DNA of 36,877 nucleotides. Source: an uncultured Bacilli bacterium (GTDB lineage: Bacteria; Bacillota_I; Bacilli_A; RF39; UBA660). The notes beneath the pieces are model-generated. The model made no database searches. It was not told the DNA's origin and worked only from the letters and a program-made list of their open reading frames with translations. The DNA lies in assembly GCA_947588865.1 (NCBI GenBank), contig CANPYQ010000001.1, positions 1 to 36,877 of the forward strand, in the 5' to 3' direction. Both the position numbers and the translations under genes were made by a program. Shown piece after piece: positions 1 through 36,877 of this stretch (within the stretch, counting starts at the first letter, position 1; the number at the start of each line of letters is the position of its first letter).

Positions 1-269
1 TCAACACATTCTTTAATTTTAATAATATCATTATCATTAATTCTTTTAGGGGAATGAATAGGTCTTCTAGATTTATCCTTTAATCCAGCAATACCATAAA
101 CAGCATATCTTCTACACCATTTCTTAATAGTATTTTTAGAACAATTATAAAATCTAGCAGCTACTTTAATACCATTTTCATTAGAATATCTAACCAACTC
201 TAATCTTTTATCGACTAATACTTTTTCATTATCAATACTATCATAGAGTTCTTTATAACTTGTCCACAT
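1..269 (-). CDS. IS481-family-like transposase, N-terminal HTH part (partial, continues beyond the window edge)
   Basis: My own translation of the minus strand from the ATG at 269 gives MWTSYKELYDSIDNEKVLVDKRLELVRYSNENGIKVAARFYNCSKNTIKKWCRRYAVYGIAGLKDKSRRPIHSPKRINDNDIIKIKECV with no stops. The pattern HTH...KW..RY...G..GL.D.SRRP..SP is typical of IS481-type transposase N-termini. Confidence 0.7.
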   Translation of the reverse strand, partial: MWTSYKELYDSIDNEKVLVDKRLELVRYSNENGIKVAARFYNCSKNTIKKWCRRYAVYGIAGLKDKSRRPIHSPKRINDNDIIKIKECV

Positions 270-364
270 AAATTTCACCTCCAATCTATAACCACATATT
301 ATATATCAAAATACAAAAAATACATAATAACCATGGGGTCACTATGTATTATATATTTTTAAAA
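1..364 (-). mobile_element. Partial IS copy (IS481-family-like), inner end. The transposase gene reads leftward out of the window.
   Basis: The reverse complement of 235-364 matches 36748-36877 over about 130 nt, with 3 mismatches (left 240, 306, 312 = right 36872, 36806, 36800). Homology stops at 364/365. It contains the transposase start and its RBS (cacctcc, 276-283). Confidence 0.75.
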
Positions 365-438
365 ATAAGTAAAGTTTACTTGTTTTTTTATTTAGAATGA
401 TTTATAATAATATTATAATGAGATTGTAGGTGACAAAT

Positions 439-3171
439 ATGAAAAATAAAATTATGTATTTCGTTATAATAATTACTCTAAGTGTACTTTGTATGATACC
501 ATCAAAAGAAACAGTTAAAGCTTATGATGTTGAACCAAACTTTGACACTGGTGATTCTGGGGGCAGTAGCTCTTGTAATACACAAGCATGCGCAAATTCG
601 GAAAATATTGTTGATGGAATTACAGGGATTATATATGGACTCAGGATTTCTGTAGTGGATAGTACGGGTAAAGGTACAGTTAAAAATGCAAAAAATTTTT
701 GGGCTACAGAAAGTATGTACGATTTTTTCAAAAATTCAAAATCATATTCAGATAACAACAATCCAAGCCAATTAAAAATCTCTAAATGGGGCGGTGGCAT
801 GAGTTCGTACAAAACAAAATATGTAAAAGGGATTTTTAGTGAGATCGGTTATACCTTGCCCCAAAAGGCATATTCAGAGTTTAAAGAAAGCTTATCTGAA
901 TCTAATGGTAAAGTTTTAGAAATCATACTTAATGAATTTGGCATTACACCTAAAGAAGCTATTGAAAGCAATTATTGGTTAAAGGTAGAACCAATTTATG
1001 CTTTACATGAAAAATTTTATATGCATAATATTTTTTATTTTGGGACATCATCAGAAATTATGACGAGTATGGATAGTATGACAAAAAGAGCATGTTCCGA
1101 CTCTCGTTCTTGCTCATATGGTTCAGCTTTTTATGACGGCGGATGCATCGGAGATGTAGGGAGTGATTGGAATGTAGTTAGAAATTTTATAGTTTCAATT
1201 TATACGCCTTGTGATAGCCTAAAACCATCAGGTGTACCATGCTACGGAGGAAATGTAAGCTACTACAAGTCTTTTATTAATAATGGAGAATGTATTAATA
1301 ATGCGAAAAATTTGGTTGAAGGTTATAAAAAATCAGATGATGGTTTTCTTGGCTTAGGTGTGGGATATATAAAAATTAGCGATTATATAAAAAAAACATA
1401 TGTTAAAATAACAAAAACGGATAATCAAGGCAATACAATCACCAATCCAAAAGCAACCTTTAATTTTAAATTATTTAAAATTAATGATTATGATGGTTCT
1501 AAACAACAAATAAAAAATTTTACTTATTATGATAAACGAGATGATAATCCAAAAACATCAACTGCTGATGGTGTAATAGTATTTAACAATTCACAAAGTA
1601 GTATAATAATCGAATTGCCTATAGGCCACTATTATCTTGAAGAACAAGATCCAGATCCAGATAGCAAATATTATTATTATGTACATGATAAAAATGGTAA
1701 TAAATATGTTGACTTTAGAGTTGAATCTTATCACTCCTTAGACAATCCTAAAGATGTAAAAATTAAAAATTATACTGAATGTGAATATAGGCGTGATGTT
1801 ATATTAGCTAATTATAGCCAACTAACAATAGACCGAAAAAGGGCGTTGATAGAGTTGTATGAGGATCTTTTGGGGAGAAAATATAGTGAAGGTTCCATTG
1901 ATTATAGAGGACTTTTGGATTTTAGTAATCCAAAATGTGAAACAGTTAACAATGTATATTCTTCAACAATAGGTTGTTTAAAAGGTAGAATTAATGGTAT
2001 ATTTAAAGGTGAAGAAGATATAACTGAGAGCTCGTTTAACAGTGATAATATATCTGCATATACTGAGAAGGACAGCAAAGATGGTAATAAGGTGTATTGC
2101 CAAACTACTTATTCGTTAGATAACAAATTAGGTACAAGCTCGTTTAAGTCAAAAGCTGGACGAATGCCTATCCAAAAATTAACATTAGATGAGGCAGTAG
2201 CTACGGAAGGTACATTAACGATAAAATGTTTTGTATTGAATGAAAATACTTATAATAAAACTTATGATTATAAAGATTATGTAAAGAGTGTTAAATTCAA
2301 TAACGATCCTCTACCAGTTAGAGACGGTAAAAAGCTTAAAGAATTTGGTTCCACTGATACTAAATTTACTTTAAACAAAGACAGTGATAATTTTTATAAA
2401 GGTGAAAAAGCTATAGATTTTTACTTAAATCCTATATATTTGCATGTAGGGAATGGGAAATCACTAATTAAACAAGAAATGATAAATGATAGTAAATATA
2501 TATTTGCAGGTTATGGAATAATTAGCAAATTTACTAGCGAACTATCAGATAATGTTATTTATTTTAATGTAAACTACAAAGGTGAAGATTATAGTAGCGA
2601 TGCCTGCAAATATGATGTCACTCGAGAGCTAATTATACCAGAAGATCCTGATAATCCAGGTGATCCTGGTGATTATAAGTTAAATCTTGAATTTAGAATC
2701 ATTGATACACTTAATCCATTTCCAGGATATGACGGAAAAGGAAGACAAGTAGGCAAAAATTGGTGTGGAGGTAATATAGATTTTGATTATTTGTCAGAAA
2801 AAATACTAAATATTTTTTCTAAAATTGAAACTGTTGATGAAAAAAGTCTATATGATTATGATAAAAATGGAGATGGTGAAGTAAACGCAACAGATGCGTT
2901 TTATGTAAAACAACAGAAGGGTGAATATTGTAAAAATATTAATGAAAAAGTTGAAGAATTTATAACAAATAGAACAAATAGTTATGGAAGAAAGCCAAGT
3001 GATGGAACTACTGGTAAAGCAATATATACTATAGAGTTGACACCTGATAAAATAAAAGATATAAGAGGTTATAATAAAGATAACAGTTATGATGATTATG
3101 ATAAGTTAAAGTGTACTGATGGCAATGATTGCAAAAGTCAATTTTTGACTGACTATTTTGGAATTGAATAA
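439..3171 (+). CDS. Large secreted Cys-rich surface/adhesin-like protein with a SpaA/CnaB-type (prealbumin-fold) domain and one dockerin/EF-hand-like Ca-binding loop
   Basis: The ORF is 430-3171. The preferred start is ATG 439, 5 nt after AGGTGA (428-433). Signal peptide MKNKIMYFVIIITLSVLCMIPSKETVKA. The segment YVKITKTDNQGNTITNPKATFNFKLF...GHYYLEEQDPDPD resembles SpaA/CnaB domains. DYDKNGDGEVNATDAFYV is a single dockerin-type loop. No LPXTG motif and no C-terminal TM segment. Confidence 0.85.
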   Translation: MKNKIMYFVIIITLSVLCMIPSKETVKAYDVEPNFDTGDSGGSSSCNTQACANSENIVDGITGIIYGLRISVVDSTGKGTVKNAKNFWATESMYDFFKNSKSYSDNNNPSQLKISKWGGGMSSYKTKYVKGIFSEIGYTLPQKAYSEFKESLSESNGKVLEIILNEFGITPKEAIESNYWLKVEPIYALHEKFYMHNIFYFGTSSEIMTSMDSMTKRACSDSRSCSYGSAFYDGGCIGDVGSDWNVVRNFIVSIYTPCDSLKPSGVPCYGGNVSYYKSFINNGECINNAKNLVEGYKKSDDGFLGLGVGYIKISDYIKKTYVKITKTDNQGNTITNPKATFNFKLFKINDYDGSKQQIKNFTYYDKRDDNPKTSTADGVIVFNNSQSSIIIELPIGHYYLEEQDPDPDSKYYYYVHDKNGNKYVDFRVESYHSLDNPKDVKIKNYTECEYRRDVILANYSQLTIDRKRALIELYEDLLGRKYSEGSIDYRGLLDFSNPKCETVNNVYSSTIGCLKGRINGIFKGEEDITESSFNSDNISAYTEKDSKDGNKVYCQTTYSLDNKLGTSSFKSKAGRMPIQKLTLDEAVATEGTLTIKCFVLNENTYNKTYDYKDYVKSVKFNNDPLPVRDGKKLKEFGSTDTKFTLNKDSDNFYKGEKAIDFYLNPIYLHVGNGKSLIKQEMINDSKYIFAGYGIISKFTSELSDNVIYFNVNYKGEDYSSDACKYDVTRELIIPEDPDNPGDPGDYKLNLEFRIIDTLNPFPGYDGKGRQVGKNWCGGNIDFDYLSEKILNIFSKIETVDEKSLYDYDKNGDGEVNATDAFYVKQQKGEYCKNINEKVEEFITNRTNSYGRKPSDGTTGKAIYTIELTPDKIKDIRGYNKDNSYDDYDKLKCTDGNDCKSQFLTDYFGIE

Positions 3172-3199
3172 AGATGGCAAGTCTATCTTTATTTTTTTT
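3169..3199 (+). terminator. Rho-independent terminator after the adhesin-like gene
   Basis: taaagat (3169-3175) pairs with atcttta (3185-3191) around a 9-nt loop, followed by T8 (3192-3199). The stem is AT-rich and therefore weak. Confidence 0.5.
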
Positions 3200-3239
3200 A
3201 AAATATATTGTATAATTATTTAAGATAAGGAGGGGTTGT

Positions 3240-4805
3240 ATGATACTTAAAAAACCGTATGCATTTTTTATTAAGATGTTTAAGCCTATTCATTTAGTAT
3301 TGGCTTTGATTGTGGCTTATCTAATATTTTTAGAAAATAGAATACTAACATTTTTAAATGGGTATATGTATTCATCAATTGATACTTCCTTAAAAAATAT
3401 AAAGGGTAATTTAGCTAATAATTTTATATTTATTATTCCTATGTTAATAATTGTTTTATCATTACTCATATTGGGAGTAATGTTTAGGAAGAAGAAGCCT
3501 GTATTATTTTATTTTATAAATATATTTATATTTATTGTTTCAATAATAATAAATTTATATGTTTCTAATTTTTTAGGAGTTTTGGAACAATCTGTGGTAT
3601 CTATTAGAATTGTAAAATTAATGCATGATTTATTATTTATAAATATAATGCTTCAAAGTGTAATGTTTATATTCTTAATAATAAGGGGTATGGGTATTAA
3701 TTTTAAGAAATTTGATTTTAGTAATGATATTTCTAAATTTGAAATAAATGAAAGTGACGATGAAGAATTTGAATTAGATATTAATATAGATTTAGATGAG
3801 AACAAAAGAAAAAGAAAAAAGAATTTAAGGTATTTAAAATATACTTATATAGAAAATAAATTTATAATAAATATTGTTTTAATAATCTTTGTAATTATAT
3901 TGTCATTGGTAATTTATGGTATTATTAAAGTTTATTATAAAAATAATAAAGAAGGTAAAATTTATAGCGCCAATACATTTAGTTTTGGTGTGAATGAAAC
4001 TCTTATTTTAAATAGGGATTATAGTGGTAGAAAGTTAACTGATAATTATTTAATAGTAGTAAACACTTCTATTGCTTCTAATTATCAAGATAATATTTTA
4101 TATTTAAAGGATTTTAGTTTAAAAATAGGTAATGCTGTATTTAAACCTGTTACTGATTATGCTAAATCTTTAATAGATATAGGGAACGTATATAATGAAA
4201 CAGTATTACCTTTTGAATATACTAATTATTTATTTGTATATGAAATTCCAGAGAAATTTAAAACTAGTGATATGATATTTAGCTATAGTAATGAGGGTAA
4301 AAGTATTGATATAAAGTTGAAGCCTAAAGAGCAACAAAACAGTGATATTATTGTTGAAAAAAGCATTGGCGAAGAGATGCAGTTTAATGAATCTATTGGG
4401 GATATTAAATTTGAAATAAATGATTTTGAAATAAAAGATAGATATTTAGTTGAGTATAATTATTGCATAAATGATAATGATTGTATTTTATCTAAGGAGT
4501 ATTTAGTAGCTTCTATAAATGAAAATTTTGATAAATATATATTAAGACTAGATATTAATTATAATGATAATTCATCTTTAAAATTAAGTGATTTTTATGA
4601 TTTACTTGAAGGATTTGGTTCGATTCAGTATAAGATAAATGATTCATGGATTGTTCAATCTGATAATTTTGAGGAAATTAAGAGTTCTAAGGCAAATATG
4701 GGTAATAATATTTATATAGGTGTTAACTCTGAGGTTATGAATGCAACAAATATTAAATTTGTATTTAATATTAGGGGTTCTAGATATGAATATACAATAA
4801 AGTAG
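3240..4805 (+). CDS. Polytopic membrane protein with a C-terminal extracytoplasmic beta-rich domain (DUF4352-like pattern)
   Basis: RBS AAGGAGG (3227-3233) lies 6 nt before the ATG. There are about 5 N-terminal hydrophobic helices, an acidic/basic linker (DDEEFELDINIDLDENKRKRKK), another TM segment, then LIVVNTSIASNYQDNILYLKDFSLKIGNAVFKPV-type strands. Confidence 0.75.
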   Translation: MILKKPYAFFIKMFKPIHLVLALIVAYLIFLENRILTFLNGYMYSSIDTSLKNIKGNLANNFIFIIPMLIIVLSLLILGVMFRKKKPVLFYFINIFIFIVSIIINLYVSNFLGVLEQSVVSIRIVKLMHDLLFINIMLQSVMFIFLIIRGMGINFKKFDFSNDISKFEINESDDEEFELDINIDLDENKRKRKKNLRYLKYTYIENKFIINIVLIIFVIILSLVIYGIIKVYYKNNKEGKIYSANTFSFGVNETLILNRDYSGRKLTDNYLIVVNTSIASNYQDNILYLKDFSLKIGNAVFKPVTDYAKSLIDIGNVYNETVLPFEYTNYLFVYEIPEKFKTSDMIFSYSNEGKSIDIKLKPKEQQNSDIIVEKSIGEEMQFNESIGDIKFEINDFEIKDRYLVEYNYCINDNDCILSKEYLVASINENFDKYILRLDINYNDNSSLKLSDFYDLLEGFGSIQYKINDSWIVQSDNFEEIKSSKANMGNNIYIGVNSEVMNATNIKFVFNIRGSRYEYTIK

Positions 4806-4812
4806 GTGAAAA

Positions 4813-5478
4813 ATGAAAAGAAAAATAATATTTTTACTTGTTTTAATGTTTATTATGAAATTAAATGCTTCTGCTTTAACTTATGGTGGATGTGAGTATT
4901 CAACTATATCTAGATTAAAATCTTTAGTTACTAATGTAAATATTAGTTATAGTTATCATATGGAAGGAAATGAGCCATATTTTGATGTTACTCTTACTAA
5001 TATAACACCTGATATGTATTTTAAGGATACATTAACTAATACAATTTATAATTATGATAATACAAATAATGGGGAAATAACTATTACTAATTATAAAGGA
5101 TATTCTGGTAGCTATAAATTTTATTCAACTAATGGTGCTTGTTACGGAATCTCACTTGGAACTAAGTATTATAAATTTCCTTCATATAATAATTACTATA
5201 CAGATGAACAGTGTGCTGATATAAAAAATTATAGTTTATGCCAAAAATGGGTAAATGTAAATTATAATTATGATGAATTTTCAAAACTTATTGCTGAATA
5301 TAAAGAAAGCTTAAATGCTAAAGATGATGATGAACTCGATGTCGAATATAATAATGGGCTTTTAAATACTATTATTAGTTTTTATACAAAATACTATTAT
5401 TTAATATTAATTGGTATTATACTAATTTGTAGTGTGATTATATTTATAAATAGAAGAAGAAATAAATTTGATTTGTAA
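4813..5478 (+). CDS. Surface protein with an N-terminal signal peptide and a C-terminal TM anchor
   Basis: RBS AGGTGA lies upstream. Signal peptide MKRKIIFLLVLMFIMKLNASA. C-terminal segment YYYLILIGIILICSVIIFINRRRNKFDL. There are 4 extracytoplasmic Cys. The gene starts 7 nt after the previous stop. Confidence 0.75.
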   Translation: MKRKIIFLLVLMFIMKLNASALTYGGCEYSTISRLKSLVTNVNISYSYHMEGNEPYFDVTLTNITPDMYFKDTLTNTIYNYDNTNNGEITITNYKGYSGSYKFYSTNGACYGISLGTKYYKFPSYNNYYTDEQCADIKNYSLCQKWVNVNYNYDEFSKLIAEYKESLNAKDDDELDVEYNNGLLNTIISFYTKYYYLILIGIILICSVIIFINRRRNKFDL

Positions 5479-5480
5479 TA

Positions 5481-5509
5481 TTGTAAAAAAAAATAATATG
5501 TGGTAAAAT
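5481..5509 (+). promoter_or_regulatory. Sigma-A-type promoter for the Tad-like operon
   Basis: TTGTAA (5481-5486), 17-nt spacer, TAAAAT (5504-5509), with TGg immediately upstream (extended -10). The spacer contains an A9 run (5485-5493). Confidence 0.55.
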
Positions 5510-5545
5510 TAATTATAGTAGATGTTATTAAAGTAGGTGATAAGT

Positions 5546-5947
5546 TTGAAAGAATCTATGTGGGGGTATGCAGTTATTACGTTAGGTATACTAGCTGTTG
5601 GTATTATTTGGTTCTTTGCAAATGTAACAAGAACAGATCAACATAATTATAATTTACTTAAAGAGACCGTTGAAGCTTCTATGTTTGATGCACTTGATTT
5701 GTCTGCTTATAGAAAAGATGGAACGGTTAAGATTATAGAAGCAAAATTTGTTGAAAATTTTATTAGAAGATTTGCGGAAAATGCTGATTTATCTAATGAT
5801 TATAAAATAGAAATATTCGATGTAAATGAAACACCACCTAAAGTAAGTTTGAGAGTTTCAAGTAGAAATTCAACGGGGGTAACAGGAGAAATGGTTGATT
5901 TTAATATAGTTAATAATATAGATGCTATATTGGAAACAAAGTATTGA
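5546..5947 (+). CDS. Pilin-like / TadE-TadG-like protein with an MKESxxG leader
   Basis: The ORF track starts at GTG 5537. I prefer TTG 5546, 5 nt after AGGTGA (5535-5540), which gives MKESMWGYAVITLGILAVGIIWFF. This parallels the leaders of the genes at 9766, 10387 and 10859. Confidence 0.7.
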   Translation: MKESMWGYAVITLGILAVGIIWFFANVTRTDQHNYNLLKETVEASMFDALDLSAYRKDGTVKIIEAKFVENFIRRFAENADLSNDYKIEIFDVNETPPKVSLRVSSRNSTGVTGEMVDFNIVNNIDAILETKY

Positions 5948-5962
5948 GAGGAGAATAAAAAG

Positions 5963-6832
5963 ATGAATAATTTTGTTATAGGTTTAAAAAGATTTTTTAC
6001 GAATAAGAATGTTGTTACTATTATATTAGTATTAGTTATTTTAGGCATTCTTTATTATGGATACAGTTCTAGTATAAAAAAGCAAACTAATCCAGTTAAT
6101 ATGCCTGTTGCAGCGCATACTATAAGTTCTAGAACACAGGTTACTGATGAAGATGTAATGTATACAACTGTTGCAAATAGTATGATAGGCGAAGGTGCTA
6201 TACGTAATTCAAATGATATAATAGGTAAATATACTAATGTTAATGTTACTATTCCAACTGGAAGTATATTTTATAGTGAATGGTTATCTGATGAGGATGA
6301 TATTCCAGGAAATTGGATTGAGCAATTAGACTATAAAAAAGGTGAATTAGGATATTATATGGATGTAAGTGTAGAAAGCACTTTAGGTAAATCAGTACTT
6401 CCAGATACATATATAGATATATTTATGAAGGCAACTGATGAAAACGGAACTGTTATGTTTGGTAAACTTATGAAAAATGTAAAAGTTTTAGTTGTACATG
6501 ATGGGGATGGTAATAATGTATTTGATAATGCAGCTGAGATAGGAACACCATCTAAGATTGGTTTTGCAGTAAGCCAGGATTATTATATATTACTTAAAAA
6601 AGCAGAATATTTGGATGTAGAACTTGTTTTAGCACCTCGTGGATCTACAATTCCAAGTCAAGATTATGTTATTGTTACAAGTTCAACATTAAGAGATTAT
6701 ATTGATGCTCAAACTATAACTGTTGAAGAAGATATTATTGCTGAAGAAATAAATGATAACGATAAAAACAATGAGAATCAAGATAATGCAGAAGGTAATA
6801 CAGATCAAAATAATCAAAATGCTACTGAGTGA
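5963..6832 (+). CDS. CpaB/RcpC-like Flp pilus assembly protein (N-terminal TM plus SAF-like domain)
   Basis: RBS GAGGAG. N-terminal TM segment VVTIILVLVILGILYY. PVAAHTISSRTQVTDEDVMYTTVANSMIGEGAIRNSNDIIGKYTNVNVTIPTGSIF follows the CpaB SAF-domain pattern. It sits directly upstream of the Tad ATPase. Confidence 0.7.
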   Translation: MNNFVIGLKRFFTNKNVVTIILVLVILGILYYGYSSSIKKQTNPVNMPVAAHTISSRTQVTDEDVMYTTVANSMIGEGAIRNSNDIIGKYTNVNVTIPTGSIFYSEWLSDEDDIPGNWIEQLDYKKGELGYYMDVSVESTLGKSVLPDTYIDIFMKATDENGTVMFGKLMKNVKVLVVHDGDGNNVFDNAAEIGTPSKIGFAVSQDYYILLKKAEYLDVELVLAPRGSTIPSQDYVIVTSSTLRDYIDAQTITVEEDIIAEEINDNDKNNENQDNAEGNTDQNNQNATE

Positions 6833-6836
6833 TTAA

Positions 6837-7961
6837 ATGCACGATAATATATTTGAAGGAATGGACTTTGGTCCGTTAAAAGAATATTTAGAAAATGATG
6901 ATATTACCGATATTTCTTATAGCAATAACGGGCAGGTTTGGTTGAAAACTTTATCAAAAGGAATTTTTAGAATTGAAAATCCAGCTATAAATAATGCATT
7001 TATGGAGAAACTTGCATTTCAATGTTCAAATGTTATGGGAAAAAGTTTTAATGCTGCACATCCTTTTTTGGATAGTGAGAGTGCAGAATTACGTATGAAT
7101 TTTGTCCATGATTCTATTGCAAAAAATGGAATCGCTTGTGTTATACGTAAAACACCGGCAAAAATTCGTTTAGAGAGAAACAAAATATTAAAAGAAAAAT
7201 ATATTACAGAAGACATATTGGACTTTTTAATAACTTGTGTACATGGACATTGTAATATAATTGTATGTGGAGAAACTGGATCTGGTAAGACAGAGTTCGT
7301 AAAATTCTTAGCTTCAAATACTTATGAAAATGAAAAATTAATAACTATAGAAGATACTTTGGAACTGCACTTGGATAGGATATATCCAAATAGAGATATT
7401 GTTGCTATGAAAACTAACAATATTGCTAGTTATTCAGATGTTCTAGTTACTTGTATGAGACAGAATCCTAAATGGATATTATTATCAGAGGTTCGTAGTG
7501 CAGAGGCTGTTATGGCTGTTAGAAACTCTATTTCTTCAGGTCACTATATATTATCAACTATACATGCTGATAAAGCAGCTTCTATTCCAAATCGTATGTA
7601 TAGTTTGCTTGAAACTAATCAAGATATTGAACAATTTTTGAAATCTATTTATAGATATATTCAAATAGGAGTATATATAAGGGGATATCAGGATAAAATT
7701 TCAAAGAGCTTTGTAAGAGAAATTGCTGAAGTTACAGAATTTTATGTAACTGAGGATAATGAAGCAAAATATAATACTTTGTATAAAAAAACTCCCGATG
7801 GAACTGTTTATAGGAAAAACCCAAGTAAATATTTAATAGAATATTTAGAGGCACAGGGAACGGTTTTACCAACAGGATTTATAAAAGAGGAATATGATAA
7901 AGATAATAAAGTTGTTGAAAAAAAATCTTTAAATGATAATAACGAAATAATTTTTGAATAG
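6837..7961 (+). CDS. CpaF/TadA-type (VirB11-superfamily) secretion ATPase
   Basis: Walker A GETGSGKT, Asp box TIEDTLEL, Walker B region RQNPKWILLSEVR, His box LSTIHA. It is followed by two TadB/C-like genes. Confidence 0.9.
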   Translation: MHDNIFEGMDFGPLKEYLENDDITDISYSNNGQVWLKTLSKGIFRIENPAINNAFMEKLAFQCSNVMGKSFNAAHPFLDSESAELRMNFVHDSIAKNGIACVIRKTPAKIRLERNKILKEKYITEDILDFLITCVHGHCNIIVCGETGSGKTEFVKFLASNTYENEKLITIEDTLELHLDRIYPNRDIVAMKTNNIASYSDVLVTCMRQNPKWILLSEVRSAEAVMAVRNSISSGHYILSTIHADKAASIPNRMYSLLETNQDIEQFLKSIYRYIQIGVYIRGYQDKISKSFVREIAEVTEFYVTEDNEAKYNTLYKKTPDGTVYRKNPSKYLIEYLEAQGTVLPTGFIKEEYDKDNKVVEKKSLNDNNEIIFE

Positions 7962-7972
7962 GAGGGAACAAT

Positions 7973-8875
7973 ATGAATATAACTATAATTTTTATAATTG
8001 TGTCTATACTAGCTATATTCCTAATTATATATAGGAGTAGTATTGGTGAACAAACTTATAAATATATAAGTACACAAAGTAGAAGATTATATAGTAAAGT
8101 TGCTCCTTATACATATAAAGAAATAAGAAAAAAAATAAAAGAATTAAAGCAAGATTATACAGTAACTCAGTATATTGGACAAGTAATATTATTTGCGGTA
8201 GGAGCTGGGGTCGTAACATATTTGTATTTTTACAGTTTAGTTGTATCTATAATTTATGCTGTACTTGCAGTCACAGCGGTACCATATATTAATTATTTAA
8301 GATGCAAAAGACTTTATAGCGAATTTATATTTGAACAAGTCCAAGTATATACGACAAATGTTATAATGGAGTTTGCGACAACTCAAAGTTTCGTTAAGTC
8401 ACTTGAAGGTGTGTATTCATCTGGTATATTGGAAGATCCTGTTAAACAAGACGTTAAAGCTATGATTGATATGGCATATGAGAATGGTACAATAAATCAA
8501 TCACTAGAGTATATGAACGAAAAATACGATTTTTATATGGTAAAAAATATGCATCAATTATTTTTACAAATAACTAATGAAGGATCAAAAGATGCTAGTG
8601 ATTCACTTGAAAATATGTCACTTGATATAGATATGCTTGTAGAAGCAGTTTATAGAGATAGGTTGGATAGAGAAGCCTTTTATAAAAAATTTATTAAATT
8701 TGGTTTAATATTATATTTGATGATAGGATTAGTACAAATAATGTTAGGAGACACATATCATAGTATGCTTAATTTATGGTATGTTAGACTTTTGTTACAT
8801 ATAATTGTAATTATAAATACTTATTTCTTATTATCTGGTACTAAATTTTATAATGAGAATGTGGGGGCTGAATAA
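7973..8875 (+). CDS. TadB-like (GspF/T2SSF-domain) pilus platform membrane protein
   Basis: RBS GGAGGG. The layout is N-terminal TM, central TM pair, a helical cytoplasmic domain (FEQVQVYTTNVIMEFATTQSFVKSLEGV...INQSLEYM) and C-terminal TM segments. This architecture and position are typical of TadB. Confidence 0.7.
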   Translation: MNITIIFIIVSILAIFLIIYRSSIGEQTYKYISTQSRRLYSKVAPYTYKEIRKKIKELKQDYTVTQYIGQVILFAVGAGVVTYLYFYSLVVSIIYAVLAVTAVPYINYLRCKRLYSEFIFEQVQVYTTNVIMEFATTQSFVKSLEGVYSSGILEDPVKQDVKAMIDMAYENGTINQSLEYMNEKYDFYMVKNMHQLFLQITNEGSKDASDSLENMSLDIDMLVEAVYRDRLDREAFYKKFIKFGLILYLMIGLVQIMLGDTYHSMLNLWYVRLLLHIIVIINTYFLLSGTKFYNENVGAE

Positions 8876-9666
8876 TGGAATTTTTAATAGTTACAATATT
8901 AATAATAATTATAGTTATTGTTAATAATATAGTTGATACTAGACGTTTTTTCGAACAAGTCAATCCATTCTTACAGAAATTTATGGAAAAAGACTATGAA
9001 TTCTTGCTTAGAGTAAAATATAAAGATAAGGATTTGGATGTAAATGCTCTTTTTTCAAGAAGAATAAGAGATGGTATTATAACTGCTGCAGTGTTAATAT
9101 TTCTTTTAGCGGTTACTGGGTATTTGAACTATATGTGGGCATTTGGTGCTTGCATAGGCGGATTTTTAGTATTTAAAAGTGGTTATACTAAGTTAAAAAC
9201 TTTTTATAAAGCAAGATTACATACAATGGATTCTATGCTTCCATATTATTTAAAGAGTTTGGAAATTTTAGTACAGCATTATACAGTTCCAGTTGCTCTA
9301 TCAAGAAGTATAGATACTGCTCCAGAGATATTTAGACCTGGACTTAGGAAATTAGTTGCTAGAATAGATGAAGGTGATGCATCTATTCAACCATATATTG
9401 ATTTTGCAAATGAATATCCAGTTAGGGATTCTATGCGTATGATGAGACTTTTATATCGTTTAGGATTAGGCTCAAATCAAGACAAACACGAGCAGATAAT
9501 GATGTTTTCAAAGACTGTATCATCACTTCAAAATAAAGCCCGTGAACAAAAATATAAAGACCGTTTAGAGTCTATGGAAAAAAGAACCATGATAATGTTG
9601 TTCGTAACAGGTGGTGGCGTTTTACTAGTTTTATTTATGTCAATGTCTGTTATGATGGGAATATAA
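8875..9666 (+). CDS. TadC-like (GspF/T2SSF-domain) pilus platform membrane protein
   Basis: TAATG stop/start overlap with the previous gene. The topology is the same TM / cytoplasmic helical domain / TM layout (LPYYLKSLEILVQHYTVPVALSRSI...PGLRKLVARIDEG). Confidence 0.7.
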   Translation: MEFLIVTILIIIIVIVNNIVDTRRFFEQVNPFLQKFMEKDYEFLLRVKYKDKDLDVNALFSRRIRDGIITAAVLIFLLAVTGYLNYMWAFGACIGGFLVFKSGYTKLKTFYKARLHTMDSMLPYYLKSLEILVQHYTVPVALSRSIDTAPEIFRPGLRKLVARIDEGDASIQPYIDFANEYPVRDSMRMMRLLYRLGLGSNQDKHEQIMMFSKTVSSLQNKAREQKYKDRLESMEKRTMIMLFVTGGGVLLVLFMSMSVMMGI

Positions 9667-9699
9667 TGTAAAAAAAATGTAAATAATATAATTAAAGTA

Positions 9700-9729
9700 T
9701 TGATTTTAATACTTTGATTGTTGTATAAT
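9700..9729 (+). promoter_or_regulatory. Dedicated promoter for the candidate major pilin gene
   Basis: TTGATT (9700-9705), 18-nt spacer, TATAAT (9724-9729). An 8-bp inverted repeat, aaagtatt (9694-9701) / aatacttt (9708-9715), overlaps the -35 element. Confidence 0.55.
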
Positions 9730-9765
9730 TAGTTTAGGATATTTAGAAAGTAGGTGAGGTTTTAA

Positions 9766-10032
9766 ATGAAAGAAGCAGCAGGAGAAGCAAATATGACAGT
9801 AATAACAATAGTTTTAATAGCTATAGTACTTGCAATCGGAACAATTATAGTAACTAATATGATGAACAATACTGGAAAAAATTCTGCTTGTTCAAGTGCA
9901 GGTGGTGTATGGAATAGTGGTAAATGTTATGCAGCAAGTTCATGTAAATACGATAATGGAAAAACTACGTGCTCAGGAACTACTTTAAGTTGTAAGGAAT
10001 CTGGTAATGATTGGATATGTGAATCAAAATAA
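9766..10032 (+). CDS. Small pilin-like protein (candidate major Flp-like subunit) with a Cys-rich head
   Basis: RBS AGGTGAGG. MKEAAG leader, hydrophobic helix EANMTVITIVLIAIVLAIGTIIV, then about 50 aa containing 6 Cys. The gene has its own promoter and terminator. Confidence 0.75.
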   Translation: MKEAAGEANMTVITIVLIAIVLAIGTIIVTNMMNNTGKNSACSSAGGVWNSGKCYAASSCKYDNGKTTCSGTTLSCKESGNDWICESK

Positions 10033-10050
10033 ATTTTTATTAAAAATTCG

Positions 10051-10073
10051 AGAGGGTATTTACCTTCTTTTTT
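10051..10073 (+). terminator. Rho-independent terminator after the pilin gene
   Basis: agagggt (10051-10057) pairs with accttct (10062-10068), including one G-U pair, around a 4-nt loop. A T5 run follows (10069-10073). Confidence 0.5.
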
Positions 10074-10320
10074 GTGCCGTAAATACGAATTTTATTACTA
10101 TTAAAGTTTTTTAACTGAAAAAAATTTTTATGTGAACCCCAAGTAGAAGACATTATGGCACTCTTAGGCTATTACTTAAAAGCCCATACTGTAATATAAA
10201 TTGAATCGTCGTAGGTGGCGTGAGAGGTATAAATATAAAATAGAAAGCTTTATTTAATTTTCTCTACTCGTTTATTAACACTAATTTGAATAAAAAATTT
10301 AAACGATTGACATAATATCA

Positions 10321-10350
10321 TTGACAAAACTTCTTTACAACTGTTATAAT
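10321..10350 (+). promoter_or_regulatory. Near-consensus sigma-A promoter for the minor-pilin / tadZ / VirB2-like operon
   Basis: TTGACA (10321-10326), 18-nt spacer, TATAAT (10345-10350). A second TTGACA lies at 10307-10312. Confidence 0.6.
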
Positions 10351-10386
10351 TATATAGGTATATAATAAGAAAAGAGGTAATGAGAA

Positions 10387-10839
10387 GTGAAAGAAAGCGT
10401 AGGTTATACAGTTACATTAAATATTGCGATAATGTTTATTATAATAGTTTTTGCTTTCCTTGCTGCAGCTCTTATATATTATAAAAGTAATAAAGTTAAT
10501 AATGTAATAATTAATTCACTAGAAAAGTATGAAGGATTTAATGATTTAGCTATTAATGAAATAAATAATAGTATGACAACTTTAGGCTATAATAGACATT
10601 CAATTAATTGTGGTGATAATATCAGTGATGATGGAAATGCATGTACATTAGTAGGTGACGGAGATAGTAAAGATAATGGTTATTGTGTTTATGTTTGTGT
10701 AGAAGAAAATAAGGATTACTATTATTTTAGGGTAAAGTCTTATATGATGATCAATGTACCTATTATAAATGAAATTTTAAATATTCCAATATTTTCAAAT
10801 TCAAATAGATTATATGATTTTGGCGATAGTTTTAAATGA
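10387..10839 (+). CDS. Minor pilin-like (TadE/TadF-like) protein, paralog 1
   Basis: GTG start after AGAGGT. MKESVG leader plus hydrophobic helix. It shares CVY, YYYF/YK-VK-[ST]-Y and PII-[NG]-E-[IL] motifs with the next gene. 4 Cys. Confidence 0.75.
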   Translation: MKESVGYTVTLNIAIMFIIIVFAFLAAALIYYKSNKVNNVIINSLEKYEGFNDLAINEINNSMTTLGYNRHSINCGDNISDDGNACTLVGDGDSKDNGYCVYVCVEENKDYYYFRVKSYMMINVPIINEILNIPIFSNSNRLYDFGDSFK

Positions 10840-10858
10840 TATTTAGGGATGTGATACT

Positions 10859-11290
10859 GTGAGAGAGGCAATAGGGAGTAGTTTATTACTTAGTGTGGTT
10901 GTTGTTTTTGTAGGACTAATAATATTATTTTTTGTAAATATATTATCTTATTCTAAAGCTTATAAAGCTAAGAATAGAATAATAGAAATTATTGAAAAAT
11001 ATGAGACATATTCAGAATCAAATTCAGAATCCAGTGAGTTAAATGAAATAAAGCAATCTTTACAAGATATGGGTTATCAGACGGGTGAATGTAAAAATGA
11101 GGATTCTAAAGATAATATAGCAAATAGTGGATATAAATATTGCGTTTATAGAATTGATGAAGAAGGCGGAACATATTATTATAAAGTAAAAACTTATGTT
11201 CAGTTCTATTTTCCAATAATAGGTGAACTCTTTAATCCACCGGTACAAAGTGAAACTAAAATATTAGGGAAAAGCTATGATTATGATTGA
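10859..11290 (+). CDS. Minor pilin-like (TadE/TadF-like) protein, paralog 2
   Basis: GTG start. MREAIG leader plus hydrophobic helix. Clear paralog of 10387-10839 (GYKYCVYRIDEEGGTYYYKVKTYVQFYFPIIGELFNPP). 2 Cys. Confidence 0.75.
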   Translation: MREAIGSSLLLSVVVVFVGLIILFFVNILSYSKAYKAKNRIIEIIEKYETYSESNSESSELNEIKQSLQDMGYQTGECKNEDSKDNIANSGYKYCVYRIDEEGGTYYYKVKTYVQFYFPIIGELFNPPVQSETKILGKSYDYD

Positions 11291-11304
11291 AAAGGGGAAA
11301 TATA

Positions 11305-12309
11305 ATGAATGTAATAGTGTCAAATAAAAATCAAATGTTGCTGGAAAATTTGGGCATAGATGTTATAAAAGAGATGAATGGTGAGTTTGATGTTGATGAA
11401 ATTATAGCTACTTTTCAAAACTTTTTTTACCAACGTATGATTTTAGATATTACTGCAATAAAAGATTATAGAAATATAAATAATTTGCAAAAATTATCTA
11501 TATCTTTAGATATGAGTAAAGTAATATTATTATTAGATGGCACAAATGATACTATGAATCCAGTGTTTTTATCTAATTTGGTATCTATGGGTATTTATAA
11601 TTTTACTAAAAATGTAGAAGGTATACAGTATCTTTATAATACTCCTAATACGTATCGAGATGTGGCACAATTTCATAGTTTAAATTCATCTTTAAGTGGT
11701 TCACAACCTGAACAACCTAACCCACAAGCTAGGTATATAGCTCCAGTGGTTACTAATTCAGAATCTGATTCGGATTTTTATGGAACTAGAATAATAGGTG
11801 TTAAAAATGTTACAAAGCAATCTGGTGCAAGTAGTTTAGTTTATATGATGAAAAATGAATTAGGTAAAAATTATGATGTAGTGGCTATTGAGGTAGATAA
11901 GACGGATTTTGTTTATTTTAAAGATAAATCTTTAGTATCTACAATTACTAGTGAAATTGGCACTGTTATAAATAAATATAAGAATAAAGATATAATACTT
12001 GTGGATATAAATAATAGCTTAGTTGCAGAAGGATTTTGTCAAGATGTTTTATATCTTGTAGAACCTACTATAATAAAGTTACAAAAATTAATGACTTTGA
12101 ATGCTGCAGCACTTCATAATTTAAAGAATAAAAAAATAATTTTAAATCAAAGTTTACTTAGCAGTAATGATGTCGCTAATTTTGAATATGAGGCAAGAAT
12201 AAAAGTGTTTTATAATTTGCCTCCATTAAATGAAAGAGATAAAAATATACCTGAACTTAACAATTTATTGATAAAGCTTGGATTTACTAAACAAAAATCA
12301 AATACGTAG
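11305..12309 (+). CDS. TadZ/CpaE-like protein: receiver-like N-domain plus a ParA/MinD-like domain with a degenerate P-loop
   Basis: The ORF track starts at TTG 11287. I prefer ATG 11305 after GGGGA (11294-11298). The N-domain has a CheY-like strand pattern (VIVSNK, MILDITA, KVILLLDG, GIYNFTKN). The C-domain RIIGVKNVTKQSGASSLVYMM...YDVVAIEVD...IILVDIN follows a ParA layout but lacks GK[ST]. Confidence 0.6.
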   Translation: MNVIVSNKNQMLLENLGIDVIKEMNGEFDVDEIIATFQNFFYQRMILDITAIKDYRNINNLQKLSISLDMSKVILLLDGTNDTMNPVFLSNLVSMGIYNFTKNVEGIQYLYNTPNTYRDVAQFHSLNSSLSGSQPEQPNPQARYIAPVVTNSESDSDFYGTRIIGVKNVTKQSGASSLVYMMKNELGKNYDVVAIEVDKTDFVYFKDKSLVSTITSEIGTVINKYKNKDIILVDINNSLVAEGFCQDVLYLVEPTIIKLQKLMTLNAAALHNLKNKKIILNQSLLSSNDVANFEYEARIKVFYNLPPLNERDKNIPELNNLLIKLGFTKQKSNT

Positions 12310-12317
12310 GGGGATTT

Positions 12318-12767
12318 ATGAAAAATATATTTAAAATAGTTTTAAATTTTGTTTTAATATTTATAATAAACTTTATTTTTCTTGACTTTGTACATGCAAT
12401 TCAGTATAATAATTTTGATGAATCGGAATTTGTTAGTTGTGGTGAGAAACTAATTGACAATATTCCAGCAGTTCTTCCTAATGTAGTAAGTAAAATATAT
12501 TTGATTGTTCAAGTGGCAGTTCCTATAGTGCTAGTTATAATTGGTAGTATTGGTTTAATAAAATGTATAGTCGCATCTAAGGAAGATGAAATAAAAAAAG
12601 AACAACAAATTTTGATTAAAAGAGTTGTTTCAGCAGTAATTATATTTTTTATATTTACTGTAGTTAAATTTTTAATTAGTTTAGTTGCAGATAATAATAA
12701 TATTTTGGAATGTGCGGAATGTTTTATAGAAAACAATGATAAATGTGTTGTACAAAAAAATAACTAA
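12318..12767 (+). CDS. VirB2/TrbC-like two-TM pilin-like protein, paralog A
   Basis: RBS GGGGGA. Signal peptide, Cys near the mature N-terminus, TM1 VAVPIVLVIIGSIGLIK, loop SKEDEIKKEQQILIKR, TM2, and C-terminal ECAECF...KC. Confidence 0.7.
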   Translation: MKNIFKIVLNFVLIFIINFIFLDFVHAIQYNNFDESEFVSCGEKLIDNIPAVLPNVVSKIYLIVQVAVPIVLVIIGSIGLIKCIVASKEDEIKKEQQILIKRVVSAVIIFFIFTVVKFLISLVADNNNILECAECFIENNDKCVVQKNN

Positions 12768-12782
12768 GGAGTTACGGGAGTT

Positions 12783-13193
12783 ATGAAAAAGAAAGCGTTA
12801 AATATATTTATTCTTTTTACTGTGTTTTTTCCAGTTATAAGTATACATGCTATTGAAAAGGTATCTTGTGGGAATGTCACAGCTATTCCAGCTAAAATAC
12901 CAGAACTTACTAACTTTATTATGACTTTGGTTGAGGTTTTAGTACCTATTATTTTAGTTATAATGGGATCAATAGATTTAATAAAAGGAATATCATCACA
13001 GAAAGAAGATGAAATAAAAAAAGGGCAACAAATTTTGATAAAAAGAATTATTGTAGCAGTTATAATATTTATTGTAATAGTTGCAGTTAAATTTTTAGTT
13101 AGTATTGTTAATAATCCTGTTAATAGTAATAATATAGTTGATTGTATAGATTGTTTTTTGAATGGAAAGGAAAATTGTAAAAAGTGGAGGTAG
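12783..13193 (+). CDS. VirB2/TrbC-like two-TM pilin-like protein, paralog B
   Basis: Signal peptide, SCG, TM1 VLVPIILVIMGSIDLIKG, loop SQKEDEIKKGQQILIKR, TM2, and C-terminal DCIDCF...NC. Confidence 0.7.
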   Translation: MKKKALNIFILFTVFFPVISIHAIEKVSCGNVTAIPAKIPELTNFIMTLVEVLVPIILVIMGSIDLIKGISSQKEDEIKKGQQILIKRIIVAVIIFIVIVAVKFLVSIVNNPVNSNNIVDCIDCFLNGKENCKKWR

Positions 13194-13198
13194 TAATT

Positions 13199-13612
13199 AT
13201 GAAGAAAAAAATTTTATTTGTCGTTCTTTTGGGAATTTTAACTTTTAGCTTTTGTTCACCTGTTTTTGCTAAAAACATTTCATCTTGTGATTCTGTAATC
13301 TCAAGTAATGTTATAATAGATGAAAAAATACCAAATATAGTTAGTACTATTATAACAGTTATAAAGGTAGCTGTACCAGTATTATTGGTTATATTTGGAA
13401 TGATTGATTTAATGAAGGGTATAACATCACAAAAGGAAGATGAAATAAAAAAAGGACAATCATTATTTATAAAAAGACTTATATCAGGGGCTCTTGTGTT
13501 TTTTGTATTTACAATTGTACAATTAATTATAAGCTTTGTATCAGATGACGCTGATAACAATATAATGACTTGTGCTAGCTGTTTTATAAATAAAGAATGT
13601 CAATACAAATAA
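13199..13612 (+). CDS. VirB2/TrbC-like two-TM pilin-like protein, paralog C
   Basis: The ORF track starts at 13184. I prefer ATG 13199 after GGAGG. Signal peptide MKKKILFVVLLGILTFSFCSPVFA, SCD, TM1, loop SQKEDEIKKGQSLFIKR, TM2, and C-terminal TCASCF...EC. Confidence 0.7.
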   Translation: MKKKILFVVLLGILTFSFCSPVFAKNISSCDSVISSNVIIDEKIPNIVSTIITVIKVAVPVLLVIFGMIDLMKGITSQKEDEIKKGQSLFIKRLISGALVFFVFTIVQLIISFVSDDADNNIMTCASCFINKECQYK

Positions 13613-13628
13613 ATTATTAGGAGGATTT

Positions 13629-14741
13629 ATGGTTGATGCGTTAAAAAAACTAGATAAAAAATTTTTAATAATTGCTGGATGCATGGTTTTTTTACCAATT
13701 TTGTTTATTATTATTCTTGCTATTGTTCAAGGGTGTAGCAATAAAAAATTAACATATGAAAAATATGAAAGTAAAATGATTTCTGCGGCAGAAAAATATA
13801 TTAAAAAAGAAGATAAGAAACTTACAAACGAGGGTGAAAGTTATATAATTGACCTTAGCACATTAGTTGATAGTGATTATATTAAAGCAACAGAAGATGC
13901 ACTTGATGATACTTGTACTGGAAAAGTTATAGTTAGAAGAAATGGTTCATCAATCAAATCCAACGATGGAGGCTTTTTAAACTATATTCCATCGTTAAAA
14001 TGTGAGGGTTATAATTCAAATTCATTAATTAATTTAATAACTAAGAATATTGTTACTAGTGAATCTGGTTTATATAAAAATGGTGATGAATATATATTTA
14101 GGGGATCTAAAGTAGATAATTATATATCTTTCTTTGGTAAAGATTATAGGATACTTGGCGTAGATAGAAATGGGTTTGCTAAATTAATAGCGTCACAAAG
14201 TGACAGTGTCGATGTTTCTTGGGATATGAAATACAGTATAGAAACTAAAAGAGATACAGGCATAAATATATATAAAGATAGTAATATCCACGATAAATTA
14301 CTTGAATATTATGGTAATAAGAAGAAAATTTCACAAGATGCAAAAAAACATATTGTAGCGAATGATATATGTATAGGTAAGAGATATATTAATGATACTT
14401 CTCTTACTAGTGAATCCGATTGTTCACAAATTCTTAAAAATGAAATAATTACACTGATTAATATAACTGATTTTGCTAAAGCTAGTTTGGATAATAATTG
14501 TACAAGCATTGTTGCTAATTCTTGTAGGAATTATAACTATTTAAAAGCTTTGGGATTATGGACATGGACTGTTAATGGTGTAACAGATAATTCTTATGAA
14601 GCTTATTATTTGGGAAATGGAATAATAAGACATCAGGAAGCAAGTTCAAATGAATCATATAATGTTGTTATCCATATAGATTCTAATGAAATAGTTTTAT
14701 CTGGGGATGGATCTAAAAAAAATCCATATGTTATAAAATAA
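13629..14741 (+). CDS. Membrane-anchored (possibly lipoprotein) Cys-containing extracytoplasmic protein of unknown function
   Basis: RBS AGGAGG. N-terminal TM segment ending in IVQGC (imperfect lipobox). The following segment ISAAEKYI...LSTLVDSDYIKA...CTGKVIV loosely resembles the head start of type IV pilin-like proteins. 6 further Cys. Confidence 0.7.
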   Translation: MVDALKKLDKKFLIIAGCMVFLPILFIIILAIVQGCSNKKLTYEKYESKMISAAEKYIKKEDKKLTNEGESYIIDLSTLVDSDYIKATEDALDDTCTGKVIVRRNGSSIKSNDGGFLNYIPSLKCEGYNSNSLINLITKNIVTSESGLYKNGDEYIFRGSKVDNYISFFGKDYRILGVDRNGFAKLIASQSDSVDVSWDMKYSIETKRDTGINIYKDSNIHDKLLEYYGNKKKISQDAKKHIVANDICIGKRYINDTSLTSESDCSQILKNEIITLINITDFAKASLDNNCTSIVANSCRNYNYLKALGLWTWTVNGVTDNSYEAYYLGNGIIRHQEASSNESYNVVIHIDSNEIVLSGDGSKKNPYVIK

Positions 14742-14761
14742 ATTTATAAAATTGTTTAATG

Positions 14762-14790
14762 TTGACATTTGATGAAAAAAAATATATAAT
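14762..14790 (+). promoter_or_regulatory. Perfect-consensus sigma-A promoter driving paralog D
   Basis: TTGACA (14762-14767), 17-nt spacer, TATAAT (14785-14790). The spacer contains an A8 run (14775-14782). Confidence 0.7.
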
Positions 14791-14813
14791 GTCTTTAGGA
14801 TGGAGGAGAAAAA

Positions 14814-15185
14814 ATGTTATTAAAAATCGATACTCAAGGGCTATATACTTGTGGTAATTTAAATTTTGAGTTTTCTGGAACTTTTCCATATATAGTTAAT
14901 ATGGCAATTACTATTATAAAAATAGTTGTTCCTATTTTATTAATTATATTTGGAATGTTGGATTTGGGTAAAGCTGTTGTTGCATCTAAAGAAGATGAAA
15001 TAAAAAAGGGTCAACAAACTTTTATAAAAAGAGTAATAGCAGCTGTAATTGTATTTTTTGTAATTCAAATAGTTCAAATTGTAATTTCATTTGTTTCTAA
15101 TAAAGATCCAAATGTTGTAAATTGCTTTAATTGTTTTGTAAATGCCGATACCGAAAAAGGTTGTATTGATTTAGCTGGTGAGTAG
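14814..15185 (+). CDS. VirB2/TrbC-like two-TM pilin-like protein, paralog D (no N-terminal signal peptide)
   Basis: RBS GGAGGAG. TCG, TM1 IVVPILLIIFGMLDLGK, loop SKEDEIKKGQQTFIKR, TM2, and C-terminal NCFNCF...GC. The gene is flanked by its own promoter and a strong terminator. Confidence 0.75.
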   Translation: MLLKIDTQGLYTCGNLNFEFSGTFPYIVNMAITIIKIVVPILLIIFGMLDLGKAVVASKEDEIKKGQQTFIKRVIAAVIVFFVIQIVQIVISFVSNKDPNVVNCFNCFVNADTEKGCIDLAGE

Positions 15186-15191
15186 ATTATT

Positions 15192-15225
15192 AGTACGAAT
15201 AATATTGATTATTTGTACTTTTTTT
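15192..15225 (+). terminator. Strong rho-independent terminator after paralog D
   Basis: agtacgaataa (15192-15202) pairs with ttatttgtact (15209-15219): 11 bp including one G-U pair, 6-nt loop, then T6 (15220-15225). Confidence 0.75.
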
Positions 15226-15233
15226 GTTATAAT
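15205..15233 (+). promoter_or_regulatory. Promoter for the T4SS operon, overlapping the terminator
   Basis: TTGATT (15205-15210), 17-nt spacer, TATAAT (15228-15233), preceded by TGt (extended -10). Confidence 0.55.
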
Positions 15234-15275
15234 ATTATAAGATTGTAAGTGTATTGAATTCAAGGAGGAGTAAGA

Positions 15276-17393
15276 ATGTATGTATTATCACTAAATATGT
15301 GGTTTCAAAAATTAATTAGACAATTTTTCTTTGCGATTGATAAAATTGTTTATAATTTTATACCTGCTATATATGACTTACTTATATCAATTGCGAGAAC
15401 TTCTCCTATTTCACAGGCAGATATATCTGATATGGCTAATAGAATATATAAACTATTAACAATTTTTATGATATTTAAGGTAACTTTTTCCCTTATTATG
15501 TATGTTGTTAATCCAGATGATTTTTCTGATAAATCAAAAGGTTTATCTAAACTCGGAACTAATATAATAATATCTTTAGCTCTATTAATTATAACACCTT
15601 ATATATTTAGTTATGCCTATCAACTACAAACTATTATTCTTGAAGATAACTCTTTAGCTACTTTAATATTTGGCGAAAACAATAATAAAACATTTTTTAA
15701 TACAGCTGGGGATGATATGGCTTTCATTGTCATGAGCCCATTTTTTACTCCAAATACAGCACAAAGGGAGTTATATGATTGTACTGAACTTGTAGTAAGG
15801 CAAAATGGAGTAGAATTATTTAATCCATCTTGTTCTGGATTTGATGAAAATGGTAATAAAAATAATGATGATACTTCTCTTGCTGCTCTAATTAATAAGA
15901 ACTATTTCCCTGAAGATGACTTAAAAACTTATGTAGCTGGTGTAAATTCGGGTAACTTGGGACTTATGTTTAGACAAGATATAGCCTTGGCAACAAAGGA
16001 TAATGATTGGTTTATAATAGATTATAAATATATATTTAGTACTGTGGTTGGGATCGTTGTTGTCTTTCTTCTTATAACTTTTTGTATGGATGTTGCTTTA
16101 CGAAGCATTAAACTTGCATTTTTACAGTTAGTTGCACCAATTCCAATTATATCTTATGTTGATCCTAAAAGTGGAAAAGATGGATTGTTTAAGAAATGGT
16201 ATCAGATGTGTTTTAAAACATTCGCAAGTTTATTTGTAAGGCTTATTGCACTTTATTTTGGGGTTTTCATAATAAGCAAGGTAGCAGATAGAAAATTAGT
16301 GGATATAATAGATGGATCCTATGTATCTAATGGTTTAATAGCGATATTTATAATAATAGGTGCTTTAATGTTTGCTAAACAATTACCAAAGATACTAGAA
16401 GGATTAGGTATTAAATTAGATGGAGATGGTAAGTTCTTCTTGAATCCACTTAAGAAATTTGAAGAGCAAGCAATAGGTGGTAAAAATGTAACTGGAATGG
16501 CCAGGGGAGCTCTAGTTGGAACTGCTGGTGCATTGACTGGGGCAGGACTTGCTGCTGGGCTTTCTGGCGCTTGGCGAGGATTAAAAAATGGAAAAGGTTG
16601 GACTGAGACAGGTAAAGCTACTGCAGAGATGAATAGAAAAATGCGTCAAGCAAAATTAAATGGTTCAACTTTTGCAGGCAGAATGGGTGCTAGGGTTACT
16701 AATGCAACAGGACTAAGGAGTCAGAGTGAGTCTATTGAAAAGCAAAAAAATGCACTTCAAAAAGAAATAGATGTAATTGAAGGTGAGAAAAAACGACTTG
16801 AAGCTCAAATAGCACCAGAAAAAACTAAAATTAGAAATAATGAAAGTACATCTTCTGCAATAAAAGCTATGCAAGATAGAGCTGTTTCAAAAGTAAAAGA
16901 AGGTAATGGTGCACAGGGTACAACATATCAAGAACTACTCAGAGCTGCTGAGGCCATTAAAAATAATAATTTTGGGAGTCCGAGACTTATAACTGATAGT
17001 TTAGGAAATAGTTATACTGTAACTAATGCTAATAAAGGTGCAATTGCCAAAGAAATAGAACAAAGAGCTGAAAGGTATGCAAATGTAGAGGGTAGAGATG
17101 CATGGCTTGATGATGCGTTATCATCAGGCTCTGATACTAAATTAACAAATTTATATAGTGAATATAAGACAAAGGCGAATATTAGTGGGCATGATATAAA
17201 AGCAACTGCTTCTGATTTAGATAATCAAAGTAAAACAATTTCAACTGATACAACTAATATTAAAAATAATATTGCAACAACAGAACAAAGCATTAGCAAT
17301 AAAGAAGATGAAATTAAAGAAAAAAATGTTAAAATGCAAGAATTTAACAAGAAAGAAAAAGTTGCTAAAGCAAATGAAGATGCTATTAAGTAA
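15276..17393 (+). CDS. VirB6/TrbL-like polytopic T4SS membrane protein with a Gly-rich and coiled-coil C-terminal extension
   Basis: RBS AAGGAGG. There are at least 6 hydrophobic helices in the first ~400 aa, then GALVGTAGALTGAGLAAGLSGAW and a long charged coiled-coil tail. The gene lies immediately upstream of the VirB3-like and VirB4 genes. Confidence 0.6.
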   Translation: MYVLSLNMWFQKLIRQFFFAIDKIVYNFIPAIYDLLISIARTSPISQADISDMANRIYKLLTIFMIFKVTFSLIMYVVNPDDFSDKSKGLSKLGTNIIISLALLIITPYIFSYAYQLQTIILEDNSLATLIFGENNNKTFFNTAGDDMAFIVMSPFFTPNTAQRELYDCTELVVRQNGVELFNPSCSGFDENGNKNNDDTSLAALINKNYFPEDDLKTYVAGVNSGNLGLMFRQDIALATKDNDWFIIDYKYIFSTVVGIVVVFLLITFCMDVALRSIKLAFLQLVAPIPIISYVDPKSGKDGLFKKWYQMCFKTFASLFVRLIALYFGVFIISKVADRKLVDIIDGSYVSNGLIAIFIIIGALMFAKQLPKILEGLGIKLDGDGKFFLNPLKKFEEQAIGGKNVTGMARGALVGTAGALTGAGLAAGLSGAWRGLKNGKGWTETGKATAEMNRKMRQAKLNGSTFAGRMGARVTNATGLRSQSESIEKQKNALQKEIDVIEGEKKRLEAQIAPEKTKIRNNESTSSAIKAMQDRAVSKVKEGNGAQGTTYQELLRAAEAIKNNNFGSPRLITDSLGNSYTVTNANKGAIAKEIEQRAERYANVEGRDAWLDDALSSGSDTKLTNLYSEYKTKANISGHDIKATASDLDNQSKTISTDTTNIKNNIATTEQSISNKEDEIKEKNVKMQEFNKKEKVAKANEDAIK

Positions 17394-17413
17394 TAAAAAG
17401 GGTGTGATACTAA

Positions 17414-17734
17414 ATGGACAATTCATATTTAATACCTGCTAACTCAAAAAAAAGTATTCTTATTTTTGGTGTATTTAATACATTTGATTTAGTATTATTT
17501 GGAACTGGACTTGGAATATCATTTTTACTAATGATGTTCCTTCCAATTAACAATTTTTGGATCGCAATTTTATCAATTACTCCTGGTATTATATGTGGTT
17601 TTTTGGTTTTCCCAATACCAAATTATCATAATGTTAGAACTGTAATTAAGAATGCTTGGATATTTTATACTACAAGACAAAGATATATATGGAAAGGTTG
17701 GTGTGCTGGTGATGGCGAAGCAAGTAAAAAGTAA
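17414..17734 (+). CDS. PrgI/TcpE/VirB3-like small two-TM T4SS protein
   Basis: 106 aa, with two hydrophobic helices (ILIFGVFNTFDLVLFGTGLGISFLLMMF and WIAILSITPGIICGFLVF). Its position directly before VirB4 is typical. Confidence 0.6.
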   Translation: MDNSYLIPANSKKSILIFGVFNTFDLVLFGTGLGISFLLMMFLPINNFWIAILSITPGIICGFLVFPIPNYHNVRTVIKNAWIFYTTRQRYIWKGWCAGDGEASKK

Positions 17735-18251
17735 ATATACTGATATACCTATAAAAAATATCACTAATGGTGTTATTATACTTGATAATAATCAAAAAGT
17801 TACGGGTGTTAAAATAATGCCAAGAAATATATTTATTCTTGATCCTGATATGCAAAATGCAATAATAACGAATTTAAAAAATGTCTATAATGCAATAGAC
17901 TATGAGTTTTGGATTGTTGTTGCTGATAGACCTGTTGATATTAATGTATACTTATCTCAATTACAATTGTTATATAATCAAATAAATGATACAAAAAAAA
18001 GAAAATTGATATTAGAAGATATTAATAAAGCTAATATGTTTATGAATAACAATGTTGTTGATACAGAATATTTCTTACTATTTAAGGATAAGGATAATGA
18101 TTTATTACAGAAAAGAATACGTAACTTAATAAATAATTTTGCAAGTGCAGGACTCACTGCTTTTCAGACTACAAATGATGATTTGAGAATGATTCTTGAT
18201 AATTTCTTAAATGGTGGACAAACTACTACATTTGGGACGGTGTTAGCGTAA
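17712..18251 (+). CDS. VirB4 N-terminal-domain-like protein (separate ORF)
   Basis: The ORF track starts at 17652, inside the previous gene. I prefer ATG 17712 (MAKQVKSKYTDIPIKNITNGVIILDNNQKVTGVKIMPRNIFIL...). This resembles the N-terminus of Firmicutes VirB4-type ATPases. It ends in a TAATG overlap with the ATPase gene. Confidence 0.6.
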   Translation: MAKQVKSKYTDIPIKNITNGVIILDNNQKVTGVKIMPRNIFILDPDMQNAIITNLKNVYNAIDYEFWIVVADRPVDINVYLSQLQLLYNQINDTKKRKLILEDINKANMFMNNNVVDTEYFLLFKDKDNDLLQKRIRNLINNFASAGLTAFQTTNDDLRMILDNFLNGGQTTTFGTVLA

Positions 18252-20035
18252 TGGATATAAAAAGTCAAATAGCTCCAAAAGGGTTGGAGTTTAAATCTAA
18301 TGAATTTATAATAAGTGATAAATATGCTTGCATATTAACTATAATATCATATCCTAAATTTATATATCCAGGCTATTTAAGTAGTTTAACAAGTATGTCT
18401 GGAATTAAAGTGGTAATTAAGCATATACCATTACCATTTAGTAGTATAAGCAAAATGTTAAACAAGGAATTAGCTGATTTAAGGCAAAGATATCAAGAGG
18501 AGAAAGATAAAACAATTCAGGAAAGAATAAGACAGGACTATGAGTCATTAGAAATGTTTGTTAGTGAGCTCGCTGCCAGTCAATCTAAAATATATGATTT
18601 TCAAATGCATGTTATGATAACAGCAGATACACAAGAAGATTTAGATTTGAAAAAGGTTCAAGTAAAAAATTATTTAGAAGCTATGGAAATGAGGGGAATA
18701 CCTCTTAGATTTGAACAAGATAAAGTATTAAAATCTATTTTACCTATATATGGTAAACAAGATATTGAGGATAGAATAGGTACTCCTATTCCAACTCCCA
18801 CTATAGCAGCAATGTATCCATTTATATTTGACAGTATAAAAGATCCAGGACTTTCAACATTACTTGGAATTGATTTTTCAGGTGGTGTAATTCTGTTTAA
18901 TCAGTTTTTGTATCAAATAAAAAAGGAACATAATAGAAATAATGCTAACATGATTATTTTAGGTACATCTGGTAGTGGTAAATCTACTGCTGCAAAATTG
19001 TTATTAAGAAGTCATATTAGAAATAATAATCAAATTGTTGTTATAGATCCTGAGGGAGAATTAGAGGAAATGACAAAATCTTTTGATGGAGATTTTATAA
19101 GTCTTGGAAAAGGTGGAGCATTCGGAATGATTAATCCACTTGAAGTAATAGTAGATGCAGATGATGAAGAGATGAACCAAGGACTTGGTTATACTGTTTT
19201 TACTCGTACTTTACAGACTATAAAGGCATTCTTAAAATATTATGATCCTAGTATAACTGAGGATGTAGTTAATATGTTCAGTGAGATTGTTCAAGAAACT
19301 TATAAAAGATTTGGGATAGATTTTAATTCAGATTTTACAAAATTTAAACCAGAGGATTTTCCAACATTTAAGGATGTATATGCTACGATAAAGGGTAGAA
19401 TATTATCTATGCCAGAAAAAAGTCAAGAAAAGGATGTTCTTGAAAAATTAGAAATAAAAATAAGACCAATAATTAGAGAGCTTAGATATTATTTTGATGG
19501 ACATACAACAATAAAACCTAAAAGTAATTTTATAGTATTTAACATAAAAGAACTTATGAATGCGGATAGTAATATAAGAAATGCTTTATTCTTTAATATA
19601 TTGAAATATGCTTGGGGTCTTACGCTTGATAGTACAGTAAATACTATTATGATGGTTGATGAAGCACATGTTCTCCTTAGCGGAGGTAATACTTTAGGAG
19701 CTGACTTTTTAGCTCAAATACAAAGAAGGGCTAGAAAATATAATACAGGTACAATAATAATAACGCAACAACCTACAGATTTTAGTGATCAAAGTGTTAT
19801 TACGCAAGGAAAAGCTATATTTGATAACGCATCATATTATCTTGTAATGGGATTAAGAAAACAAGCTGTAGATGATTTAGCTAAACTTATTGATTTAAAT
19901 GATAATGAGAAAGAAAGTATTAAGCAATATGGACAAGGAGAGGCACTATTTGTGTGTGGCTCTAGACGTATGAGAATAAATGTGATTGTATCAGATGAAG
20001 AGTTAGATGCATTTGGAAGTGGCGGCGGATTATAG
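18251..20035 (+). CDS. VirB4-family T4SS ATPase (central and ATPase domains)
   Basis: Walker A GTSGSGKST, Walker B IMMVDEAH, IIITQQPTDF. The N-terminal IAPKGLEFKSNEFIISDKYACILTIISYPKFIYPGYLS matches the conserved VirB4/TraE middle-region pattern. Confidence 0.9.
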   Translation: MDIKSQIAPKGLEFKSNEFIISDKYACILTIISYPKFIYPGYLSSLTSMSGIKVVIKHIPLPFSSISKMLNKELADLRQRYQEEKDKTIQERIRQDYESLEMFVSELAASQSKIYDFQMHVMITADTQEDLDLKKVQVKNYLEAMEMRGIPLRFEQDKVLKSILPIYGKQDIEDRIGTPIPTPTIAAMYPFIFDSIKDPGLSTLLGIDFSGGVILFNQFLYQIKKEHNRNNANMIILGTSGSGKSTAAKLLLRSHIRNNNQIVVIDPEGELEEMTKSFDGDFISLGKGGAFGMINPLEVIVDADDEEMNQGLGYTVFTRTLQTIKAFLKYYDPSITEDVVNMFSEIVQETYKRFGIDFNSDFTKFKPEDFPTFKDVYATIKGRILSMPEKSQEKDVLEKLEIKIRPIIRELRYYFDGHTTIKPKSNFIVFNIKELMNADSNIRNALFFNILKYAWGLTLDSTVNTIMMVDEAHVLLSGGNTLGADFLAQIQRRARKYNTGTIIITQQPTDFSDQSVITQGKAIFDNASYYLVMGLRKQAVDDLAKLIDLNDNEKESIKQYGQGEALFVCGSRRMRINVIVSDEELDAFGSGGGL

Positions 20036-20055
20036 ATCTTATAGGAGGTATTTAA

Positions 20056-22062
20056 ATGAATAATAATACAGATATATTTGAAAAAGATAGTAAAGAAAAT
20101 TATATAAAAAATTTAAATGCCTCAAATGAGGCAAAAAGGCTTGAGAACAAAATAAAAGTTTATAGAAGTAATTTAAATAATAATAGTTATAATAATAGTC
20201 ATAGTAATAATAGTTATATTAATAATAATTCAAAAAATAAAAATAGCATGTTAAAAATAAGTACGACAAAACAGAAACCATCAAGTACTAATAATAGTAA
20301 GCTAACTAATAAAATCGCAAAAACTGGTCTTCAAGCTGCAGGAGTTCCAAAACCTCTTGCAGATACAGCAGTTAATAGTGAAATAGGTCAAAAAACTATA
20401 TCTAGATTAAAAAAGAAAAATTTTGCACTTAATATGTTTGATAGATTAACACAAGGTAGTGATATCAAGAAAAAAGAAGATTTAGAATCTAATGGTGGTA
20501 ATACTAGTTTTTCATTTTCAAGAAAAGAAAAAAGAAGTATTGGAATAGCTTCATTAGTTTTTATTGGTGTAATCTTTGTTTTCTGTGGCTTATTTATTAC
20601 GTCATCAACTGTCTATTTAAATGCTGTTGGATTCGGTAGTGCGGATTCGCTTAAAGGAAAAGATGTAGAAGATAAAATAAATAAAAAATCAGATAATGTA
20701 GATGAGGATATAGCTAATCAAGATGCTGTTGCTTTTGATATTTTTATAGATAATTCAGACAGTTTGAAATTTTCAAAATCAAAGTTAGATAGTTCTAATC
20801 TAATAAAAACAAAAAAAGTAACTGAAGATGTTCAAGATGATAATAATTTATATTATATTGAAAAAGATTATGGAGCGGATATACTTGATAATTTAGAGGA
20901 CTTTTATCCATCTATAAATGATGATAGTAAAAATTATAATGAAAGAATGGTATATGATTTTTATTATAAAATGTATAAGATTTATATTACATATAGAGAT
21001 TACTATGGTGTCTATTTAGATTTGCCACTTTTAATGTCGACGCTTACTATACAATCTAGTGATATGAATGTCGTTTTTGAATCCAATTTAAGTTCTGAAG
21101 ATAAAGGTAATGATATAGACCCTAATGAATATTCTTTTTGTAAAAATTGGAGTTCTTATTCCACAAATAGAGATGATAGTTCACATGACATGGAAGTTTT
21201 AGCTCAACATATGGTATCACAACAAGTTGAAGAATATTGTAAAGATTCTTCGGGTAATAAAACAAAAAGCAATATTTTAAAAGATAATGAAATAGGTACA
21301 CAAACCTTAACTTGTGATGAAGGTCAAACATATGGAACAAGTGATGTTACATTAGAATTTGATAGGGAAAAGTATACGGAATTTTTAAGAGAATTTTTAG
21401 AAAAAAAATATTACATAGATGAAAATCTTACGTTGTCAAGCGTTGATATACATTATGATTGTAGTAAAAAAGTTAACAATAATACAAGTAGCGAAAATAA
21501 TGATAATTCAATAAGTAATTCGACATCAGATATTGTTAATCCATTTGCTAAAGCTATGATTGAGCTTGCAAATAAAGAGTATGCTGAAAATCAGGGATAT
21601 AATGACGGAATTAAATATACAAATGCAATGGGATATGCTCCTGGGACTCCTTGGTGTGCTATGTTTGTATGGTGGCTAGGACTCAATACTTCAGTAGATG
21701 GTAAGACTTTAGTTGATGATATAGTACCTTTCGGATCGGCTGGAACAGGAACATATATAAGACTCTTTAATAATAGTACTAAAGAAAATATAAATTTTTA
21801 TTATAATGATAATTGTAGTCGTTTAGCTGGAAAAAATAATAGTAATAATAAATATGTACCTAAGCCAGGGGATTATATATTCTTTGATTGGGAGGCAAAT
21901 TACTATGATATTTCTTCAGATACTCAAGATCACACTGCTTTAGTAGAAAAGTATGAGAATGGTACTATATATACTATAGAAGGAAATTCTAGCGATACAA
22001 TAAGAAAAAAAAGCTATGATATTAATGACTGTCGAGTTATAGGATTTGGCTCTTGGTATTAG
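20056..22062 (+). CDS. T4SS-associated cell-wall hydrolase with a C-terminal CHAP domain
   Basis: RBS AGGAGG. An Asn-rich N-terminus, one TM segment (IASLVFIGVIFVFCGLFI), and a C-terminal CHAP domain with GTPWCAMFVWW (Cys nucleophile) and DHTALVEKYENGTIYTIEGN. Confidence 0.85.
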   Translation: MNNNTDIFEKDSKENYIKNLNASNEAKRLENKIKVYRSNLNNNSYNNSHSNNSYINNNSKNKNSMLKISTTKQKPSSTNNSKLTNKIAKTGLQAAGVPKPLADTAVNSEIGQKTISRLKKKNFALNMFDRLTQGSDIKKKEDLESNGGNTSFSFSRKEKRSIGIASLVFIGVIFVFCGLFITSSTVYLNAVGFGSADSLKGKDVEDKINKKSDNVDEDIANQDAVAFDIFIDNSDSLKFSKSKLDSSNLIKTKKVTEDVQDDNNLYYIEKDYGADILDNLEDFYPSINDDSKNYNERMVYDFYYKMYKIYITYRDYYGVYLDLPLLMSTLTIQSSDMNVVFESNLSSEDKGNDIDPNEYSFCKNWSSYSTNRDDSSHDMEVLAQHMVSQQVEEYCKDSSGNKTKSNILKDNEIGTQTLTCDEGQTYGTSDVTLEFDREKYTEFLREFLEKKYYIDENLTLSSVDIHYDCSKKVNNNTSSENNDNSISNSTSDIVNPFAKAMIELANKEYAENQGYNDGIKYTNAMGYAPGTPWCAMFVWWLGLNTSVDGKTLVDDIVPFGSAGTGTYIRLFNNSTKENINFYYNDNCSRLAGKNNSNNKYVPKPGDYIFFDWEANYYDISSDTQDHTALVEKYENGTIYTIEGNSSDTIRKKSYDINDCRVIGFGSWY

Positions 22063-22070
22063 GAGGTAAT

Positions 22071-22727
22071 ATGAAAAAATTATTAATATTTTTGTTAATA
22101 GTATTTTTGCTAAGTGGTTGTACATCTAATTACAATTTGGAAATAAGTAATAATAGTTTTAAAGAAAATATCAATGCAACTATTAATAAAAATGAAATAC
22201 CTACATCTTCTCCGTACCCTGAAATAGAGCTAGATGATCAAATAACTCCGTTTTTAAATAAAGACTATTCTGCAATTTTTTCAGATGATAAAGCTCTATA
22301 TAAAAAAAGAGTTACTTATTTAGATAATTATATAAATGTAGATATGAGTTACAAATATAATGAACAAGAATTTTATAATTCAAATTCTTTAAAATTATGT
22401 TTTGATAATTATGAATTTTCATACGAAGATGATTATTATATACATGCTTATGGTAGATTTTATTGCTTGTATAGTGATTCTTTAGATATAAACATTAAGA
22501 CAAATAATAAAGTTTTATCACATAATGCCGATGAGGTAAATGGTAACACATATACTTGGCATGTTAATAAAGACAATTTAGATAATTTAGATATAAATAT
22601 AAAAGTAGATAAAGGTATTAATAAAGAAACGATAACAACTATAATAATAGTAATATTTATAATAATTATACTTTCAATAGTCGGTTTAGTTGTATATAAA
22701 AAGGGTTCAAAAGAAAATAAAATATAG
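22071..22727 (+). CDS. Lipoprotein with an additional C-terminal TM anchor
   Basis: The ORF track starts at 22053. I prefer ATG 22071 after GGAGG. Lipobox LLSGC. C-terminal ITTIIIVIFIIIILSIVGLVVYKKG. Confidence 0.75.
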   Translation: MKKLLIFLLIVFLLSGCTSNYNLEISNNSFKENINATINKNEIPTSSPYPEIELDDQITPFLNKDYSAIFSDDKALYKKRVTYLDNYINVDMSYKYNEQEFYNSNSLKLCFDNYEFSYEDDYYIHAYGRFYCLYSDSLDINIKTNNKVLSHNADEVNGNTYTWHVNKDNLDNLDINIKVDKGINKETITTIIIVIFIIIILSIVGLVVYKKGSKENKI

Positions 22728-22741
22728 TTTGAGGTGGGATT

Positions 22742-24001
22742 GTGTTCAAAAAATTTATAAAATTTAATATACTTACTGTAGCTTTATTTTATTTTTTATT
22801 TTATAATAATGTAAGAGCTTACGAATATATAGATTCAAAAAATGAATCACAGATTAATGATATGATAGTTGAAATATTTGATGCAAAGGAACAATATGAA
22901 GATTTAGCGGGAGATGATATTAAAAGTGAATTAGCTGTAGTGCATGAGGCTACTTCAAATTCATATTGGTGGCCAATAGGTAGTGAAGAAACCATAGAAG
23001 TAAATGGAATTATTTATGCAAAAGGGGATCCATTAGTTACCGGTATAACATCTAATTTTGGATATAGAGAGGACCCATTTAATAGAGGTAAAAAATTGCA
23101 CTCAGGGATAGATATATCAGATGCTAATTCTTCTAATAATGTAAATATAATTGCATCTAAATCTGGAGTAGTTGTATATCCAACTGCTGATGTTCAGAAT
23201 AATTGTCCATCTAGTAGTTCTTTATCCAACTGTGGTGGTGGATATGGAAATTATGTTGTAATACAACATAGTGATGGTAATTATACTTTGTATGGACATA
23301 TGTATGAAGGCTCTATAACGGTTAAAGCTGGAGATTCTGTTGAGCAAGGACAAGTTATAGGTAAAATGGGTAGTAGTGGAAATTCCACAGGTAATCATCT
23401 TCACTTTGAAGTACGAGAAGGTCAGAATGCATATTCTGCGACTGTAGATCCATTAAATTATGTATCGGCGGACACTCCAAGAATGATATTTAGTGGTAGC
23501 GGAAAAATTTATGATTTTATAAACAGTTATGAAGGGAATACTGGTATAGTTGGTGATAGTTATAAAATTATAAATATTGGAGATGGTATGAGGAGTGTAG
23601 GCCATGGAGTTACTTTAGAAAATTGTTGGCAGTATTTTCAAAAATATGGATATGAAGTAAGAAATTTATCTGTTGGTGATACACTTCCAATTTCAATAGT
23701 TGATCAAGTTGAATTAGATATAATTGACTATAACAGAAATTATATTGAAAATACGATTTCTGATAATTCTATAAAACTTGAAATTTATCAAATAGATGCA
23801 TTAATTTCACAAATGTATAATATGGGTAATATTTCTGGATTTGTAAATGCTTATAAAAAATATGGAAATACACAAGAATTTTTTGAAAATTGGTTTTTCA
23901 GAGGTACTAGCCCTGGTTCTGGGTTTGAAGCTGGATTATCTAAAAGAAGAAAGGCAGAATGGACTTTGTTTCATACAGGCGAATATGTATATGCTAGTTA
24001 G
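22742..24001 (+). CDS. Bifunctional peptidoglycan hydrolase: M23 metallopeptidase plus GH24-type lysozyme-like domain
   Basis: GTG start after GAGGTGG. N-terminal signal/TM segment. M23 motifs HSGIDIS and GNHLHFEV. The C-terminal FINSYEGNTG...IGDGMRSVGHGVT...QIDALISQMYNMG follows the phage-lysozyme (GH24) pattern. Confidence 0.85.
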   Translation: MFKKFIKFNILTVALFYFLFYNNVRAYEYIDSKNESQINDMIVEIFDAKEQYEDLAGDDIKSELAVVHEATSNSYWWPIGSEETIEVNGIIYAKGDPLVTGITSNFGYREDPFNRGKKLHSGIDISDANSSNNVNIIASKSGVVVYPTADVQNNCPSSSSLSNCGGGYGNYVVIQHSDGNYTLYGHMYEGSITVKAGDSVEQGQVIGKMGSSGNSTGNHLHFEVREGQNAYSATVDPLNYVSADTPRMIFSGSGKIYDFINSYEGNTGIVGDSYKIINIGDGMRSVGHGVTLENCWQYFQKYGYEVRNLSVGDTLPISIVDQVELDIIDYNRNYIENTISDNSIKLEIYQIDALISQMYNMGNISGFVNAYKKYGNTQEFFENWFFRGTSPGSGFEAGLSKRRKAEWTLFHTGEYVYAS

Positions 24002-24009
24002 GAGAATTT

Positions 24010-24525
24010 ATGAAAGATAAATCTAAATTAATAGCTATTATTTTGGCTGTTATTGCAGTAATTATTTTAATAGTTTCGAATGTAGTGAATAATAAAAATG
24101 AAGATAAAAAAAGTATAAATATAGTAACAAATTATAGTAATTTTTATACTGTTAATTCTTGTTTATATAGATTTATTACGTATTTATCTTCAAATGATAA
24201 ACAAAGTTTGTTGCTCGTTTTAGATGAAAATTATAAAAAGAAAAATAAAGTGAATGAAAATAATGTTATAGAAATAATCGGTTCTGTGGATGCTGATTCA
24301 ACTTTTGTGTCACAAAAAATGTATTATGAAAGGTTAAACAAAAATATTACTAAATATTATGTCTATGGTAATATAGAAAAAAATCAGATGGATGAAGATG
24401 GAACAATTGATTCTGAGTCTTCTAATGAAAAATATTTTATCGTTTATTTAGATTCTACCAATAAGACTTTTTCAGTTGAGCCATATTCAGGTGAAATATT
24501 CAATGGTGGTGAATATGATGAATAG
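24010..24525 (+). CDS. N-terminally anchored small protein, candidate VirB8/TcpC-like (NTF2-like) T4SS component
   Basis: RBS AGGAG. One N-terminal TM segment and a ~140-aa ectodomain. The size, topology and position between the hydrolases and VirD4 fit VirB8-like proteins. No diagnostic motif was seen. Confidence 0.45.
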   Translation: MKDKSKLIAIILAVIAVIILIVSNVVNNKNEDKKSINIVTNYSNFYTVNSCLYRFITYLSSNDKQSLLLVLDENYKKKNKVNENNVIEIIGSVDADSTFVSQKMYYERLNKNITKYYVYGNIEKNQMDEDGTIDSESSNEKYFIVYLDSTNKTFSVEPYSGEIFNGGEYDE

Positions 24526-24988
24526 TAAATCTATTAAAAGTGTAGTTATTATTGCTATAATCGTAGTAATATTTGGTTTAGTTTACTTTTTATTTAAAAC
24601 AATTTTCGGTAATAATTCCGATAATTATAATCAATATCTTAAAGACTATAAAGTTAATGAATATATTCCAACTTATGTATCTGATGAGTCAATGGTAAAA
24701 ATATATTTAAATGATTATGTATATAATATGTATTATGATATTGATAAAGCTTATAATTCTTTAGATGAAAATTATAGAAATGAAAAATTTGGAAATAAAG
24801 AGAATTATATTAATTATGTAAATTCTCTAAATTATAGTACATATAATCTCACAAGATATTATAAACAAGAAAAAGATGGGTATATAATATTTGGAGCATA
24901 TGATCAGAATAATAATTTATACATATTTAAAACTAAAGGGGTTATGCAATATGTGGTATTTTTAGATGATTATACAGTAGAAATTTAG
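24515..24988 (+). CDS. N-terminally anchored small protein, second candidate VirB8-like component
   Basis: The ORF track starts at 24476. I prefer ATG 24515 or 24518 after GGTGGTGA. It overlaps the previous stop by 11 nt and has the same TM-plus-ectodomain layout. Confidence 0.45.
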   Translation: MMNSKSIKSVVIIAIIVVIFGLVYFLFKTIFGNNSDNYNQYLKDYKVNEYIPTYVSDESMVKIYLNDYVYNMYYDIDKAYNSLDENYRNEKFGNKENYINYVNSLNYSTYNLTRYYKQEKDGYIIFGAYDQNNNLYIFKTKGVMQYVVFLDDYTVEI

Positions 24989-24997
24989 GTGATTATC

Positions 24998-27091
24998 ATG
25001 AAATTAAGATTTAGAGCTGATTCTAGGGATATGTTAATATTTTGTATATTTGCATTTGTTTGGTTAATTGTTGTTGCATTTGCAGTGTCAAATGTTTCAC
25101 AATTTTTAAATGGGGAGTCTTTAACAATTAATTTATTTTTGGCATTTTTACCTAGGAATTTGGCTACAACTATAGTATTCTTTTTTGCAGGTTTAGTAGC
25201 TATTTTTGCTGGAGTTAAGTCCATCTTTTTGGAAAAAGAAGATGATGCAACTGGAATAGGTATATCTATAGGGCAAAAGAAGGAAAAAAATTATGCTAGA
25301 TGGGCAAAAGAAAAAGAAGTACAAAATGGATTAGATGTAAAAGCTGTAGATCCACTTGCTCCAAAATCAGATGCTGCAGGTATTCCACTAATTATGAATC
25401 CAAAAAAGGTATGGGTTGACAATGGTGGGTATCATAATCTAGTTATAGGATCTACAGGTGCAGGTAAAACTCAAACAACTGTTTTGCCAATGGTTAATTT
25501 ACTTGCCAAGCATGATGAGTCTATGATAATAACAGACCCTAAAGGTGAAATATATGAAAACACTTCTAATTATTTAAAAAGTTTAGGATATAATATAGTT
25601 TTATTAAATTTTCGTGATCCACAACAAGGTAATGCCTGGAATCCAATGTATTTACCTTATTCGTTATATAAAGATGGAAATATAGACAAATCTGTTGAGT
25701 TGCTTGAAGATCTTGCTGCAAATATCCTTCATGATCCTAGTGCTAAAGGACAAGATCCATTCTGGGAAAATACTTCCGCGGATTATTTTGCAGGACTTGC
25801 ATGTGCACTTTTTGAGGATGCTGATCCGTCAGAGATAAATTTAAATAGTATTAGTTTAATGACTACTGTTGGTGAAGAAAAATTAGCAAATACTACATAT
25901 GTAAAAGATTATTTCAGTTATAAAGATCCAGGAGGAACTGCATATACAAAAGCATCTTCTACTTTAATGGCTCCGAGTGAAACAAAAGGTAGTATTTTAT
26001 CTGTATTTAAACAAAAAATACAATTATTTGCATCACGTGCTAATCTTTCTGAAATGTTATCTAATAATGATTTTGATATGCGTGATATAGGGAGAAAAAA
26101 AACAGCTGTATTTATCGTTATACAAGATGAAAAAACTACATATCATTCTTTGGTAACTATATTTTTAAAACAGTGCTATGAAACATTGATTTCAGTAGCG
26201 CAAGAATCAGGTGGAAAACTACCTCATAGGACAAACTTTATATTGGATGAGTTTGCCAATATGCCTCCTTTGAAGGACGTTACAACAATGGTAACAGCTG
26301 CTCGTTCAAGAAATATAAGATTTACCTTTATAATACAAAACTTTGCTCAACTTTATGAAGTATATGGGAAAGAAAATGGTGAAACTATTAAGGGTAACTG
26401 TGGTAATATTGTTTATCTGATAAGTACAGAACTTTCAGCACTTGAAGAAATTAGTAAGATGTGTGGAGAAGTTAAATCAAAAGAAAAAGAGAAGACATCA
26501 TCAACACCACTTGTTACAGTAAGTGATTTACAAAGATTAAGTCAGTGGGAAACAATTATTTTAAGACTTAGAACAATGCCTTTTAAAACTAAATTAACTC
26601 CAAATTATCAAATGAATTGGGGCCACAGTTTTCCTAAGGCAACATATCCATTAAGAGAAAAATGTCCAGTAAAAACATTTGACATAAAAGCTTTTGTTAA
26701 TAAAAAAAGAGAAGAAAAGATTAATAATATGCTAGGTGGAGAACCTAAAAATGGTTTTGAAAATATGTCAATGCCTTTCGCACCAGCTCCTTCATTTAAT
26801 CCATTTCAAGATATGCAAAAATCTTCTAATGTAGGGGGATTTAATGTTGACGATTTAGTTAAAAGAATAGATGCTAAAATAGCCGAATTAGAGGAAGAAG
26901 AAAGACAAGAAAAGGCTAAATCAGAATCAAATCAAAATACTTCTGTTAAAGACGCTAAAATTGAACAGAATATAAGTAGTAGTAACGATACAAACAAAAT
27001 TGATGAAAATAAAAAATATGAACAAGAAAAAATTGATAAAAATGGAATTACAGATGATCAGTTCTTTGATGACTTTTTTGCAGATGAATAA
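24998..27091 (+). CDS. VirD4/TraG-family type IV coupling protein
   Basis: The ORF track starts at GTG 24989. I prefer ATG 24998, 5 nt after AGGTGA. Two N-terminal TM segments, Walker A GSTGAGKTQT, Walker B NFILDEFANM, RSRNIRFTFIIQNFAQL, and an acidic C-terminal tail. Confidence 0.9.
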   Translation: MKLRFRADSRDMLIFCIFAFVWLIVVAFAVSNVSQFLNGESLTINLFLAFLPRNLATTIVFFFAGLVAIFAGVKSIFLEKEDDATGIGISIGQKKEKNYARWAKEKEVQNGLDVKAVDPLAPKSDAAGIPLIMNPKKVWVDNGGYHNLVIGSTGAGKTQTTVLPMVNLLAKHDESMIITDPKGEIYENTSNYLKSLGYNIVLLNFRDPQQGNAWNPMYLPYSLYKDGNIDKSVELLEDLAANILHDPSAKGQDPFWENTSADYFAGLACALFEDADPSEINLNSISLMTTVGEEKLANTTYVKDYFSYKDPGGTAYTKASSTLMAPSETKGSILSVFKQKIQLFASRANLSEMLSNNDFDMRDIGRKKTAVFIVIQDEKTTYHSLVTIFLKQCYETLISVAQESGGKLPHRTNFILDEFANMPPLKDVTTMVTAARSRNIRFTFIIQNFAQLYEVYGKENGETIKGNCGNIVYLISTELSALEEISKMCGEVKSKEKEKTSSTPLVTVSDLQRLSQWETIILRLRTMPFKTKLTPNYQMNWGHSFPKATYPLREKCPVKTFDIKAFVNKKREEKINNMLGGEPKNGFENMSMPFAPAPSFNPFQDMQKSSNVGGFNVDDLVKRIDAKIAELEEEERQEKAKSESNQNTSVKDAKIEQNISSSNDTNKIDENKKYEQEKIDKNGITDDQFFDDFFADE

Positions 27092-27101
27092 TTTATAAAT
27101 T

Positions 27102-27137
27102 AAAAGTTCTTTAGATACTTATATTTAAAGGACTTTT
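27102..27137 (+). terminator. Hairpin terminator at the end of the T4SS operon
   Basis: aaaagttcttta (27102-27113) pairs with taaaggactttt (27126-27137), 11 of 12 positions, around a 12-nt loop. The downstream T-run is weak. Confidence 0.45.
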
Positions 27138-27262
27138 GCTTTAAATTTGACTTTATTTATATTATTAAATAACCCACAAATAAAGATGATTTTTTTCAAA
27201 TGAGTAAACTTTTAAACTTTATAAAAAATTAATACATACATATATTGTATTAGGGTGGTTAT

Positions 27263-27550
27263 ATGATAAACAGTATTTCTGTATCTGAACTGAAGAAATT
27301 AAATAATATAAATTTAATTGATATAAGGAGTATAGAAAAATATAATAGTAGACATATTTTAAATGCAATAAATATACCTATGGAACAATTACTTATAAAT
27401 TCAAATAAATATTTAAATAAGAATGAAAAATATTATATTTATTGTCAGAAAGGAATGCAAAGTAGGAAATTATGTCAAATATTACAAAATAATGGTTATA
27501 ATGTTGTTAATGTAACTGGTGGATATGAGGCATGGATTTTAAATGAATAA
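27263..27550 (+). CDS. Single-domain rhodanese-like sulfurtransferase
   Basis: 95 aa. Active-site loop YCQKGMQSRKL, C-terminal GGYEAW. RBS GGGTGG. Confidence 0.85.
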   Translation: MINSISVSELKKLNNINLIDIRSIEKYNSRHILNAINIPMEQLLINSNKYLNKNEKYYIYCQKGMQSRKLCQILQNNGYNVVNVTGGYEAWILNE

Positions 27551-27606
27551 GATATTAATTTATCTTATTTTTTTATTTTCATGATATAATATATATGGTG
27601 ATAGTA

Positions 27607-28671
27607 ATGGAATATATAATATTAAGTCTATTAATAATAATACTAATATTAATTATTATAATGTTTAGTAAAAAAAATAATAGTATGGAAGAAAAAATTA
27701 ATAAGTTACAAATAAGTATGATTAAAGAAATAGGTGAGTTTAAAAATGATTTTTCTAGGAGCCTTACAAGTGATTTTAATAATCAAACAGAAAGACTCGA
27801 TAATAGATTAAGACTTATTAATGATAAAGTAAATGAAAGATTAGATGAAAATTTTGAGAAAACTAATAAAACATTTACAAATGTTTTAGAGCGACTATCT
27901 AAAATAGATGAAGCTCAAAAGAAAATAGATACTATATCCGGAGATATAATATCACTTCAGGGAGTACTGACTGATAAAAAGACAAGGGGTATATATGGCG
28001 AGGTAAATCTTGAGCATATTTTATCAAATGTATTTGGAAAAAATAATACTAAAATATTTCAAATGCAATATAGTTTTAATAACGGAACTATTGCAGATGC
28101 TGTTTTATTTACACCTGAACCCTTAGGTTTAATTGCTATAGACTCAAAGTTTCCTTTAGAGAACTATCAAATAATGGTAGATAAAAATAATAGTGTAGCT
28201 ATTCGCAACCAAGCTGAAAAAATGTTTAAAACAGATATGAAAAAACATATTGATGCAATAAGTAGTAAATATATAATACCTGGAATTACCAGTGATCAGG
28301 CGATATTATTTTTGCCAGCTGAGGCAATATTTGCTGAAGTAAATGCTTACCATACAGATATATTAGAATATGCATACAAAAAAAGGGTATGGATAACGAG
28401 TCCTACTACTTTAATTAGTACTTTAACAACTATACAAATTATAATTAAAAATATTGAAAGGGATAAGTTTGCTAAAGTAATTCATAGTGAATTAAGATTA
28501 TTAGATGAAGAATTTAAAAGATATAAAGACAGATGGGATAAACTTTATAGAAGTATAGAAACTGTAAGCAAAGATGTAAAAGATATACATACAACAACTA
28601 CTAAAATTACGAATAGATTTAATAGTATAAATCAAGTGGAGATGAAAAATTTAGATGATGAGGAAAATTAA
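27607..28671 (+). CDS. rmuC: DNA recombination protein RmuC
   Basis: The ORF track starts at ATG 27595. ATG 27607 follows GGTGA at better spacing. N-terminal TM segment, coiled coil, KTRGIYGEVNLEHILSNVFG and the FLPAEAIF motifs typical of RmuC. Confidence 0.85.
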   Translation: MEYIILSLLIIILILIIIMFSKKNNSMEEKINKLQISMIKEIGEFKNDFSRSLTSDFNNQTERLDNRLRLINDKVNERLDENFEKTNKTFTNVLERLSKIDEAQKKIDTISGDIISLQGVLTDKKTRGIYGEVNLEHILSNVFGKNNTKIFQMQYSFNNGTIADAVLFTPEPLGLIAIDSKFPLENYQIMVDKNNSVAIRNQAEKMFKTDMKKHIDAISSKYIIPGITSDQAILFLPAEAIFAEVNAYHTDILEYAYKKRVWITSPTTLISTLTTIQIIIKNIERDKFAKVIHSELRLLDEEFKRYKDRWDKLYRSIETVSKDVKDIHTTTTKITNRFNSINQVEMKNLDDEEN

Positions 28672-29245
28672 CATATTTTTAATATTAGTATCAATTATAG
28701 GTAGTTTATATTTTGTTATTACAAAAGATACTAATATAATTTTTGTTCTTAAAGATATTTCTATAATATTTACAATAAATTTACTTTATATAATAAAAGG
28801 AATATTTAAAATAAAAATAAATGATGGGATAAATTTTATTTATATATTATTTATATTTATGTCACATTTTTTAGGTGTAACCTGTGAACTTTATGGGCAA
28901 ATTTTTTGGTATGATAAATTTATACATTTTTTATCTGGAATTATAACCAGTTTTATTGCAATTTATATACTTGAAAAAGTAAAAAATAGACATAATTTAT
29001 TATTCAATATACTATTTATAATTGCTTTTTCACTTATGGTAGCATCACTTTGGGAAATATTTGAATATTTATCAAGTTATTATTTTAATGTTGATCCACA
29101 AAGAGTTGCTTTAACTGGTGTAAGCGATACCATGAAAGATATTATTGTTGCATTTTTAGGCTCAATATTAATATCCTTAAGTTATTACTTTGAGAATACG
29201 GAAGGTTACCAATTATTAACAAAAAAATTTATAAATCAATTATAA
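28655..29245 (+). CDS. Integral membrane protein (YjdF/DUF2238-like pattern)
   Basis: 5-6 hydrophobic helices. DKFIHFLSGI, LWEIFEY and DTMKDIIVAFLG. It overlaps the rmuC end by 17 nt. Confidence 0.6.
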   Translation: MMRKINIFLILVSIIGSLYFVITKDTNIIFVLKDISIIFTINLLYIIKGIFKIKINDGINFIYILFIFMSHFLGVTCELYGQIFWYDKFIHFLSGIITSFIAIYILEKVKNRHNLLFNILFIIAFSLMVASLWEIFEYLSSYYFNVDPQRVALTGVSDTMKDIIVAFLGSILISLSYYFENTEGYQLLTKKFINQL

Positions 29246-29304
29246 AATAATTAAAAAAAATAACAAAGTATGATATACTATATGTAATAGGTGAGGGAAT
29301 ATAT

Positions 29305-30297
29305 ATGGAATTAAAAGAAAATTATTATGAACTTTTAGGATTAATGCCTAAATTTAATTTTGATGTTTCTGATTTAAATTATGTAAAAAGTTTAACTTCA
29401 GATCAGATATTCGATATAACAAATAAAGCATATTTACAAGCAAAAACAGCAGAAGAAAAGAGAAAAATACGTGAGATATATGATATTTTGTCAGATCCAA
29501 AATCTAAGAAATTATATGACTCTGAGTTAGAAAAACAATTAAGCAGAAATATATATTCTGACTCTTCATTATATAAAAAACAAAAAGCAAGAATGGAAGC
29601 ATCTAAATTTGGAAAAAGGATAGCCAGTTCAAGTGTATATGTACTTAATTCTGGATTAGGATTACTGGCTAAAGCTGGAAGGAAAATAAAATTGATTATG
29701 ACTCCTCCAAAATTAAGGGTGGAAGATGTAACTACTAGTGAAAGTGATTTAATAACATTTTATAATAAAAAACTTGAAGCACAGATAAATGAATTATTAA
29801 ATAATCCAAATAATAATTATAATTTAAAAATTGCTTATTTGAAATATAAAAATCAAGTAGAGTTGATAAAACAGTTAATAGCTAAAAAAGAAAATGAAAA
29901 AATTTCAAAAGTAGAATCAGTAATTCATTCATTAGAACTCAAAGCTTTATATACTAAGTTAAATAGAGCTCAATCTTTTTTAGATGTTACATCAAAAAAA
30001 TTAGTTCAATATAATAAATCTTCTAAGCTAACTAAAATATATAAAAAGATTACGGAAACAGAATTAAAAATAGACAAATTAAAGGATAAAAATTATTCAA
30101 AACAAGCAATAAATAGATTAGAGTTAAAAATGAGTAAATTACTTTCTAGTAGAGAAAAGCAAGTAAAAAGGTATAAATTATATAATAATTTTAAATATAA
30201 ATTACAAGATGGTGCGTTAAACATTTATGATATGTCTAGTACATTTATTAAAAATGTAATAAATCCATCAACAGAAGGTTTTATAAAAATGCGTTAA
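29305..30297 (+). CDS. J-domain-like protein lacking the HPD motif, with a long coiled-coil C-terminus
   Basis: NYYELLGL...IREIYDILSDPKSKKLYD frames a J-domain-like fold, but no HPD tripeptide lies between the two motifs. The rest is Lys-rich coiled coil. Confidence 0.6.
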   Translation: MELKENYYELLGLMPKFNFDVSDLNYVKSLTSDQIFDITNKAYLQAKTAEEKRKIREIYDILSDPKSKKLYDSELEKQLSRNIYSDSSLYKKQKARMEASKFGKRIASSSVYVLNSGLGLLAKAGRKIKLIMTPPKLRVEDVTTSESDLITFYNKKLEAQINELLNNPNNNYNLKIAYLKYKNQVELIKQLIAKKENEKISKVESVIHSLELKALYTKLNRAQSFLDVTSKKLVQYNKSSKLTKIYKKITETELKIDKLKDKNYSKQAINRLELKMSKLLSSREKQVKRYKLYNNFKYKLQDGALNIYDMSSTFIKNVINPSTEGFIKMR

Positions 30298-30336
30298 CAA
30301 AAATATTTATAAATATTTTTGTATAAGGAGGTATCC

Positions 30337-31419
30337 ATGAAAAGAATTAGTGTTATGATCATATTTACGATGTTATTATTTATAAATATAGGTAAAATTA
30401 GTGCTGCTACTTGCGAATATAATCTAACTAGAAATAATGATCTCTCAAGTTCCGGTAAAGGTATTTTACATATAACGACAGCACGAGATGATCAAGGTAA
30501 ACTTACTATATCATATGAACATGAGAAACAGGGAGATCTTTATAATGTTTCTGATTTTTATTTAAATTCTAAAATGCTAACTGATGATAATCAATGCTTT
30601 GGTTCTATTACTCTTTGTACATTGAGCAATGGTCAAATGGGAATATTTGCATCTACAATGGATCCTAATGTATTAGATGAAAATGGCTCTTTTGAATATG
30701 ATATTGGCGATAAAGGACTTGATTGGTTTTGGGAATTTATTTCGAATAAGAGTGAGGTTTGTTATACAGTCGATGTATCTAAAATGACAATTAAAAATGA
30801 AAATGGTGAAGATGAAGAAATTGATGTATCAGATGCATCCAATAATGATGTTAATTTTGTATATTCATGTTCTAAATTTGAAGAAATGTATTCTGATATA
30901 GCACACTCATATAATGACTATGGTAATTGTAGTGGTAACAAAGCATCGGTTTCTAGTTGTAGAAGTAATGCATTATCCGAGGTAAATAGAAAATCAGATA
31001 ATTTAAAAAATGTTTGTAGAAATATAACTCAAAATCAGGGTTATAATGCAACGGATTCTTGTATACAGTCGTGTTTACATGTTAATAATTCTATACAAAA
31101 ATTAAGGGATTTATATATAAAAACGCATCAATCTGTAATTTCAAATGATTGTTCATTTTCAGATAGATTGATTATTTGGATTAGAAATATATTCAATTGG
31201 GTAAAATATATAATACCAACAGTTGTAATAATTTTAGGTATTATTGATTTTATTAGAGCTATTGCATCTGAAAAAGATGATGAAATGAAAAAAGCTCAAT
31301 CAAGGTTTGTAAAAAGGTTGATATCAGCAGCACTTATCTTTATAGTACCTTTTGTATTAGTATTTATATTAGATAAAATGGGATTTACCCCAGATGCATG
31401 TGGGATTATGGATTTATAA
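30337..31419 (+). CDS. Cys-rich secreted ectodomain fused to a C-terminal VirB2/TrbC-like two-TM module (paralog E)
   Basis: The ORF track starts at 30319. I prefer ATG 30337 after GGAGG. Signal peptide MKRISVMIIFTMLLFINIGKISA. An ectodomain of about 280 aa with 11 Cys. The C-terminus IIPTVVIILGIIDFIRAIASEKDDEMKKAQSRFVKRLISAALIFIV matches the TM1-loop-TM2 core of the genes at 12318-15185. Confidence 0.75.
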   Translation: MKRISVMIIFTMLLFINIGKISAATCEYNLTRNNDLSSSGKGILHITTARDDQGKLTISYEHEKQGDLYNVSDFYLNSKMLTDDNQCFGSITLCTLSNGQMGIFASTMDPNVLDENGSFEYDIGDKGLDWFWEFISNKSEVCYTVDVSKMTIKNENGEDEEIDVSDASNNDVNFVYSCSKFEEMYSDIAHSYNDYGNCSGNKASVSSCRSNALSEVNRKSDNLKNVCRNITQNQGYNATDSCIQSCLHVNNSIQKLRDLYIKTHQSVISNDCSFSDRLIIWIRNIFNWVKYIIPTVVIILGIIDFIRAIASEKDDEMKKAQSRFVKRLISAALIFIVPFVLVFILDKMGFTPDACGIMDL

Positions 31420-31517
31420 TTCCTTTTCTTTACATATTTTTACGAATATTTAATACAAATATATTAAATTACTTGAAAGTGAATGATAAAATAAATTATA
31501 ATATAATTGGTGATAAT

Positions 31518-33608
31518 ATGGAAGAAAAAATTATCAAAATATTGAGCGAAGAAAATAAAGCATTTGATGTATATGAAATAGAAAATAAATTAAATTTTAA
31601 TAGTGTAGATCAATTAAAAGAGTTATTAAAGACATTAAATAAATTAGAGGAAGAATATAAAATTTATAGAACTAAAAAAGATAAATATATGTTATTTGAT
31701 AATAGCAATCTAAAAATAGGAAAATTACTTTCCACTAAAAAGGGATATGGATTTGTTGATATCGAAGGTGATGAGGATGTATTTATTAAAGAGGACAACC
31801 TTAATGGAGCTATAAATAATGATGAAGTAATAGTTGAAATAACCTCTAAAAAAGGTCTTAAATTAGAGGGAAGAATAGTTAGAATAGTGGAAAGAAAGTT
31901 AAAACAATTTGTCGGTAAAGTATATTTTAAAAATAATAAATGTCTAATTGATCTAGATGATAAAAAAGTTAATATTAACATTATAGTTGATTCTGATAAA
32001 ACTTTGGGAGCAGTAAGTGGGCATAAAGTTGTCGTTAGACTTTTAAATAAAATTGATAATACTAATTATAAAGGTGTTATAGTAAAAATATTAGGTCATG
32101 TAGATGATCCTGGTGTTGATATTTTAAGTATAGCAGCAAAATATGAGATAGAAGATGAATTCCCTAAAGATGTTTTAGAACAGTTAAAGAATATCCCTGA
32201 TCATGTACTCGATACTGAATATAATGGAAGGGTTGATCTAAGAAATCAAATGATTTTTACTATAGATGGTGATGATACAAAAGATATTGATGATGCTGTT
32301 TCTATAGAAAAATTAGAAAATGGTAATTATAAGCTTGGGGTTCATATAGCTGATGTTAGCTATTATGTAAAAGAAAATACTCCTTTAGATAATGAAGCAT
32401 TTAAAAGAGGAACAAGTGTATATCTTGCTAATACAGTAATACCAATGCTTCCACACCAACTTTCTAATGGAATTTGTTCTCTTAATCCAAATGTAGATAG
32501 GCTTGCTATTAGCTGTGTTATGGAAATAGATTTAACTGGTGAAATAGTTGAATATGATATTTTTGAAAGTGTTATTAAATCTAATATACAAATGACTTAT
32601 AATAAAGTTAATAGTATTTTAGAAGATAATATAATTCCACAGGGATATGAAAAATATGCTGATAGCTTAAAACTTATGAGTGAACTTGCTGATATTCTTA
32701 GAAAAAATAAAATAAAAAAAGGTTATATAGATTTTGCGATAGATGAGGCTAAAATTATAACAGATGAAAATGGTGAAGCAATTGATGTTGTATTAAGAAA
32801 TCGTGGTAAAGGTGAAAATTTGATTGAAGATTTTATGATTGCCGCTAATGAAACAGTAGCTCGTCATATAACATATATGGAATATCCATTTATATATCGT
32901 GTTCATGGGGAACCAAACGAAGAAAAAATTAATAATTTTTTAAACTTCGTACATTTGCTTGGACATAATGTAAAAAGACCTAAAAAAATTACTCCTAAGT
33001 CTATGCAAGAATTACTTGATGAATTAAAAGATGTTAAACAGTATCCAATACTATCTTCATTACTTTTAAGAAGTATGCAAAAAGCAATATATGATAAAAA
33101 TAATATAGGACATTTTGGACTTGCAAGTAAATGCTATACTCATTTTACATCACCAATTAGAAGGTATCCAGATACAACTGTACATAGACTTCTTAGAGCT
33201 TATATGTTTAACAGTAATTTAAATAAAGAAACAGTAAATTATTGGGATGAAAGGTTAGTAAATATTGCGCAACATACATCAGAACGTGAACGTGCATCTA
33301 TTGAATGTGAGCGAGAAGTAGATGATATGAAAATGGCGGAATATATGGAAAAACATATAGGAGAAGAGTTTAATGGCATAGTATCTGGTGTAGTAAGTTT
33401 CGGTATGTTTGTTGAATTATCTAATAAAATAGAGGGATTAGTTAGGATAGATGATTTAACTGATGATTATTATATGTATGATGAATCTACATTCTCACTT
33501 ATAGGAAATAATAATAAAAGAGGATATAGATTAGGTGATGAAGTTAAAGTAATAGTTAAAAGTGCGAGTAAATTAAATCATACTATTGATTTTACTATAA
33601 AGAGATAG
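31518..33608 (+). CDS. rnr: Ribonuclease R
   Basis: The ORF track starts at 31398. I prefer ATG 31518 after GGTGA. RNB motifs FTIDGDDTKDIDDAVS and HFGLASKCYTHFTSPIRRYPD, and a C-terminal S1 domain GIVSGVVSFGMFVEL. Confidence 0.92.
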   Translation: MEEKIIKILSEENKAFDVYEIENKLNFNSVDQLKELLKTLNKLEEEYKIYRTKKDKYMLFDNSNLKIGKLLSTKKGYGFVDIEGDEDVFIKEDNLNGAINNDEVIVEITSKKGLKLEGRIVRIVERKLKQFVGKVYFKNNKCLIDLDDKKVNINIIVDSDKTLGAVSGHKVVVRLLNKIDNTNYKGVIVKILGHVDDPGVDILSIAAKYEIEDEFPKDVLEQLKNIPDHVLDTEYNGRVDLRNQMIFTIDGDDTKDIDDAVSIEKLENGNYKLGVHIADVSYYVKENTPLDNEAFKRGTSVYLANTVIPMLPHQLSNGICSLNPNVDRLAISCVMEIDLTGEIVEYDIFESVIKSNIQMTYNKVNSILEDNIIPQGYEKYADSLKLMSELADILRKNKIKKGYIDFAIDEAKIITDENGEAIDVVLRNRGKGENLIEDFMIAANETVARHITYMEYPFIYRVHGEPNEEKINNFLNFVHLLGHNVKRPKKITPKSMQELLDELKDVKQYPILSSLLLRSMQKAIYDKNNIGHFGLASKCYTHFTSPIRRYPDTTVHRLLRAYMFNSNLNKETVNYWDERLVNIAQHTSERERASIECEREVDDMKMAEYMEKHIGEEFNGIVSGVVSFGMFVELSNKIEGLVRIDDLTDDYYMYDESTFSLIGNNNKRGYRLGDEVKVIVKSASKLNHTIDFTIKR

Positions 33609-33625
33609 ACTTTATCTCTTTTTTG
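33599..33625 (+). terminator. Rho-independent terminator after rnr
   Basis: aaagagata (33599-33607) pairs with tatctcttt (33613-33621) around a 5-nt loop, running into a T-run ending at 33624. Confidence 0.55.
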
Positions 33626-33649
33626 TTTTATAATATTGATGGTGGTATG

Positions 33650-34768
33650 ATGAAAAGAAGACTAAAAAAAGGTGTTTATATATTTGTTTTTATAATTATA
33701 TTTTTAATCATATGTACAGTAATGTTAATTAAATGTGAAAATAAAAATAATATTGATAAAAATAAAGAAAAAGTTAATCAACCTGTAAATAATGGAGAAA
33801 AAGAATTTCCAAGCGAAAAGAAAATGTCTTTAATAGCTGTAGGTGATGTGTTAATACACGAAAGTGTATATAAAGATGCTTTAAAAAGTGACGGAACTTA
33901 TGATTTTCATAAAATGTTTACAGAAATAGAACCTATACTAAAAAATTATGATTTAAAATTTTGTAATCAAGAATCAATTATTGGTGGAACTGCTTTAGGT
34001 ATAAGTGGATATCCAAGTTTTAATTCTCCAGATGAAATAGGGGATGAAATCGTAAATCTAGGATTTAATTTAATAAGTTTAGCTAATAATCATGCAACAG
34101 ATAAAGGTGAAGATGCAATTCTTTATTCTAATAGTTATTGGAAAACTAAAAATGTTATAACAGCGGGCTCATATTCTAATATGGAGGATAGAAATAAAGT
34201 TAGAATATATGAAAAAAATGGAATAAAATATGCATTCTTTGCTTATACGACAGTTTTAAATGGCACATTAAATAAAGAATATTTAGTAAATAGATATAGT
34301 GCTGAAAAGGTAAAAGAAGATATAGAAAAAGTAAAAGATGATGTGGATGTAATAATTGTTTCGATGCACTGGGGAGAAGAATACACAAATACACCGACAG
34401 AATCCCAGCGTCAAATAGCTGAATATTTATCTAGTTTAGGTGTGAATCTTATAATAGGTCACCATTCACATGTTGTCGAACCAGTTACTTATGTAGGTGA
34501 TACATTAGTTATATATTCTTTAGGTAATTTTATATCAAATCAATTATCAGTTGGACTTAATCAAGGAATTGGCTTAATGGTAGGAATGGATATAGTAGTT
34601 AATGATGGTAAGGTAACATTTGAAAATATATATAAAGAATTAATACTTTCATACGCGGAAAACAGTACAAATTTTAAAGTTATACCATTTTCCAAATTAA
34701 ATAATGATTTATTAAATAATTATGAAAATATAAATAAAGAGTATATAAGTATTGTAAATGGAGGTTAA
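33650..34768 (+). CDS. CapA-family (poly-gamma-glutamate synthesis / metallophosphatase-like) membrane-anchored protein, copy 1
   Basis: The ORF track starts at TTG 33623. I prefer ATG 33647 or 33650 (MKRRLKKG, parallel to MKKRRVKKG in copy 2). Motifs AVGDVLIHE, SLANNHATDKG, MHWGEEY, GHHSHVVEP and SLGNFIS. Confidence 0.85.
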   Translation: MKRRLKKGVYIFVFIIIFLIICTVMLIKCENKNNIDKNKEKVNQPVNNGEKEFPSEKKMSLIAVGDVLIHESVYKDALKSDGTYDFHKMFTEIEPILKNYDLKFCNQESIIGGTALGISGYPSFNSPDEIGDEIVNLGFNLISLANNHATDKGEDAILYSNSYWKTKNVITAGSYSNMEDRNKVRIYEKNGIKYAFFAYTTVLNGTLNKEYLVNRYSAEKVKEDIEKVKDDVDVIIVSMHWGEEYTNTPTESQRQIAEYLSSLGVNLIIGHHSHVVEPVTYVGDTLVIYSLGNFISNQLSVGLNQGIGLMVGMDIVVNDGKVTFENIYKELILSYAENSTNFKVIPFSKLNNDLLNNYENINKEYISIVNGG

Positions 34769-34770
34769 TT

Positions 34771-35916
34771 ATGAAAAAAAGAAGAGTAAAAAAAGGCAAA
34801 GTATTAATTGCAGTATTATTATTTTTATTTATTATAGGATTAATAATATTTGGGATATTATTTATAAACCATGATTCTACTAATAAATCAAAAGATAAAG
34901 ATAACAAAGTTGAAGAAAAGCAACCAGAACCACCTAAAGAAAAAAGAATGTCTTTAGTAGCTGTAGGTGATGCATTAATACACGGCGCAGTATATATGGA
35001 CGCAGATATTGGCGGTGGAAATTATGATTTTAGTAAGATGTTTACCGATATTGAACCGCTTATCAAAGATTATGATTTAAGATATTATAATCAAGAGACA
35101 ATAATAGGTGGGAAAAATTTAGGAGTATCACATTATCCTACATTTAATTCTCCAGATGAAATAGCTTTAAATTTAATGGATATAGGATTTAATTTAGTAA
35201 GTCTTGCTAATAATCATTCTATGGATAAAGGAGAAGCAGGAATACTTTATTCTGTAAATTTTTGGAGAGATAAAGATGTAGTAGTAAGTGGACAATCAGA
35301 TTCATTTGAAAATAGAAATGATATAAAAATTTATGAAAAAAATGGAATAAAATATGCATTTATAGCTTACACAGAAATGACTAATGGAATTCCAGTTCCA
35401 ACCGGTAAAGAGTATTTAGTAAATGTTTATTCAGATGAACAAGCAAAAATTGATATTGAAAGCGTAAAAGATAAGGTAGATGTTGTAATAGTTTCAATGC
35501 ATTGGGGAGAAGAATATACAAATGTTCCGACAGAATCTGAAAAAAGAGAAGCAGAGTATTTATCTAGCTTAGGTGTAGATCTTATAATAGGTTCTCACCC
35601 ACACGTTATACAGCCAGTAGATTATGTAGGGGATACTCTTGTAATATATTCACTTGGTAACTTTATATCTGGTCAAAGTCCACTTGGAATAGATAAAATA
35701 ATTGGCTTAATGGTAGGAATGGATATAGTAGTTAATGAAGATAAAGTATCATTTGAAAATGTAAATTATAAATTATTGTATACTTATTCAACTAGTAATT
35801 GTAAAAACTATAAAGTAATACCTTTTGATAATTTAACTGATGATATATTAACAAATCACGAGGCAATAAAACAGCAATACATGGATATTGTAACATCCGA
35901 GGTATCATATGATTGA
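34771..35916 (+). CDS. CapA-family protein, copy 2 (tandem paralog)
   Basis: RBS GGAGG. Same motifs: AVGDALIHG, SLANNHSMDKG, MHWGEEY, GSHPHVIQP and SLGNFIS. Confidence 0.85.
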   Translation: MKKRRVKKGKVLIAVLLFLFIIGLIIFGILFINHDSTNKSKDKDNKVEEKQPEPPKEKRMSLVAVGDALIHGAVYMDADIGGGNYDFSKMFTDIEPLIKDYDLRYYNQETIIGGKNLGVSHYPTFNSPDEIALNLMDIGFNLVSLANNHSMDKGEAGILYSVNFWRDKDVVVSGQSDSFENRNDIKIYEKNGIKYAFIAYTEMTNGIPVPTGKEYLVNVYSDEQAKIDIESVKDKVDVVIVSMHWGEEYTNVPTESEKREAEYLSSLGVDLIIGSHPHVIQPVDYVGDTLVIYSLGNFISGQSPLGIDKIIGLMVGMDIVVNEDKVSFENVNYKLLYTYSTSNCKNYKVIPFDNLTDDILTNHEAIKQQYMDIVTSEVSYD

Positions 35917-36355
35917 AATTAATAATAAAAAGGCATATTTTGATTATTTTATAGAAGAAGAAATAGAATGTGGTATTGCACTTAAAGGAACAGAAATAAA
36001 ATCTATTAGAGAAGGAATTGCCAATTTAAAAGATTGTTATGCAGTCATAAAAAATAATGAAGTATTTTTGATTAATATGTACATAGGAAAATATGACAAT
36101 GCGAGTATATTTAACCATGAAGAAAGAAGAACAAGAAAGCTTTTACTTAATAAAAAGGAAATACTAAAATTAAGAGATAAGATTGAAATTAGTGGTTATA
36201 CCTTAGTTCCTCTAAAGTTGTACTTTAAAAGTAATAGGGCAAAGATATTACTTGGCGTAGGTAAGGGGAAAAAAAATTATGATAAAAGAGAGTCAATTAA
36301 ACAAAAAGATTTGAAAAAAGAAATAGACAGATCATTAAAAGATAGATATATGTAA
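35909..36355 (+). CDS. smpB: SsrA-binding protein SmpB
   Basis: NKKAYFDYFIEE..ECGIALKGTEIKSIR...RKLLLNKKEILKL...GYTLVPLKLYF...GKGKKNYDKRE. It overlaps the previous gene by 8 nt. Confidence 0.93.
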   Translation: MIEINNKKAYFDYFIEEEIECGIALKGTEIKSIREGIANLKDCYAVIKNNEVFLINMYIGKYDNASIFNHEERRTRKLLLNKKEILKLRDKIEISGYTLVPLKLYFKSNRAKILLGVGKGKKNYDKRESIKQKDLKKEIDRSLKDRYM

Positions 36356-36404
36356 TTTTATAGTTAAAATATTTAAATATATAATAAAAGTTATAAAATA
36401 ATAC

Positions 36405-36433
36405 TTGCATTTTTAATTTGTTTATTATATACT
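36405..36433 (+). promoter_or_regulatory. Sigma-A-type promoter upstream of spoVG
   Basis: TTGCAT (36405-36410), 17-nt spacer, TATACT (36428-36433). Confidence 0.5.
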
Positions 36434-36467
36434 TAACATGTGAATGATAACAAAAGGAGATGGTTTT

Positions 36468-36719
36468 ATGAAGATTACGTCAGTCAATGTTCACAAAAAA
36501 AATGATGATACGAGAATGAAAGGGATAGCATCTGTACTTTTAGATGATTGTTTTGTAATTCGTGACATTAGAATAATTGAAGGTAAAGATGGTTTATTTA
36601 TAGCTATGCCTAGCAGAAAAAATGCTGAAGGTGAATATCATGATATAGCTCATCCAATTAATGCTGAAACAAGAAAAATGTTTGAAGATGCTATATTTGA
36701 AGAATATAATAAAGAATAA
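36468..36719 (+). CDS. spoVG: Septation/regulatory protein SpoVG
   Basis: The ORF track starts at 36444. I prefer ATG 36468 after AAGGAG. MKITSVNVHKKNDDTRMKGIASVLLDDCFVIRDIRIIEGKDGLFIAMPSRK..GEYHDIAHPIN is the SpoVG signature. Confidence 0.92.
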   Translation: MKITSVNVHKKNDDTRMKGIASVLLDDCFVIRDIRIIEGKDGLFIAMPSRKNAEGEYHDIAHPINAETRKMFEDAIFEEYNKE

Positions 36720-36720
36720 T

Positions 36721-36750
36721 AAATGAAATTGACTGTAGTCAATTTCATTT
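36721..36750 (+). terminator. Perfect 13-bp hairpin terminator after spoVG, abutting the IS end
   Basis: aaatgaaattgac (36721-36733) pairs with gtcaatttcattt (36738-36750) around a 4-nt loop. Its 3' end touches the IS homology boundary at 36748. Confidence 0.65.
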
Positions 36751-36877
36751 TAAAAATATATAATACATAGTGACCCCATGGTTATTATGTATTTTTTGTG
36801 TTTTGGTATATAATATGTGGTTATAGATTGGAGGTGAAATTTATGTGGACAAGTTATAAAGAACTCTATGACAGTAT
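36748..36877 (+). mobile_element. Partial second IS copy (IS481-family-like), inverted relative to the copy at 1-364. The transposase gene reads rightward out of the window.
   Basis: Matches the reverse complement of 235-364 with 3 mismatches. It contains RBS GGAGGTG and an ATG at 36843. Confidence 0.75.
36843..36877 (+). CDS. IS481-family-like transposase, first 11 codons (partial)
   Basis: ATG TGG ACA AGT TAT AAA GAA CTC TAT GAC AGT translates to MWTSYKELYDS, identical to the start of the minus-strand gene ending at 269. Confidence 0.65.
   Translation, partial: MWTSYKELYDS

Follow-up and report, generated by a model that had tools for sequence, protein, structure and literature searches.

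Inverted copies of an IS481-like element at the two ends of a Bacilli contig, probably independent insertions at a conserved chromosomal locus

Background

Near-identical pieces of an insertion sequence (IS), in inverted orientation, lie at the two extremities of a 36,877-nt stretch of DNA from an uncultured Bacilli bacterium, hereafter the window. Is the DNA between them a unit in any functional sense? A sequence-only reading had proposed that the IS copies bracket a 36.4-kb interval, that this interval might be inverted by homologous recombination or behave as a composite transposon, and that the left copy may have cost an accessory gene cluster one of its ends. Alternatively, the two copies may have nothing to do with one another beyond belonging to the same IS type. 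The window comprises all of contig C1, which is the longest of the 96 contigs in a MAG (G000) of 1.0 Mb, with ~25% G+C, an estimated completeness of 83.6% and a shortest contig of 2,577 nt, and it is cut off at both ends inside copies of a multi-copy 1.57-kb IS481-like insertion sequence. We here describe the element and its other copies, compare the locus across the genus, and weigh the competing accounts of its origin.

The two IS copies of the contig

A repeat finder and BLAST both recover the inverted, near-identical arms that had been described: the reverse complement of 235-364 agrees with 36748-36877 at 127 of 130 positions, and three mismatches over 130 nt is an identity far above chance. 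As had also been stated, both fragments open with the same transposase (MWTSYKELYDS...), which points outward, its ATG lying at 269-267 (minus strand) in the left copy and at 36843 (plus strand) in the right; there is one IS type, in two inverted copies, with the transposase-5' (IRL) ends pointing inward. Inverted homologous copies at both ends of a block (127/130) are what an IS-flanked invertible segment should display.

The mismatches fall at window positions 312/36800, 306/36806 and 240/36872, that is, at IS nt 50, 56 and 122. At nt 50 the right copy is unlike all other copies (a private G at 36800), at nt 56 the left copy is unlike the other copies in the MAG, and the nt 122 mismatch is synonymous (GAT/GAC). 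Five aligned independent junctions, together with target duplications, place the true IS ends at 361 on the left and 36751 on the right. These lie 3 nt inside the arms as first delimited, the extra Ts being chance matches in an AT-rich flank. The features of the two ends are as follows.

1..361, minus strand: left IS copy, the first 361 nt of the 1,566-bp element, with its IRL end at 361; 97.8% identical over 361 nt to nt 1-361 of the full-length relative L071; delimited by the five junctions and the duplications
3..269, minus strand: N-terminal 89 codons of the transposase gene, open at the contig end; Pfam HTH_28, HTH_32, HTH_29 and LZ_Tnp_IS481; 88/89 residues identical to P0127, the transposase of L071
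331..361, minus strand: IRL of the left copy; exact 31-nt IRL match
319..350, minus strand: terminator-like hairpin and T-run of the left copy, inside IRL and upstream of the transposase start; 14-pair stem in a consensus scan
362..376, no strand assigned: putative target (15 bp) used by the left copy, within the promoter region that precedes the surface-protein gene; from the 15-bp duplications of three other copies and of L015
430..3171, plus strand: secreted surface protein gene (913 aa), head of the cluster and first gene inward of the left IS; from the ORF list
36721..36750, plus strand: spoVG terminator hairpin; perfect 14-bp inverted repeat read directly (a scan gives a 13-pair stem, reported on the minus strand)
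36736-36750, plus strand: putative target (15 bp) used by the right copy, coinciding with the hairpin's 3' arm; 15-mer unique in the MAG
36751..36877, plus strand: right IS copy, first 127 nt; IRL 36751-36781, hairpin 36762-36793, ATG 36843

The left copy had been placed about 75 nt upstream of an adhesin gene, at the edge of an accessory cluster. The distance stands, the IS ending 69-78 nt before the start of the surface-protein gene (GTG 430 or ATG 439), but the description of the cluster as accessory does not, as the cluster has a fixed locus in relatives. On the right, the copy is indeed flush with the spoVG terminator, its end adjoining the 3' arm of the hairpin (36721-36750). This right junction recurs base for base, private G at 36800 included, in a second, independent low-coverage assembly (L068), and is therefore no chimera. 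With 361 and 127 nt visible, the full-length identity of the two copies would be an extrapolation from other junctions and from relatives.

Anatomy and affiliation of the element

In full-length relatives both end sequences are present 1,566 bp apart, which gives the length of the element; IRL and IRR occur together on one element in L071, L073, L074 and L015. Between them lie the genes for a 350-aa transposase, predicted to be of the DDE type, and for a conserved second ORF (ORF2) of 64 aa. The ends are terminal inverted repeats, as expected in IS481: both begin TAA and share the common core ACAT.GTGACCCC at equal offset, the GTGACCCC core sitting 12 nt from the start of similarity in IRL and IRR alike. 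Counted from the sequences, IRL and IRR match at 20 of the first 31 positions, and in L071 at 24 of 45. Both C1 copies have a hairpin with a following T-run directly inside IRL, and the IRR end contains a -35-like TTGACA facing outward. ORF2, which is acidic and located 3' of the transposase gene (L071:1215-1409, L015:5124-5318), is 81% conserved where the transposases are 77% identical. It is absent from relatives whose transposase identity is 69% or lower, and has no family match in Pfam or NCBIfam.

The transposase fragment in the window matches Pfam HTH_28, HTH_32 and HTH_29, with LZ_Tnp_IS481 just under the cut-off. In NCBIfam the complete P0127 matches IS481 best (E 2.5e-31, profile positions 1-266 of 284); since the score is 109 bits against a curated cut-off of 224, the element is a distant IS481 relative. 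The Pfam rve match likewise scores below its cut-off (22 bits against 32.6). The similarities to the family are several: a single transposase with a putative N-terminal HTH/leucine-zipper region and a predicted rve-type core, a best NCBIfam match spanning nearly the whole profile, and imperfect terminal inverted repeats accompanied by a direct target duplication. In addition, the outward -35-like TTGACA near one end is reminiscent of IS481, for which hybrid and outward promoters have been described (PMC6161684). The ends of the element differ from those of the family in starting with TAA, not TGT. IS481 elements measure 0.95-1.3 kb, carry a single ORF and generate target duplications of 4-15 bp. 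The 15-bp duplication of our element is at the top of this range, whereas a single ORF within ~1-1.3 kb is not what we find: the element is longer (1,566 bp) because of its conserved 64-aa second ORF. We have filed it as IS481-like, and it would represent a distant, longer family relative with an extra conserved ORF.

Other copies, target duplications and spread

The sequence-only reading had proposed counting and mapping other copies in the genome. The IRL shared with C1 also ends contigs C44, C55 and C75, and a search of contig ends for IRL-like sequence revealed IRR ends at C37_R, C43_R, C50_L and C86_R. Five IRL and four IRR junctions imply at least five IS copies in the MAG, with IRL ends at C1 (two), C44, C55 and C75. 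Perfect 14-15-bp target duplications, short as is expected for IS481, join C44/C37, C55/C50 and C75/C86, and because the same 14-15 bp lie outside an IRL and an IRR end, both end types belong to one element. A perfect 15-bp duplication also flanks the more distant copy L015. The adjacency of C44 and C37, the sole pair tested in this way, is confirmed by synteny in four relatives.

The 15-mers next to the C1 copies (362-376 and 36736-36750) occur once each in the MAG, and their IRR-side duplicates are absent from the bin; no shorter, cryptic IS overlap is present at any contig end of the MAG. A tblastn search of the MAG with a full-length relative finds, of the IS body, just the C1 left end and a remnant at C13:3618-3720. 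This remnant (G000:C13:3618-3720) is intergenic, degenerate, ~100 nt long and 85% identical to transposase nt 183-286, and is probably a decayed older copy. An exact-pattern scan for a full-length copy of this IS yielded only a contig-end fragment, L026, from the genome collection and nothing from JGI metagenomes. Exact-protein look-ups of the surface protein and SmpB for assemblies across the left junction returned no record, a look-up of the 521-aa protein returned one 1.8-kb contig that stops short of that junction, and no other assembly spanning a C1 copy was found.

Contigs of three further species in the genus also stop in this IS end, at 97-100% identity (G006: C59, C4, C48; G020: C4, C40, C8; G016: C9); it was not found in the closest relative, G021. 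The housekeeping DNA of those three species is ~78-80% identical to that of G000, and the far higher identity of the IS end thus points to recent horizontal spread.

Two further observations concern insertion sites and flanks. The C44/C37 copy has its 15-bp target inside an 11-bp palindrome, between the two arms (ATCGAGTATAT ... ATATACTCGAT). A motif of a similar kind, ACTCGAT, is found in the C43_R flank, which outside the IS shows 83% similarity to that of C37_R over ~85 nt; the palindrome and motif may be a shared operator or promoter of paralogous genes, serving as a preferred IS target. Full-length copies at L073:1422-2987 and L074:848-2413, both on low-coverage metagenome contigs, have no target duplication; either the assemblies are chimeric at the repeat or copies have recombined with one another.

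The locus in other species of the genus

Synteny was read in the DNA of 12 species from the genus. The order in relatives that lack the IS is C72-like DNA, then scpB-scpA, then the surface protein, the T4SS cluster, rnr, smpB and spoVG, then C42-like DNA. On the right side, spoVG is followed immediately by C42-homologous DNA (from ~8,665 downward) in G003, G004, G006, G014, G017 and G021, and beyond the C42-like DNA the relatives have mostly C93-, C61- and C31-like DNA. On the left side, a divergent operon of housekeeping genes, scpA-scpB, precedes the cluster in G004, G014, G005, G009, G013, G018, G024 and G041, with C72-like DNA further out from scpAB in most of them. In six of the left-side genomes a member of the surface-protein family lies between scpA and the 521-aa gene; the family of the 913-aa surface protein is multi-copy in the genus.

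The T4SS cluster (window 430-27091), with its VirB11-like ATPase and TrbL-like, VirB4-like, CHAP, M23 and VirD4-like proteins, is located between scpAB and rhodanese/rmuC in 12 of 12 relatives examined. At its left edge no integrase or relaxase was found in the relatives examined, the neighbour being scpAB. It had been suggested that the left IS removed or displaced an integrase/relaxase end of the cluster. Relatives without the IS carry scpA-scpB directly at the left edge and are also without an integrase or relaxase, which speaks against the loss of such an end through the IS. The view of the cluster as an accessory island with a missing end fares no better, as the cluster has a fixed chromosomal place in the genus with respect to both position and left boundary. 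Gene order thus shows the interior of C1 to be ancestral chromosome in a fixed position.

At the other end of the locus, smpB and spoVG are adjacent in the window; they lie on separate contigs in G002, G007, G020 and G023, and are ~6 kb apart in G041 and ~48 kb apart in G013. Insertions may recur in this genus in the short spacer between the two genes.

Why the contig ends where it does

The reading that we prefer, with a probability of roughly 85%, is that the window ends in two separate copies of one multi-copy IS481-like element, which inserted independently into ancestral chromosome, and that the repeat ended the contig. One copy would have entered the divergent scpA/surface-protein promoter region, with its end at 361, and the other the 3' arm of the hairpin that terminates spoVG, with its end at 36751. 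A short-read de Bruijn assembler working with overlaps of ~77 nt would stall at such a repeat and leave the unique DNA between the copies as contig C1. A private SNP in each copy would make the path unique, and for this reason the assembly could follow the IS for 361 and 127 nt, where ~77 nt would otherwise be expected. C1 would still be in the ancestral orientation, and its outer flanks would be found on pieces below the ~2.5-kb cut-off of the bin or in unbinned contigs.

The rest of the MAG is consistent with this. Repeats terminate 57 of its 192 contig ends (17 families, C1's two ends counted), and throughout the MAG contig ends have terminal overlaps of 74-77 nt in common, identically oriented, as is characteristic of de Bruijn graphs that break at repeats. 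Several of the contig-end repeat families have 4-6 members each. The number of repeat-ended contig ends suggests that a genome of ~1.2 Mb carries IS or other repeats in abundance. In C1, the shared repeat is seen over just 130 nt because the contig stops there. Any contig lying between unresolvable repeat copies would have the same look, as the 57 similar ends illustrate, and the proposed bracketing of the 36.4-kb interval loses its force: it is largely a by-product of assembly and an ordinary situation.

What can be said of the outer flanks? On the left, scpAB is absent from the bin, and a piece carrying it, between the IS and the next break, could easily be under the ~2.5-kb contig limit. 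On the right, the end of C42 nearest to spoVG (L064, 8708-9543, minus strand) is a partial gene from a multi-copy family other than the IS, with paralogues of 78-88% identity at C42:115-770, C46:160-892, C44:7342-7692 and C66:4601-5118 and no Pfam match. This gene is downstream of spoVG in G000 only, and is not at that site in relatives. C42 breaks because the contig enters a multi-copy paralogue, and a short piece from the IS to the paralogue would be lost.

We also considered whether the orphan IRR end C43_R could lie on the outside of one of the C1 copies and so betray a rearrangement. This can be ruled out: in G004 its neighbour is the right end of C31, and as C31 ends in unique sequence, C43_R/C31 is a plain gap. 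If G000 is collinear with G004, the copy at C43_R would lie ~33 kb past spoVG and have the same orientation as the right copy. A contig that is a circular element closed by a single IS is likewise rejected, as both ends enter the IS via IRL and do so with different private SNPs.

Inversion, joint mobility or artefact?

The inverted geometry does permit inversion by homologous recombination in principle, as had been argued, there being two inverted copies of one IS type. The copies might have recombined, or might do so recurrently, flipping the 36-kb block of T4SS cluster, rnr, smpB and spoVG in the strain or in part of the population; they are 98% identical over the visible 127-130 nt, and the outer flanks that could exclude such an event lie outside the bin. 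A precedent exists in Bordetella pertussis, where IS481-flanked inversions are common and hidden from short reads and where both arrangements have been documented in closed genomes (PMC4888882). The resemblance to C1 is in the inverted IS481-type copies around a chromosomal block, unseen in short-read assemblies. It does not extend further: most of the B. pertussis inversions lie symmetrically around the origin or terminus (PMC4888882), whereas here the block is local, 36 kb long and co-oriented, and no alternative arrangement has been observed. All 12 relatives examined share the same order and orientation, and each copy has kept its private SNPs near its inner end. Moreover, nearly all sizeable ORFs and every annotated gene of the block are on one strand, so that a local, asymmetric inversion would reverse them all; turning a co-oriented block against its direction is usually selected against, as reflected in gene-strand bias. 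With no positive evidence of any kind in its favour, we regard an inverted block as unlikely, and the inversion potential of the IS pair is only theoretical. The sequence-only reading had itself held that its case would fail if each copy had its own intact target duplication and if related genomes gave no sign of inversion. This is borne out in part: three other copies each have an intact 14-15-bp duplication, and the block is inverted in none of the examined relatives, while the IRR-side flanks of the C1 copies are outside the bin.

That both copies and the interior move, or have moved, as a 39-kb unit is an extremely improbable account. Two copies of one IS do flank the segment, inverted as in the composite transposons Tn10 and Tn5, and its outer ends would both be IRR, which resemble IRL. 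However, the interior is collinear with its counterpart in 12 species that have no IS there, it occupies the same place in the chromosome, flanked by scpAB and C42-like genes, and it holds the housekeeping genes rnr, smpB and spoVG. For a composite transposon one would expect the segment and both IS copies together at a new location, with a single duplication around the whole, and we found no second context of the segment; compared with Tn10 and Tn5, there is no sign of movement as a unit, and what lies between the copies is conserved core chromosome in its ancestral place. The proposal of composite-transposon behaviour is thus contradicted by synteny. The IS fragments could instead be artefacts of assembly or binning, k-mer joins to the IS of another organism, given that the data are metagenomic, that three further species of the genus have the IS end at 97-100% identity, and that it is at high coverage in several samples. 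We consider this highly improbable: the right junction and its private SNP recur in an independent assembly, three other copies in the MAG have matching duplications on contig pairs (with the C44/C37 pair confirmed by synteny), and each C1 junction runs well past one k-mer into the IS. A more elaborate scenario would have an undescribed IS lineage, marked by the conserved 64-aa ORF2, spreading horizontally among several species of this gut genus in recent times and preferring AT-rich sites close to promoters and terminators, with an inverted pair that mediates a real, possibly reversible inversion of the block and so alters expression of the secretion locus and the surface protein; as a whole, this is very unlikely. 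Independent insertion of two copies, with assembly halted at each, remains the account that we favour.

Conclusions

The case of C1 carries a caution: windows that consist of whole contigs often have repeat fragments at both ends, and no functional bracket is implied by them. By-products of the analysis are the anatomy of an IS481-like element, with its ends, 15-bp duplication and extra ORF, and three contig links that can be used in scaffolding the MAG. For the biology of the genus, the findings indicate that the T4SS locus is a fixed chromosomal feature and not a truncated mobile island.

Follow-up and report, generated by a model that had tools for sequence, protein, structure and literature searches.

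A chromosomal, relaxase-less relative of the pLS20-type conjugation machine in uncultured gut Bacilli, with a module that looks like a type-IV-filament engine

The transfer regions of three plasmids, pLS20, pLM6179 of Listeria and pZB18 of E. faecium, contain a sub-module homologous to part of the locus studied here: two polytopic proteins, an ATPase labelled 'CpaF/VirB11' and a protein of DUF5411 type. In pLS20 this sub-module was catalogued as genes 36-39, with gene 37 annotated as VirB11 and no pilus homologs reported, and the table of genes 34-54 agrees with the order of our locus (PMC8557374). The plasmid catalogues name the ATPase VirB11 and its neighbours 'unknown', pLS20-type systems are said to lack pilus components (PMC8557374, PMC11730352), and there is no report of a filament made by pLS20. 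DUF5411 proteins were also found with CpaF and PilC/GspF in T4SS-free operons of Clostridia (PMC9523054), and a TadC-TadB fusion was described in TANB77 (PMC11680825).

The window analysed here is an entire MAG contig of 36,877 bp, with a uniform GC content of ~27% over the locus and its flanks. A sequence-only reading had described a co-oriented cluster with mostly tiny gaps, and all large ORFs from 430 to 36719 indeed lie on the + strand, most of them separated by very short gaps. In the co-oriented block (~430/5546-27091), a secretion-ATPase module comes first and a Gram-positive T4SS after it. The same reading held that conjugative modules do not normally include Tad pili. For this T4SS family the three plasmids contradict this, and the architecture was already catalogued for pLS20 genes 36-39, though as VirB11 with 'unknown' neighbours. 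The gene order of the locus agrees with pLS20, pLM6179 and pZB18; by gene content, homologies and order, the locus is related to the pLS20-type conjugation machines of Gram-positive bacteria but has no relaxase gene.

Colinear counterparts of g04 to g27 occur in no fewer than 21 further species (GTDB species representatives; uncultured gut Bacilli). The left flank is scpB/scpA in four distinct relatives, on contigs of up to 332 kb, and the right flank is rhodanese/RmuC in five relatives. Among close relatives, the core proteins (ATPase 86-96%, VirB4 90-95% and VirD4 83-90% identical) are conserved equally to or above the flanking housekeeping genes (rhodanese 75-82%, RmuC 85-89%), and the identity of surface components goes down to 27-73%. 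This shared gene order, with housekeeping genes on either side, indicates vertical inheritance rather than a truncated ICE. As judged from these genomes, the block is one conserved chromosomal locus, vertically inherited in a clade of uncultured low-GC gut Bacilli.

The ATPase and platform-like module is encoded by five genes:

5537..5947, + strand: g04, DUF5411 protein (Pfam DUF5411, E 6e-50) with a pilin-like N-terminus (N-terminal motif)
5963..6832, + strand: g05, CpaB-like protein with an N-terminal TM and a SAF-type domain (TIGR03177)
6837..7961, + strand: g06, secretion/pilus ATPase of the FlaI/CpaF/VirB11 group (Pfam T2SSE, E 2e-26)
7973..8875, + strand: g07, platform-like polytopic membrane protein whose cytoplasmic domain resembles GspF/EpsF (AlphaFold model)
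8875..9666, + strand: g08, second platform-like membrane protein, partner of g07 (g07/g08 fusions)

The true start of g04 is likely the TTG at 5546, yielding MKESMWG, and the protein is a homolog of pLS20 gene 36 (hmmsearch 8.6e-6, hhalign 89.9%). The earlier naming of g05 as CpaB-like has indirect support: TIGR03177 pilus_cpaB was matched by 13 of 13 orthologs (best E 1.6e-10), all under the curated cutoff, and the FlgA C-terminal domain by 12 of the 13, again all under cutoff. All four ATPase boxes that had been claimed for g06 are readable in its translation (Walker A GETGSGKT, Asp box ITIEDTLEL, Walker B WILLSEVR, His box STIHAD). It is a T2SSE ATPase, but a specific CpaF identity is not supported: the NCBIfam and PDB comparisons ended in ties, with FlaI, CpaF and VirB11 scores of 66, 63.5 and 61 bits. 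The protein is 78-96% identical across species and 29-32% identical to the plasmid ATPases (E about 1e-44; for pLS20 gene 37, about 1e-45). Its closest annotated ATPases are 'CpaF/VirB11 family' proteins of Gram-positive plasmids, and its pLS20 ortholog, gene 37, is labelled 'putative VirB11' with the RefSeq gene name tadA.

When the AlphaFold model of g07 (pLDDT 84.8) was searched with Foldseek, the EpsF cytoplasmic domain was the only good PDB match, with 2vmb_B at the top (prob 0.99, target-normalised TM 0.71, rmsd 2.9, E-value 1.1). Pfam T2SSF did not match g07, g08 or 22 distant g07 homologs, and hhalign of the g07 family reached 15% probability with genuine TadB and gave nothing with TadC. 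Similarity to the plasmid counterparts was strong for g07 (hhalign 94-97.6%; pLS20 gene 38, 97.6%, E 4e-12), and g08 is probably a homolog of pLS20 gene 39 (gene-39 family: hmmsearch 2.3e-4, hhalign 33-50%). The stop of g07 and the start of g08 overlap by 1 nt in nearly all species, and in the distant relatives P0351, P0367, P0379 and P0380 g08 is fused with a g07-family domain (E 5e-15 to 5e-7), resembling the TadC-TadB fusion of TANB77. The TadB- and TadC-like character proposed for g07 and g08 has indirect support from the EpsF-like model of g07 and from the fusion, but not from a T2SSF sequence match.

The N-termini of four proteins, g04, g09, g10 and g11, have in common M[KR]E[SA]xG and a hydrophobic helix. 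The region from g09 to g12 is as follows:

9766..10032, + strand: g09, 88 aa, putative major pilin-like subunit (N-terminus and gene context)
10050..10350, + strand: g09-g10 spacer; at 10050-10069 a terminator-like hairpin with a T-run, and at 10321-10350 a perfect sigma-70-type promoter (consensus scans only)
10387..11290, + strand: g10 and g11, two minor pilin-like proteins (shared N-terminal motif)
11287..12309, + strand: g12, conserved 340-aa cytoplasmic protein (35-80% identical, 25 loci)

In g09, which is set apart by gaps and has the terminator-like hairpin at its 3' side, the ~29 N-terminal residues are nearly invariant in 21 species and the C-terminus is variable and Cys-rich. No Rfam family matched the g09-g10 spacer. 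The best plasmid matches of g10 and g11 are the gene-40 equivalents, and these are weak (E 0.004-0.015, hhalign 6-9%). The four proteins matched no pilin family in Pfam or NCBIfam and have neither the Flp G/XXXXEY nor the type IV pilin E5 signature. An assignment to Flp pilins is not supported; the pilin-like reading of the four proteins has indirect support from their shared motif and helix. For g12, once read as TadZ-like, searches of Pfam, NCBIfam and PDB returned nothing and hhalign to MinD and CpaE was likewise empty, and this identity is not supported.

Given the GspF/EpsF-like fold of g07, the g07-g08 fusion and the four pilin-like N-termini, the module looks like a type-IV-filament engine integrated in this T4SS family. 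Alternatively, g06 could be an ordinary VirB11-type T4SS motor, with g04, g07, g08 and g09-g11 as family-specific T4SS membrane components and no fibre. The best NCBIfam score of g06 (115.6 bits) belongs to the VirB11 model, pLS20 gene 37 is annotated accordingly without pilus homologs (PMC8557374), T2SSF, Flp and A24 sequence matches are all absent, and the Foldseek E-value of g07 against EpsF is non-significant. A VirB11 motor without fibre is also the current reading of pLS20 genes 36-41. We nevertheless consider this explanation improbable. The EpsF cytoplasmic domain is the sole good structural match of g07, and we know of no VirB11 protein that operates with a GspF-fold platform; the first membrane protein next to the ATPase is therefore not simply an unrelated one. 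Moreover, g06 scores equally to CpaF, FlaI and VirB11, the module includes a CpaB-like protein, some relatives carry a g07-g08 fusion comparable to TadC-TadB of TANB77, four proteins share a pilin-style N-terminus, and DUF5411 accompanies CpaF and PilC in operons free of T4SS (PMC9523054).

The T4SS half comprises g13-g27 and the outlying g32:

12318..13612, + strand: g13, g14 and g15, three VirB2-like (T4SS_pilin) paralogs (weak PF18895 matches)
13629..14741, + strand: g16, 370 aa, membrane-anchored, Cys-rich extracellular protein of the T4SS half (conserved in all loci)
14762..15185, + strand: perfect promoter-like site (14762-14790) and g17, VirB2-like (consensus scan; conservation)
15276..17393, + strand: g18, VirB6-like channel protein that ends in a long coiled coil (Pfam TrbL_4, 35 bits, cutoff 27)
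17414..20035, + strand: g19, VirB3/PrgI-like; g20, VirB4 N-terminal domain; g21, VirB4 ATPase (NF045975)
20056..24001, + strand: g22, CHAP hydrolase; g23, lipoprotein; g24, M23 peptidase; VirB1-type wall-opening enzymes (domain matches)
24010..24988, + strand: g25 and g26, paralogous 170-aa membrane-anchored proteins (hhalign g25 vs g26, 92.6%)
24989..27091, + strand: g27, VirD4 coupling protein of the CD1115 family (NF045973, 294.5 bits vs cutoff 250)
30319..31419, + strand: g32, outlying 366-aa protein in which a Cys-rich extracellular domain precedes a C-terminal T4SS_pilin domain (PF18895, 27.3 bits; cutoff 26.6)

The VirB2-like array that had been proposed at the junction does lie there, and T4SS_pilin was the top Pfam family in 18 of 37 VirB2-like paralog or ortholog members, with g32 passing the threshold. 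In L009, a g32 homolog (31% identical) lies immediately upstream of VirB6. Against the pLS20 gene-45 family g15 gave hhalign 31% (E 5e-4); g17, the best-conserved VirB2-like protein, is the candidate main T4SS pilin. The earlier VirB6 and VirD4 calls were confirmed above the Pfam and NCBIfam cutoffs, respectively, and were extended by matches of g18 to a pLS20_p028-family protein (hhalign 95.8%) and of g27 to Pfam T4SS-DNA_transf (E 8e-57) and pLS20 VirD4 (E 7.5e-58). The CHAP domain of g22 and the M23 domain of g24 (E 3e-25) were found as predicted, whereas the GH24/lysozyme match on g24 was sub-threshold (possible domain). The VirB8 identity suggested for g25 and g26 is not supported, as they resemble VirB8 in size and position only and showed no link to it by profile or hhalign. 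No family or PDB match was found for g16. For g09-g12, g16, g20, g25 and g26, hhalign demonstrated no counterpart on the plasmids.

VirB3-like and VirB4 proteins are both present as had been read, with VirB4 split over g20 and g21 and g19 in the same profile: g19, g20 and g21 cover positions 3-77, 105-276 and 295-893 of the 894-position NF045975 profile. Among plasmid proteins, g19 matched pZB18 DUF5592 (E 4.6e-5) and g21 matched pLS20 VirB4 (E 1e-35). This split, together with the lack of relaxase and integrase and with IS copies at both window ends, would suit a decaying or IS-truncated conjugative element that recently lost its relaxase module, as the sequence-only reading had entertained. 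The left copy is:

1..364, - strand: terminal piece of an IS copy, with the 5' part of its transposase gene cut off by the contig edge; outside the system

The two ends form an inverted repeat of 130 nt (235-364 vs 36748-36877, 98% complementary). Since the window is a whole MAG contig, however, the IS copies at its ends are assembly break points rather than flanking elements. No gene is disrupted, the relaxase is missing in all 27 of 27 loci, and the relaxase-less block keeps the same order in at least 21 species between scpAB and rhodanese/RmuC. The offsets and frames of g19/g20/g21 are identical in all relatives, and pLS20 also has three genes there, comparable in size (103, 192 and 633 aa). 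The ATPases are 83-96% identical across close relatives, indicating strong purifying selection. We regard decay as highly improbable.

Another explanation is that two independent machines are mere neighbours here, one an adhesion pilus of Tad-like type and the other a T4SS. L026 and L027 carry the T4SS half (g16 included) without the ATPase module, showing that the two parts are separable; Clostridia have DUF5411/CpaF/PilC operons without T4SS (PMC9523054), and internal promoters are predicted. On the other hand, pairing and order are unchanged in 21 species, and the pairing also occurs on Bacillus, Listeria and Enterococcus plasmids. Wherever both genes were called, the gaps at the g11-g12-g13 junction measure -8 to +33 nt, the sole exception being L007 (80 nt), and nearly all species lack a terminator there. 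The sole terminator-like site is 3' of g09 and perfect promoters lie 5' of g10 and g17 (consensus matches only), so that the predicted middle operon covers both 'halves'. Two independent machines are thus very unlikely in our view.

No relaxase, recombinase or A24 peptidase domain was found in any scanned ORF of the window, in agreement with the sequence-only reading, and tblastn found no homologs of the pLS20 MobL, primase, SSB or integrase. The substrate would most likely be DNA, moved via a relaxase encoded elsewhere or by a relaxase-independent route such as mycoplasma chromosomal transfer. Instead of conjugative DNA export, the same apparatus could serve protein or toxin delivery to neighbouring bacteria or host cells, or DNA uptake or release. 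It is fixed in the chromosome without a relaxase, its surface parts evolve fast, and it has several VirB2-like paralogs and an adhesin. Diderm T4SSs that have VirD4 but no relaxase typically translocate effectors, and DNA uptake is carried out by Tad or T4SS-related machines in Micrococcus, Helicobacter (ComB) and archaea (Ced). We think such a role possible but doubtful: effector, toxin-immunity and competence genes were not recognised in the locus or flanks, we know of no well-established monoderm effector T4SS, and VirD4 is highly conserved here, unlike in the ComB and Ced importers, which to our knowledge have no VirD4-type coupling protein. A non-conjugative chromosomal T4SS and a composite apparatus with a fibre for contact, both raised earlier, are each compatible with the findings.

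Upstream of the ATPase module lie:

430..3171, + strand: g01, 913-aa secreted surface protein, candidate adhesin (signal-peptide-like N-terminus)
3240..5478, + strand: g02 (521 aa, polytopic N-terminus) and g03 (221 aa), both conserved membrane proteins

A Pfam SpaA domain occurs at the position orthologous to g01 in L004 and L034. The genes g02 and g03 matched no family; in L001-L004, L033 and L034 they come immediately 3' of either the adhesin gene or scpA.

On balance, we consider it rather probable that the locus is a chromosomal, relaxase-less relative of the pLS20-type machine with a type-IV-filament engine built in. We infer that the ATPase g06 would act on a two-part platform, g07 and g08, and push pilin-like subunits, presumably after cleavage, out of the membrane to build up a pseudopilus or short fibre, with g09 as the major and g04, g10 and g11 as minor subunits and CpaB-like g05 as an envelope component. 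The CHAP and M23 hydrolases would open the cell wall, and VirD4 would feed a cytoplasmic substrate into a membrane channel of VirB6, VirB3, split VirB4 and VirB2-like proteins. Coupled to this channel, the fibre and the g01 adhesin may bring the cell into contact with a neighbour or serve as a way towards it.

pLS20 and pZB18 also have thioester or SpaA adhesins upstream of the ATPase module, and g01 is the positional analogue of pLS20 Tie and of the pZB18 SpaA-type protein, although no sequence homology to these adhesins was demonstrated (E 0.2). Since homologous genes sit inside plasmid conjugation operons, the 'Tad half' does not count as a foreign insert; by these homologies, it is the lineage's enlarged version of a sub-module already present in pLS20-family transfer operons, which there also includes small proteins with a hydrophobic N-terminus. 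What is new relative to the plasmid descriptions is the GspF/EpsF-like cytoplasmic fold of g07, the g07-g08 fusion in relatives and the pilin-like N-terminus on four proteins. The whole pLS20-type Gram-positive family may therefore make a pilus-like fibre, against the textbook view.

The 36.9-kb window has a GC content of ~27% throughout, and every large ORF lies on the + strand. The ORFs were numbered g01 to g37 in order, and the features assigned to them in and around the secretion cluster (g04-g27) are as follows.

Features of the secretion cluster
5537-5947, + strand, g04: DUF5411 (domain scan, E 6e-50)
6837-7961, + strand, g06: T2SSE ATPase, four nucleotide-binding boxes all readable in the translation
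15276-17393, + strand, g18: TrbL_4 (VirB6-like), above the Pfam cutoff
17414-20035, + strand, g19, g20 and g21: jointly span one VirB4 profile of 894 positions (NF045975)
20056-22062, + strand, g22: CHAP hydrolase
22742-24001, + strand, g24: M23 peptidase with a weak lysozyme match
24989-27091, + strand, g27: CD1115-family VirD4, 294.5 bits against a cutoff of 250 (NCBIfam)
g13, g14, g15, g17 and g32: VirB2-like paralogs

T4SS_pilin was the leading Pfam family of the VirB2-like set, matching 18 of 37 paralog and ortholog members, with g32 above threshold. This last protein (30319-31419, 366 aa) carries a Cys-rich extracellular domain and a C-terminal T4SS_pilin domain; it lies 3 kb past VirD4 among housekeeping genes, and a 31%-identical homolog sits just upstream of VirB6 in one relative (L009). 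Domain scans identified the downstream genes as housekeeping, including rhodanese, RmuC, RNase R, two PGA_cap proteins, SmpB and SpoVG. The start of g31 (29305-30297) resembles a J-domain (YYELLGL...) without the HPD motif, and the protein had no Pfam match. The proteins g25 and g26 (24010-24988) are paralogous (hhalign 92.6%), and their ORFs as listed have 50 nt in common. A weak PDB match to the N-terminal region of TarM (E 0.0025) was obtained with the g25 profile, and PDB sequence-profile searches returned nothing useful for g07, g08, g12, g16 or g25.

The sequence-only reading had described the cluster as lacking a relaxase, a recombinase and an A24 peptidase, and domain scans agreed, since the scanned ORFs of the window contained none of these domains. 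A hidden prepilin peptidase was considered for g30 (DUF2238) and ruled out by its domain match and by inspecting its sequence for motifs. Scanning the window revealed neither an Rfam family nor a tRNA.

That reading had also listed truncation or rearrangement by the flanking insertion sequences (IS) as one of three options. A protein with 100% identity to g07 is on record on an NCBI contig of exactly 36,877 bp, so the window is a whole MAG contig, and both of its ends lie inside inverted copies of one IS (1-364 and 36748-36877; 130 nt, 98% complementary), so these copies are uninformative on truncation of the cluster. Their transposase genes point outwards, and the IS is presumably multi-copy in this genome. 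A composite transposon bounded by the two copies was likewise ruled out, because the copies mark the contig ends and relatives have housekeeping flanks.

Close metagenomic relatives of the ATPase number in the thousands, and the best 120 of them were 82-96% identical, came from gut samples and in some cases bore the name 'MAG: Bacilli bacterium'. Searching GTDB species representatives with the VirB6-like protein gave 23 loci, 21 of them in 'uncultured Bacilli/Tenericutes' MAGs from human, rabbit, deer and other guts. As mapped by tblastn and ORF calling, the order g04-g27 was identical in all 21 loci. The left flank was scpB/scpA in four distinct relatives (contigs of 65-332 kb), and the right flank was rhodanese/RmuC in every locus extending that far, so that the position is fixed between scpAB and rhodanese/RmuC and does not vary as in a plasmid or ICE. 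In close relatives the ATPase was 86-96%, the VirB4 ATPase domain 90-95% and VirD4 83-90% identical, and the flanking rhodanese and RmuC were 75-82% and 85-89% identical; the pilin-like proteins, VirB2-like proteins and hydrolases were just 27-73% identical. Such a pattern is that of a machine passed on vertically and kept under strong purifying selection, the surface parts of which evolve fast, and not that of a mobile element. A tblastn search of the window and 27 related loci (564 kb) with MobL, the TOPRIM primase, SSB and the integrase of plasmid pLS20 gave no homolog (best E 0.03), and the locus thus differs from an element carrying its own MobL/MOBP2 relaxase and DNA-processing genes. 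RNase R lies left of scpB in locus L034 (1-1890) and right of the cluster in the window (31398-33608), implying that the surroundings of the locus have been rearranged in one genome or the other. Left of scpB in L002 (1-4700) is a separate mobile-element fragment with PcfJ, PcfK and DnaB-like genes, unrelated to the locus.

The first half of the cluster had been read as a set of Tad pilus genes. In NCBIfam, g06 scored 115.6 bits with VirB11, 91.9 with the TadA-type TIGR03819, 90.3 with TrbB and 81 with FlaI, all far below the cutoffs, and in PDB profiles 65.8 bits with FlaI, 63.5 with CpaF and 61 with VirB11. Judged by these scores, no assignment of the ATPase to the CpaF clade over VirB11 or FlaI appears possible. 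For g05, 13 of 13 orthologs matched the CpaB model TIGR03177 (best E 1.6e-10), all below the curated cutoff of 71 bits. Alignment of g05 with a single CpaB sequence (hhalign) was negative despite these matches, indicating that single-sequence targets are insensitive.

The two membrane proteins g07 and g08 had no T2SSF match (PF00482) in Pfam. An exhaustive search gave 217 g07 homologs, and T2SSF was absent from all 22 distant ones scanned by Pfam. The structure of g07 was modeled; a shallow alignment gave an unusable model (pLDDT 53.7) and a deeper one a pLDDT of 84.8 and a pTM of 0.74. The sole good PDB match of the latter (Foldseek) was the cytoplasmic domain of EpsF/GspF, with a probability of 0.99, a target-normalised TM of 0.71 and an rmsd of 2.9 Å over all 115 target residues, at a non-significant E of 1.1; the other matches were poor superpositions. 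The g07 family aligned in register with genuine TadB over 174 columns, weakly (hhalign E 0.0017, probability 15%), and reached 0.1% with TadC. Shallow hhalign found no relation between g07 and g08, and fusion proteins are the only link between them: four distant relatives of 490-720 aa (P0351, P0367, P0379 and P0380) join a g07-like N-terminal half to a C-terminal half matching the g08 profile (E 5e-15 to 5e-7). Some of these fusions carry long lysine/glutamate-rich N-terminal extensions. Together, the predicted fold of g07, the fusions and the weak TadB alignment point to a platform role for g07 and g08.

Four small proteins, g04, g09, g10 and g11, have the motif M[KR]E[SA]xG in common, with a hydrophobic helix of ~20 residues after it, in at least 20 species. 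In g09 the first ~29 residues are almost invariant and the C-terminus is Cys-rich and variable, a conservation pattern that resembles the behaviour of a pilin. Neither the Flp signature G/XXXXEY nor the E5 signature of type IV pilins is present in the four proteins, which have no E-Y at +5/+6 and matched no Flp or pilin family in Pfam or NCBIfam. A TadV/CpaA-type A24 prepilin peptidase was not found in the scanned ORFs of the window. The assignment of g12 as TadZ-like received no support of any kind: it had no match in Pfam, NCBIfam or PDB profiles, hhalign against MinD (an approximate query sequence) and Paracoccus CpaE was negative, and Pfam found nothing relevant in its orthologs. DUF5411, the family of g04, has been described next to CpaF and PilC/GspF in gut Clostridia (PMC9523054). 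We conclude that the first half is a divergent type-IV-filament-style module and not a canonical member of the Tad family.

The nearest annotated relatives of g06 are 'CpaF/VirB11 family' proteins on Gram-positive plasmids of Virgibacillus, Enterococcus, Listeria and Bacillus (120-154 bits), among them pLS20-like plasmids and a 94.8-kb B. anthracis plasmid; genuine CpaF scored 89 bits and proteobacterial VirB11 68-93 bits. Three plasmids were compared with the locus: Listeria pLM6179, E. faecium pZB18 and B. subtilis pLS20, all typed as conjugative with a MOBP relaxase. Their gene order, listed below, is that of the gene 34-54 table of the pLS20-family paper (PMC8557374).

Gene order in the conjugative plasmids
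1: thioester or SpaA-type adhesin, annotated in pLS20 and pZB18
2: small protein with an N-terminal TM helix
3: ATPase, called tadA in the RefSeq record of pLS20
4: two polytopic proteins of ~235-276 aa
5: ~120-aa protein, likewise with an N-terminal TM helix
6: hydrophobic protein of 47-80 aa
7: VirB2-like protein, annotated TrbC/VirB2 in pZB18 only
8: CD1115-family VirD4
9: pLS20_p028 VirB6-like protein
10: DUF5592
11: ~200-aa protein
12: VirB4
13: wall hydrolase, seen in pZB18

In addition, pLS20 gene 54 is VirB1 (PMC8557374). The families of the locus were compared with those of the plasmids by profile methods, and the best plasmid match of each family was always the gene at the equivalent position.

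Matches between locus and plasmid genes
g04 and gene 36: hmmsearch 8.6e-6, hhalign 89.9%
g06 and gene 37: ~1e-45
g07 family and gene 38 family: hhalign 97.6%, E 4e-12, 217 columns
g08 and gene 39 family: weaker, hmmsearch 2.3e-4, hhalign 33-50% (mismatched control 0.8%)
g15 and gene 45 family: hhalign 31%
g18 and VirB6-like protein: hhalign 95.8%
g19 and DUF5592: 4.6e-5
g21 and VirB4: 1e-35
g27 and VirD4: 7.5e-58

At the level of sequence profiles, homology to plasmid genes was demonstrated for g04, g06, g07, g18, g21 and g27, and is probable for g08, g15 and g19; profile tests gave no link to plasmid genes for g09-g12, g16, g20, g25 or g26. The locus shares with pLS20-type (MPF-FATA) systems a single cluster of VirB4, CD1115-family VirD4, a VirB6-like protein and a wall hydrolase, and it has the gene 36-39 sub-module upstream of the channel genes. 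The plasmid gene order and these homologies argue that the combination of ATPase and membrane proteins with a T4SS is native to a known family of conjugation systems, so the pairing of Tad-type genes with a T4SS loses the surprise first attached to it. The architecture had in fact already been catalogued for pLS20-type plasmids, but with gene 37, the ATPase, as 'putative VirB11' and genes 36 and 38-41 as 'unknown' (Val-Calvo et al. 2021, PMC8557374); according to that paper, the family encodes no pilus components. A CPBP/CAAX-type intramembrane protease is encoded in the Listeria (L028, 21784-22434) and Enterococcus (L029, 9662-10108) transfer regions; it may offer another way of processing the small hydrophobic proteins, and no counterpart was seen in the window.

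In the region 17414-20035, the VirB3-like protein, the VirB4 N-terminal domain and the VirB4 ATPase are encoded by three separate overlapping genes. All relatives had identical offsets (238 and 599 nt) and frames for g19, g20 and g21, and at the same position pLS20 carries three genes of similar size (103, 192 and 633 aa; L031, 22205-25005); the split into three ORFs therefore characterises the family and does not reflect decay. A VirB4 pseudogene created by frameshift was ruled out by the same two observations. The true start of g20 is probably ~20 codons downstream of the listed ORF start.

Whether the two halves form one unit was approached from both transcription signals and gene content. 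The sole terminator-like hairpin found by consensus scanning lies 3' of g09, perfect sigma-70-type promoters (consensus matches only) lie 5' of g10 and g17, and the intergenic gaps from g10 to g16 are tiny in nearly all species. A middle operon is therefore predicted that extends from the minor pilin-like genes past the supposed junction and takes in the VirB2-like genes. Both g09 and g17 stand alone with a gap on either side, an arrangement to be expected of major subunits made in large amounts. Within the g09-g10 spacer (10033-10386, 354 nt) are the terminator-like hairpin, a patch of relatively high GC content (~10130-10230) and a perfect promoter of the extended -10 type; the spacer had no Rfam match. 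Across species it is between 0 and 1.7 kb long, and L018 and L020 have additional genes inserted there. Elsewhere the halves occur singly. In two 'Eubacteriales' MAGs (L026 and L027) the T4SS half directly follows tgt and ftsW/rodA (8400-17550), its VirB4 68% and its VirD4 51-54% identical to those of the window, with nothing like the first half within 10 kb and no relaxase in the stretch. This chromosomal-looking set comprises a g16-like gene, one VirB2-like gene, VirB6, VirB3, a split VirB4 and VirD4. Conversely, DUF5411/CpaF/PilC operons exist without a T4SS (PMC9523054). The two modules are thus separable in evolution.

Beyond the observed parts list, homologies, synteny, chromosomal fixation and lack of a relaxase in cis, a mechanism can be proposed. 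The g06 ATPase, on a g07/g08 platform, would assemble g09 (with g04, g10 and g11) into a short fibre or pseudopilus, and the CpaB-like g05 would serve as an envelope component. The CHAP and M23 enzymes would open the wall, the channel would consist of VirB6, VirB3, the split VirB4 and the VirB2-like proteins, and VirD4 would recruit a cytoplasmic substrate. The fibre and the g01 adhesin might provide contact or a path through the wall, a role that we would liken, by analogy, to that of the IncI type IV thin pilus. As the substrate we lean towards DNA, moved with a relaxase acting in trans or by relaxase-independent transfer. Transfer of the latter kind has been described for mycoplasmas. Effector delivery and DNA uptake are serious alternatives for the job of the apparatus. 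A joint reading can be put forward tentatively, although as a whole we think it somewhat doubtful: machines of the pLS20 family may build a Tad-like type-IV filament, as a fibre or pseudopilus, that belongs integrally to their T4SS, using the ATPase that has been called VirB11, a GspF-like platform in two parts, and small pilin-like subunits, DUF5411 among them; in a clade of uncultured gut Bacilli with reduced genomes such a composite machine may have been domesticated, fixed in the chromosome with loss of the relaxase, and given a core cell-to-cell function such as chromosomal DNA exchange or macromolecule acquisition or delivery.

Gram-positive conjugation systems are said to lack a pilus (PMC8557374, PMC11730352), and the locus bears on how partners are found and the thick wall is crossed in such conjugation. 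The architecture as such is on record for pLS20-type plasmids and so is not new in a categorical sense. Three things appear new: a complete, relaxase-less and chromosomally fixed version that is conserved across a clade of uncultured gut Bacilli and has been enlarged by a CpaB-like gene, additional pilin-like genes and several VirB2-like ones; evidence for the 'VirB11 plus unknowns' sub-module being a type-IV-filament-like engine; and a concrete, testable route to the question of a fibre in Gram-positive conjugation. No paper stating the engine interpretation was found in a literature search of incomplete coverage, and nothing relevant was found on RF39 with T4SS or on Tad-like genes with Gram-positive conjugation. 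If the pLS20 'VirB11' and genes 36-41 form a filament engine, the question of partner finding and wall crossing becomes directly testable in the genetically tractable B. subtilis. A complete relaxase-less T4SS with its coupling protein, inherited vertically under strong purifying selection in many abundant uncultured gut species, would be a rare monoderm case of T4SS domestication, and could point to how reduced-genome gut bacteria interact with their neighbours. The locus also gives a working context for thousands of 'hypothetical' metagenomic proteins (the g07 and g08 families, DUF5411 and g09-g12).

Among known systems, the T4SS of Mycoplasma/Spiroplasma ICEs provides the best NCBIfam models for the VirB4 (Mbov_0397, 343.5 bits) and VirB6-like (MMCAP2_0566) proteins and is likewise of the monoderm MPF-FATA type; Spiroplasma and Mycoplasmatota plasmids were among the best tblastn matches. 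The VirB4 score falls short of the NF045975 equivalog cutoff of 590, and VirB3 and VirB4, fused in that 894-position model, are split into three genes in the locus. Judged by names alone, the NCBIfam models of the mollicute family include no ATPase/platform sub-module. The T4SS of pUC11B belongs to a different family, without a g06-type ATPase.

The IncI type IV thin pilus (R64) is needed for mating in liquid (PMC4027160), and the accessory type IVb pilus of IncI2 (TP114) is reported to act in mating-pair formation in the gut (PMC9045228); pLS20 itself mates best in liquid (PMC11730352), and its efficient mating there is unusual. As in the reading proposed for the locus, IncI and IncI2 encode a type-IV-filament machine alongside a T4SS, a functional analogy. 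They differ in their diderm hosts, MPF-I T4SS, class IVb pilus with its own peptidase and separate pilus operon, and share no homology with the locus beyond the ATPase superfamily.

With Tad/Flp systems (type IVc; Paracoccus plasmid L032 and Caulobacter Cpa) the locus has in common the ATPase superfamily, a CpaB-like protein, a consecutive pair of platform-like membrane proteins that resemble TadB/TadC in size and topology, and several small proteins in which a hydrophobic helix follows a short charged leader. Unlike them, it has no Flp-family pilin, TadV/CpaA peptidase, recognisable TadZ/CpaE or T2SSF sequence signature, and the scores of its ATPase do not single out the CpaF clade. The locus also resembles divergent Tad-like clusters of uncultured or commensal gut Firmicutes. 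The TANB77 clade has a fused TadC-TadB protein recognised by structure only (PMC11680825), just as the platform-like proteins of the locus are recognisable only by structure and g07-g08 fusions occur in relatives; Roseburia, Ruminococcus and Eubacterium operons likewise combine DUF5411 with an ATPase (CpaF) and a platform (PilC) (PMC9523054). Unannotatable pilin-like proteins and a gut habitat are common to these clusters and the locus (PMC11680825, PMC9523054), but they were described without a T4SS, whereas the module here is embedded in one.

Compared with the pLS20 family, the locus is chromosomal and at a fixed site in at least 21 species, lacks relaxase, primase, SSB, oriT-processing and regulatory (Rco/Rap/Phr) genes, and has VirD4 at the end of the cluster instead of before VirB6. 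It additionally carries the CpaB-like g05, g02/g03, g12, g16 and at least five VirB2-like paralogs, and sequence identity is only 20-32%. The order is nevertheless the same in both: an adhesin, a DUF5411-like protein, the ATPase, two polytopic proteins (~240-300 aa), small proteins with a hydrophobic N-terminus, VirB2-like, VirB6 and VirB3-like proteins with three genes at the VirB3/VirB4 position, a wall hydrolase and a CD1115-family VirD4.

Follow-up and report, generated by a model that had tools for sequence, protein, structure and literature searches.

Four proteins with a shared short leader as candidate subunits of a Tad-like but divergent type IV filament system in an uncultured gut bacterium of the Bacilli

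Main finding

In the window, the whole stretch of 36,877 nucleotides that was analysed, four genes encode otherwise dissimilar proteins that begin with the same short leader followed by a hydrophobic helix. On balance, these four genes probably provide the subunits from which a divergent Tad-like (type IV filament) apparatus is built. The features of the locus were as follows (window coordinates; the slash in the N-termini marks the putative leader/helix junction):

430..3171, + strand: secreted Cys-rich surface protein, 913 aa, with an N-terminal signal peptide; part of an upstream module travelling with DUF5411
3240..4805, + strand: membrane protein, 521 aa, with an N-terminal multi-TM region and a C-terminal domain; kept with the locus
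4813..5478, + strand: conserved partner just upstream of DUF5411, 221 aa, with a signal peptide and a C-terminal TM anchor
5546..5947, + strand: DUF5411 protein, 133 aa, TTG start, MKESMWG/YAVITLGILAV
5963..6832, + strand: CpaB/RcpC-like bitopic protein, 289 aa
6837..7961, + strand: secretion/pilus ATPase of the TadA/CpaF-FlaI-VirB11 clade, 374 aa, Pfam T2SSE 2.2e-26
7973..8875, + strand: putative platform protein in the tadB position, polytopic, 300 aa, assigned by position and topology only
8875..9666, + strand: putative platform protein in the tadC position, polytopic, 263 aa, assigned by position and topology only
9700..9729, + strand: promoter-like site TTGATT-18-TATAAT, 10/12 matches, upstream of the major gene
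9766..10032, + strand: putative major pilin, 88 aa, ATG start, MKEAAG/EANMTVITIVLIAIV, with a Cys-rich variable tail
10050..10069, + strand: terminator-like hairpin, then a T-run, after the major gene
10321..10350, + strand: sigma-70-type promoter-like site TTGACA-18-TATAAT with TG, perfect 12/12, upstream of the minor pair
10387..10839, + strand: minor pilin-like protein C, 150 aa, GTG start, MKESVG/YTVTLNIAIMF
10859..11290, + strand: minor pilin-like protein D, 143 aa, GTG start, MREAIG/SSLLLSVVVVF
11287..12309, + strand: cytoplasmic protein closing the module, ~335-340 aa; orthologs in 65 loci

Start codons and the shared leader

The original prediction had placed the four N-termini at TTG 5546, ATG 9766, GTG 10387 and GTG 10859, guided by ribosome-binding sites. 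Each start was found to be preceded by a site of the AGGTG/GAGGT type 6-12 nt upstream (AGGTGA at 5534-5539 for the DUF5411 gene) and by an in-frame stop 0-4 codons upstream. Orthologs were taken from 80 related loci, the best 80 of at least 576 stretches matched by the ATPase in a scan of species-representative genomes; those of all four proteins aligned from residue 1 at the same codon, so that the predicted starts stood and the shared leader persisted. The DUF5411 start was common to 79 orthologs. ATG 5558 was excluded as an alternative start of this gene, since the internal Met5 that it encodes is usually F/I/V in orthologs.

The non-ATG starts of three of the genes are real in the window but are not conserved: ATG is used by 65/69 orthologs of minor C, 59/68 of minor D, 46/79 of DUF5411 and 74/81 of the major protein. 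Because most minor-subunit orthologs start with ATG, the idea that start codons build in the stoichiometry of major and minor subunits is not supported. Both minors are GTG-started again in the distant locus L087. The ATG-started gene does have a promoter-like site and a terminator-like hairpin of its own, as had been proposed, but the minor pair also has its own promoter-like site; such sites were not enriched in this AT-rich region (65 versus 54±6 in shuffles).

The common motif, M-[KR]-E-[AS]-x(1,2)-G/A/S, forms a hydrophilic leader of 6-7 residues that is followed by a hydrophobic helix of ~20-24 residues. When the pattern M[KR][ED][AS]x(1,2)[GAS] plus 18 uncharged residues was applied to the 506 open start positions on both strands, it matched exactly 4 times, and 200 shuffles gave 0 matches. 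No further protein family in the first 85 related loci carried the pattern. Profile-profile comparison found the four families alike over residues ~1-18 only; a resemblance confined to the N-terminus is what would be expected of pilins. Conservation in the orthologs was as follows (K/R at position 2; E/D at position 3; G/A/S at the putative -1 position):

Major: 81/81; 81/81; 81/81 (G in 80)
DUF5411: 75/79; 76/79; 77/79
Minor C: 59/69; 45/69; 69/69 (G in 66)
Minor D: 64/68; 63/68; 67/68

Pooled over the four families, the putative -1 residue is small in 294/297 orthologs. This architecture matches the definition of class III (prepilin-type) signals, in which ~20-24 hydrophobic residues come after a short hydrophilic leader whose last residue is small (PMC10191384), and upholds the earlier reading of the leader. 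The predicted misfit to G/XXXXEY and G/FTLxE was also borne out. In the major protein, +1 is an invariant Glu, +5 is Thr and +6 is Val; the minors have Asn at +6 (Asn12, in 61/69 orthologs of minor C), so a polar residue stands near +5 and Glu at +5 is absent. None of the four proteins matched Flp_Fap, TadE or N_methyl in Pfam or NCBIfam at E<=0.1. As judged from these sequences, the leader fits no described pilin class and is a distinct signal variant without Glu at +5.

Processing of the leader

In agreement with the original prediction, a Pfam scan of all ORFs detected no A24 peptidase in the window. Searches of the ±10 kb at 87 related loci, and of 80 further loci surrounding canonical prepilin homologs, likewise gave neither an A24 gene nor a G.GD.[KR] motif, and the precomputed Pfam annotations of loci L081-L087 list no A24 peptidase. 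Since prepilin peptidases are often encoded apart and shared between systems (PMC6668835), a locus without a peptidase of its own is nothing out of the ordinary. In L041, canonical G/FTL[IV]E prepilin genes are found within the locus, and in L077, L078 and L088 they adjoin it, which implies that those genomes encode a prepilin peptidase.

The length of the leader is invariant, and the spacing of Glu3 is fixed from the N-terminus and not from the Gly, so that Glu3 falls at -4 in three families and at -5 in DUF5411. Such constancy would be unexpected in a leader whose only fate is removal. It would suit true filament subunits that are left unprocessed, in which Met-Lys-Glu acts as the mature pilin N-terminus and Glu3 replaces Glu5, neutralising the neighbouring N-terminal charge; a prepilin peptidase would then not be needed. 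Such leaderless pilins are considered unlikely. They would agree with the search of 167 loci and their surroundings, in which no peptidase was found, with helices that, past the putative cleavage site, have no acidic residue in the three non-major proteins, and with the fixed Lys2 and Glu3 in four otherwise unrelated families, although Lys2 is common anyway in this AT-rich genome. Residue 3 is acidic in 100, 96 and 93% of major, DUF5411 and minor D orthologs and in only 65% of those of minor C, which recalls the single tip subunit lacking Glu5 in known systems (PMC10191384). However, unprocessed subunits have no known precedent in any type IV filament, processing being described as a prerequisite (PMC10191384); a small residue stands almost universally exactly at the leader/helix junction, as a peptidase site predicts; and canonical prepilins in the same operon (L041) and at neighbouring positions make it probable that a peptidase is available. 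Cleavage of the putative leader is regarded as likely.

Properties of the candidate subunits

The putative major subunit is 56-95 aa long across its family, and none of 1376 homologs had a Pfam domain or a protein name. Its N-terminus, MKEA[AT]GE[AG][NS][ML]T, hardly varies among 81 orthologs, with E7 and T11 invariant. Identity to the window protein falls from 92% (residues 1-12) to 52% (13-35) and 21% (39-end). The number of Cys residues was even (0/2/4/6) in 81/81 orthologs, which implies an extracellular tail, and the gene is duplicated in tandem in 10/71 loci. The conservation gradient and the duplications appear pilin-like.

Minor C and minor D are paralogs. Minor C orthologs mostly have two or four Cys, and C78 and C95 of minor D are invariant. 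The minor D family had no Pfam match (115 homologs), only faint sub-threshold matches of its members to Pilin_N (8/88) and DUF4320 (4/88). The AF2 model of minor D (pLDDT 84, pTM 0.74) contains helices 2-48 and 59-71 and then strands, and that of the DUF5411 protein (pLDDT 78) helix 2-48 and three strands; in both models an N-terminal helix of 47 residues precedes short helices and a beta-sheet. A Foldseek search of the PDB with these models found no pilin (best E 0.29 and 0.04).

The 5546 protein aligns over residues 1-133 to positions 1-134 of Pfam PF17424 (DUF5411; E=8e-51). Nearly all members of this family, in 574 representatives (50% clustering) and 4192 clusters (90%), open with MKE[SA]xWG, and W6 was present in 79/79 orthologs. 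Long homologs carry Big_2, Flg_new (Listeria-Bacteroides repeat), InlK_D3 (internalin-K-like) and PT-HINT domains, fusions that argue for a C-out topology. DUF5411 may serve as a pilin-like N-terminal module for anchoring or presenting extracellular domains. The gene is not confined to Tad operons: a secreted protein of ~900-1100 aa accompanies it in other Firmicutes, where the ATPase is missing, and in distant genomes a secreted protein of 870-1120 aa is encoded directly upstream of it.

The rest of the locus

The ATPase, two polytopic proteins, a small subunit and two larger subunits follow one another, and this gene order resembles tadA-tadB-tadC-flp-tadE-tadF around what is predicted to be a TadA/FlaI/VirB11-type ATPase. 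The NCBIfam matches of the ATPase, VirB11 (2e-33) and TadA-family (4.5e-26), are both under their cut-offs; PDB matches were FlaI (4e-17), CpaF (2e-16) and Cag-alpha (1e-15). Identity of the ATPase in the 80 related loci was 75-94%. Neither polytopic protein matched Pfam T2SSF or a PDB profile, and no paralogy between the two was detectable. The 5963..6832 protein gave only weak matches (TIGR03177 pilus_cpaB 5.4e-4, FlgA/SAF domain 3e-4, Pfam RcpC 0.084) and none to PDB profiles; its L087 ortholog has a weak precomputed RcpC match. The 11287..12309 protein matched nothing in Pfam, NCBIfam or PDB profiles; by analogy, it could be a TadZ-like organiser.

In the upstream module, the 913-aa protein has weak Pfam matches only and orthologs in 18/80 loci; in L077 and L088 a canonical prepilin-type protein of ~500 aa takes its place. 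The 521-aa protein has no Pfam match and orthologs in 62 loci. The 221-aa protein has orthologs in 61 loci and resembles a protein of 200-250 aa in distant DUF5411 modules.

The locus is immediately followed by a full set of type IV secretion genes of the Gram-positive type (T4SS_pilin paralogs, TrbL, a VirB4-like protein, CHAP and M23 hydrolases, and VirD4). This neighbourhood would suit non-filament proteins, N-terminally anchored bitopic accessory or scaffold components of the ATPase machine or of the adjacent secretion system, in which the shared N-terminus is an insertion or docking motif; so would VirB11 as the top NCBIfam match of the ATPase, the lack of a pilin structural match, and the occurrence of DUF5411 without an ATPase in other genomes. 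Several weak fold matches of DUF5411 are ketosteroid-isomerase- and SnoaL-type proteins, which have an NTF2-like fold, as does VirB8. Even so, this explanation is judged quite unlikely, because L087 has the same module and leaders without type IV secretion genes (a spore-coat gene, CotZ, is present), the 88-aa protein, in its conservation gradient, tandem duplication and hypervariable Cys-rich tail, has features typical of a subunit that is polymerised and exposed on the surface, likeness limited to the N-terminus of four unrelated proteins is the pilin pattern, and DUF5411 fusions to adhesin/pretoxin domains suit a fibre or surface display. It is very improbable that the 88-aa protein has an ordinary signal peptide or anchor and is either a Cys-rich peptide exported by Sec (bacteriocin/defensin-like) or a Cys-rich protein anchored in the membrane, despite the even Cys counts and Pfam matches to AtDEF-like (14/56, best 2.6e-5), FeoB_associated (11/56) and YxzE-like putative bacteriocin (4/56), since these matches are all under gathering scores and were attributed to Cys/TM composition, the N-terminal motif is common to three other locus proteins, and an N-terminus so much better conserved than the tail is the opposite of a Sec signal peptide.

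Comparison with known systems

The arrangement tadZABC-flp-tadEF is that of Tad/Flp (type IVc) pili of monoderms, known from Bifidobacterium and Actinobacteria. The studied locus shares with it a TadA/CpaF-type ATPase followed by two polytopic proteins, a small and sometimes duplicated major subunit and two larger minors, a CpaB/RcpC-like gene upstream, the absence of a secretin and, by the Tad definitions in PMC6668835, a peptidase that can be encoded apart. It differs in that G/XXXXEY, Flp_Fap, TadE and T2SSF matches are missing, no TadZ can be recognised, the leader, of just 6-7 residues, hardly varies, the major subunit carries a globular tail rich in Cys, and a DUF5411 subunit and an upstream three-gene module are added. 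Points counted against the filament reading included the platform candidates without a T2SSF match, the lack of PDB profile matches for them and for the 11287 and CpaB-like proteins, the Foldseek searches without a pilin match, and the frequent location of DUF5411 away from any ATPase.

In type IVa/Com pilins (IPR012902/N_methyl), too, a hydrophilic leader of 5-7 residues, possibly with Glu, ends in Gly/Ala before ~21 hydrophobic residues (MNEKG/FTLVE in ComGC), and the N-terminal module is the sole part common to otherwise unrelated subunits. However, positions +1 to +5 of the studied proteins are EANMT or polar-x-hydrophobic and not FTLxE, Glu5 and a profile match are lacking, and the canonical G/FTLxE proteins of the same genomes form a class of their own. 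Archaeal type IV pilins and archaellins likewise lack the conserved Glu5, the studied ATPase resembles FlaI no less closely than CpaF, and a few minor D homologs give the faint Pilin_N matches; archaeal signals typically carry a charged residue at -2 ([KRDE][GA]), whereas -2 in the studied leaders is A/I/V/W.

Streptococcus sanguinis has bimodular pilins, in which a pilin-like N-terminal module is combined with large extracellular domains. Fusion or pairing of the DUF5411 N-terminal module with Big_2, Listeria-Bacteroides repeats and PT-HINT is similar, as it is to the Myxococcus Kil Tad 'Tips', tip minor pilins with large variable extracellular domains (PMC12075869), but DUF5411 has no sequence or detected fold likeness to them and is often encoded apart from the pilus ATPase.

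If the four proteins are filament subunits, the 9766 product would be the small major subunit, the 10387 and 10859 products paralogous minors and the 5546 product a 'modular' DUF5411 subunit. The short class III-type signal would insert them N-in/C-out, an A24 prepilin peptidase from elsewhere in the genome would cut after the conserved small residue, and the TadA/FlaI/VirB11-type ATPase with the two polytopic proteins would pull the subunits out of the membrane and assemble them into a polymer. The minors and the DUF5411 module may together act as a tip or priming complex and display variable extracellular domains.

For Roseburia, Ruminococcus and Eubacterium, a section of one paper (PMC9523054) presents an operon of 8-9 genes as a 'postulated secretion-related system', including CpaF, a PilC/GspF-like protein, a DUF5411 protein and an internalin-like protein, the other genes having no significant resemblance to known components; that section mentions neither a shared leader motif, nor a pilin interpretation, nor an RF39-type lineage. 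The operon probably belongs to the same system family as the studied locus. The system is probably a barely described form of type IV filament machinery, widespread among gut Firmicutes.

Organization of the locus

The window (36.9 kb) spans an entire contig, has a G+C content of ~27% and is coded almost wholly on the plus strand. The four pilin-like proteins are encoded in a Tad-like module with the following genes:

5546-5947, +, DUF5411 protein
5963-6832, +, weakly CpaB/RcpC-like protein
6837-7961, +, TadA/CpaF-FlaI-VirB11-type ATPase
7973-8875 and 8875-9666, +, two polytopic membrane proteins
9766-10032, +, 88-aa protein ("major")
10387-10839 and 10859-11290, +, two paralogous ~145-aa proteins (minor C and minor D, respectively)
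11287-12309, +, ~335-aa cytoplasmic protein

In Tad loci of monoderm bacteria, the ATPase gene is followed by those of two polytopic proteins, then of a small subunit and of two larger ones, and the window locus has the same order. By its profile matches, the ATPase clearly belongs to the CpaF/FlaI/VirB11 clade: it matched Pfam T2SSE above the cut-off (2.2e-26), and in the PDB CpaF was matched at 2e-16, with FlaI and VirB11 equally good. The two polytopic proteins are rightly placed for TadB and TadC; no T2SSF match, no match to PDB profiles and no mutual homology were found for them, and their profile-profile comparison revealed no TadB/TadC-like paralogy. The CpaB-like protein and the product of the gene at 11287 were not recognisable by Pfam or PDB profiles.

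A complete gene set of Gram-positive-type type IV secretion (12318-27091) lies directly 3' of the module:

12318, 12783, 13196 and 14814, four T4SS_pilin/VirB2-like paralogs with the common motif QKEDEIKKGQQ
15276, TrbL/VirB6-like protein
17414-17734, VirB3-like small membrane protein
17652-18251 and from 18251, VirB4-like ATPase, split into ORFs of 199 aa and 594 aa
20056, CHAP hydrolase
22742, M23 peptidase with a lysozyme-like tail
24989, VirD4

The VirB3-like ORF overlaps the ORF listed at 17652-18251 by 83 nt, and the real start of the latter is probably a downstream ATG. Neither a relaxase nor an integrase was seen. The pairing of the Tad-like module with type IV secretion genes is kept in close relatives (e.g. 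the related locus L041). It is missing in L087 (4998-17039), a locus of a distant genome with a CotZ spore-coat gene, where the whole module is present with two major-subunit paralogs and a second CpaB-like gene upstream, and type IV secretion genes are absent downstream. A fifth protein with a T4SS_pilin domain (30319-31419; Pfam 3.8e-6, above the cut-off) carries a Cys-rich N-terminal extension of ~280 aa and is encoded 3 kb past VirD4, amid housekeeping genes.

The 3' end of the window holds housekeeping genes, namely those of RNase R, SmpB, SpoVG and two CapA-like proteins, and the locus is therefore chromosomal. The two CapA-like genes are tandem CapA/PGA_cap paralogs (33623-35916) encoding 381 aa each, with an N-terminal membrane anchor on each product. 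Queries of a plasmid collection with the DNA and with the DUF5411 protein gave 0 matches; thus, there was no evidence of a plasmid-borne system.

Start sites and the common leader

At least 576 matches to the ATPase were found in species-representative genomes. Through the best 80 of these (75-94% identity), related loci were fetched, and the four proteins were mapped onto stop-to-stop ORFs. The original prediction had assigned starts at TTG 5546, ATG 9766, GTG 10387 and GTG 10859, each opening a leader of the form M-[KR]-E-[AS]-x(1,2)-G. The sequence indeed reads so at all four N-termini. Upstream of each start there is a Shine-Dalgarno-like sequence as well as an in-frame stop at a distance of 0-4 codons, and 69-81 orthologous copies per protein aligned from residue 1 with the same start codon. 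ATG 5558 was discarded as an alternative start of the DUF5411 protein: the Met5 position is F, I or V in most orthologs, and the match to Pfam PF17424 begins at residue 1 (E=8e-51; 171.9 bits against a cut-off of 30; residues 1-133 corresponding to profile positions 1-134).

Of the 506 open start positions in the window, 4 had the leader motif followed by an uncharged stretch; none of 200 shuffles had it. With a relaxed version of the motif, the first 85 related loci yielded no family besides these four. When all four families were considered together, the last leader position was G, A or S in 294 of 297 orthologs and G or A in 283.

Conservation of the leader in orthologs of the four proteins
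Protein; K/R at 2; E/D at 3; small junction residue; other positions
Major; 81/81; 81/81; 81/81 (G80, S1); E7 81/81, T11 81/81
DUF5411; 75/79; 76/79; 77/79 (G53, A19, S5); S4 76/79, W6 79/79
Minor C; 59/69; 45/69; 69/69 (G66); N12 61/69
Minor D; 64/68; 63/68; 67/68 (G58); N12 42/68

The leader was also recovered beyond the close relatives. Nearly all of 150 DUF5411 representatives (50% clustering) carry MKE[SA]xWG at residue 1, and the leaders in L087 are MKEATGELN[MV]T (two copies), VREAIGG..., VRESIGA... and MKESYWG....

The non-ATG starts, which had been read as a means of setting major/minor stoichiometry, proved genuine in the window, and GTG on both minors was seen again in L087. The stoichiometry idea was nevertheless rejected because minor orthologs mostly start with ATG (65/69 for minor C and 59/68 for minor D; the counts for DUF5411 and the major are 46/79 and 74/81). 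As proposed, the major has its own promoter-like site and terminator-like hairpin. The minors likewise have a perfect promoter-like site, TTGACA-18-TATAAT at 10321-10350. The major is separated from the minor genes by an unusually long non-coding gap of ~350 nt (10033-10386), in which the terminator-like hairpin comes first and the perfect sigma-70-type promoter last; Rfam gave 0 matches in the whole window, this gap included.

Comparison with known classes of pilins

Class III signal peptides (SPIII) are defined by a hydrophilic or neutral leader whose last residue is Gly or Ala and by 20-25 mainly hydrophobic residues, which directly follow it and form a long N-terminal helix, with Glu5 occurring "often but not always" (Pelicic review, PMC10191384). 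The class III architecture claimed for the four proteins agrees with this definition (IPR012902): the hydrophilic leader MKE[AS]x(1,2)G ends in a small residue. The stretch that follows is uncharged in all four, and AF2 placed a helix at residues 2-48 in minor D and the DUF5411 protein.

The predicted departure from the canonical motifs was likewise borne out. Counted from the putative cleavage site after Gly, no family has Glu at +5: this residue is Thr in 81/81 majors, which also have an invariant Glu at +1, and in the remaining three families is either hydrophobic or polar but uncharged. At +6, Asn is conserved in the minors. The Flp motif G/XXXXEY is absent from the major, which reads EANMTV after Gly and has no match to Flp_Fap (PF04964); for contrast, a genuine Flp junction, G/QALVEY, is found in the related locus L081.

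Profile searches gave a similar picture. The four proteins had no Pfam or NCBIfam match to N_methyl or prepilin-type cleavage/methylation profiles at E<=0.1, and in a scan at E<=1 of homologs of the major (56) and of minor D (88), N_methyl was not among the families most often matched. TadE (PF07811) matched neither the four proteins nor the minor-D homologs, and the four proteins had no match to Flp_Fap or among archaeal class III profiles. Sub-threshold signals were limited to a weak one of TIGR03816 on the major (E=0.038) and to faint matches of minor-D homologs to Pilin_N (8/88) and DUF4320 (4/88).

The four proteins are not simple paralogs, and their families have only the N-terminal module in common: in a profile-profile comparison, the DUF5411 protein and minor D aligned over residues 1-18 and nowhere beyond.

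Properties of the major and predicted folds

The major has 1376 homologs, and neither its family nor the minor families have a Pfam domain or a name in the source annotation. Its identity to the window protein falls from 92% (residues 1-12) through 52% (13-35) to 21% (39-end), and its gene is tandemly duplicated in 10/71 loci. The number of Cys residues is even in 81/81 majors, indicating a disulfide-bonded tail outside the cell. By this conservation gradient, the duplication, the Cys parity and the promoter- and terminator-like sites of its own, the 88-aa protein behaves like a major pilin. A Sec-exported Cys-rich peptide, an alternative that concerns this protein only, is highly improbable.

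With deep alignments, AF2 predicted for both minor D (pLDDT 84, pTM 0.74) and the DUF5411 protein (pLDDT 78, pTM 0.64) a 47-residue N-terminal helix, short helices and a three-stranded sheet. The order of these elements agrees with the 'lollipop' fold, in which a globular head with a beta-sheet packs against the C-terminal half of a long helix. Foldseek of both models against the PDB returned no pilin and nothing else significant, and "pilin-like fold" is therefore a statement only about the order of secondary structure. A search of minor D against PDB sequence profiles yielded nothing useful.

Search for a prepilin peptidase

The predicted absence of an A24-family peptidase from the window was upheld when every ORF was scanned with Pfam and with the motif GxGD[..][KR]. 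The search was extended to 167 related loci, again with no peptidase gene found. The motif had 0 occurrences in ORFs of >=80 aa in 81 loci; recurrent polytopic proteins in 85 loci were only homologs of window proteins; and precomputed Pfam annotation of L081-L086, loci of other Firmicutes, and of L087 contained no peptidase. Nor did one turn up in a metagenome scan that took a canonical prepilin-type protein of 500 aa as its query and covered 80 loci (654 kb) around the homologs.

Such canonical prepilin-type proteins (...K[KR]G/FTL[IV]E) are encoded in several related loci:

L041, 13760-15328, within the locus and flanked by minor C and minor D
L077, 4828-6330, in place of the large upstream (913-aa secreted) protein
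L088, 3080-4612, in place of the same upstream protein
L078, 122-1714 and 1873-2283, with a canonical prepilin gene a few kb upstream of the locus

Two further loci (L011 and L067) have canonical prepilin genes elsewhere in the fetched ±10 kb. Most of the proteins listed for L041, L077, L078 and L088 are ~500 aa long and have a conserved C-terminal domain, HPAFTFG...GFWVGKFE...MKNMEWGA. In these relatives, two N-terminus classes are present side by side, and because of the canonical prepilins their genomes should encode a prepilin peptidase.

DUF5411 as a probable display module

Many DUF5411 homologs are longer than the window protein (200-1664 aa). The long homologs scanned contained Big_2, Listeria-Bacteroides repeat, internalin-K-like and pretoxin-HINT domains. 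Therefore, the C-terminus would lie outside the cell, where the module may display variable domains. In two homologs (P0279 and P0320), the DUF5411 N-terminal module is fused to Big_2 and a C-terminal pretoxin-HINT domain, which is a polymorphic-toxin architecture and suggests that some members of the family may deliver toxins.

Unfused DUF5411 proteins have two genetic partners, an anchored protein of 200-250 aa and one of 870-1120 aa with a signal peptide. This pairing resembles modular or tip pilins, and also the Kil Tad pilus of Myxococcus with its "adaptable tips" (PMC12075869).

DUF5411 was also found far from any ATPase. In L081-L086, which contain sporulation genes, it forms a three-gene module with no pilus ATPase nearby (e.g. 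L081:6074-10414 and L084:6783-10417), in the order of a ~200-230 aa signal-peptide protein with a C-terminal anchor, a secreted protein of 870-1076 aa and DUF5411. The Flp gene of L081 (MKKLNNKG/QALVEY) is located 9 kb from this module.

Discussion

Several lines of sequence and model evidence point to the four proteins being type IV filament subunits. Among known systems, Tad/Flp pili of monoderm bacteria come closest to the locus. The closest leader format, leader length included, is that of type IVa and Com pilins. In lacking Glu5 and in its ATPase affinity, the system is reminiscent of archaeal filaments.

On balance, cleavage of the leaders by an unlinked peptidase is probable. Prepilin peptidases are strict on the -1 residue and tolerant at +1, a small residue is nearly universal exactly at the junction of leader and helix, and the leader is as long as type IVa or Com leaders. 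A Tad peptidase may be a "loner", and MSH loci are always without one (Denise et al., PMC6668835). Because peptidases can be loners, the missing linked peptidase is a weak argument against processing.

It is considered unlikely that the subunits remain unprocessed, even though several features would fit this. The length of the leader is constant, and the spacing of Glu3 is fixed to the N-terminus and not to Gly (-4 in three families and -5 in DUF5411). After cleavage, the helix of the three non-major proteins would carry no acidic residue. Moreover, minor C alone often lacks the acidic residue 3 (kept in 65%), comparable to known systems, in which a single tip subunit is without Glu5. The near-universal small residue at the junction, however, argues against this reading as it argues for cleavage. 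A machine of this kind, building a type IV-like filament from never-processed pilins, with the invariant Met-Lys-Glu as a ready mature terminus, Glu3 replacing Glu5 and no need for a prepilin peptidase, is quite unlikely. If true, the type IV filament superfamily would lose one of its four supposedly universal components.

That the four proteins are instead bitopic, non-filament accessory proteins of the ATPase or of the type IV secretion machine is improbable.

The only mention of the system found in the literature is by Miller et al. 2022 (PMC9523054), whose passage on it describes an operon with CpaF, PilC/GspF, DUF5411 and an internalin-like protein in Roseburia, Ruminococcus and Eubacterium. 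It is termed there a "postulated secretion-related system", the other genes of which resemble no known component. Neither the leader common to those genes nor their interpretation as pilin genes seems to have been described before.

With ~4200 DUF5411 clusters at 90% identity, the system is widespread yet unstudied. With the leader motif, subunits can easily be sought, and the true substrate requirements of prepilin peptidases can be put to the test. Exchangeable effectors may be displayed on a fibre or surface device, as suggested by the adhesin and pretoxin-HINT domains to which DUF5411 is fused; such display bears on gut colonisation and on competition among bacteria. If the proteins are pilins, rules that depend on Glu5, the Flp motif or the N_methyl, TadE and T2SSF profiles now miss an entire type IV filament clade of gut Firmicutes, uncultured Bacilli with reduced genomes included.

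Follow-up and report, generated by a model that had tools for sequence, protein, structure and literature searches.

A tandem array of divergent VirB2-like candidate pilin genes beside a type IV secretion locus of an uncultured gut Bacilli bacterium

Are the small two-helix proteins encoded in tandem beside the type IV secretion system (T4SS) genes of an uncultured gut Bacilli bacterium pilin subunits, and are they interchangeable or differentiated? Reviews describe Gram-positive T4SS classes as being without virB2 homologues and the pilin arrays of Patescibacteria as unique among monoderms, in agreement with the remark of an earlier reading of this DNA (the sequence-only reading) that such pilins are not described for classic Firmicutes conjugation systems. 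That reading had proposed an array of VirB2/TrbC-type pilins, possibly interchangeable through gene conversion, in the 36,877-nt stretch analysed here (the window).

Layout and predicted topology of the paralogs

Five genes of the window are concerned, four in the array and one distal to it:

12318..12767, + strand: pilin-like paralog 1, 149 aa (ORF, alignment, PF18895 17.3 bits, E 0.005, position-1 orthogroup)
12783..13193, + strand: pilin-like paralog 2, 136 aa (ORF, alignment, BLASTP to copy 1)
13199..13612, + strand: pilin-like paralog 3, 137 aa (ORF, alignment, AF2, PF18895 17.9 bits, E 0.0034)
14814..15185, + strand: pilin-like paralog 4, 123 aa (ORF, alignment, orthologs, promoter, PF18895 15.9 bits)
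30337..31419, + strand: distal fifth paralog, 360 aa (PF18895 27.3 bits, E 3.8e-6, model positions 8-71 of 71)

The ORFs of copies 1-4 lie exactly where the sequence-only reading had placed them. The mechanical ORF of paralog 3 begins at GTG 13184, and the fifth copy has an alternative start at 30319, hence a length of 360-366 aa.

All five paralogs share a layout in which a signal peptide or short N-terminal tail is followed by one Cys, helix 1, a charged turn with invariant K-E/D-D-E-I/M-K-K..K-R, and helix 2. In paralog 1 this takes the form of a signal peptide (ending ..VHA, before IQ), a Cys-bearing ectodomain segment, helix 1, the turn KEDEIKKEQQILIKR, helix 2 and a CAECF..C tail. In the multiple alignment copies 1-4 all have the TM1 pattern, KEDEIKK(G/E)Q(Q/S)x(L/F)IKR, a single N-terminal Cys and the CxxCF...C tail (present in 4/5 paralogs), and P69, I74, G76, K88, D90, E91, K93, K94, Q96, K101, R102 and F110 are invariant. 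Four Cys, one in the N-terminal ectodomain and three in the C-tail, are 95-100% conserved among 150 family representatives. Identity to copy 1 is 38-50% in this alignment and identity to copy 2 is 43-53% in a second one; copy 2 shares 46% identity with copy 1 (BLASTP) and likewise 46% with copy 3 (second alignment). BLAST scores between paralog pairs (80-110 bits) are far above chance. The ORFs, alignment and BLAST therefore agree with the two-TM paralog array of common layout that had been read from the sequence. Of the loop given there as S-[KQ]-KEDEIKK, the KEDEIKK segment stands, but copies 1 and 4 have A-S before K-E-D-E.

Copy 5 consists of a signal peptide, a ~250-aa Cys-rich ectodomain and a C-terminal two-helix pilin-like module (KDDEMKKAQSRFVKR), which is 27% identical to copy 1 in the alignment and is without the CxxCF tail. 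Position-2 orthologs in relatives often have 100-190 aa of additional N-terminal ectodomain (total length 205-316 aa), and many family members carry fused ectodomains, GDSL lipase, abhydrolase, S9 peptidase and dockerin among them. The RNase R-adjacent position is also occupied by pilin-family genes in three related loci, of copy-5 type in L076 and best matching copy 3 in L062 and L071.

A Sec-type signal peptide is present in copies 1-3 and 5, while copy 4 has a short acidic N-tail. The helices are strongly hydrophobic (Kyte-Doolittle 19-mer peaks of 2.3-3.2), and the AF2 model of paralog 3 (pLDDT 79.6) comprises a signal-peptide helix, a hairpin with helices of 34-35 residues each (43-76, 80-114) and a short C-terminal helix. 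Between the helices there are 6 K/R against 4 D/E, and the terminal regions of copies 1-4 each contain 1-4 K/R, with a net charge that is acidic or close to neutral. Because the inter-helix region is basic and the termini acidic, an N-out/C-out topology is predicted; model and charge counts bear out the earlier description of two hydrophobic helices around a short basic loop. Foldseek searches with the hairpin model returned generic helical hairpins only, with none at E<=1e-3 and no pilin.

Family relationships and genomic setting

The paralogs are members of an unnamed family of very large size (9277 clusters at 50% identity, E<=1e-3), and PF18895 (T4SS_pilin) is their sole consistent family match, spanning both helices in 4/5 copies. 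Copy 5 passes the PF18895 cut-off (27.3 vs 26.6 bits); copies 1, 3 and 4 fall below it, and their 16-18 bits are within decoy noise against random TM families (up to 20 bits). Copy 2 had no PF18895 match at E<=1. The model was matched by 104/121 homologs at E<=0.1 (best 1.8e-7), by only 12/150 diverse family representatives at E<=1e-3, and by 0/10 composition-matched segment-shuffled or reversed decoys. Classical VirB2/TrbC (PF04956) was not matched in Pfam, and profile-profile comparison with Agrobacterium-type VirB2 detected no similarity (hhalign probability 0.1-0.3%). No pilin-like NCBIfam model was matched at E<=1, and there was no sequence match to solved structures. The VirB2/TrbC identity first proposed is thus retained as a link to T4SS_pilin and lost as regards PF04956; on profile evidence the family appears to be a divergent relative of PF18895 that weakly resembles pilus subunits of machines for DNA and protein transfer.

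The array sits in a ~25-kb cluster, after a Tad-like pilus module and, as the sequence-only reading had it, directly upstream of VirB6/VirB3/VirB4:

5537..12309, + strand: upstream Tad-like pilus module (PF17424 E 5.9e-50, PF00437 E 2.2e-26, cpaB TIGR03177 E 5e-4, TIGR02788/TIGR03819)
13629..14741, + strand: 370-aa protein within the array, with N-terminal TM helix and Cys-rich extracellular domain, in 40 related loci
14762..14790, + strand: sigma-70-type promoter-like site TTGACA-17-TATAAT (12/12), 23 nt upstream of paralog 4
15276..17393, + strand: VirB6/TrbL-like polytopic channel protein (PF19597 TrbL_4 E 1.3e-8; NF045848 MMCAP2_0566 E 6e-7)
17414-17734, + strand: VirB3-like (NF045975 Mbov_0397 VirB4 E 0.089)
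about 17712-18251, + strand: VirB4 N-terminal TraC-like domain (NF045975 E 8.6e-14)
18251-20035, + strand: VirB4 ATPase (NF045975 E 1.9e-102)
20056..24001, + strand: CHAP protein and M23 peptidase with a lipoprotein gene between (PF05257 E 8.8e-10; PF01551 E 2.8e-25; LPAM_1)
24989..27091, + strand: VirD4-type coupling protein (PF02534 E 7.7e-57; NF045973 conju_CD1115 294.5 bits, cut-off 250)

The Tad-like module, syntenic in 48-71 related loci, encodes DUF5411, a CpaB-like protein (weak match), a TadA/VirB11-type ATPase, a pair of polytopic proteins, a small pilin-like gene that has a terminator of its own, two TadE-like proteins and a putative TadZ-like protein of 340 aa; a terminator-like site lies at 10050-10069. 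The 370-aa protein had no Pfam or NCBIfam match at curated cut-off. It is not VirB8/NTF2-like; the only significant PDB fold match of its AF2 model (pLDDT 92.2) is the Thomasclavelia ramosa IgA peptidase 9qa6 (E 9.5e-6, TMq 0.40). The VirB6/TrbL-like protein ends in a long coiled-coil C-terminus, and VirB3, the VirB4 N-domain and the ATPase each have an ORF of their own (17414..20035), a split into three also found in 57-61 related loci. The CHAP and M23 hydrolases, the latter with a weak lysozyme-like end, may by their position fill the VirB1 role. Among the window ORFs scanned there was no relaxase or integrase domain and, apart from CHAP and M23 of the T4SS block, no phage or lysis gene.

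Synteny of the cluster extends to about 60-70 species-level "Bacilli bacterium" gut MAGs, and conserved housekeeping genes flank it, in the recurring order cluster, rhodanese, RmuC, DUF2238, copy 5, RNase R, SmpB, SpoVG. VirB6 was found in 66/83 and VirB4 in 57/83 related loci, counts limited by contig ends, and arrays of 2-8 copies in 74/84 sources (the 83 related loci and the window). Identity across loci is 74-93% for VirB4, 73-94% for the T2SSE ATPase and 64-82% for RNase R and SmpB. In essentially all loci long enough to judge, homologs lie in T4SS/Tad clusters, and tblastn against 50,697 phage and 72,556 plasmid records gave no match.

Position-specific orthogroups and the shared 19-mer

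Signal peptide, promoter and length vary from one array position to another. Copy 4, without a signal peptide, opens the VirB6-VirB3-VirB4 transcription unit, and in 24/24 four-copy loci a promoter-like 11-12/12 match lies 17-33 nt upstream of its ortholog. Among 72 regions upstream of copies 1-3 only one scores as high (L011 copy 1, 11/12), and no promoter-like site there is conserved across loci. Copy 4 is also the most conserved paralog, with a mean ortholog identity of 68% vs 55-58% for copies 1-3.

The turn is conserved at the DNA level, as had been noticed, in three exact 19-mers (GAAGATGAAATAAAAAAAG at 12582, 13005 and 13436; chance expectation 0.05 matches), with near-copies at 14991 (1 mismatch) and 31276 (2 mismatches). 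The copy at 14991, described as one A shorter, is in fact an in-frame AAA to AAG substitution. Given the peptide, the chance of three copies sharing all six codons is about 0.017. Codon identity at identical motif residues is 0.73 within loci vs 0.67 between unrelated loci, and nucleotide identity breaks off at synonymous sites on either side of the motif (AAG/AAA preceding it, GAA/GGG/GGA/GGT following). The shared 19-mer is largely due to an invariant peptide combined with A/T-biased codons. For 96/96 paralogs the nearest foreign relative sits at the same array position, and just 1/96 has a closer relative among the paralogs of its own locus; within-locus identity of pairs 1-2 and 1-3 is slightly above that between loci (0.54 vs 0.48-0.49). 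By sequence comparison, then, the paralogs form ancient orthogroups, each tied to its place in the array, and the earlier idea of interchangeable subunits maintained by gene conversion is therefore unsupported.

A VirB2-like subunit reading and its rivals

The reading that we favour, at a probability of roughly 55%, is that the five genes encode differentiated PF18895-type VirB2-like structural subunits of a vertically inherited chromosomal monoderm (MPF-FATA/Mycoplasma-ICE-like) T4SS, apparently without a relaxase.

A credible though less probable view is that the paralogs are membrane-resident accessory subunits of the translocon around VirB6/VirB3/VirB4 that form no extracellular fibre and touch the ATPases with the charged turn, akin to other small membrane proteins that are specific to particular Gram-positive T4SS. 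The gene context would be the same, and the strong helix hydrophobicity, the lack of structure or profile match to bona fide pilins, and reviews according to which no conjugative pili are known from Gram-positive T4SS would all fit. However, no family other than PF18895 is matched consistently, the locus already has a VirB3-like gene of its own, the signal peptides, Cys quartet and large (some enzymatic) ectodomain fusions suggest an extra-membrane function, and 34-35-residue helices exceed bilayer need. That the two-helix module serves the upstream Tad-like pilus or is a general membrane anchor for ectodomains, its T4SS adjacency being incidental, is unlikely. The array sits right between the Tad-like module and VirB6, ectodomain fusions are common in the family, dispersed copies occur (copy 5 beside RNase R, away from both modules), and locus L046 has the Tad-like module and one copy-4-type gene with no T4SS genes before rhodanese. 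Against this, L056 combines the T4SS with the 370-aa protein and a single copy and has no Tad-like module in 8.7 kb upstream, copy 4 shares its conserved promoter and tight spacing with VirB6-VirB3-VirB4, and there is the PF18895 similarity. The paralogs are also unlike Flp/Tad pilins, which contain just one hydrophobic helix and are processed by a prepilin peptidase.

It is very improbable that the copies are antigenically variable cassettes reshuffled by gene conversion via the 19-nt core, on the model of the Anaplasma and Bartonella VirB2 paralogs. The 19-mers, their codon sharing and the slight within-locus excess of pairs 1-2 and 1-3 could be so explained, but the position-specific orthology, the similar codon identity within and between loci, the loss of identity at flanking synonymous sites and the differences between positions all speak against it. 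Anaplasma phagocytophilum and Bartonella likewise have several tandem divergent VirB2-type genes in one T4SS locus; theirs, however, are true PF04956 VirB2 of diderm pathogens, thought to serve antigenic or host-range variation, whereas the window copies are stable orthogroups tied to position and show no sign of concerted evolution. A small size, two TM helices and a charged loop are typical of holin and bacteriocin-immunity classes, so that membrane proteins unrelated to secretion also come to mind. This reading has next to no probability given the failure to match phage and plasmid records, the absence of phage or lysis genes among the window ORFs scanned (CHAP/M23 being inside the T4SS block), the signal peptides and the conserved extracellular Cys; a holin or immunity identity is ruled out by the T4SS/Tad context.

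As VirB2-like subunits, the proteins would each have their extracellular ends tied by disulfides, and K-E-D-E-I-K-K-G-Q-Q-x-F-I-K-R at the cytoplasmic turn may be a docking or extraction motif for VirB4/VirB3/VirB6 that, by analogy with VirB2/TraA pili, would line the lumen after assembly. Copy 4 would be the major, core subunit. The signal-peptide-bearing copies 1-3 would be minor subunits, together with the forms that have a large ectodomain, namely copy 5, the position-2 orthologs of 205-316 aa and, in relatives, the fusions to lipase, esterase or peptidase; these would decorate or tip a short heteromeric wall-spanning stalk or pilus and carry adhesive or enzymatic ectodomains. The adjacent Tad-like pilus probably gives cell-cell contact, and contact-dependent exchange with other cells, not the self-transfer of a mobile element, is the probable role of the whole system.

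Compared with VirB2/TrbC (PF04956) and F-type TraA, the paralogs share a signal-peptide-processed precursor, two hydrophobic helices joined by a short, basic loop on the cytoplasmic side, predicted N-out/C-out topology and a gene beside virB3/virB4/virB6. They differ in having no detectable sequence or profile similarity, longer helices, Cys-rich termini, no sign of cyclisation or acetylation, and a monoderm envelope without a VirB7/9/10 outer-membrane core complex. Mycoplasma ICEs resemble the locus in that Mbov_0397 and MMCAP2_0566 are the best NCBIfam matches of its VirB4 and VirB6, and in having a minimal monoderm T4SS with small hairpin membrane proteins (CDS13/CDS15 in the ICE) upstream of VirB6 and VirB4. 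Unlike them, the window has VirB3, the VirB4 N-domain and the ATPase as three ORFs instead of one fusion, has wall hydrolases, and is without ICE hallmarks (DDE transposase, relaxase-like gene).

The concept is not new, as arrays of 2-11 divergent VirB2-like (PF18895/PF04956) genes beside a relaxase-less MPF-FATA-like T4SS are known in Patescibacteria, including an essential six-gene array in Ca. Southlakia epibionticum ML1 and another in Nanosynbacter lyticus TM7x (PMC12102498; PMC12857230). In both settings, tandem divergent small two-helix PF18895-type genes, at times interrupted by a non-pilin gene, stand beside a monoderm-type VirB3/VirB4/VirB6/VirD4 set in a chromosomal locus without a relaxase, in a reduced-genome host that also encodes a pilus system. 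The window host differs in being a low-GC Bacilli lineage. Compared by description, its paralogs are closer to one another (38-50% to copy 1, against an average of 25% in CPR arrays) and have the invariant KEDEIKKGQQxFIKR turn and four-Cys pattern; most are below the PF18895 cut-off, the array forms one supercluster with the Tad-like module, and VirB1-type hydrolases are present. Arrays of this kind have so far been reported only from ultra-small Patescibacteria; here, a candidate array lies in a conserved chromosomal secretion locus of uncultured gut Bacilli.

Paralog sequence and predicted topology

The pilin-like genes of the window comprise an array of four and a fifth, separate copy:

12318-12767, + strand, copy 1 ORF
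12783-13193, + strand, copy 2 ORF
13199-13612, + strand, copy 3 ORF
14814-15185, + strand, copy 4 ORF
30319/30337-31419, + strand, copy 5, a 360-aa secreted protein with the two-helix module at its C-terminus and without the CxxCF tail

The ORFs and an alignment bear out the description of four paralogs and a fifth copy given in the sequence-only reading. Copies 2-4 are 38-50% identical to copy 1, and 12 alignment columns are invariant, including the proline and glycine of helix 1, the K-x-D-E-x-K-K-x-Q...K-R segment and the phenylalanine of helix 2. In all four array members a single cysteine lies in the short stretch preceding helix 1, and the protein has a C-x-x-C-F...C tail. Two details needed correction. 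The loop consensus S-[KQ]-K-E-D-E fails in copies 1 and 4, which read A-S-K-E-D-E, and the motif at 14991, described as one A shorter, has an in-frame AAA to AAG change and no deletion.

Copies 1-3 and 5 have Sec signal peptides with an AXA-like site (VHA/I, IHA/I, VFA/K and ISA/A, respectively), and copy 4 begins with only a 25-30-residue acidic tail, without a signal peptide. The AlphaFold2 model of copy 3 (mean pLDDT 79.6; based on 121 homologs) has helices at residues 43-76 and 80-114 with a three-residue turn between them, followed by a short C-terminal helix. In this model, what had been read as a loop is made up of the turn and the charged N-terminal half of helix 2. The inter-helix region contains 6 K/R vs 4 D/E, and the terminal regions of copies 1-4 (1-4 K/R at each end) are net acidic or near neutral, so the positive-inside rule predicts an N-out/C-out orientation with the KEDEIKK turn in the cytoplasm. 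The features expected of a VirB2-like protein (signal peptide, two hydrophobic helices, basic cytoplasmic loop, N-out/C-out) are therefore present by prediction, the signal peptide in copies 1-3 and 5. The four cysteines are conserved at 95-100% among 150 diverse representatives of the family, and two disulfides tying together both extracellular ends would fit this quartet.

A conserved cluster around the array

Every gene in the window is on one strand, and the array is part of a longer run of secretion-related genes:

5537-12309, Tad-like module, upstream of the array
13629-14741, conserved, membrane-anchored, Cys-rich 370-aa protein, embedded between copies 3 and 4
downstream of the array, VirB6/TrbL-like gene (PF19597, NF045848)
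17414-20035, VirB3-like gene, VirB4 N-domain and VirB4 ATPase (NF045975, the Mycoplasma-ICE VirB4 family, E 1.9e-102)
after the VirB4 ATPase, CHAP hydrolase, lipoprotein and M23/lysozyme-like hydrolase
after the hydrolases, VirD4 (NF045973, score above cut-off)

The array ends 91 nt upstream of VirB6. VirD4 is followed by rhodanese, RmuC, DUF2238, a 330-aa protein, copy 5, RNase R, two CapA genes, SmpB and SpoVG. No relaxase or integrase domain was found among the window ORFs scanned. The VirB4 region is in three parts: a VirB3-like protein of 106 aa (17414-17734), which has a weak alignment (E 0.089) with the N-terminal end of the Mbov_0397 VirB3-VirB4 fusion and is kept in 61 loci; a TraC-like N-terminal domain of about 179 aa, with a probable ATG at 17712 and a 23-nt overlap with the preceding ORF; and an ATPase of 594 aa whose start overlaps the stop of the ORF before it. 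Jointly they align to the 894-aa fusion family NF045975. A frameshifted pseudogene is ruled out, as the same split is kept in 57-61 related loci and is thus a natural arrangement.

The Tad-like module contains DUF5411, a weak CpaB-like gene, a TadA/VirB11-type ATPase, two polytopic proteins, a small pilin-like gene (pil88) and two TadE-like genes. DUF5411 ties the module to a predicted CpaF/PilC system of Roseburia, Ruminococcus and Eubacterium (PMC9523054). A promoter-like site of its own and a terminator-like hairpin (10050-10069) accompany the pil88 gene (9766-10032). Its product and those of 10387-10839 and 10859-11290 start with M-K/R-E-x-x-G followed by a hydrophobic helix, which looks like a prepilin-type leader; the Flp G/XXXXEY motif is missing from these three small proteins, and no prepilin peptidase was recognised. 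In the PDB, the high-confidence AlphaFold2 model of the embedded 370-aa protein (pLDDT 92.2) has one significant fold match only, to a domain in the IgA peptidase of Thomasclavelia ramosa (9qa6; TMq 0.40, E 9.5e-6, 281 columns), and the idea that it is a VirB8/TcpC-like NTF2 component was dropped for this reason.

Several other genes of the region deserve mention. The cluster opens with a secreted, Cys-rich 913-aa protein (430-3171) that has a PGDPGD stretch and a weak dockerin-like match (E 0.0024); it occupies the same position in only 6 related loci. The 330-aa protein (29305-30297) is Lys-rich and its N-terminus (YYELLGL...) is J-domain-like by eye; it has no Pfam match at E<=0.01 and no homolog in the 83 related loci. 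Between RNase R and SmpB lie tandem CapA/PGA_cap paralogs (33623-35916; 381 aa each, with N-terminal membrane anchors), both of which match the single CapA-like ORF, at 4924, detected in the related locus L076. In another locus, L056, the VirB6 homolog is 1054 aa long and has a tract of (G/E)-(S/P)-T-(S/P)-N pentapeptide repeats, of about 300 residues by eye.

Looking up exact proteins and scanning a single genome from each species yielded confirmed relatives, at least 269 in number. Among them, the best 77 loci come almost wholly from gut MAGs named "Bacilli bacterium", the other sources being Acholeplasma sp. CAG:878, Firmicutes bacterium CAG:884 and Mollicutes/Tenericutes MAGs. We take the two CAG genomes to be RF39 in GTDB and, more generally, the genome-reduced uncultured gut Bacilli that carry the cluster to be RF39-like. 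A literature search linking RF39 with T4SS or pili returned nothing relevant. The entire cluster of about 25 kb is syntenic among relatives; among 83 related loci VirB6 was found in 66, VirB4 in 57 and the T2SSE ATPase in 53, counts that are limited by contig ends. Across loci, sequence identity is 74-93% for VirB4 and 73-94% for the T2SSE ATPase, and 64-82% for RNase R and SmpB of the same genomes, and the downstream housekeeping flank is kept in five loci (L037, L062, L071, L076 and L080). Together, this indicates that the locus is chromosomal and passed on vertically, and is not a mobile element.

Arrays hold 1-8 pilin-like genes, with at least two in 74 of 84 sources (the 83 related loci and the window). 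They lie beside virB4/virB6 as multi-gene arrays, the PF18895-type context that has been used to define CPR VirB2 arrays. Family members with large ectodomains are dispersed in L076 (same contig as L001), at 308-2685 and 9506-10636, two of them (430 and 368 aa) just upstream of RNase R and a third (376 aa) beyond SpoVG, so the family is not confined to the T4SS array.

Proposed pilin identity, alternatives and paralog history

A profile of the five copies, searched against 1.84 billion representatives of 50%-identity clusters, found 9277 clusters at E<=1e-3, of which 4440 were at E<=1e-10; the same profile found more than 4199 proteins in the 90% collection. Names or precomputed Pfam domains are almost absent across the family. 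N-terminal extensions of 100-300 aa are common among the members, and C-terminal ones occur in some. Fusion partners among the representatives P0121-P0269 include GDSL lipase, Abhydrolase_2, prolyl-oligopeptidase S9, a PHB-depolymerase-type esterase, dockerin and the Listeria-Bacteroides repeat. Such fusions occur in a few members, and suggest that the two-helix module can serve to anchor or display enzymes and adhesins outside the cell.

The sole consistent Pfam match of the paralogs is PF18895 (T4SS_pilin; gathering threshold 26.6 bits). Copy 5 scores above the threshold (27.3 bits, E 3.8e-6), copies 1, 3 and 4 score below it (17.3, 17.9 and 15.9 bits), and copy 2 has no match at E<=1. The matches span positions 3-71 of the 71-position model, i.e. 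both helices. PF18895 is matched at E<=0.1 by 104 of 121 family members (best 1.8e-7), and at E<=1e-3 by just 12 of 150 diverse representatives. None of ten decoys, shuffled within segments or reversed with segment composition kept, matched PF18895 at E<=1; against various unrelated TM families the decoys scored as high as 20 bits. The link is thus sequence-specific yet weak. By these comparisons the paralogs appear to form a divergent sister group of PF18895 that the Pfam threshold mostly misses, with marginal membership of PF18895 and none of PF04956.

Similarity to VirB2 itself, which the sequence-only reading had expected at profile level, was not recovered. The Pfam scan of the paralogs gave zero matches to PF04956 (TrbC/VirB2) at E<=1, and hhalign comparison of the family profiles with an alignment of 120 validated VirB2 homologs gave probabilities of 0.1-0.3%, with sensitivity limited by two narrow profiles (Neff of about 3-4). 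The seed of that VirB2 alignment was an A. tumefaciens VirB2 sequence 99% identical to the UniRef VirB2 entry. Against all PDB chains the family profile returned noise (GPCR, arenavirus signal peptide; E 0.04-0.4), and a Foldseek search of the PDB with the copy 3 model, a method of low power for short helical hairpins, returned generic hairpins, none of them a pilin or at E<=1e-3, an outcome that is neutral on a pilin fold. The pilin-like families of Mollicutes ICEs gave no match either: an NCBIfam scan of the five copies at E<=1 gave MamI and pyrophosphatase noise and no conjugal-transfer or pilin model. The Mycoplasma-ICE model in question is presumably the Mbov_0395 family of pilin-like conjugal transfer proteins. 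The proposal that the paralogs are T4SS pilins is therefore partly supported, by context, topology and the weak but specific PF18895 signal, with no VirB2 match found by profile or structure.

Other identities fit less well. Holins or bacteriocin-immunity proteins, which the sequence-only reading had named as the contrary case, would be expected among phage-lysis or bacteriocin genes. A tblastn search with copy 3 found no match in 72,556 plasmids or 50,697 phage records, so the family is not on known plasmids or phages at that sensitivity, and the homologs in related loci sit in the T4SS/Tad cluster. A VirB3/PrgI-type protein was also rejected, since the slot adjacent to VirB4 is occupied by a different gene (17414-17734). 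A link of the paralogs to the Tad-like system is less probable than one to the T4SS, and two loci, both natural module-loss variants, bear on it in opposite ways. In L056 (1-13602) the T4SS genes are accompanied by the 370-aa gene and one copy, and the 8.7 kb upstream holds RecA, RNase Y and radical-SAM genes and no Tad-like module. In L046 (8413-10657) the Tad-like module is followed by one copy-4-type gene, whose C-tail is without CxxCF, and then directly by rhodanese, with no T4SS genes between them. These two loci, at one observation each, together with the promoter before copy 4 described below, favour the T4SS as the partner of the paralogs.

The relationships among the copies were compared in the 24 loci with the layout of three copies, the 370-aa gene and one copy (96 proteins). 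The nearest foreign relative was at the same array position for all 96, and only one was closer to a paralog of its own locus, so the paralogs are older than these species, with a separate constraint acting on each. The sequence-only reading had suggested that shared 19-nt cores could support gene conversion between copies. The 19-mer GAAGATGAAATAAAAAAAG does occur in three exact copies, one with one mismatch and one with two, against a chance expectation of 0.05. Given the peptide, however, sharing of the six codons has P of about 0.10 for two copies and about 0.017 for three. Per-codon identity in the motif is 0.73 within loci vs 0.67 between unrelated loci, and nucleotide identity breaks off at the synonymous sites on either side. 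An invariant peptide encoded with A/T-biased codons largely accounts for the 19-mer, and position-specific orthology in 96 of 96 proteins argues, with the codon figures, against both gene conversion and cassette switching; the gene-conversion idea is rejected.

Copy 4 stands out, with a mean ortholog identity of 68% vs 55-58% for the remaining paralogs. It is preceded by a promoter-like TTGAC(A/T)-17/18-TATAAT that matches at 11-12 of 12 positions in all 24 loci. Upstream of copies 1-3, 1 of 72 regions scores as high (copy 1 of L011, 11/12), and none is conserved across loci. The lack of a signal peptide, the highest conservation and the conserved promoter suggest that copy 4 heads a VirB6-VirB3-VirB4 unit, and mark it out as the leading candidate for the role of major or core subunit. 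Large ectodomains are frequent on the relatives' counterparts of copies 1-3 and 5, and these copies may be minor, decorating or tip subunits of the putative pilus.

Comparison with Patescibacteria and significance

The concept of a pilin array beside a T4SS is already known from Patescibacteria, where 2-11 divergent VirB2-like (PF04956/PF18895) genes adjoin a relaxase-less MPF-FATA-related T4SS, and where Ca. Southlakia epibionticum has a six-gene array that is essential (PMC12102498; PMC12857230). Reviews describe virB2 homologues as missing from Gram-positive T4SS classes, and Patescibacteria as unique among monoderms in possibly elaborating T4SS pili (PMC12857230; PMC12102498). Whether their pilins came with an MPF-FATA-type system or were co-opted has been left open "given their absence in MPF-FATA" (PMC12102498; PMC12857230). 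The window locus has the same kind of array in a different phylum. Unlike the Patescibacteria arrays, its paralogs are more identical to one another and share an invariant charged turn and a Cys quartet, and the locus shows fixed positional orthology, fusion to a Tad-like module and VirB1-type hydrolases.

A bolder reading, with a probability of roughly one in four, is that RF39-like gut Bacilli have, as a core chromosomal trait, a T4SS without relaxase that assembles a heteromeric VirB2-like pilus and acts jointly with a Tad-like pilus, as a Firmicutes counterpart, and possible evolutionary source, of the Patescibacteria apparatus. The apparatus to which it is likened is the essential T4SS, pilin array and type IV pilus of epibiotic members. 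If this is true, these gut Bacilli would live by contact-dependent exchange with other cells, and monoderm MPF-FATA-type T4SS would have had pilins ancestrally.

A very large, unannotated PF18895-related family sits in conserved arrays within the Mycoplasma-ICE/Firmicutes-type T4SS of gut Bacilli, which makes the origin of the Patescibacteria pilins directly testable. For the organisms themselves, the cluster is a conserved machine of about 25 kb, probably related to cell contact, in an abundant uncultured gut lineage, and it could guide co-culture.

Follow-up and report, generated by a model that had tools for sequence, protein, structure and literature searches.

A proposed N-to-tail disulfide in VirB2-like two-helix proteins encoded beside a type IV secretion gene set of an uncultured gut Bacilli bacterium

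The locus described here raises the question of what the regularly placed cysteines in a set of small membrane proteins do, and whether they could close each protein upon itself. The window, i.e., the whole stretch of DNA that was analysed, comprises 36,877 nucleotides. A sequence-only reading of it had proposed that a disulfide joins the N- and C-termini of four pilin-like paralogs, A to D, and the proposal is supported here by conservation, parity and coupling of the cysteines and by topology. The features needed for the argument are listed below, with paralogs A to D as read from their translations.

12318..12767, + strand: paralog A, 149 aa; signal peptide, N-segment with Cys41, TM1, loop with Cys83, TM2, tail with Cys132, Cys135 and Cys143
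12783..13193, + strand: paralog B, 136 aa, four cysteines in all
13199..13612, + strand: paralog C, 137 aa from the ATG at 13199
13629..14741, + strand: 370-aa membrane-anchored protein within the pilin array; 8 cysteines, 6 of them clearly outside
14762..14790, + strand: predicted promoter of paralog D; TTGACA, 17 nt spacer, TATAAT
14814..15185, + strand: paralog D, 123 aa, without signal peptide
15276..17393, + strand: VirB6-like (TrbL_4) channel protein; PF19597, E 1.3e-8, above cut-off
17414-17734, + strand: VirB3-like small protein; weak VirB4_plasma match
17652-18251, + strand: 199-aa ORF
18251-20035, + strand: VirB4-type ATPase; AAA_10 and TraG P-loop matches
24989..27091, + strand: VirD4-type coupling protein, closing the secretion gene set; PF02534, E 7.7e-57
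30337..31419, + strand: fused paralog F, 360 aa; exceeds the PF18895 cut-off (27.3 against 26.6 bits)

The VirB6-like gene starts at 15276, directly 3' of paralog D, which ends at 15185, and the paralog array lies next to the genes for VirB6-, VirB3- and VirB4-type proteins. The same order of pilins, VirB6, VirB3-like protein and VirB4 ATPase recurs in relatives L085 to L088, and a seventh copy of the pilin family is found on contig C42 of the same genome. The promoter predicted upstream of paralog D agrees with the consensus at 12 of 12 positions, a match to the consensus alone, and paralog D is likely the highly expressed subunit. For paralog C the listed ORF begins at a GTG at 13184. The 370-aa protein at 13629-14741 was considered as a further paralog of A to D and rejected; its homologs adjoin pilin genes in relatives L081 and L088. 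Megablast of positions 11000-18000 found nothing similar in collections of plasmids and phages, and neither of the relaxase families PF03432 and PF02486 matched in the 83.6% complete genome.

Direct translation bore out the cysteine pattern claimed for the four paralogs, one cysteine near the N-terminus and three in the tail, including the individual motifs (SCG, SCG, SCD and TCG on the N-side; ECAECF, DCIDCF, TCASCF and NCFNCF in the tail). Paralog A has its first cysteine, Cys41, after the signal peptide and the tail cysteines at 132, 135 and 143; a fifth one, Cys83, is placed in the cytoplasmic loop and was absent from the sequence-only reading. Paralog B has Cys29, Cys121, Cys124 and Cys132 (nt 12867, 13143, 13152 and 13176) and none besides. 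In paralog C the outside cysteines are Cys30, Cys125, Cys128 and Cys134, with Cys19 lying within the signal peptide, and paralog D has Cys13, Cys104, Cys107 and Cys117 (nt 14850, 15123, 15132 and 15162). Fused paralog F runs from a signal peptide through a Cys-rich outer domain to the two-helix module and ends in a tail of 15 residues. Eleven of its cysteines precede TM1, the last of them (Cys272) just before that helix, and a lone Cys355 is found in the tail.

PF18895 (T4SS_pilin, gathering cut-off 26.6 bits) gave sub-threshold scores for A (17.3 bits, E 0.005), C (17.9 bits, E 0.0034) and D (15.9 bits), and the Pfam scan gave no PF18895 match for paralog B. Among the pilin homologs, PF18895 was the top Pfam family, with 23/60 members matching at E up to 0.01. 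Predicted Gram-positive VirB2-like proteins have 50-150 aa, two membrane helices, an optional signal peptide, a short charged inner loop, both ends outside and a gene near a VirB6-like gene (bioRxiv 10.64898/2025.12.18.695078). Sequence and AlphaFold2 models gave the same layout of two membrane helices, short charged inner loop and outside ends for our paralogs. In A to C a signal peptide precedes two hydrophobic helices with a loop of net positive charge between them, and for D the AlphaFold2 model is a hairpin; the earlier placement of both termini outside the cell, named there as a point at which the idea could fail, was upheld on these grounds. The proteins could instead be membrane-resident accessories of the channel, or unrelated to pilins, with a Cys-closed cap that serves as a docking surface. 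The scores of A to D below the cut-off would fit such a function, as would the lack of a structural match to solved VirB2 pilins in Foldseek and PDB profile searches, and organisms of this kind have not been observed to carry a pilus. We regard it as unlikely, since 23/60 members have PF18895 as their best Pfam family, F exceeds the cut-off, and the two-helix shape, charged loop and place before VirB6, VirB3 and VirB4 match the proposed Gram-positive VirB2-like proteins. This alternative concerns function and is compatible with a disulfide staple.

The sequence-only reading had also named a loss of the cysteine positions in homologs as a possible refutation, and the N-segment position and the first tail position turned out near-invariant in three homolog samples. 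Of the 322 homologs of paralog B, the best 120 included 88 with exactly four cysteines, which occupied corresponding positions in the 40 inspected. The profile matched 8020 representative clusters, each less than 50% identical to the others, and among the best 150 that were analysed the four columns held Cys in 146/148, 150/150, 149/150 and 133/135 sequences. An alignment of 60 diverse homologs had a mean column identity of 32% and 15 columns conserved to at least 90%. Only two cysteines were among these columns, that of the N-segment and the first of the tail, and the outside segments around them were otherwise variable. The third sample, separate from the others, comprised 120 relatives of a two-Cys member. 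Here these same two cysteines were each present in 119/120 proteins, while the second Cys of the CxxC was present in only 40/120. Judged from these sequences, the 1+3 pattern is more than a product of chance or of recent duplication.

There were two observations from the cysteine counts that go beyond conservation. Firstly, a single bridge between N-segment and tail would leave an odd number of cysteines on both sides of the membrane hairpin, while bonds confined to each segment would leave even numbers. Odd counts both before TM1 and after TM2 were found in 216/237 unique proteins from 75 genomic loci and the window, and even counts on both sides in 4/237; several of the exceptions that were inspected were errors of the crude signal-peptide cut. 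The cluster representatives gave 132/150 odd plus odd and 0/150 even plus even, and the third sample 104/119 odd plus odd. The combinations of N-side and tail cysteines include 1+1, 1+3, 1+5, 3+3, 7+3 and 11+1, with N-side counts from 1 to 21, and the 11+1 split of fused paralog F fits the rule. What had been a logical deduction in the sequence-only reading, that at least one bond must join the N-segment to the tail, is in this way given positive evidence. Secondly, the suggested check for co-variation showed that the second CxxC Cys tracks the downstream Cys: where the former was present, the downstream count was odd in 172/173 and 143/149 proteins, and where it was absent, the count was even in 23/29. 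Members with two cysteines were common (57/119 in the third sample, 19 in the set of 237 proteins) and retained exactly one on the N-side and one in the tail. Conserved outside cysteines, even totals and odd-plus-odd counts across a membrane hairpin, i.e., the pattern of a structural disulfide, were all present.

The same parity, as well as the two-Cys minimal form, would fit equally well if the N-segment Cys bonded a tail Cys of the neighbouring subunit and so cross-linked a filament or ring, and in conjugative pili the termini lie on the outer surface near neighbours (bioRxiv 10.64898/2025.12.18.695078). Structure models argue for a bond within the chain. With 60 homologs, the AlphaFold2 model of D (pLDDT 89.6, pTM 0.73) has helices at 23-57, 60-94 and 99-110 and strands at 10-13, 19-21 and 117-119. 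Two 35-residue helices thus form the hairpin, and the sole strands are those of the N-segment and the C-terminal one, beside the tail helix 99-110. Cys13 and Cys117 lie in strands, and Cys104 and Cys107 on the tail helix, three residues apart, as read from secondary structure alone. The model puts the N-segment and the tail of D into one small cap. For B the model has a lower confidence (pLDDT 71), with helices at 38-71 and 75-108, residues 133-134 in a beta bridge and other strands only in an N-terminal hairpin. In both models, which are of monomers, the cap is built from the N-segment and the tail of the same chain. In addition, conjugative pilins are drawn as monomers from a membrane pool (bioRxiv 10.64898/2025.12.18.695078), and a reactive Cys pair in such monomers would tend to close internally, so a link between subunits appears an unlikely arrangement. 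Foldseek of the B and D models against the PDB returned nothing at E <1, a search in which long helical hairpins score poorly, and a profile search of PDB sequences returned chance hits only, nothing relevant.

Our preferred reading is that A to D, F and the copy on C42 form a divergent branch around PF18895, consisting of VirB2-like two-helix subunits, and that an N-to-tail disulfide closes each such subunit of the neighbouring Gram-positive-type type IV secretion machine; we give the whole explanation, the staple included, a probability of about 0.6. After membrane insertion the N-segment and C-tail would be outside the cell and the loop (KEDEIKKGQQ..IKR) inside. Both outside segments would fold into a single small cap. 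A disulfide from the N-segment Cys to the leading Cys of the CxxC in the tail (C29-C121 in B, C13-C104 in D) would lock this cap and close the hairpin covalently a few residues from either end. In the four-Cys forms a local disulfide (C124-C132 in B, C107-C117 in D) would pin the C-terminal strand to the tail helix. The pairing in B numbering, C29-C121 as the staple and C124-C132 as the local bond, is proposed from the sequence patterns, and we likewise infer bond formation, closure within a single subunit, the oxidising enzyme and polymerisation of the subunits. Oxidation would most likely be carried out by exported thioredoxin-fold CxxC proteins, and the result would be an outer face resistant to protease and shear, with the helix register fixed in a pilus or channel.

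The source of oxidation was considered in the window and in the genome. As claimed before, no thiol-disulfide oxidoreductase was found among the main + strand ORFs of the window by Pfam and NCBIfam scans. A cut ORF at 3-284 on the - strand was rejected as an oxidoreductase at the cluster edge; its translation resembles a transposase fragment by eye. The genome search that the sequence-only reading had suggested, for DsbA/BdbD/VKOR-type enzymes, gave a divided answer: no DsbA or VKOR, but four exported thioredoxin-fold CxxC proteins, encoded outside the window. These are candidates for the disulfide-forming machinery, whose absence, together with reduced cysteines, had been named as a third possible refutation. 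The Pfam families DSBA, Thioredoxin_4, VKOR, DsbB and DsbD_TM (CcdA/DsbD) had no match in this 83.6% complete genome, and with no DsbB, VKOR or CcdA/DsbD found there is no evident re-oxidation route for an exported oxidase. The best named match of the four proteins was the PedC/BrcD disulfide isomerase family, and NCBIfam TrbB (TIGR02738) was among the sub-threshold matches here and in relatives, all named-family matches being far below the family cut-offs. Homologs occur in 97/119 genomes of the same taxonomic family. An exported thioredoxin-like gene (134-156 aa) was found at the edge of the Tad-like cluster or beside pilin genes in 9/10 inspected relatives, which had been picked because of a match on the same contig and are thus a biased choice, whereas only 2/75 related loci had such a gene within 10 kb of pilin genes. 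The adjacency is therefore lineage-specific; in this genus the thioredoxin-like genes do not adjoin the cluster.

The host, an uncultured gut bacterium, is probably anaerobic, and in the anaerobic gut the cysteines might remain reduced and serve as ligands of Zn or Fe (the CxxC plus two further Cys) or as redox-active thiols. The CxxC motif is well known from metal-binding and redox proteins, and such a reading would agree with the missing DsbA, DsbB and VKOR and with the genome-wide count, in which exported proteins showed no preference for even cysteine numbers (38 even vs 45 odd, with crude signal-peptide prediction). The claim of even outside cysteines in all filament and adhesin proteins of the cluster stood only in part. 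The counts were as claimed for 439-3171 (19 cysteines, one of them in the signal peptide, leaving 18 outside), 3240-4805 (2), the pilin at 9766-10032 (6) and the minor pilins at 10387-10839 and 10859-11290 (4 and 2), whereas 4813-5478, for which four had been given, has five (27, 110, 134, 143 and 206), all past the likely ASA cleavage site. The 12 cysteines ascribed to a "paralog E" fit fused F at 30337-31419 (11+1) and not the protein at 13629-14741, which has 8. Against metal binding, loss of the second CxxC Cys goes along with loss of its downstream partner, and the extra cysteines of the fused outer domains keep the N-side odd, which is pairing behaviour. A Cys4 site was judged unlikely since the common two-Cys members cannot build a four-ligand site, and we consider the reduced state as a whole very improbable.

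The proposed disulfide-closed form has close counterparts in the cyclic pilins. RP4 TrbC, R27 TrhA and Ti-plasmid VirB2 (cyclic by biochemistry) are, like the paralogs, small two-helix proteins whose two ends both face outwards, and their covalent N-C closure is thought to add stability (PMC13434634). They are closed by a peptide bond from head to tail (Ser1-Gly78 in TrbC, Gly1-Asp69 in TrhA), formed after C-terminal trimming, in RP4 by the TraF peptidase. For the paralogs, whose host has a single membrane, we propose a disulfide between side chains, with short ends left free. No TraF or S26-type peptidase was found among the window ORFs scanned with Pfam, and the conserved feature of the paralogs is the Cys pair, not the terminal Gly/Ser and Asp/Gly of cyclic pilins. 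The likeness is best taken as an analogy, not as shared descent of the closing mechanism. With PrgF(B2) of pCF10 the paralogs share size, two helices, charged inner loop and VirB6 neighbourhood; PrgF, however, is encoded by one essential gene of a relaxase-bearing plasmid, whereas the present genome has six or seven paralogs, some with large outer domains. Disulfides are absent from the text on PrgF, in which cysteines appear as engineered substitutions only (bioRxiv 10.64898/2025.12.18.695078). Patescibacteria, with small genomes, carry 2-11 divergent PF18895/PF04956 pilin genes near virB4, in a monoderm (MPF-FATA) system that is widespread in the lineage and mostly lacks a relaxase; a conserved Cys pair goes unmentioned for these pilins (PMC12102498). 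The present array resembles theirs, while the host lineage, uncultured gut Bacilli, differs. As to the enzymes, F-plasmid TrbB is a thioredoxin-fold CxxC protein encoded with the conjugation cluster, whereas such genes lie outside the cluster here, and PedC/BrcD, the best named match, is a disulfide isomerase of bacteriocin maturation. No description of an N-to-tail disulfide in VirB2-like two-helix proteins was found in the literature searched.

Single-membrane VirB2-like subunits were proposed only in 2025, and a conserved disulfide closure would bear on the question of how such subunits stay stable outside the cell. It would also give, by a different chemistry, a second way of reaching the closed topology known from the cyclic pilins of RP4 and R27. 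The family concerned is very large (8020 matching clusters) and nearly universal in a common group of uncultured gut bacteria, with members in 115/119 genomes of the same taxonomic family and in 71/73 genera searched. The exported thioredoxin-like proteins may be assembly factors in this group, in which DsbA, DsbB and VKOR were not found in the searches made. More tentatively, the disulfide-closed module might be a universal block of a relaxase-less chromosomal type IV secretion system, a core organelle of this lineage with its reduced genomes, in which swappable Cys-rich outer domains are displayed on a pilus or channel for interaction with cells or the host rather than for conjugation. If true, the apparatus of the gut Bacilli would parallel the Patescibacteria system, with a chemistry of its own.

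Long ORFs run on the forward strand almost throughout the window, which is one entire 36.9-kb contig (G+C 23-31%) of a metagenome-assembled genome of 1.0 Mb in 96 contigs, 83.6% complete. The genes were arranged as follows.

3-284, reverse strand: ORF inside which the contig begins; its translation resembles a transposase N-terminus
439-5478: large Cys-rich secreted proteins
5537-12309: Tad-like pilus set, with a T2SSE ATPase at 6837-7961
12318-12767, 12783-13193, 13199-13612 and 14814-15185, forward strand: small two-helix VirB2-like paralogs A, B, C and D; a 370-aa protein unrelated to them separates C from D
downstream of these: Gram-positive-type type IV secretion set (TrbL_4/VirB6-like, VirB3-like, VirB4, CHAP hydrolase, M23 peptidase, VirD4)
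after the secretion set: housekeeping genes (RmuC, RNase R, SmpB, SpoVG)
also, at 30337-31419: fused copy F, the fifth two-helix module, with a Cys-rich outer domain, passing the PF18895 cut-off

Judging from the first ORF, the assembly was probably interrupted by an insertion sequence immediately upstream of the cluster's first gene.

The translations of A-D contain exactly the pattern described in the sequence-only reading, with one Cys in the outside segment before the first helix (N-segment) and three in the outside tail after the second, and as an observation this pattern is confirmed. Beyond these four, C has one Cys within the signal peptide and A has a fifth in the cytoplasmic loop; this residue, Cys83 (12564-12566), lies just before a KEDEIKK motif, and A is alone among the paralogs in having a loop Cys. 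Hairpin-core Cys were present in 15 of 237 relatives. Paralog D has no signal peptide, and a perfect consensus promoter, by consensus match only, is located at 14762-14790. Many relatives without a signal peptide share a short N-terminus (M, an aromatic residue or Leu, then F/I/L, then L), which may point to a conserved signal, or a site of processing, at the N-terminus.

Searches with B gave 322 homologs with E no greater than 0.001; exactly four Cys were counted in 88 of the 120 best, and their positions matched in the 40 that were printed. A profile built from A-D and ten homologs was run against 1.84 billion representative clusters and matched 8020, and the four Cys columns were near-invariant in the best 150 of these. 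Because such a selection favours sequences that resemble the profile, two further samples were taken. The second comprised every family member in 75 genomic loci and the window, 237 unique proteins in arrays of typically 2-8 members per locus, and the third 120 relatives of a two-Cys member without a signal peptide. The N-segment Cys and the first tail Cys were near-invariant in all three samples. In the third, each was present in 119 of 120 proteins, and the second Cys of the tail CxxC in 40 of 120. In a diverse 60-sequence alignment with a mean column identity of 32%, two Cys alone were conserved at 90% or more, the one in the N-segment and the one that opens the tail CxxC.

The number of Cys on each side of the hairpin was then considered, counted before the first helix (signal peptides having been trimmed by a crude rule) and after the second. 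Bonds confined within each segment would give even numbers on both sides, while a single bridge across the hairpin gives odd numbers on both.

Cysteine parity on the two sides of the hairpin; the sequences within samples are mutually related, and counts are not independent trials
237 proteins, genomic loci: both sides odd 216, both even 4
150 representatives, best of 8020: both sides odd 132, both even 0
119 relatives of the two-Cys member: both sides odd 104

Random parity would give approximately 25% with both sides odd. Several of the inspected exceptions traced to Cys within signal peptides, wrongly assigned starts or truncation of the protein. The observed combinations of N-side and tail Cys include 1+1, 1+3, 1+5, 3+1, 3+3, 5+3, 7+3, 9+1, 11+1, 13+3 and 17+1, and the rule persists across outer domains differing widely in length and Cys content. 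Comparative evidence supports a putative disulfide staple that would join the N-segment to the tail.

In members left with a single tail Cys, that residue usually corresponds to the first CxxC position. Proteins that have the second CxxC Cys carry an odd number of Cys downstream of it in 172/173 and 143/149 cases; in those lacking it, the number is even in 23/29. Together these point to a parsimonious pairing in which the N-segment Cys would bond to the first tail Cys, and the second tail Cys to the C-terminal one. The four Cys might instead form a metal site, which is unlikely given that two-Cys members are common.

The structure of B, modelled from 14 sequences, reached pLDDT 71, and that of D (AlphaFold2, 60 sequences) pLDDT 89.6 and pTM 0.73. 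The model of D consists of two helices of 35 residues and a short tail helix (99-110) bearing Cys104 and Cys107; it has no strands other than 10-13 (last residue Cys13), 19-21 and 117-119 (first residue Cys117). With strands and helix so placed, the N- and C-terminal outside segments form one small cap in the model. Foldseek and PDB sequence searches with the models and the profile returned no significant relative.

Some of the other cysteine counts in the cluster were revised. The secreted 221-aa protein at 4813-5478, previously credited with four Cys, has five after the likely cleavage site, and this odd number leaves one thiol free or bonded to another protein. The reported 12-Cys paralog E corresponds to the fused copy at 30337-31419 and not to the gene at 13629-14741. 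This fused copy has 11+1 Cys and another in the source genome (contig C42, 4939-5931) has 9+5; up to 21 N-side Cys were found in relatives' fusions of the two-helix module. A single hairpin scaffold apparently bears many kinds of surface head. The large secreted proteins in this part of the Tad-like cluster are extremely Cys-rich, with 18 mature Cys in the protein at 439-3171 and 31-60 in relatives; the apparent positional counterparts of the window protein are L083:2902-7077, L080:7531-10443 and L084:5210-8605 in related loci, with a BLAST match to the L083 counterpart only. No even-Cys bias was seen among exported proteins genome-wide.

The window was said to lack an oxidoreductase gene, and none was found. 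DSBA, Thioredoxin_4, VKOR, DsbB and DsbD_TM had no match in the 83.6% complete genome. Four exported thioredoxin-fold CxxC proteins are encoded there, and their best named match, below cut-off, was the PedC/BrcD bacteriocin-maturation disulfide isomerase family.

Contig C12: two adjacent membrane-anchored proteins, one with CSWC and CSHC, the other with CKYC
Contig C16: lipoprotein with CPWC
Contig C8: anchored protein with CPWC

Within the same taxonomic family, thioredoxin-like homologs occurred in 97 of 119 genomes. Nine of ten relatives, a biased choice picked because the thioredoxin-like match shared the pilin contig, had an exported thioredoxin-like gene of 134-156 aa either bordering the Tad-like cluster or adjoining the pilin genes.

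Small exported thioredoxin-fold CxxC genes in related loci: L080:14759-15163, L081:13957-14361, L083:470-940, L084:541-948, L085:4527-4979, L086:5087-5509, L087:2508-2954, L088:4232-4648, L089:723-1136

These proteins, from other genera of the family, are lipoproteins or membrane-anchored, and mostly encoded on the opposite strand. They are candidates for a dedicated disulfide catalyst. Among the 75 loci closest to the window, only 2 had a thioredoxin-like gene within 10 kb of the pilin genes. In the window, a single-domain rhodanese of 95 aa (27263-27550) directly follows the VirD4 gene; rhodanese domains use an active-site Cys.

VirB2-like pilins have been proposed in most Gram-positive conjugative plasmids, with disulfides unmentioned (ter Beek et al., bioRxiv 10.64898/2025.12.18.695078), and pilin arrays with PF18895 and PF04956 were described in Patescibacteria, with pilin cysteines undiscussed (Quinonero-Coronel et al., PMC12102498). 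In cyclic pilins the chain is closed through a peptide bond (PMC13434634), whereas a disulfide is proposed here. None of the literature searched described a VirB2-like pilin closed by a disulfide.

Across the taxonomic family of the source genome, the A-D profile matched 115 of 119 genomes, each of 0.6-1.6 Mb, and 71 of 73 genera; related loci were labelled 'uncultured Bacilli', 'Tenericutes' or 'Acholeplasma sp. CAG:878'. The relaxase families PF03432 and PF02486 were not found in the source genome. Given these near-universal matches and the lack of both relaxase families, the secretion machine (12318-27091) seems, like the Patescibacteria system, to belong to the chromosomal core and not to be a mobile element of sporadic occurrence.

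Follow-up and report, generated by a model that had tools for sequence, protein, structure and literature searches.

A type IV secretion-associated pilin module bearing a large hypervariable passenger domain in uncultured gut Bacilli

Results

The gene and its surroundings

We analysed an open reading frame on the forward strand (30337–31419) of a 36,877-nucleotide window, by which we mean the whole stretch of DNA presented here. It encodes a protein of 360 aa and is a real gene with a strong Shine-Dalgarno sequence. This sequence, AAGGAGG (30325–30331, forward strand), was read directly from the DNA and lies 5 nt ahead of the ATG at 30337. Because of this spacing, the ATG was taken as the start codon and the alternative TTG at 30319 is unnecessary. 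Upstream, a coiled-coil gene on the same strand (29305–30297) ends 39 nt before the start, and the gap contains no terminator-like site; the two genes are possibly co-transcribed. The downstream rnr gene has a promoter-like site of its own. A preliminary description had placed the gene 3.2 kb past VirD4 and between a J-domain-like gene and rnr. Its position was confirmed, as we measured 3.25 kb from the end of virD4 (27091) to the start codon, and the J-like call is a weak one (DnaJ E = 0.019, under the threshold). By tblastn, the J-like gene was found in L001, L002 and L014 only; it is lineage-specific, being shared with the nearest relative alone. Among the sequencing runs searched, only low-depth DNA contigs from rabbit gut metagenomes held the sequence of the 360-aa protein gene, and no RNA run contained it; the rabbit-gut contigs are probably the source samples. 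An Rfam search of the window returned no RNA family.

A type IV secretion system (T4SS) gene cluster lies to the left on the forward strand. Four small pilin paralogs, A (12318–12767), B (12783–13193), C (13184–13612) and D (14814–15185), were recognised by alignment and are the presumed fibre subunits, with a 370-aa open reading frame (13629–14741) between C and D. Next come a VirB6/TrbL-like channel protein (15276–17393; PF19597 TrbL_4, E = 1.3e-8), a VirB4-like ATPase (18251–20035; Pfam AAA_10 and P-loop_TraG) and the VirD4 coupling protein (24989–27091; PF02534, E = 7.7e-57), with whose gene the T4SS operon ends. A conserved block of rhodanese, RmuC and DUF2238 genes (27263–29245, forward strand, assigned by Pfam) then separates virD4 from the slot occupied by the 360-aa protein. 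As a result of this arrangement, the gene stands 13 kb from virB6 in the lineage of the window, with three housekeeping-looking genes intervening. No relaxase or mobility sign was detected in the window. In tblastn searches with the 360-aa protein, neither 72,556 plasmids nor a phage collection gave a match, so an origin from a mobile element in known collections is unsupported.

A signal peptide, a head, a stalk and a helical hairpin

Hydropathy shows three hydrophobic stretches in the protein, at residues 1–26, 285–312 and 323–352. The first of these corresponds to a Sec-type signal peptide (aa 1–23; 30337–30405, forward strand), composed of MKR, a hydrophobic core and the border ISA/A. Among 100 homologues, A23 is kept in 93, C26 in 90 and Y28 in 87, and signal-peptide cleavage would follow Ala23. 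A hypervariable, beta-rich head comes next (aa 24–177; 30406–30867, forward strand; Cys 26, 87, 94 and 142), for which the AlphaFold2 (AF2) monomer model gives strands and two helices with a pLDDT of 77–79. It is followed by a Cys-rich stalk (aa 178–271; 30868–31149, forward strand) with invariant C178, C227, C242 and C246, modelled by AF2 as helices 179–196, 202–233, 241–247 and 249–265. The C-terminal pilin module (aa 272–360; 31150–31416, forward strand) consists of C272, a first transmembrane helix (TM1, about 289–311), the charged loop SEKDDEMKKAQSRFVKR with 6 K/R and 4 D/E, a second helix (TM2, about 328–346) and a tail with invariant C355. In the AF2 monomer model it forms a long helical hairpin (274–310/314–347).

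There are twelve cysteines in total (26, 87, 94, 142, 178, 198, 208, 227, 242, 246, 272 and 355). A signal peptide followed by an ectodomain with 11 Cys had been proposed earlier, and indeed 11 cysteines precede TM1, the twelfth (355) sitting in the C-terminal tail. Disulfides may form among them, including a C272–C355 staple across the hairpin. By contrast, a proposed echo between the mature start ATCEY and the GGCEY of a surface protein encoded at 4813–5478 did not hold, the BLASTP comparison giving a non-significant E = 1.2. A rough HMM built from the N-terminal 'C-x-Y ... CP-x-Y' pattern of all long forms failed to match the 221-aa surface protein, and the 360-aa protein as well, and orthologues of the surface protein keep only a Cys near the mature N-terminus. 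We therefore regard the echo as a short motif that does not support homology.

The C-terminal module belongs with T4SS pilins

The similarity of the C-terminus to pilins A–D, first noticed by eye, proved significant. BLASTP aligned the module to paralog C (13184–13612) with E = 2e-17 and 40% identity over 77 aa, and to paralog D with E = 5e-14; an alignment of the protein with A–D contains 12 invariant columns. The Pfam family PF18895 (T4SS_pilin) matched residues 281–344 over profile positions 8–71 of 71 with 27.3 bits against a cut-off of 26.6, a margin of just 0.7 bits over the curated gathering score. Of the five module proteins, this is the only one to pass; A, C and D scored 15.9–17.8 bits and B gave no match. 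The layout is also that of PF18895-type pilins, with a signal peptide, two hydrophobic helices, a short charged loop and a T4SS neighbourhood. Small pilins, however, comprise about 50–150 aa and are essentially the hairpin, whereas this protein has 360 aa with an ectodomain of about 250 aa ahead of it, and for this reason we do not file it as an ordinary major pilin. Nor does it resemble type IV pilins (T4P/T2SS/Tad), as its signal peptide is of the ordinary n-h-c kind ending in ISA/A and its hydrophobic module is C-terminal.

Searches against other families and structures were negative. PF04956 (TrbC/VirB2) gave no match to the protein at E ≤ 0.1. A profile of the five modules found chance matches only (E ≥ 0.12) among all PDB chains, with no VirB2, TraA or TrwL pilin, and NCBIfam returned sub-threshold noise (TIGR03943 for the 360-aa protein and MamI for three of the small pilins). 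Structural homologs of the ectodomain, which had been suggested as a lead, were sought by fold prediction and Foldseek against the PDB, and none emerged: nothing fell below E = 0.1, as the whole model reached 0.12 at best and the head-only model 0.37. The top matches, syntaxin Habc bundles and LOV/PAS fragments, were rejected as non-specific. No VirB5/TraC fold appeared in the Foldseek top 50, Pfam gave no match other than PF18895, and nothing adhesin-like was seen in these searches.

A distinct class of long pilins normally encoded upstream of virB6

The module had been regarded as an orphan fifth paralog of A–D. We found instead that it falls in a separate, well-supported class of long proteins. 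In module trees built on about 106 columns, a split (starred) parts it from small pilins A–D with support of 99 in FastTree and an SH-aLRT of 95 in IQ-TREE. The module shares its side of the split with two groups of long proteins, one encoded immediately ahead of virB6 and the other between virD4 and the rhodanese gene. The gene that lies 10–120 nt upstream of virB6 in about 22 more distant loci codes for a protein of 259–687 aa; these proteins are without the C..CF tail of the small pilins, and most of them group in the tree with the module class of the 360-aa protein. An HMM of the stalk detected all slot orthologues and four proteins located between pilin D and VirB6 elsewhere (E = 7e-7 to 1e-4), and recovered 37 distinct proteins in the related loci retrieved.

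A family with stalk and module was defined from an alignment of 95 members. Its traits are a signal peptide, a mature C-x-Y motif, a variable head, a Cys stalk and a conserved module ending with C355, with C178, C227, C242, C246 and C272 invariant and C198 and C208 near-invariant; the 360-aa protein possesses every one of them. The family comprises at least 196 clusters (50% identity, E ≤ 1e-30), and no homologue listed is named in its source. The 360-aa protein is thus a member of a distinct long-pilin class that is normally encoded directly upstream of virB6.

The slot is conserved and accompanied by the T4SS

The order VirD4-rhodanese-RmuC-DUF2238-X-rnr, where X is the long-pilin slot, is common to more than 20 metagenome-assembled genomes of uncultured gut Bacilli; among the related loci (L001–L035), all that extend far enough keep it. 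It had been asked whether the rmuC–rnr interval contains an insertion. Since the long-pilin gene is conserved in its slot, we rejected this for the gene itself and retain it for the lineage-specific J-like gene alone. VirD4 is encoded upstream of the orthologue in 25 of the 30 loci with a member of the family, and the remaining five, which end before reaching it, are either too short or show VirB4/VirB6. The suggestion that the accessory region reaches to the right of the T4SS operon is supported both by the kept slot order and by the sister-lineage members that lie inside the T4SS operon, so that the protein belongs in function to the T4SS neighbourhood. The other suggestion, of chromosomal members independent of the T4SS, received no support, as none of the sufficiently long related loci examined holds the family without a T4SS.

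These observations bear on a reading in which the protein is an envelope protein unconnected with the T4SS that merely shares a two-helix hairpin and serves a housekeeping role near rmuC, rnr and smpB. The housekeeping-type flanks, the separate promoter-like site of rnr and an old synteny with rnr-smpB agree with it. However, the module homology is far past chance, stalk-bearing relatives sit inside the T4SS operon in other lineages, a T4SS accompanies the gene in every sufficiently long locus, and a hypervariable head is unexpected for a housekeeping protein. We consider this reading highly improbable. VirB4 (in the window's own lineage) and the Tad ATPase are 91–96% and 87–96% identical, respectively, compared with about 82% for RNase R. 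That these ATPases are more conserved than RNase R suggests a central role for the apparatus in this clade.

Conservation falls from membrane to tip

Across orthologues, mean identity to the 360-aa protein falls from 65% for the module to 27% for the stalk and 19% for the head, which also shows large indels. Neighbouring genes are about 61–99% identical, with medians of 65% for DUF2238, 76% for rhodanese, 81–87% for VirD4, RmuC, RNase R and SmpB, and 95% for SpoVG. Fifteen columns of the protein are invariant, and ten of these fall between P294 and C355. Values of dN/dS were 0.36–0.78 for the head and 0.00–0.05 for the module, and dS between loci L006 and L016 was 0.46 in the head versus 0.05 in the module. 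In two loci that are 96–100% identical across 16.6 kb, the orthologous head is the sole island of divergence (65% nucleotide identity). Conservation therefore drops steeply from the membrane to the tip, with replacement of the head at the strain level.

Head replacement between near-identical loci is typical of recognition and exclusion loci, which raises the question of whether the protein is a self/non-self or entry-exclusion determinant. Its head would then mark the strain and its module would contact VirB6, either that of an attacking or donor sibling or that of the cell itself, blocking unproductive T4SS contacts among kin. Known exclusion proteins do act through VirB6/TraG-like partners, and several relatives have two or three copies of the family, which also favours this reading. 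Exclusion proteins, on the other hand, generally lack a pilin module and are small lipoproteins or proteins of the inner membrane, and Pfam and NCBIfam show no similarity of the long pilin to known exclusion proteins. Because the searches described above gave no mobility, relaxase, plasmid or phage trace, exclusion of the conjugative type would also be without obvious purpose here. We judge a role in exclusion to be unlikely.

Discussion

With moderate confidence, we propose that the protein is a T4SS-associated 'long-form' pilin that is displayed on the surface as a minor or tip subunit, with a head that recognises a partner, and that it is a functional analogue of VirB5. The earlier idea of a pilin-type membrane module bearing a large exposed passenger domain is supported by our results, and the gradient of conservation and the replacement of the head speak for surface exposure and a role in recognition. 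According to this proposal, Sec would export the long pilin, which would be cleaved after Ala23 and anchored in the membrane by its C-terminal N-out/C-out helical hairpin, a module of the same kind as that of small pilins A–D. The disulfide-rich helical stalk and the hypervariable head would then lie outside the membrane. A chromosomal, apparently relaxase-less T4SS (VirB6/VirB4/VirD4) may recruit the long pilin by its hairpin to the VirB6 platform and build it into the small-pilin fibre, either rarely or at the tip, where the head would recognise the surface of a partner cell or host. Extraction from the membrane, incorporation into the pilus and function as an adhesin are all putative steps, as is co-assembly with A–D as a tip or fibre adhesin, which the preliminary description had put forward. 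We assume that incorporation would be sparse or terminal, because subunits that each bore a 250-aa passenger could not pack into a fibre.

The same bulk is a reason to consider a receptor or adhesin that stays in the membrane without being extruded, whose hairpin would serve only as an anchor and as a dock to VirB6 or the pilin pool. With its stalk and head projecting from the cell surface, it would capture partners beside the T4SS in the manner of PrgB; PrgB-type adhesins capture partner cells in Gram-positive conjugation. This reading accounts for the synteny, the variable head and the conserved module no less well than a fibre subunit does, and a separate module class without the C..CF tail could reflect a non-polymerising role. 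Yet the cytoplasmic loop and both helices are conserved well beyond the need of a simple anchor, which speaks for specific contacts with the machine. Furthermore, the ancestral slot directly upstream of virB6 is the usual site of pilus-component genes, and a stalk of about 90 residues would seem short for crossing a Gram-positive wall. A resident receptor is possible but, in our assessment, not probable.

Functionally, the proposed long-form pilin can be compared with two kinds of accessory subunit. VirB5/TraC of Gram-negative T4SSs is secreted and partly helical, is encoded next to virB6 and is a proposed tip contact, but it has no transmembrane pilin hairpin. The long-pilin class takes the equivalent place upstream of virB6 in distant relatives. 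This likeness is functional and positional only, without sequence or fold similarity between VirB5 and the 360-aa protein. Minor pilins of T4P and T2SS are low-abundance large subunits that prime the fibre or cap its tip. Like the 360-aa protein, they combine a conserved hydrophobic assembly module with a variable, exposed domain that is disulfide-bonded in the minor pilins and presumably so in the long pilin. The modules are unrelated, however, being a single N-terminal helix in T4P/T2SS and a C-terminal two-helix hairpin here. T4P/T2SS also use a prepilin-peptidase site, in contrast to the Sec signal peptide of the long pilin, and its machine would be a T4SS.

VirB2-like pilins of Gram-positive plasmids offer a structural parallel. 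Every solved conjugative pilus has the N- and C-termini of its subunits on the outer face and their charged loop towards the lumen (preprint 10.64898/2025.12.18.695078), and for this reason an N-terminal passenger would point outward. PrgF_B2-type pilins share with the 360-aa protein two transmembrane helices and a short charged cytoplasmic loop; they are encoded near virB6, and the proposed site of their assembly is a VirB6 pentamer, the termini facing outward (10.64898/2025.12.18.695078). They are small and plasmid-borne, whereas the present protein is chromosomal, has 360 aa and carries an ectodomain. The survey that described such pilins was restricted to plasmid-encoded proteins of 50–150 aa and found no tip or VirB5-like component (10.64898/2025.12.18.695078).

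A parallel for the system as a whole comes from Patescibacteria. Ca. Southlakia epibionticum has an essential array of six PF18895 pilins with a chromosomal T4SS, and the chromosomal T4SSs of Patescibacteria are mostly relaxase-less (PMC10633639, PMC12102498, PMC12857230). The window is similar in that its module belongs to PF18895, its host is monoderm and its T4SS is chromosomal, with VirB3/4/6 and with peptidoglycan hydrolases; several divergent pilin genes lie beside the T4SS, a Tad/T4P system is nearby, and no relaxase was detected in the cluster. There are also differences. The host is a gut member of the Bacillota rather than of the Patescibacteria, and VirD4 is present in the window while the Southlakia system is without a recognisable coupling protein. 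Patescibacterial pilins are presented in the available text as small subunits with no mention of passenger forms, to which the 360-aa protein adds a head and stalk of about 250 aa.

A broader scenario can be outlined, although we regard it as rather doubtful. The long pilin might determine partner specificity for a core, non-conjugative T4SS plus Tad apparatus by which a clade of uncultured gut Bacilli would attach to and exploit other cells; the head, a cassette swapped between strains by recombination, would set which partner is recognised. It might then be the first T4SS pilus tip made as a pilin-passenger fusion and the 'missing VirB5' of Gram-positives. Such an exploitative lifestyle would be a counterpart in the Bacillota to that of epibiotic Saccharibacteria. 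The genome of at least one clade member is circular and 1.2 Mb in size.

VirB2-like pilins of monoderm bacteria are a recent subject. They were described in Patescibacteria in 2023–2025 (PMC10633639, PMC12102498, PMC12857230), and those of Gram-positive plasmids were reported in December 2025 (10.64898/2025.12.18.695078). What is new here is that the pilin module is also borne by a large, unannotated family of long proteins with exposed, fast-exchanging heads, often encoded beside virB6. The presumed centrality of the apparatus to the clade thereby becomes accessible through a defined surface protein. Should long pilins prove to be fibre subunits, contact and specificity of Gram-positive T4SS pili would reside in them, and they would mark the cells that uncultured gut Bacilli touch. 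The 360-aa protein is thus a candidate for the component that makes contact, or forms the tip, in type IV secretion pili of Gram-positive bacteria.

The gene and its C-terminal pilin module

The ORF at 30337-31419 (+) encodes a protein of 360 aa, with an AAGGAGG motif and a 5-nt spacer before its ATG. No terminator-like site was found between it and the J-like coiled-coil gene 39 nt upstream (29305-30297). On its other side, rnr is preceded by a TTGAAA-18-TATAAT site (31473-31502). The longest rnr ORF begins at 31398 and runs over the end of the target, but its real start is probably ATG 31518, giving a 696-aa product, because the orthologues have 696 aa; with this start the two genes would therefore not overlap.

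The C-terminal homology to the small pilin paralogs A-D (12318-12767, 12783-13193, 13184-13612 and 14814-15185) claimed in the preliminary description proved real. Target residues 281-344 matched Pfam PF18895 (T4SS_pilin) at 27.3 bits against a cut-off of 26.6 bits, BLASTP of the target recovered paralog C at E = 2e-17 and paralog D at E = 5e-14, and 12 columns are invariant across the five proteins. Paralogs A, C and D themselves scored just 15.9-17.8 bits against PF18895, and B had no match to it. The Pfam scan gave no match of the target's module to PF04956 (TrbC/VirB2), and a sequence profile of the five modules did not recover any solved pilin. What ties the module to VirB2 is therefore PF18895, topology and gene context. 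The proposed kinship of the mature N-terminus (ATCEY) with that of the surface protein at 4813-5478 (GGCEY) was not significant.

A word-indexed search returned about 100 homologues of 300-470 aa, none of them named. HMMER, run exhaustively against 1.84 billion representatives, returned 196 clusters at E <= 1e-30; the number rose to 481 at E <= 1e-10 and to 4597 at E <= 1e-3. No relatives were found among plasmids (72,556 records) or phages (50,697 records).

A conserved position beside the T4SS cluster

Gene contexts were obtained by exact protein look-up (6) and from 75 loci representing one genome per species. The fetched loci all come from uncultured gut MAGs (rabbit, Hadza and Nepali people, goat, sheep, deer, mouse), mostly labelled Bacilli, with a few 'Tenericutes', 'Mollicutes' or 'Erysipelotrichaceae'. 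Several contigs (L016/L062, L047, L051, L054, L056 and L061) carry a Bacilli-type locus under Bacteroidaceae or Muribaculaceae MAG names, likely through mis-binning or mislabelling.

When all window proteins were compared by tblastn, a single gene order emerged in all loci, with X marking the slot of the target: VirB4 - CHAP - lipoprotein - M23 - two small ORFs - VirD4 - rhodanese - RmuC - DUF2238 - X - RNase R - PGA_cap - SmpB - SpoVG - YabP. VirD4 was present in 25 of the 30 loci holding a family member, the other five being too short or carrying VirB4/VirB6. The idea that the target is an insertion was thus not borne out, the neighbourhood being conserved across relatives, and no fetched locus with a family member had the gene at this position without the T4SS. 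Extra family copies lie between the rhodanese gene and RmuC in loci L008 (7167-8156), L019 (6164-7438) and L034, in tandem in L018 (9830-11788), L030 and L033, and after rnr in L021 (13340-14710) and L032 (9512-10603). The J-like gene was detected in the nearest relative only (L001/L002/L014; 44% identity by tblastn); in all other relatives the target orthologue comes straight after DUF2238.

Across species, the T4SS cluster of the window keeps its synteny with housekeeping genes and so behaves unlike a recently mobile conjugative element. Despite the presence of VirD4, no relaxase domain was found among the Pfam-scanned ORFs of window positions 430-27091. In the same relatives, VirB4 (91-96%) and the Tad ATPase (87-96%) are more conserved than RNase R (about 82%) and SmpB (about 81%), suggesting that they belong to a core, possibly essential apparatus. 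One relative carrying the Tad+T4SS cluster, L043 (JBAMOY010000001.1), has a genome of 1,203,482 bp that is recorded as circular; this size hints that the clade includes reduced genomes; it encodes a 592-aa long pilin upstream of virB6, with two small pilin genes in between.

A conserved module carries a hypervariable head

Identity to the target differs sharply by region, at 19% for the head, 27% for the stalk and 65% for the module. Its neighbours in the same loci are far more conserved than the target, with median identities of 65% for DUF2238, 76% for rhodanese, 82% for RNase R, 84% for VirD4 and 87% for RmuC; the ATPases are 91-96% (VirB4, 18251-20035, within the window's own lineage) and 87-96% (TadA, 6837-7961) identical. 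Among three close orthologues, dN/dS was highest in the head (0.36-0.78), intermediate in the stalk (0.20-0.25) and lowest in the module (0.00-0.05). In an alignment of 95 members, C178, C227, C242, C246, C272, P294, D304, A308, K318, K319, R327, A331, F335, P338 and C355 are invariant, and A23, C26, Y28 and C87 nearly so.

Loci L006 and L016 encode orthologues with identical signal peptides and modules at the protein level (module dS 0.05), whereas their heads are just 55% identical with a dS of 0.46, pointing to replacement via recombination. Compared in 300-nt windows along 16.6 kb, these loci were 96-100% identical throughout except at 9901-10794, where identity fell to 92%, 65% and 90%; this island covers the orthologue's head and part of its stalk. 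It looks like a cassette-type allelic replacement, a pattern typical of exposed recognition or antigenic determinants.

A long-form pilin class next to virB6

Searching the window and the 88 fetched loci with a module HMM identified 195 ORFs (181 distinct), a sample biased by the loci having been fetched by the target family. Their lengths are bimodal, about half being 100-160 aa and half 250-690 aa, with the module nearly always C-terminal. Module trees were built with FastTree (181 rows) and IQ-TREE under LG+C20 (83 rows), and only their main split was used because the alignment has just about 106 columns. This split appeared in both trees with supports of 99 and 95, respectively. One side holds the target family together with long proteins encoded either immediately 5' of virB6 or between virD4 and rhodanese; the other holds small pilins A-D and a further long family. 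The latter is a sixth pilin-module protein of 330-434 aa (L001:15836-16828, L004:17979-18998, L006:19039-20094 and L012:18886-20190), flanked by a PTAC and a Peptidase_U32 gene. It is encoded some 9 kb 3' of the target orthologue, past the point where the window ends on the right, and combines a small-pilin-type module and C..CF tail with an ectodomain that is rich in Cys and unrelated to the stalk of the target.

In the window's own lineage (VirB4 at least 90%), small pilin D directly precedes virB6 (15276-17393). About 22 loci of more distant relatives (VirB4 65-85%) instead encode a protein of 259-687 aa without the C..CF tail 10-120 nt upstream of virB6, and most of these proteins fall in the target's class in the module tree. 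A profile of the stalk only (residues 176-271) recovered all slot orthologues and also matched four proteins that a sister lineage encodes between pilin D and virB6 (L036, L037, L038 and L040; E = 7e-7 to 1e-4). The most economical interpretation makes the target a member, since relocated, of an old T4SS component. In Gram-negative operons virB5 is located beside virB6, and this component holds the corresponding place in gene order.

Predicted architecture and a possible role at the pilus

Hydropathy analysis revealed three hydrophobic stretches in the target (1-26, 285-312 and 323-352). An AlphaFold2 model from a 95-sequence alignment (pLDDT 79, pTM 0.62) predicts a beta-rich head whose strands fall within residues 23-163, a stalk of helices (179-265) and a long helical hairpin for the module (274-310 and 314-347). 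Foldseek searches of PDB gave no match below E = 0.12 for the whole model, and none below E = 0.37 for a head-only model (17 sequences, pLDDT 77, pTM 0.73), with TM-scores normalised by query length <= 0.22. Pfam domains were also absent from the ectodomains of other long forms. Many of these (L036, L043, L045, L048, L054, L055, L066 and L076) have a C-x-Y/F motif at the mature N-terminus and a later C-P-x-Y-[LIV]; the rest of their ectodomains is without detectable similarity, and a crude HMM failed to unite them.

We propose that the protein would be exported by Sec and cleaved at ISA|A, leaving head and stalk outside. TM1 would run inward, the KDDEMKKAQ..F.KR loop would be cytoplasmic, TM2 would run outward and the C355 tail would be outside, a predicted topology matching that of membrane-stored VirB2-type pilins. 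The 12 cysteines (26, 87, 94, 142, 178, 198, 208, 227, 242, 246, 272 and 355) could form up to six disulfides. On its outer side the hairpin is bordered by two invariant residues, C272 and C355, and in the small pilins, likewise, a single Cys precedes TM1 and three follow TM2; this makes a disulfide 'staple' across the hairpin plausible. Such a staple would recall the head-to-tail cyclisation that P-type pilins undergo.

All solved conjugative pili have their termini outside and the loop lining the lumen (10.64898/2025.12.18.695078), so an N-terminal passenger would point outward. VirB2 is proposed to be assembled on a VirB6 pentamer (10.64898/2025.12.18.695078). Incorporation as a rare or terminal pilus subunit, displaying a variable recognition head, is the best-supported mechanism on computational grounds; the main rival explanation is that the target stays in the membrane beside VirB6 as a fixed adhesin. 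The preliminary description was confirmed in its observation and partly supported in its interpretation, its functional claims being computational predictions.

According to a December 2025 review (PMC12857230), Gram-positive T4SS lack VirB2 and VirB5, with Patescibacteria as the exception; arrays of small PF18895 pilins in the latter are described in two reports (PMC12102498, PMC10633639) as essential for epibiotic growth. The target differs from those pilins in adding a passenger ectodomain to a VirB2-like module. A December 2025 preprint reported that most conjugative plasmids of Gram-positive bacteria encode small VirB2-like proteins; its survey was limited to proteins of 50-150 aa and found no tip protein (10.64898/2025.12.18.695078). 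We found no description in the literature of pilin modules fused to large ectodomains. The new element is that the target, rather than being a fifth copy of the small pilins, belongs in the module trees to a separate long-form pilin class with its own evolutionary behaviour.
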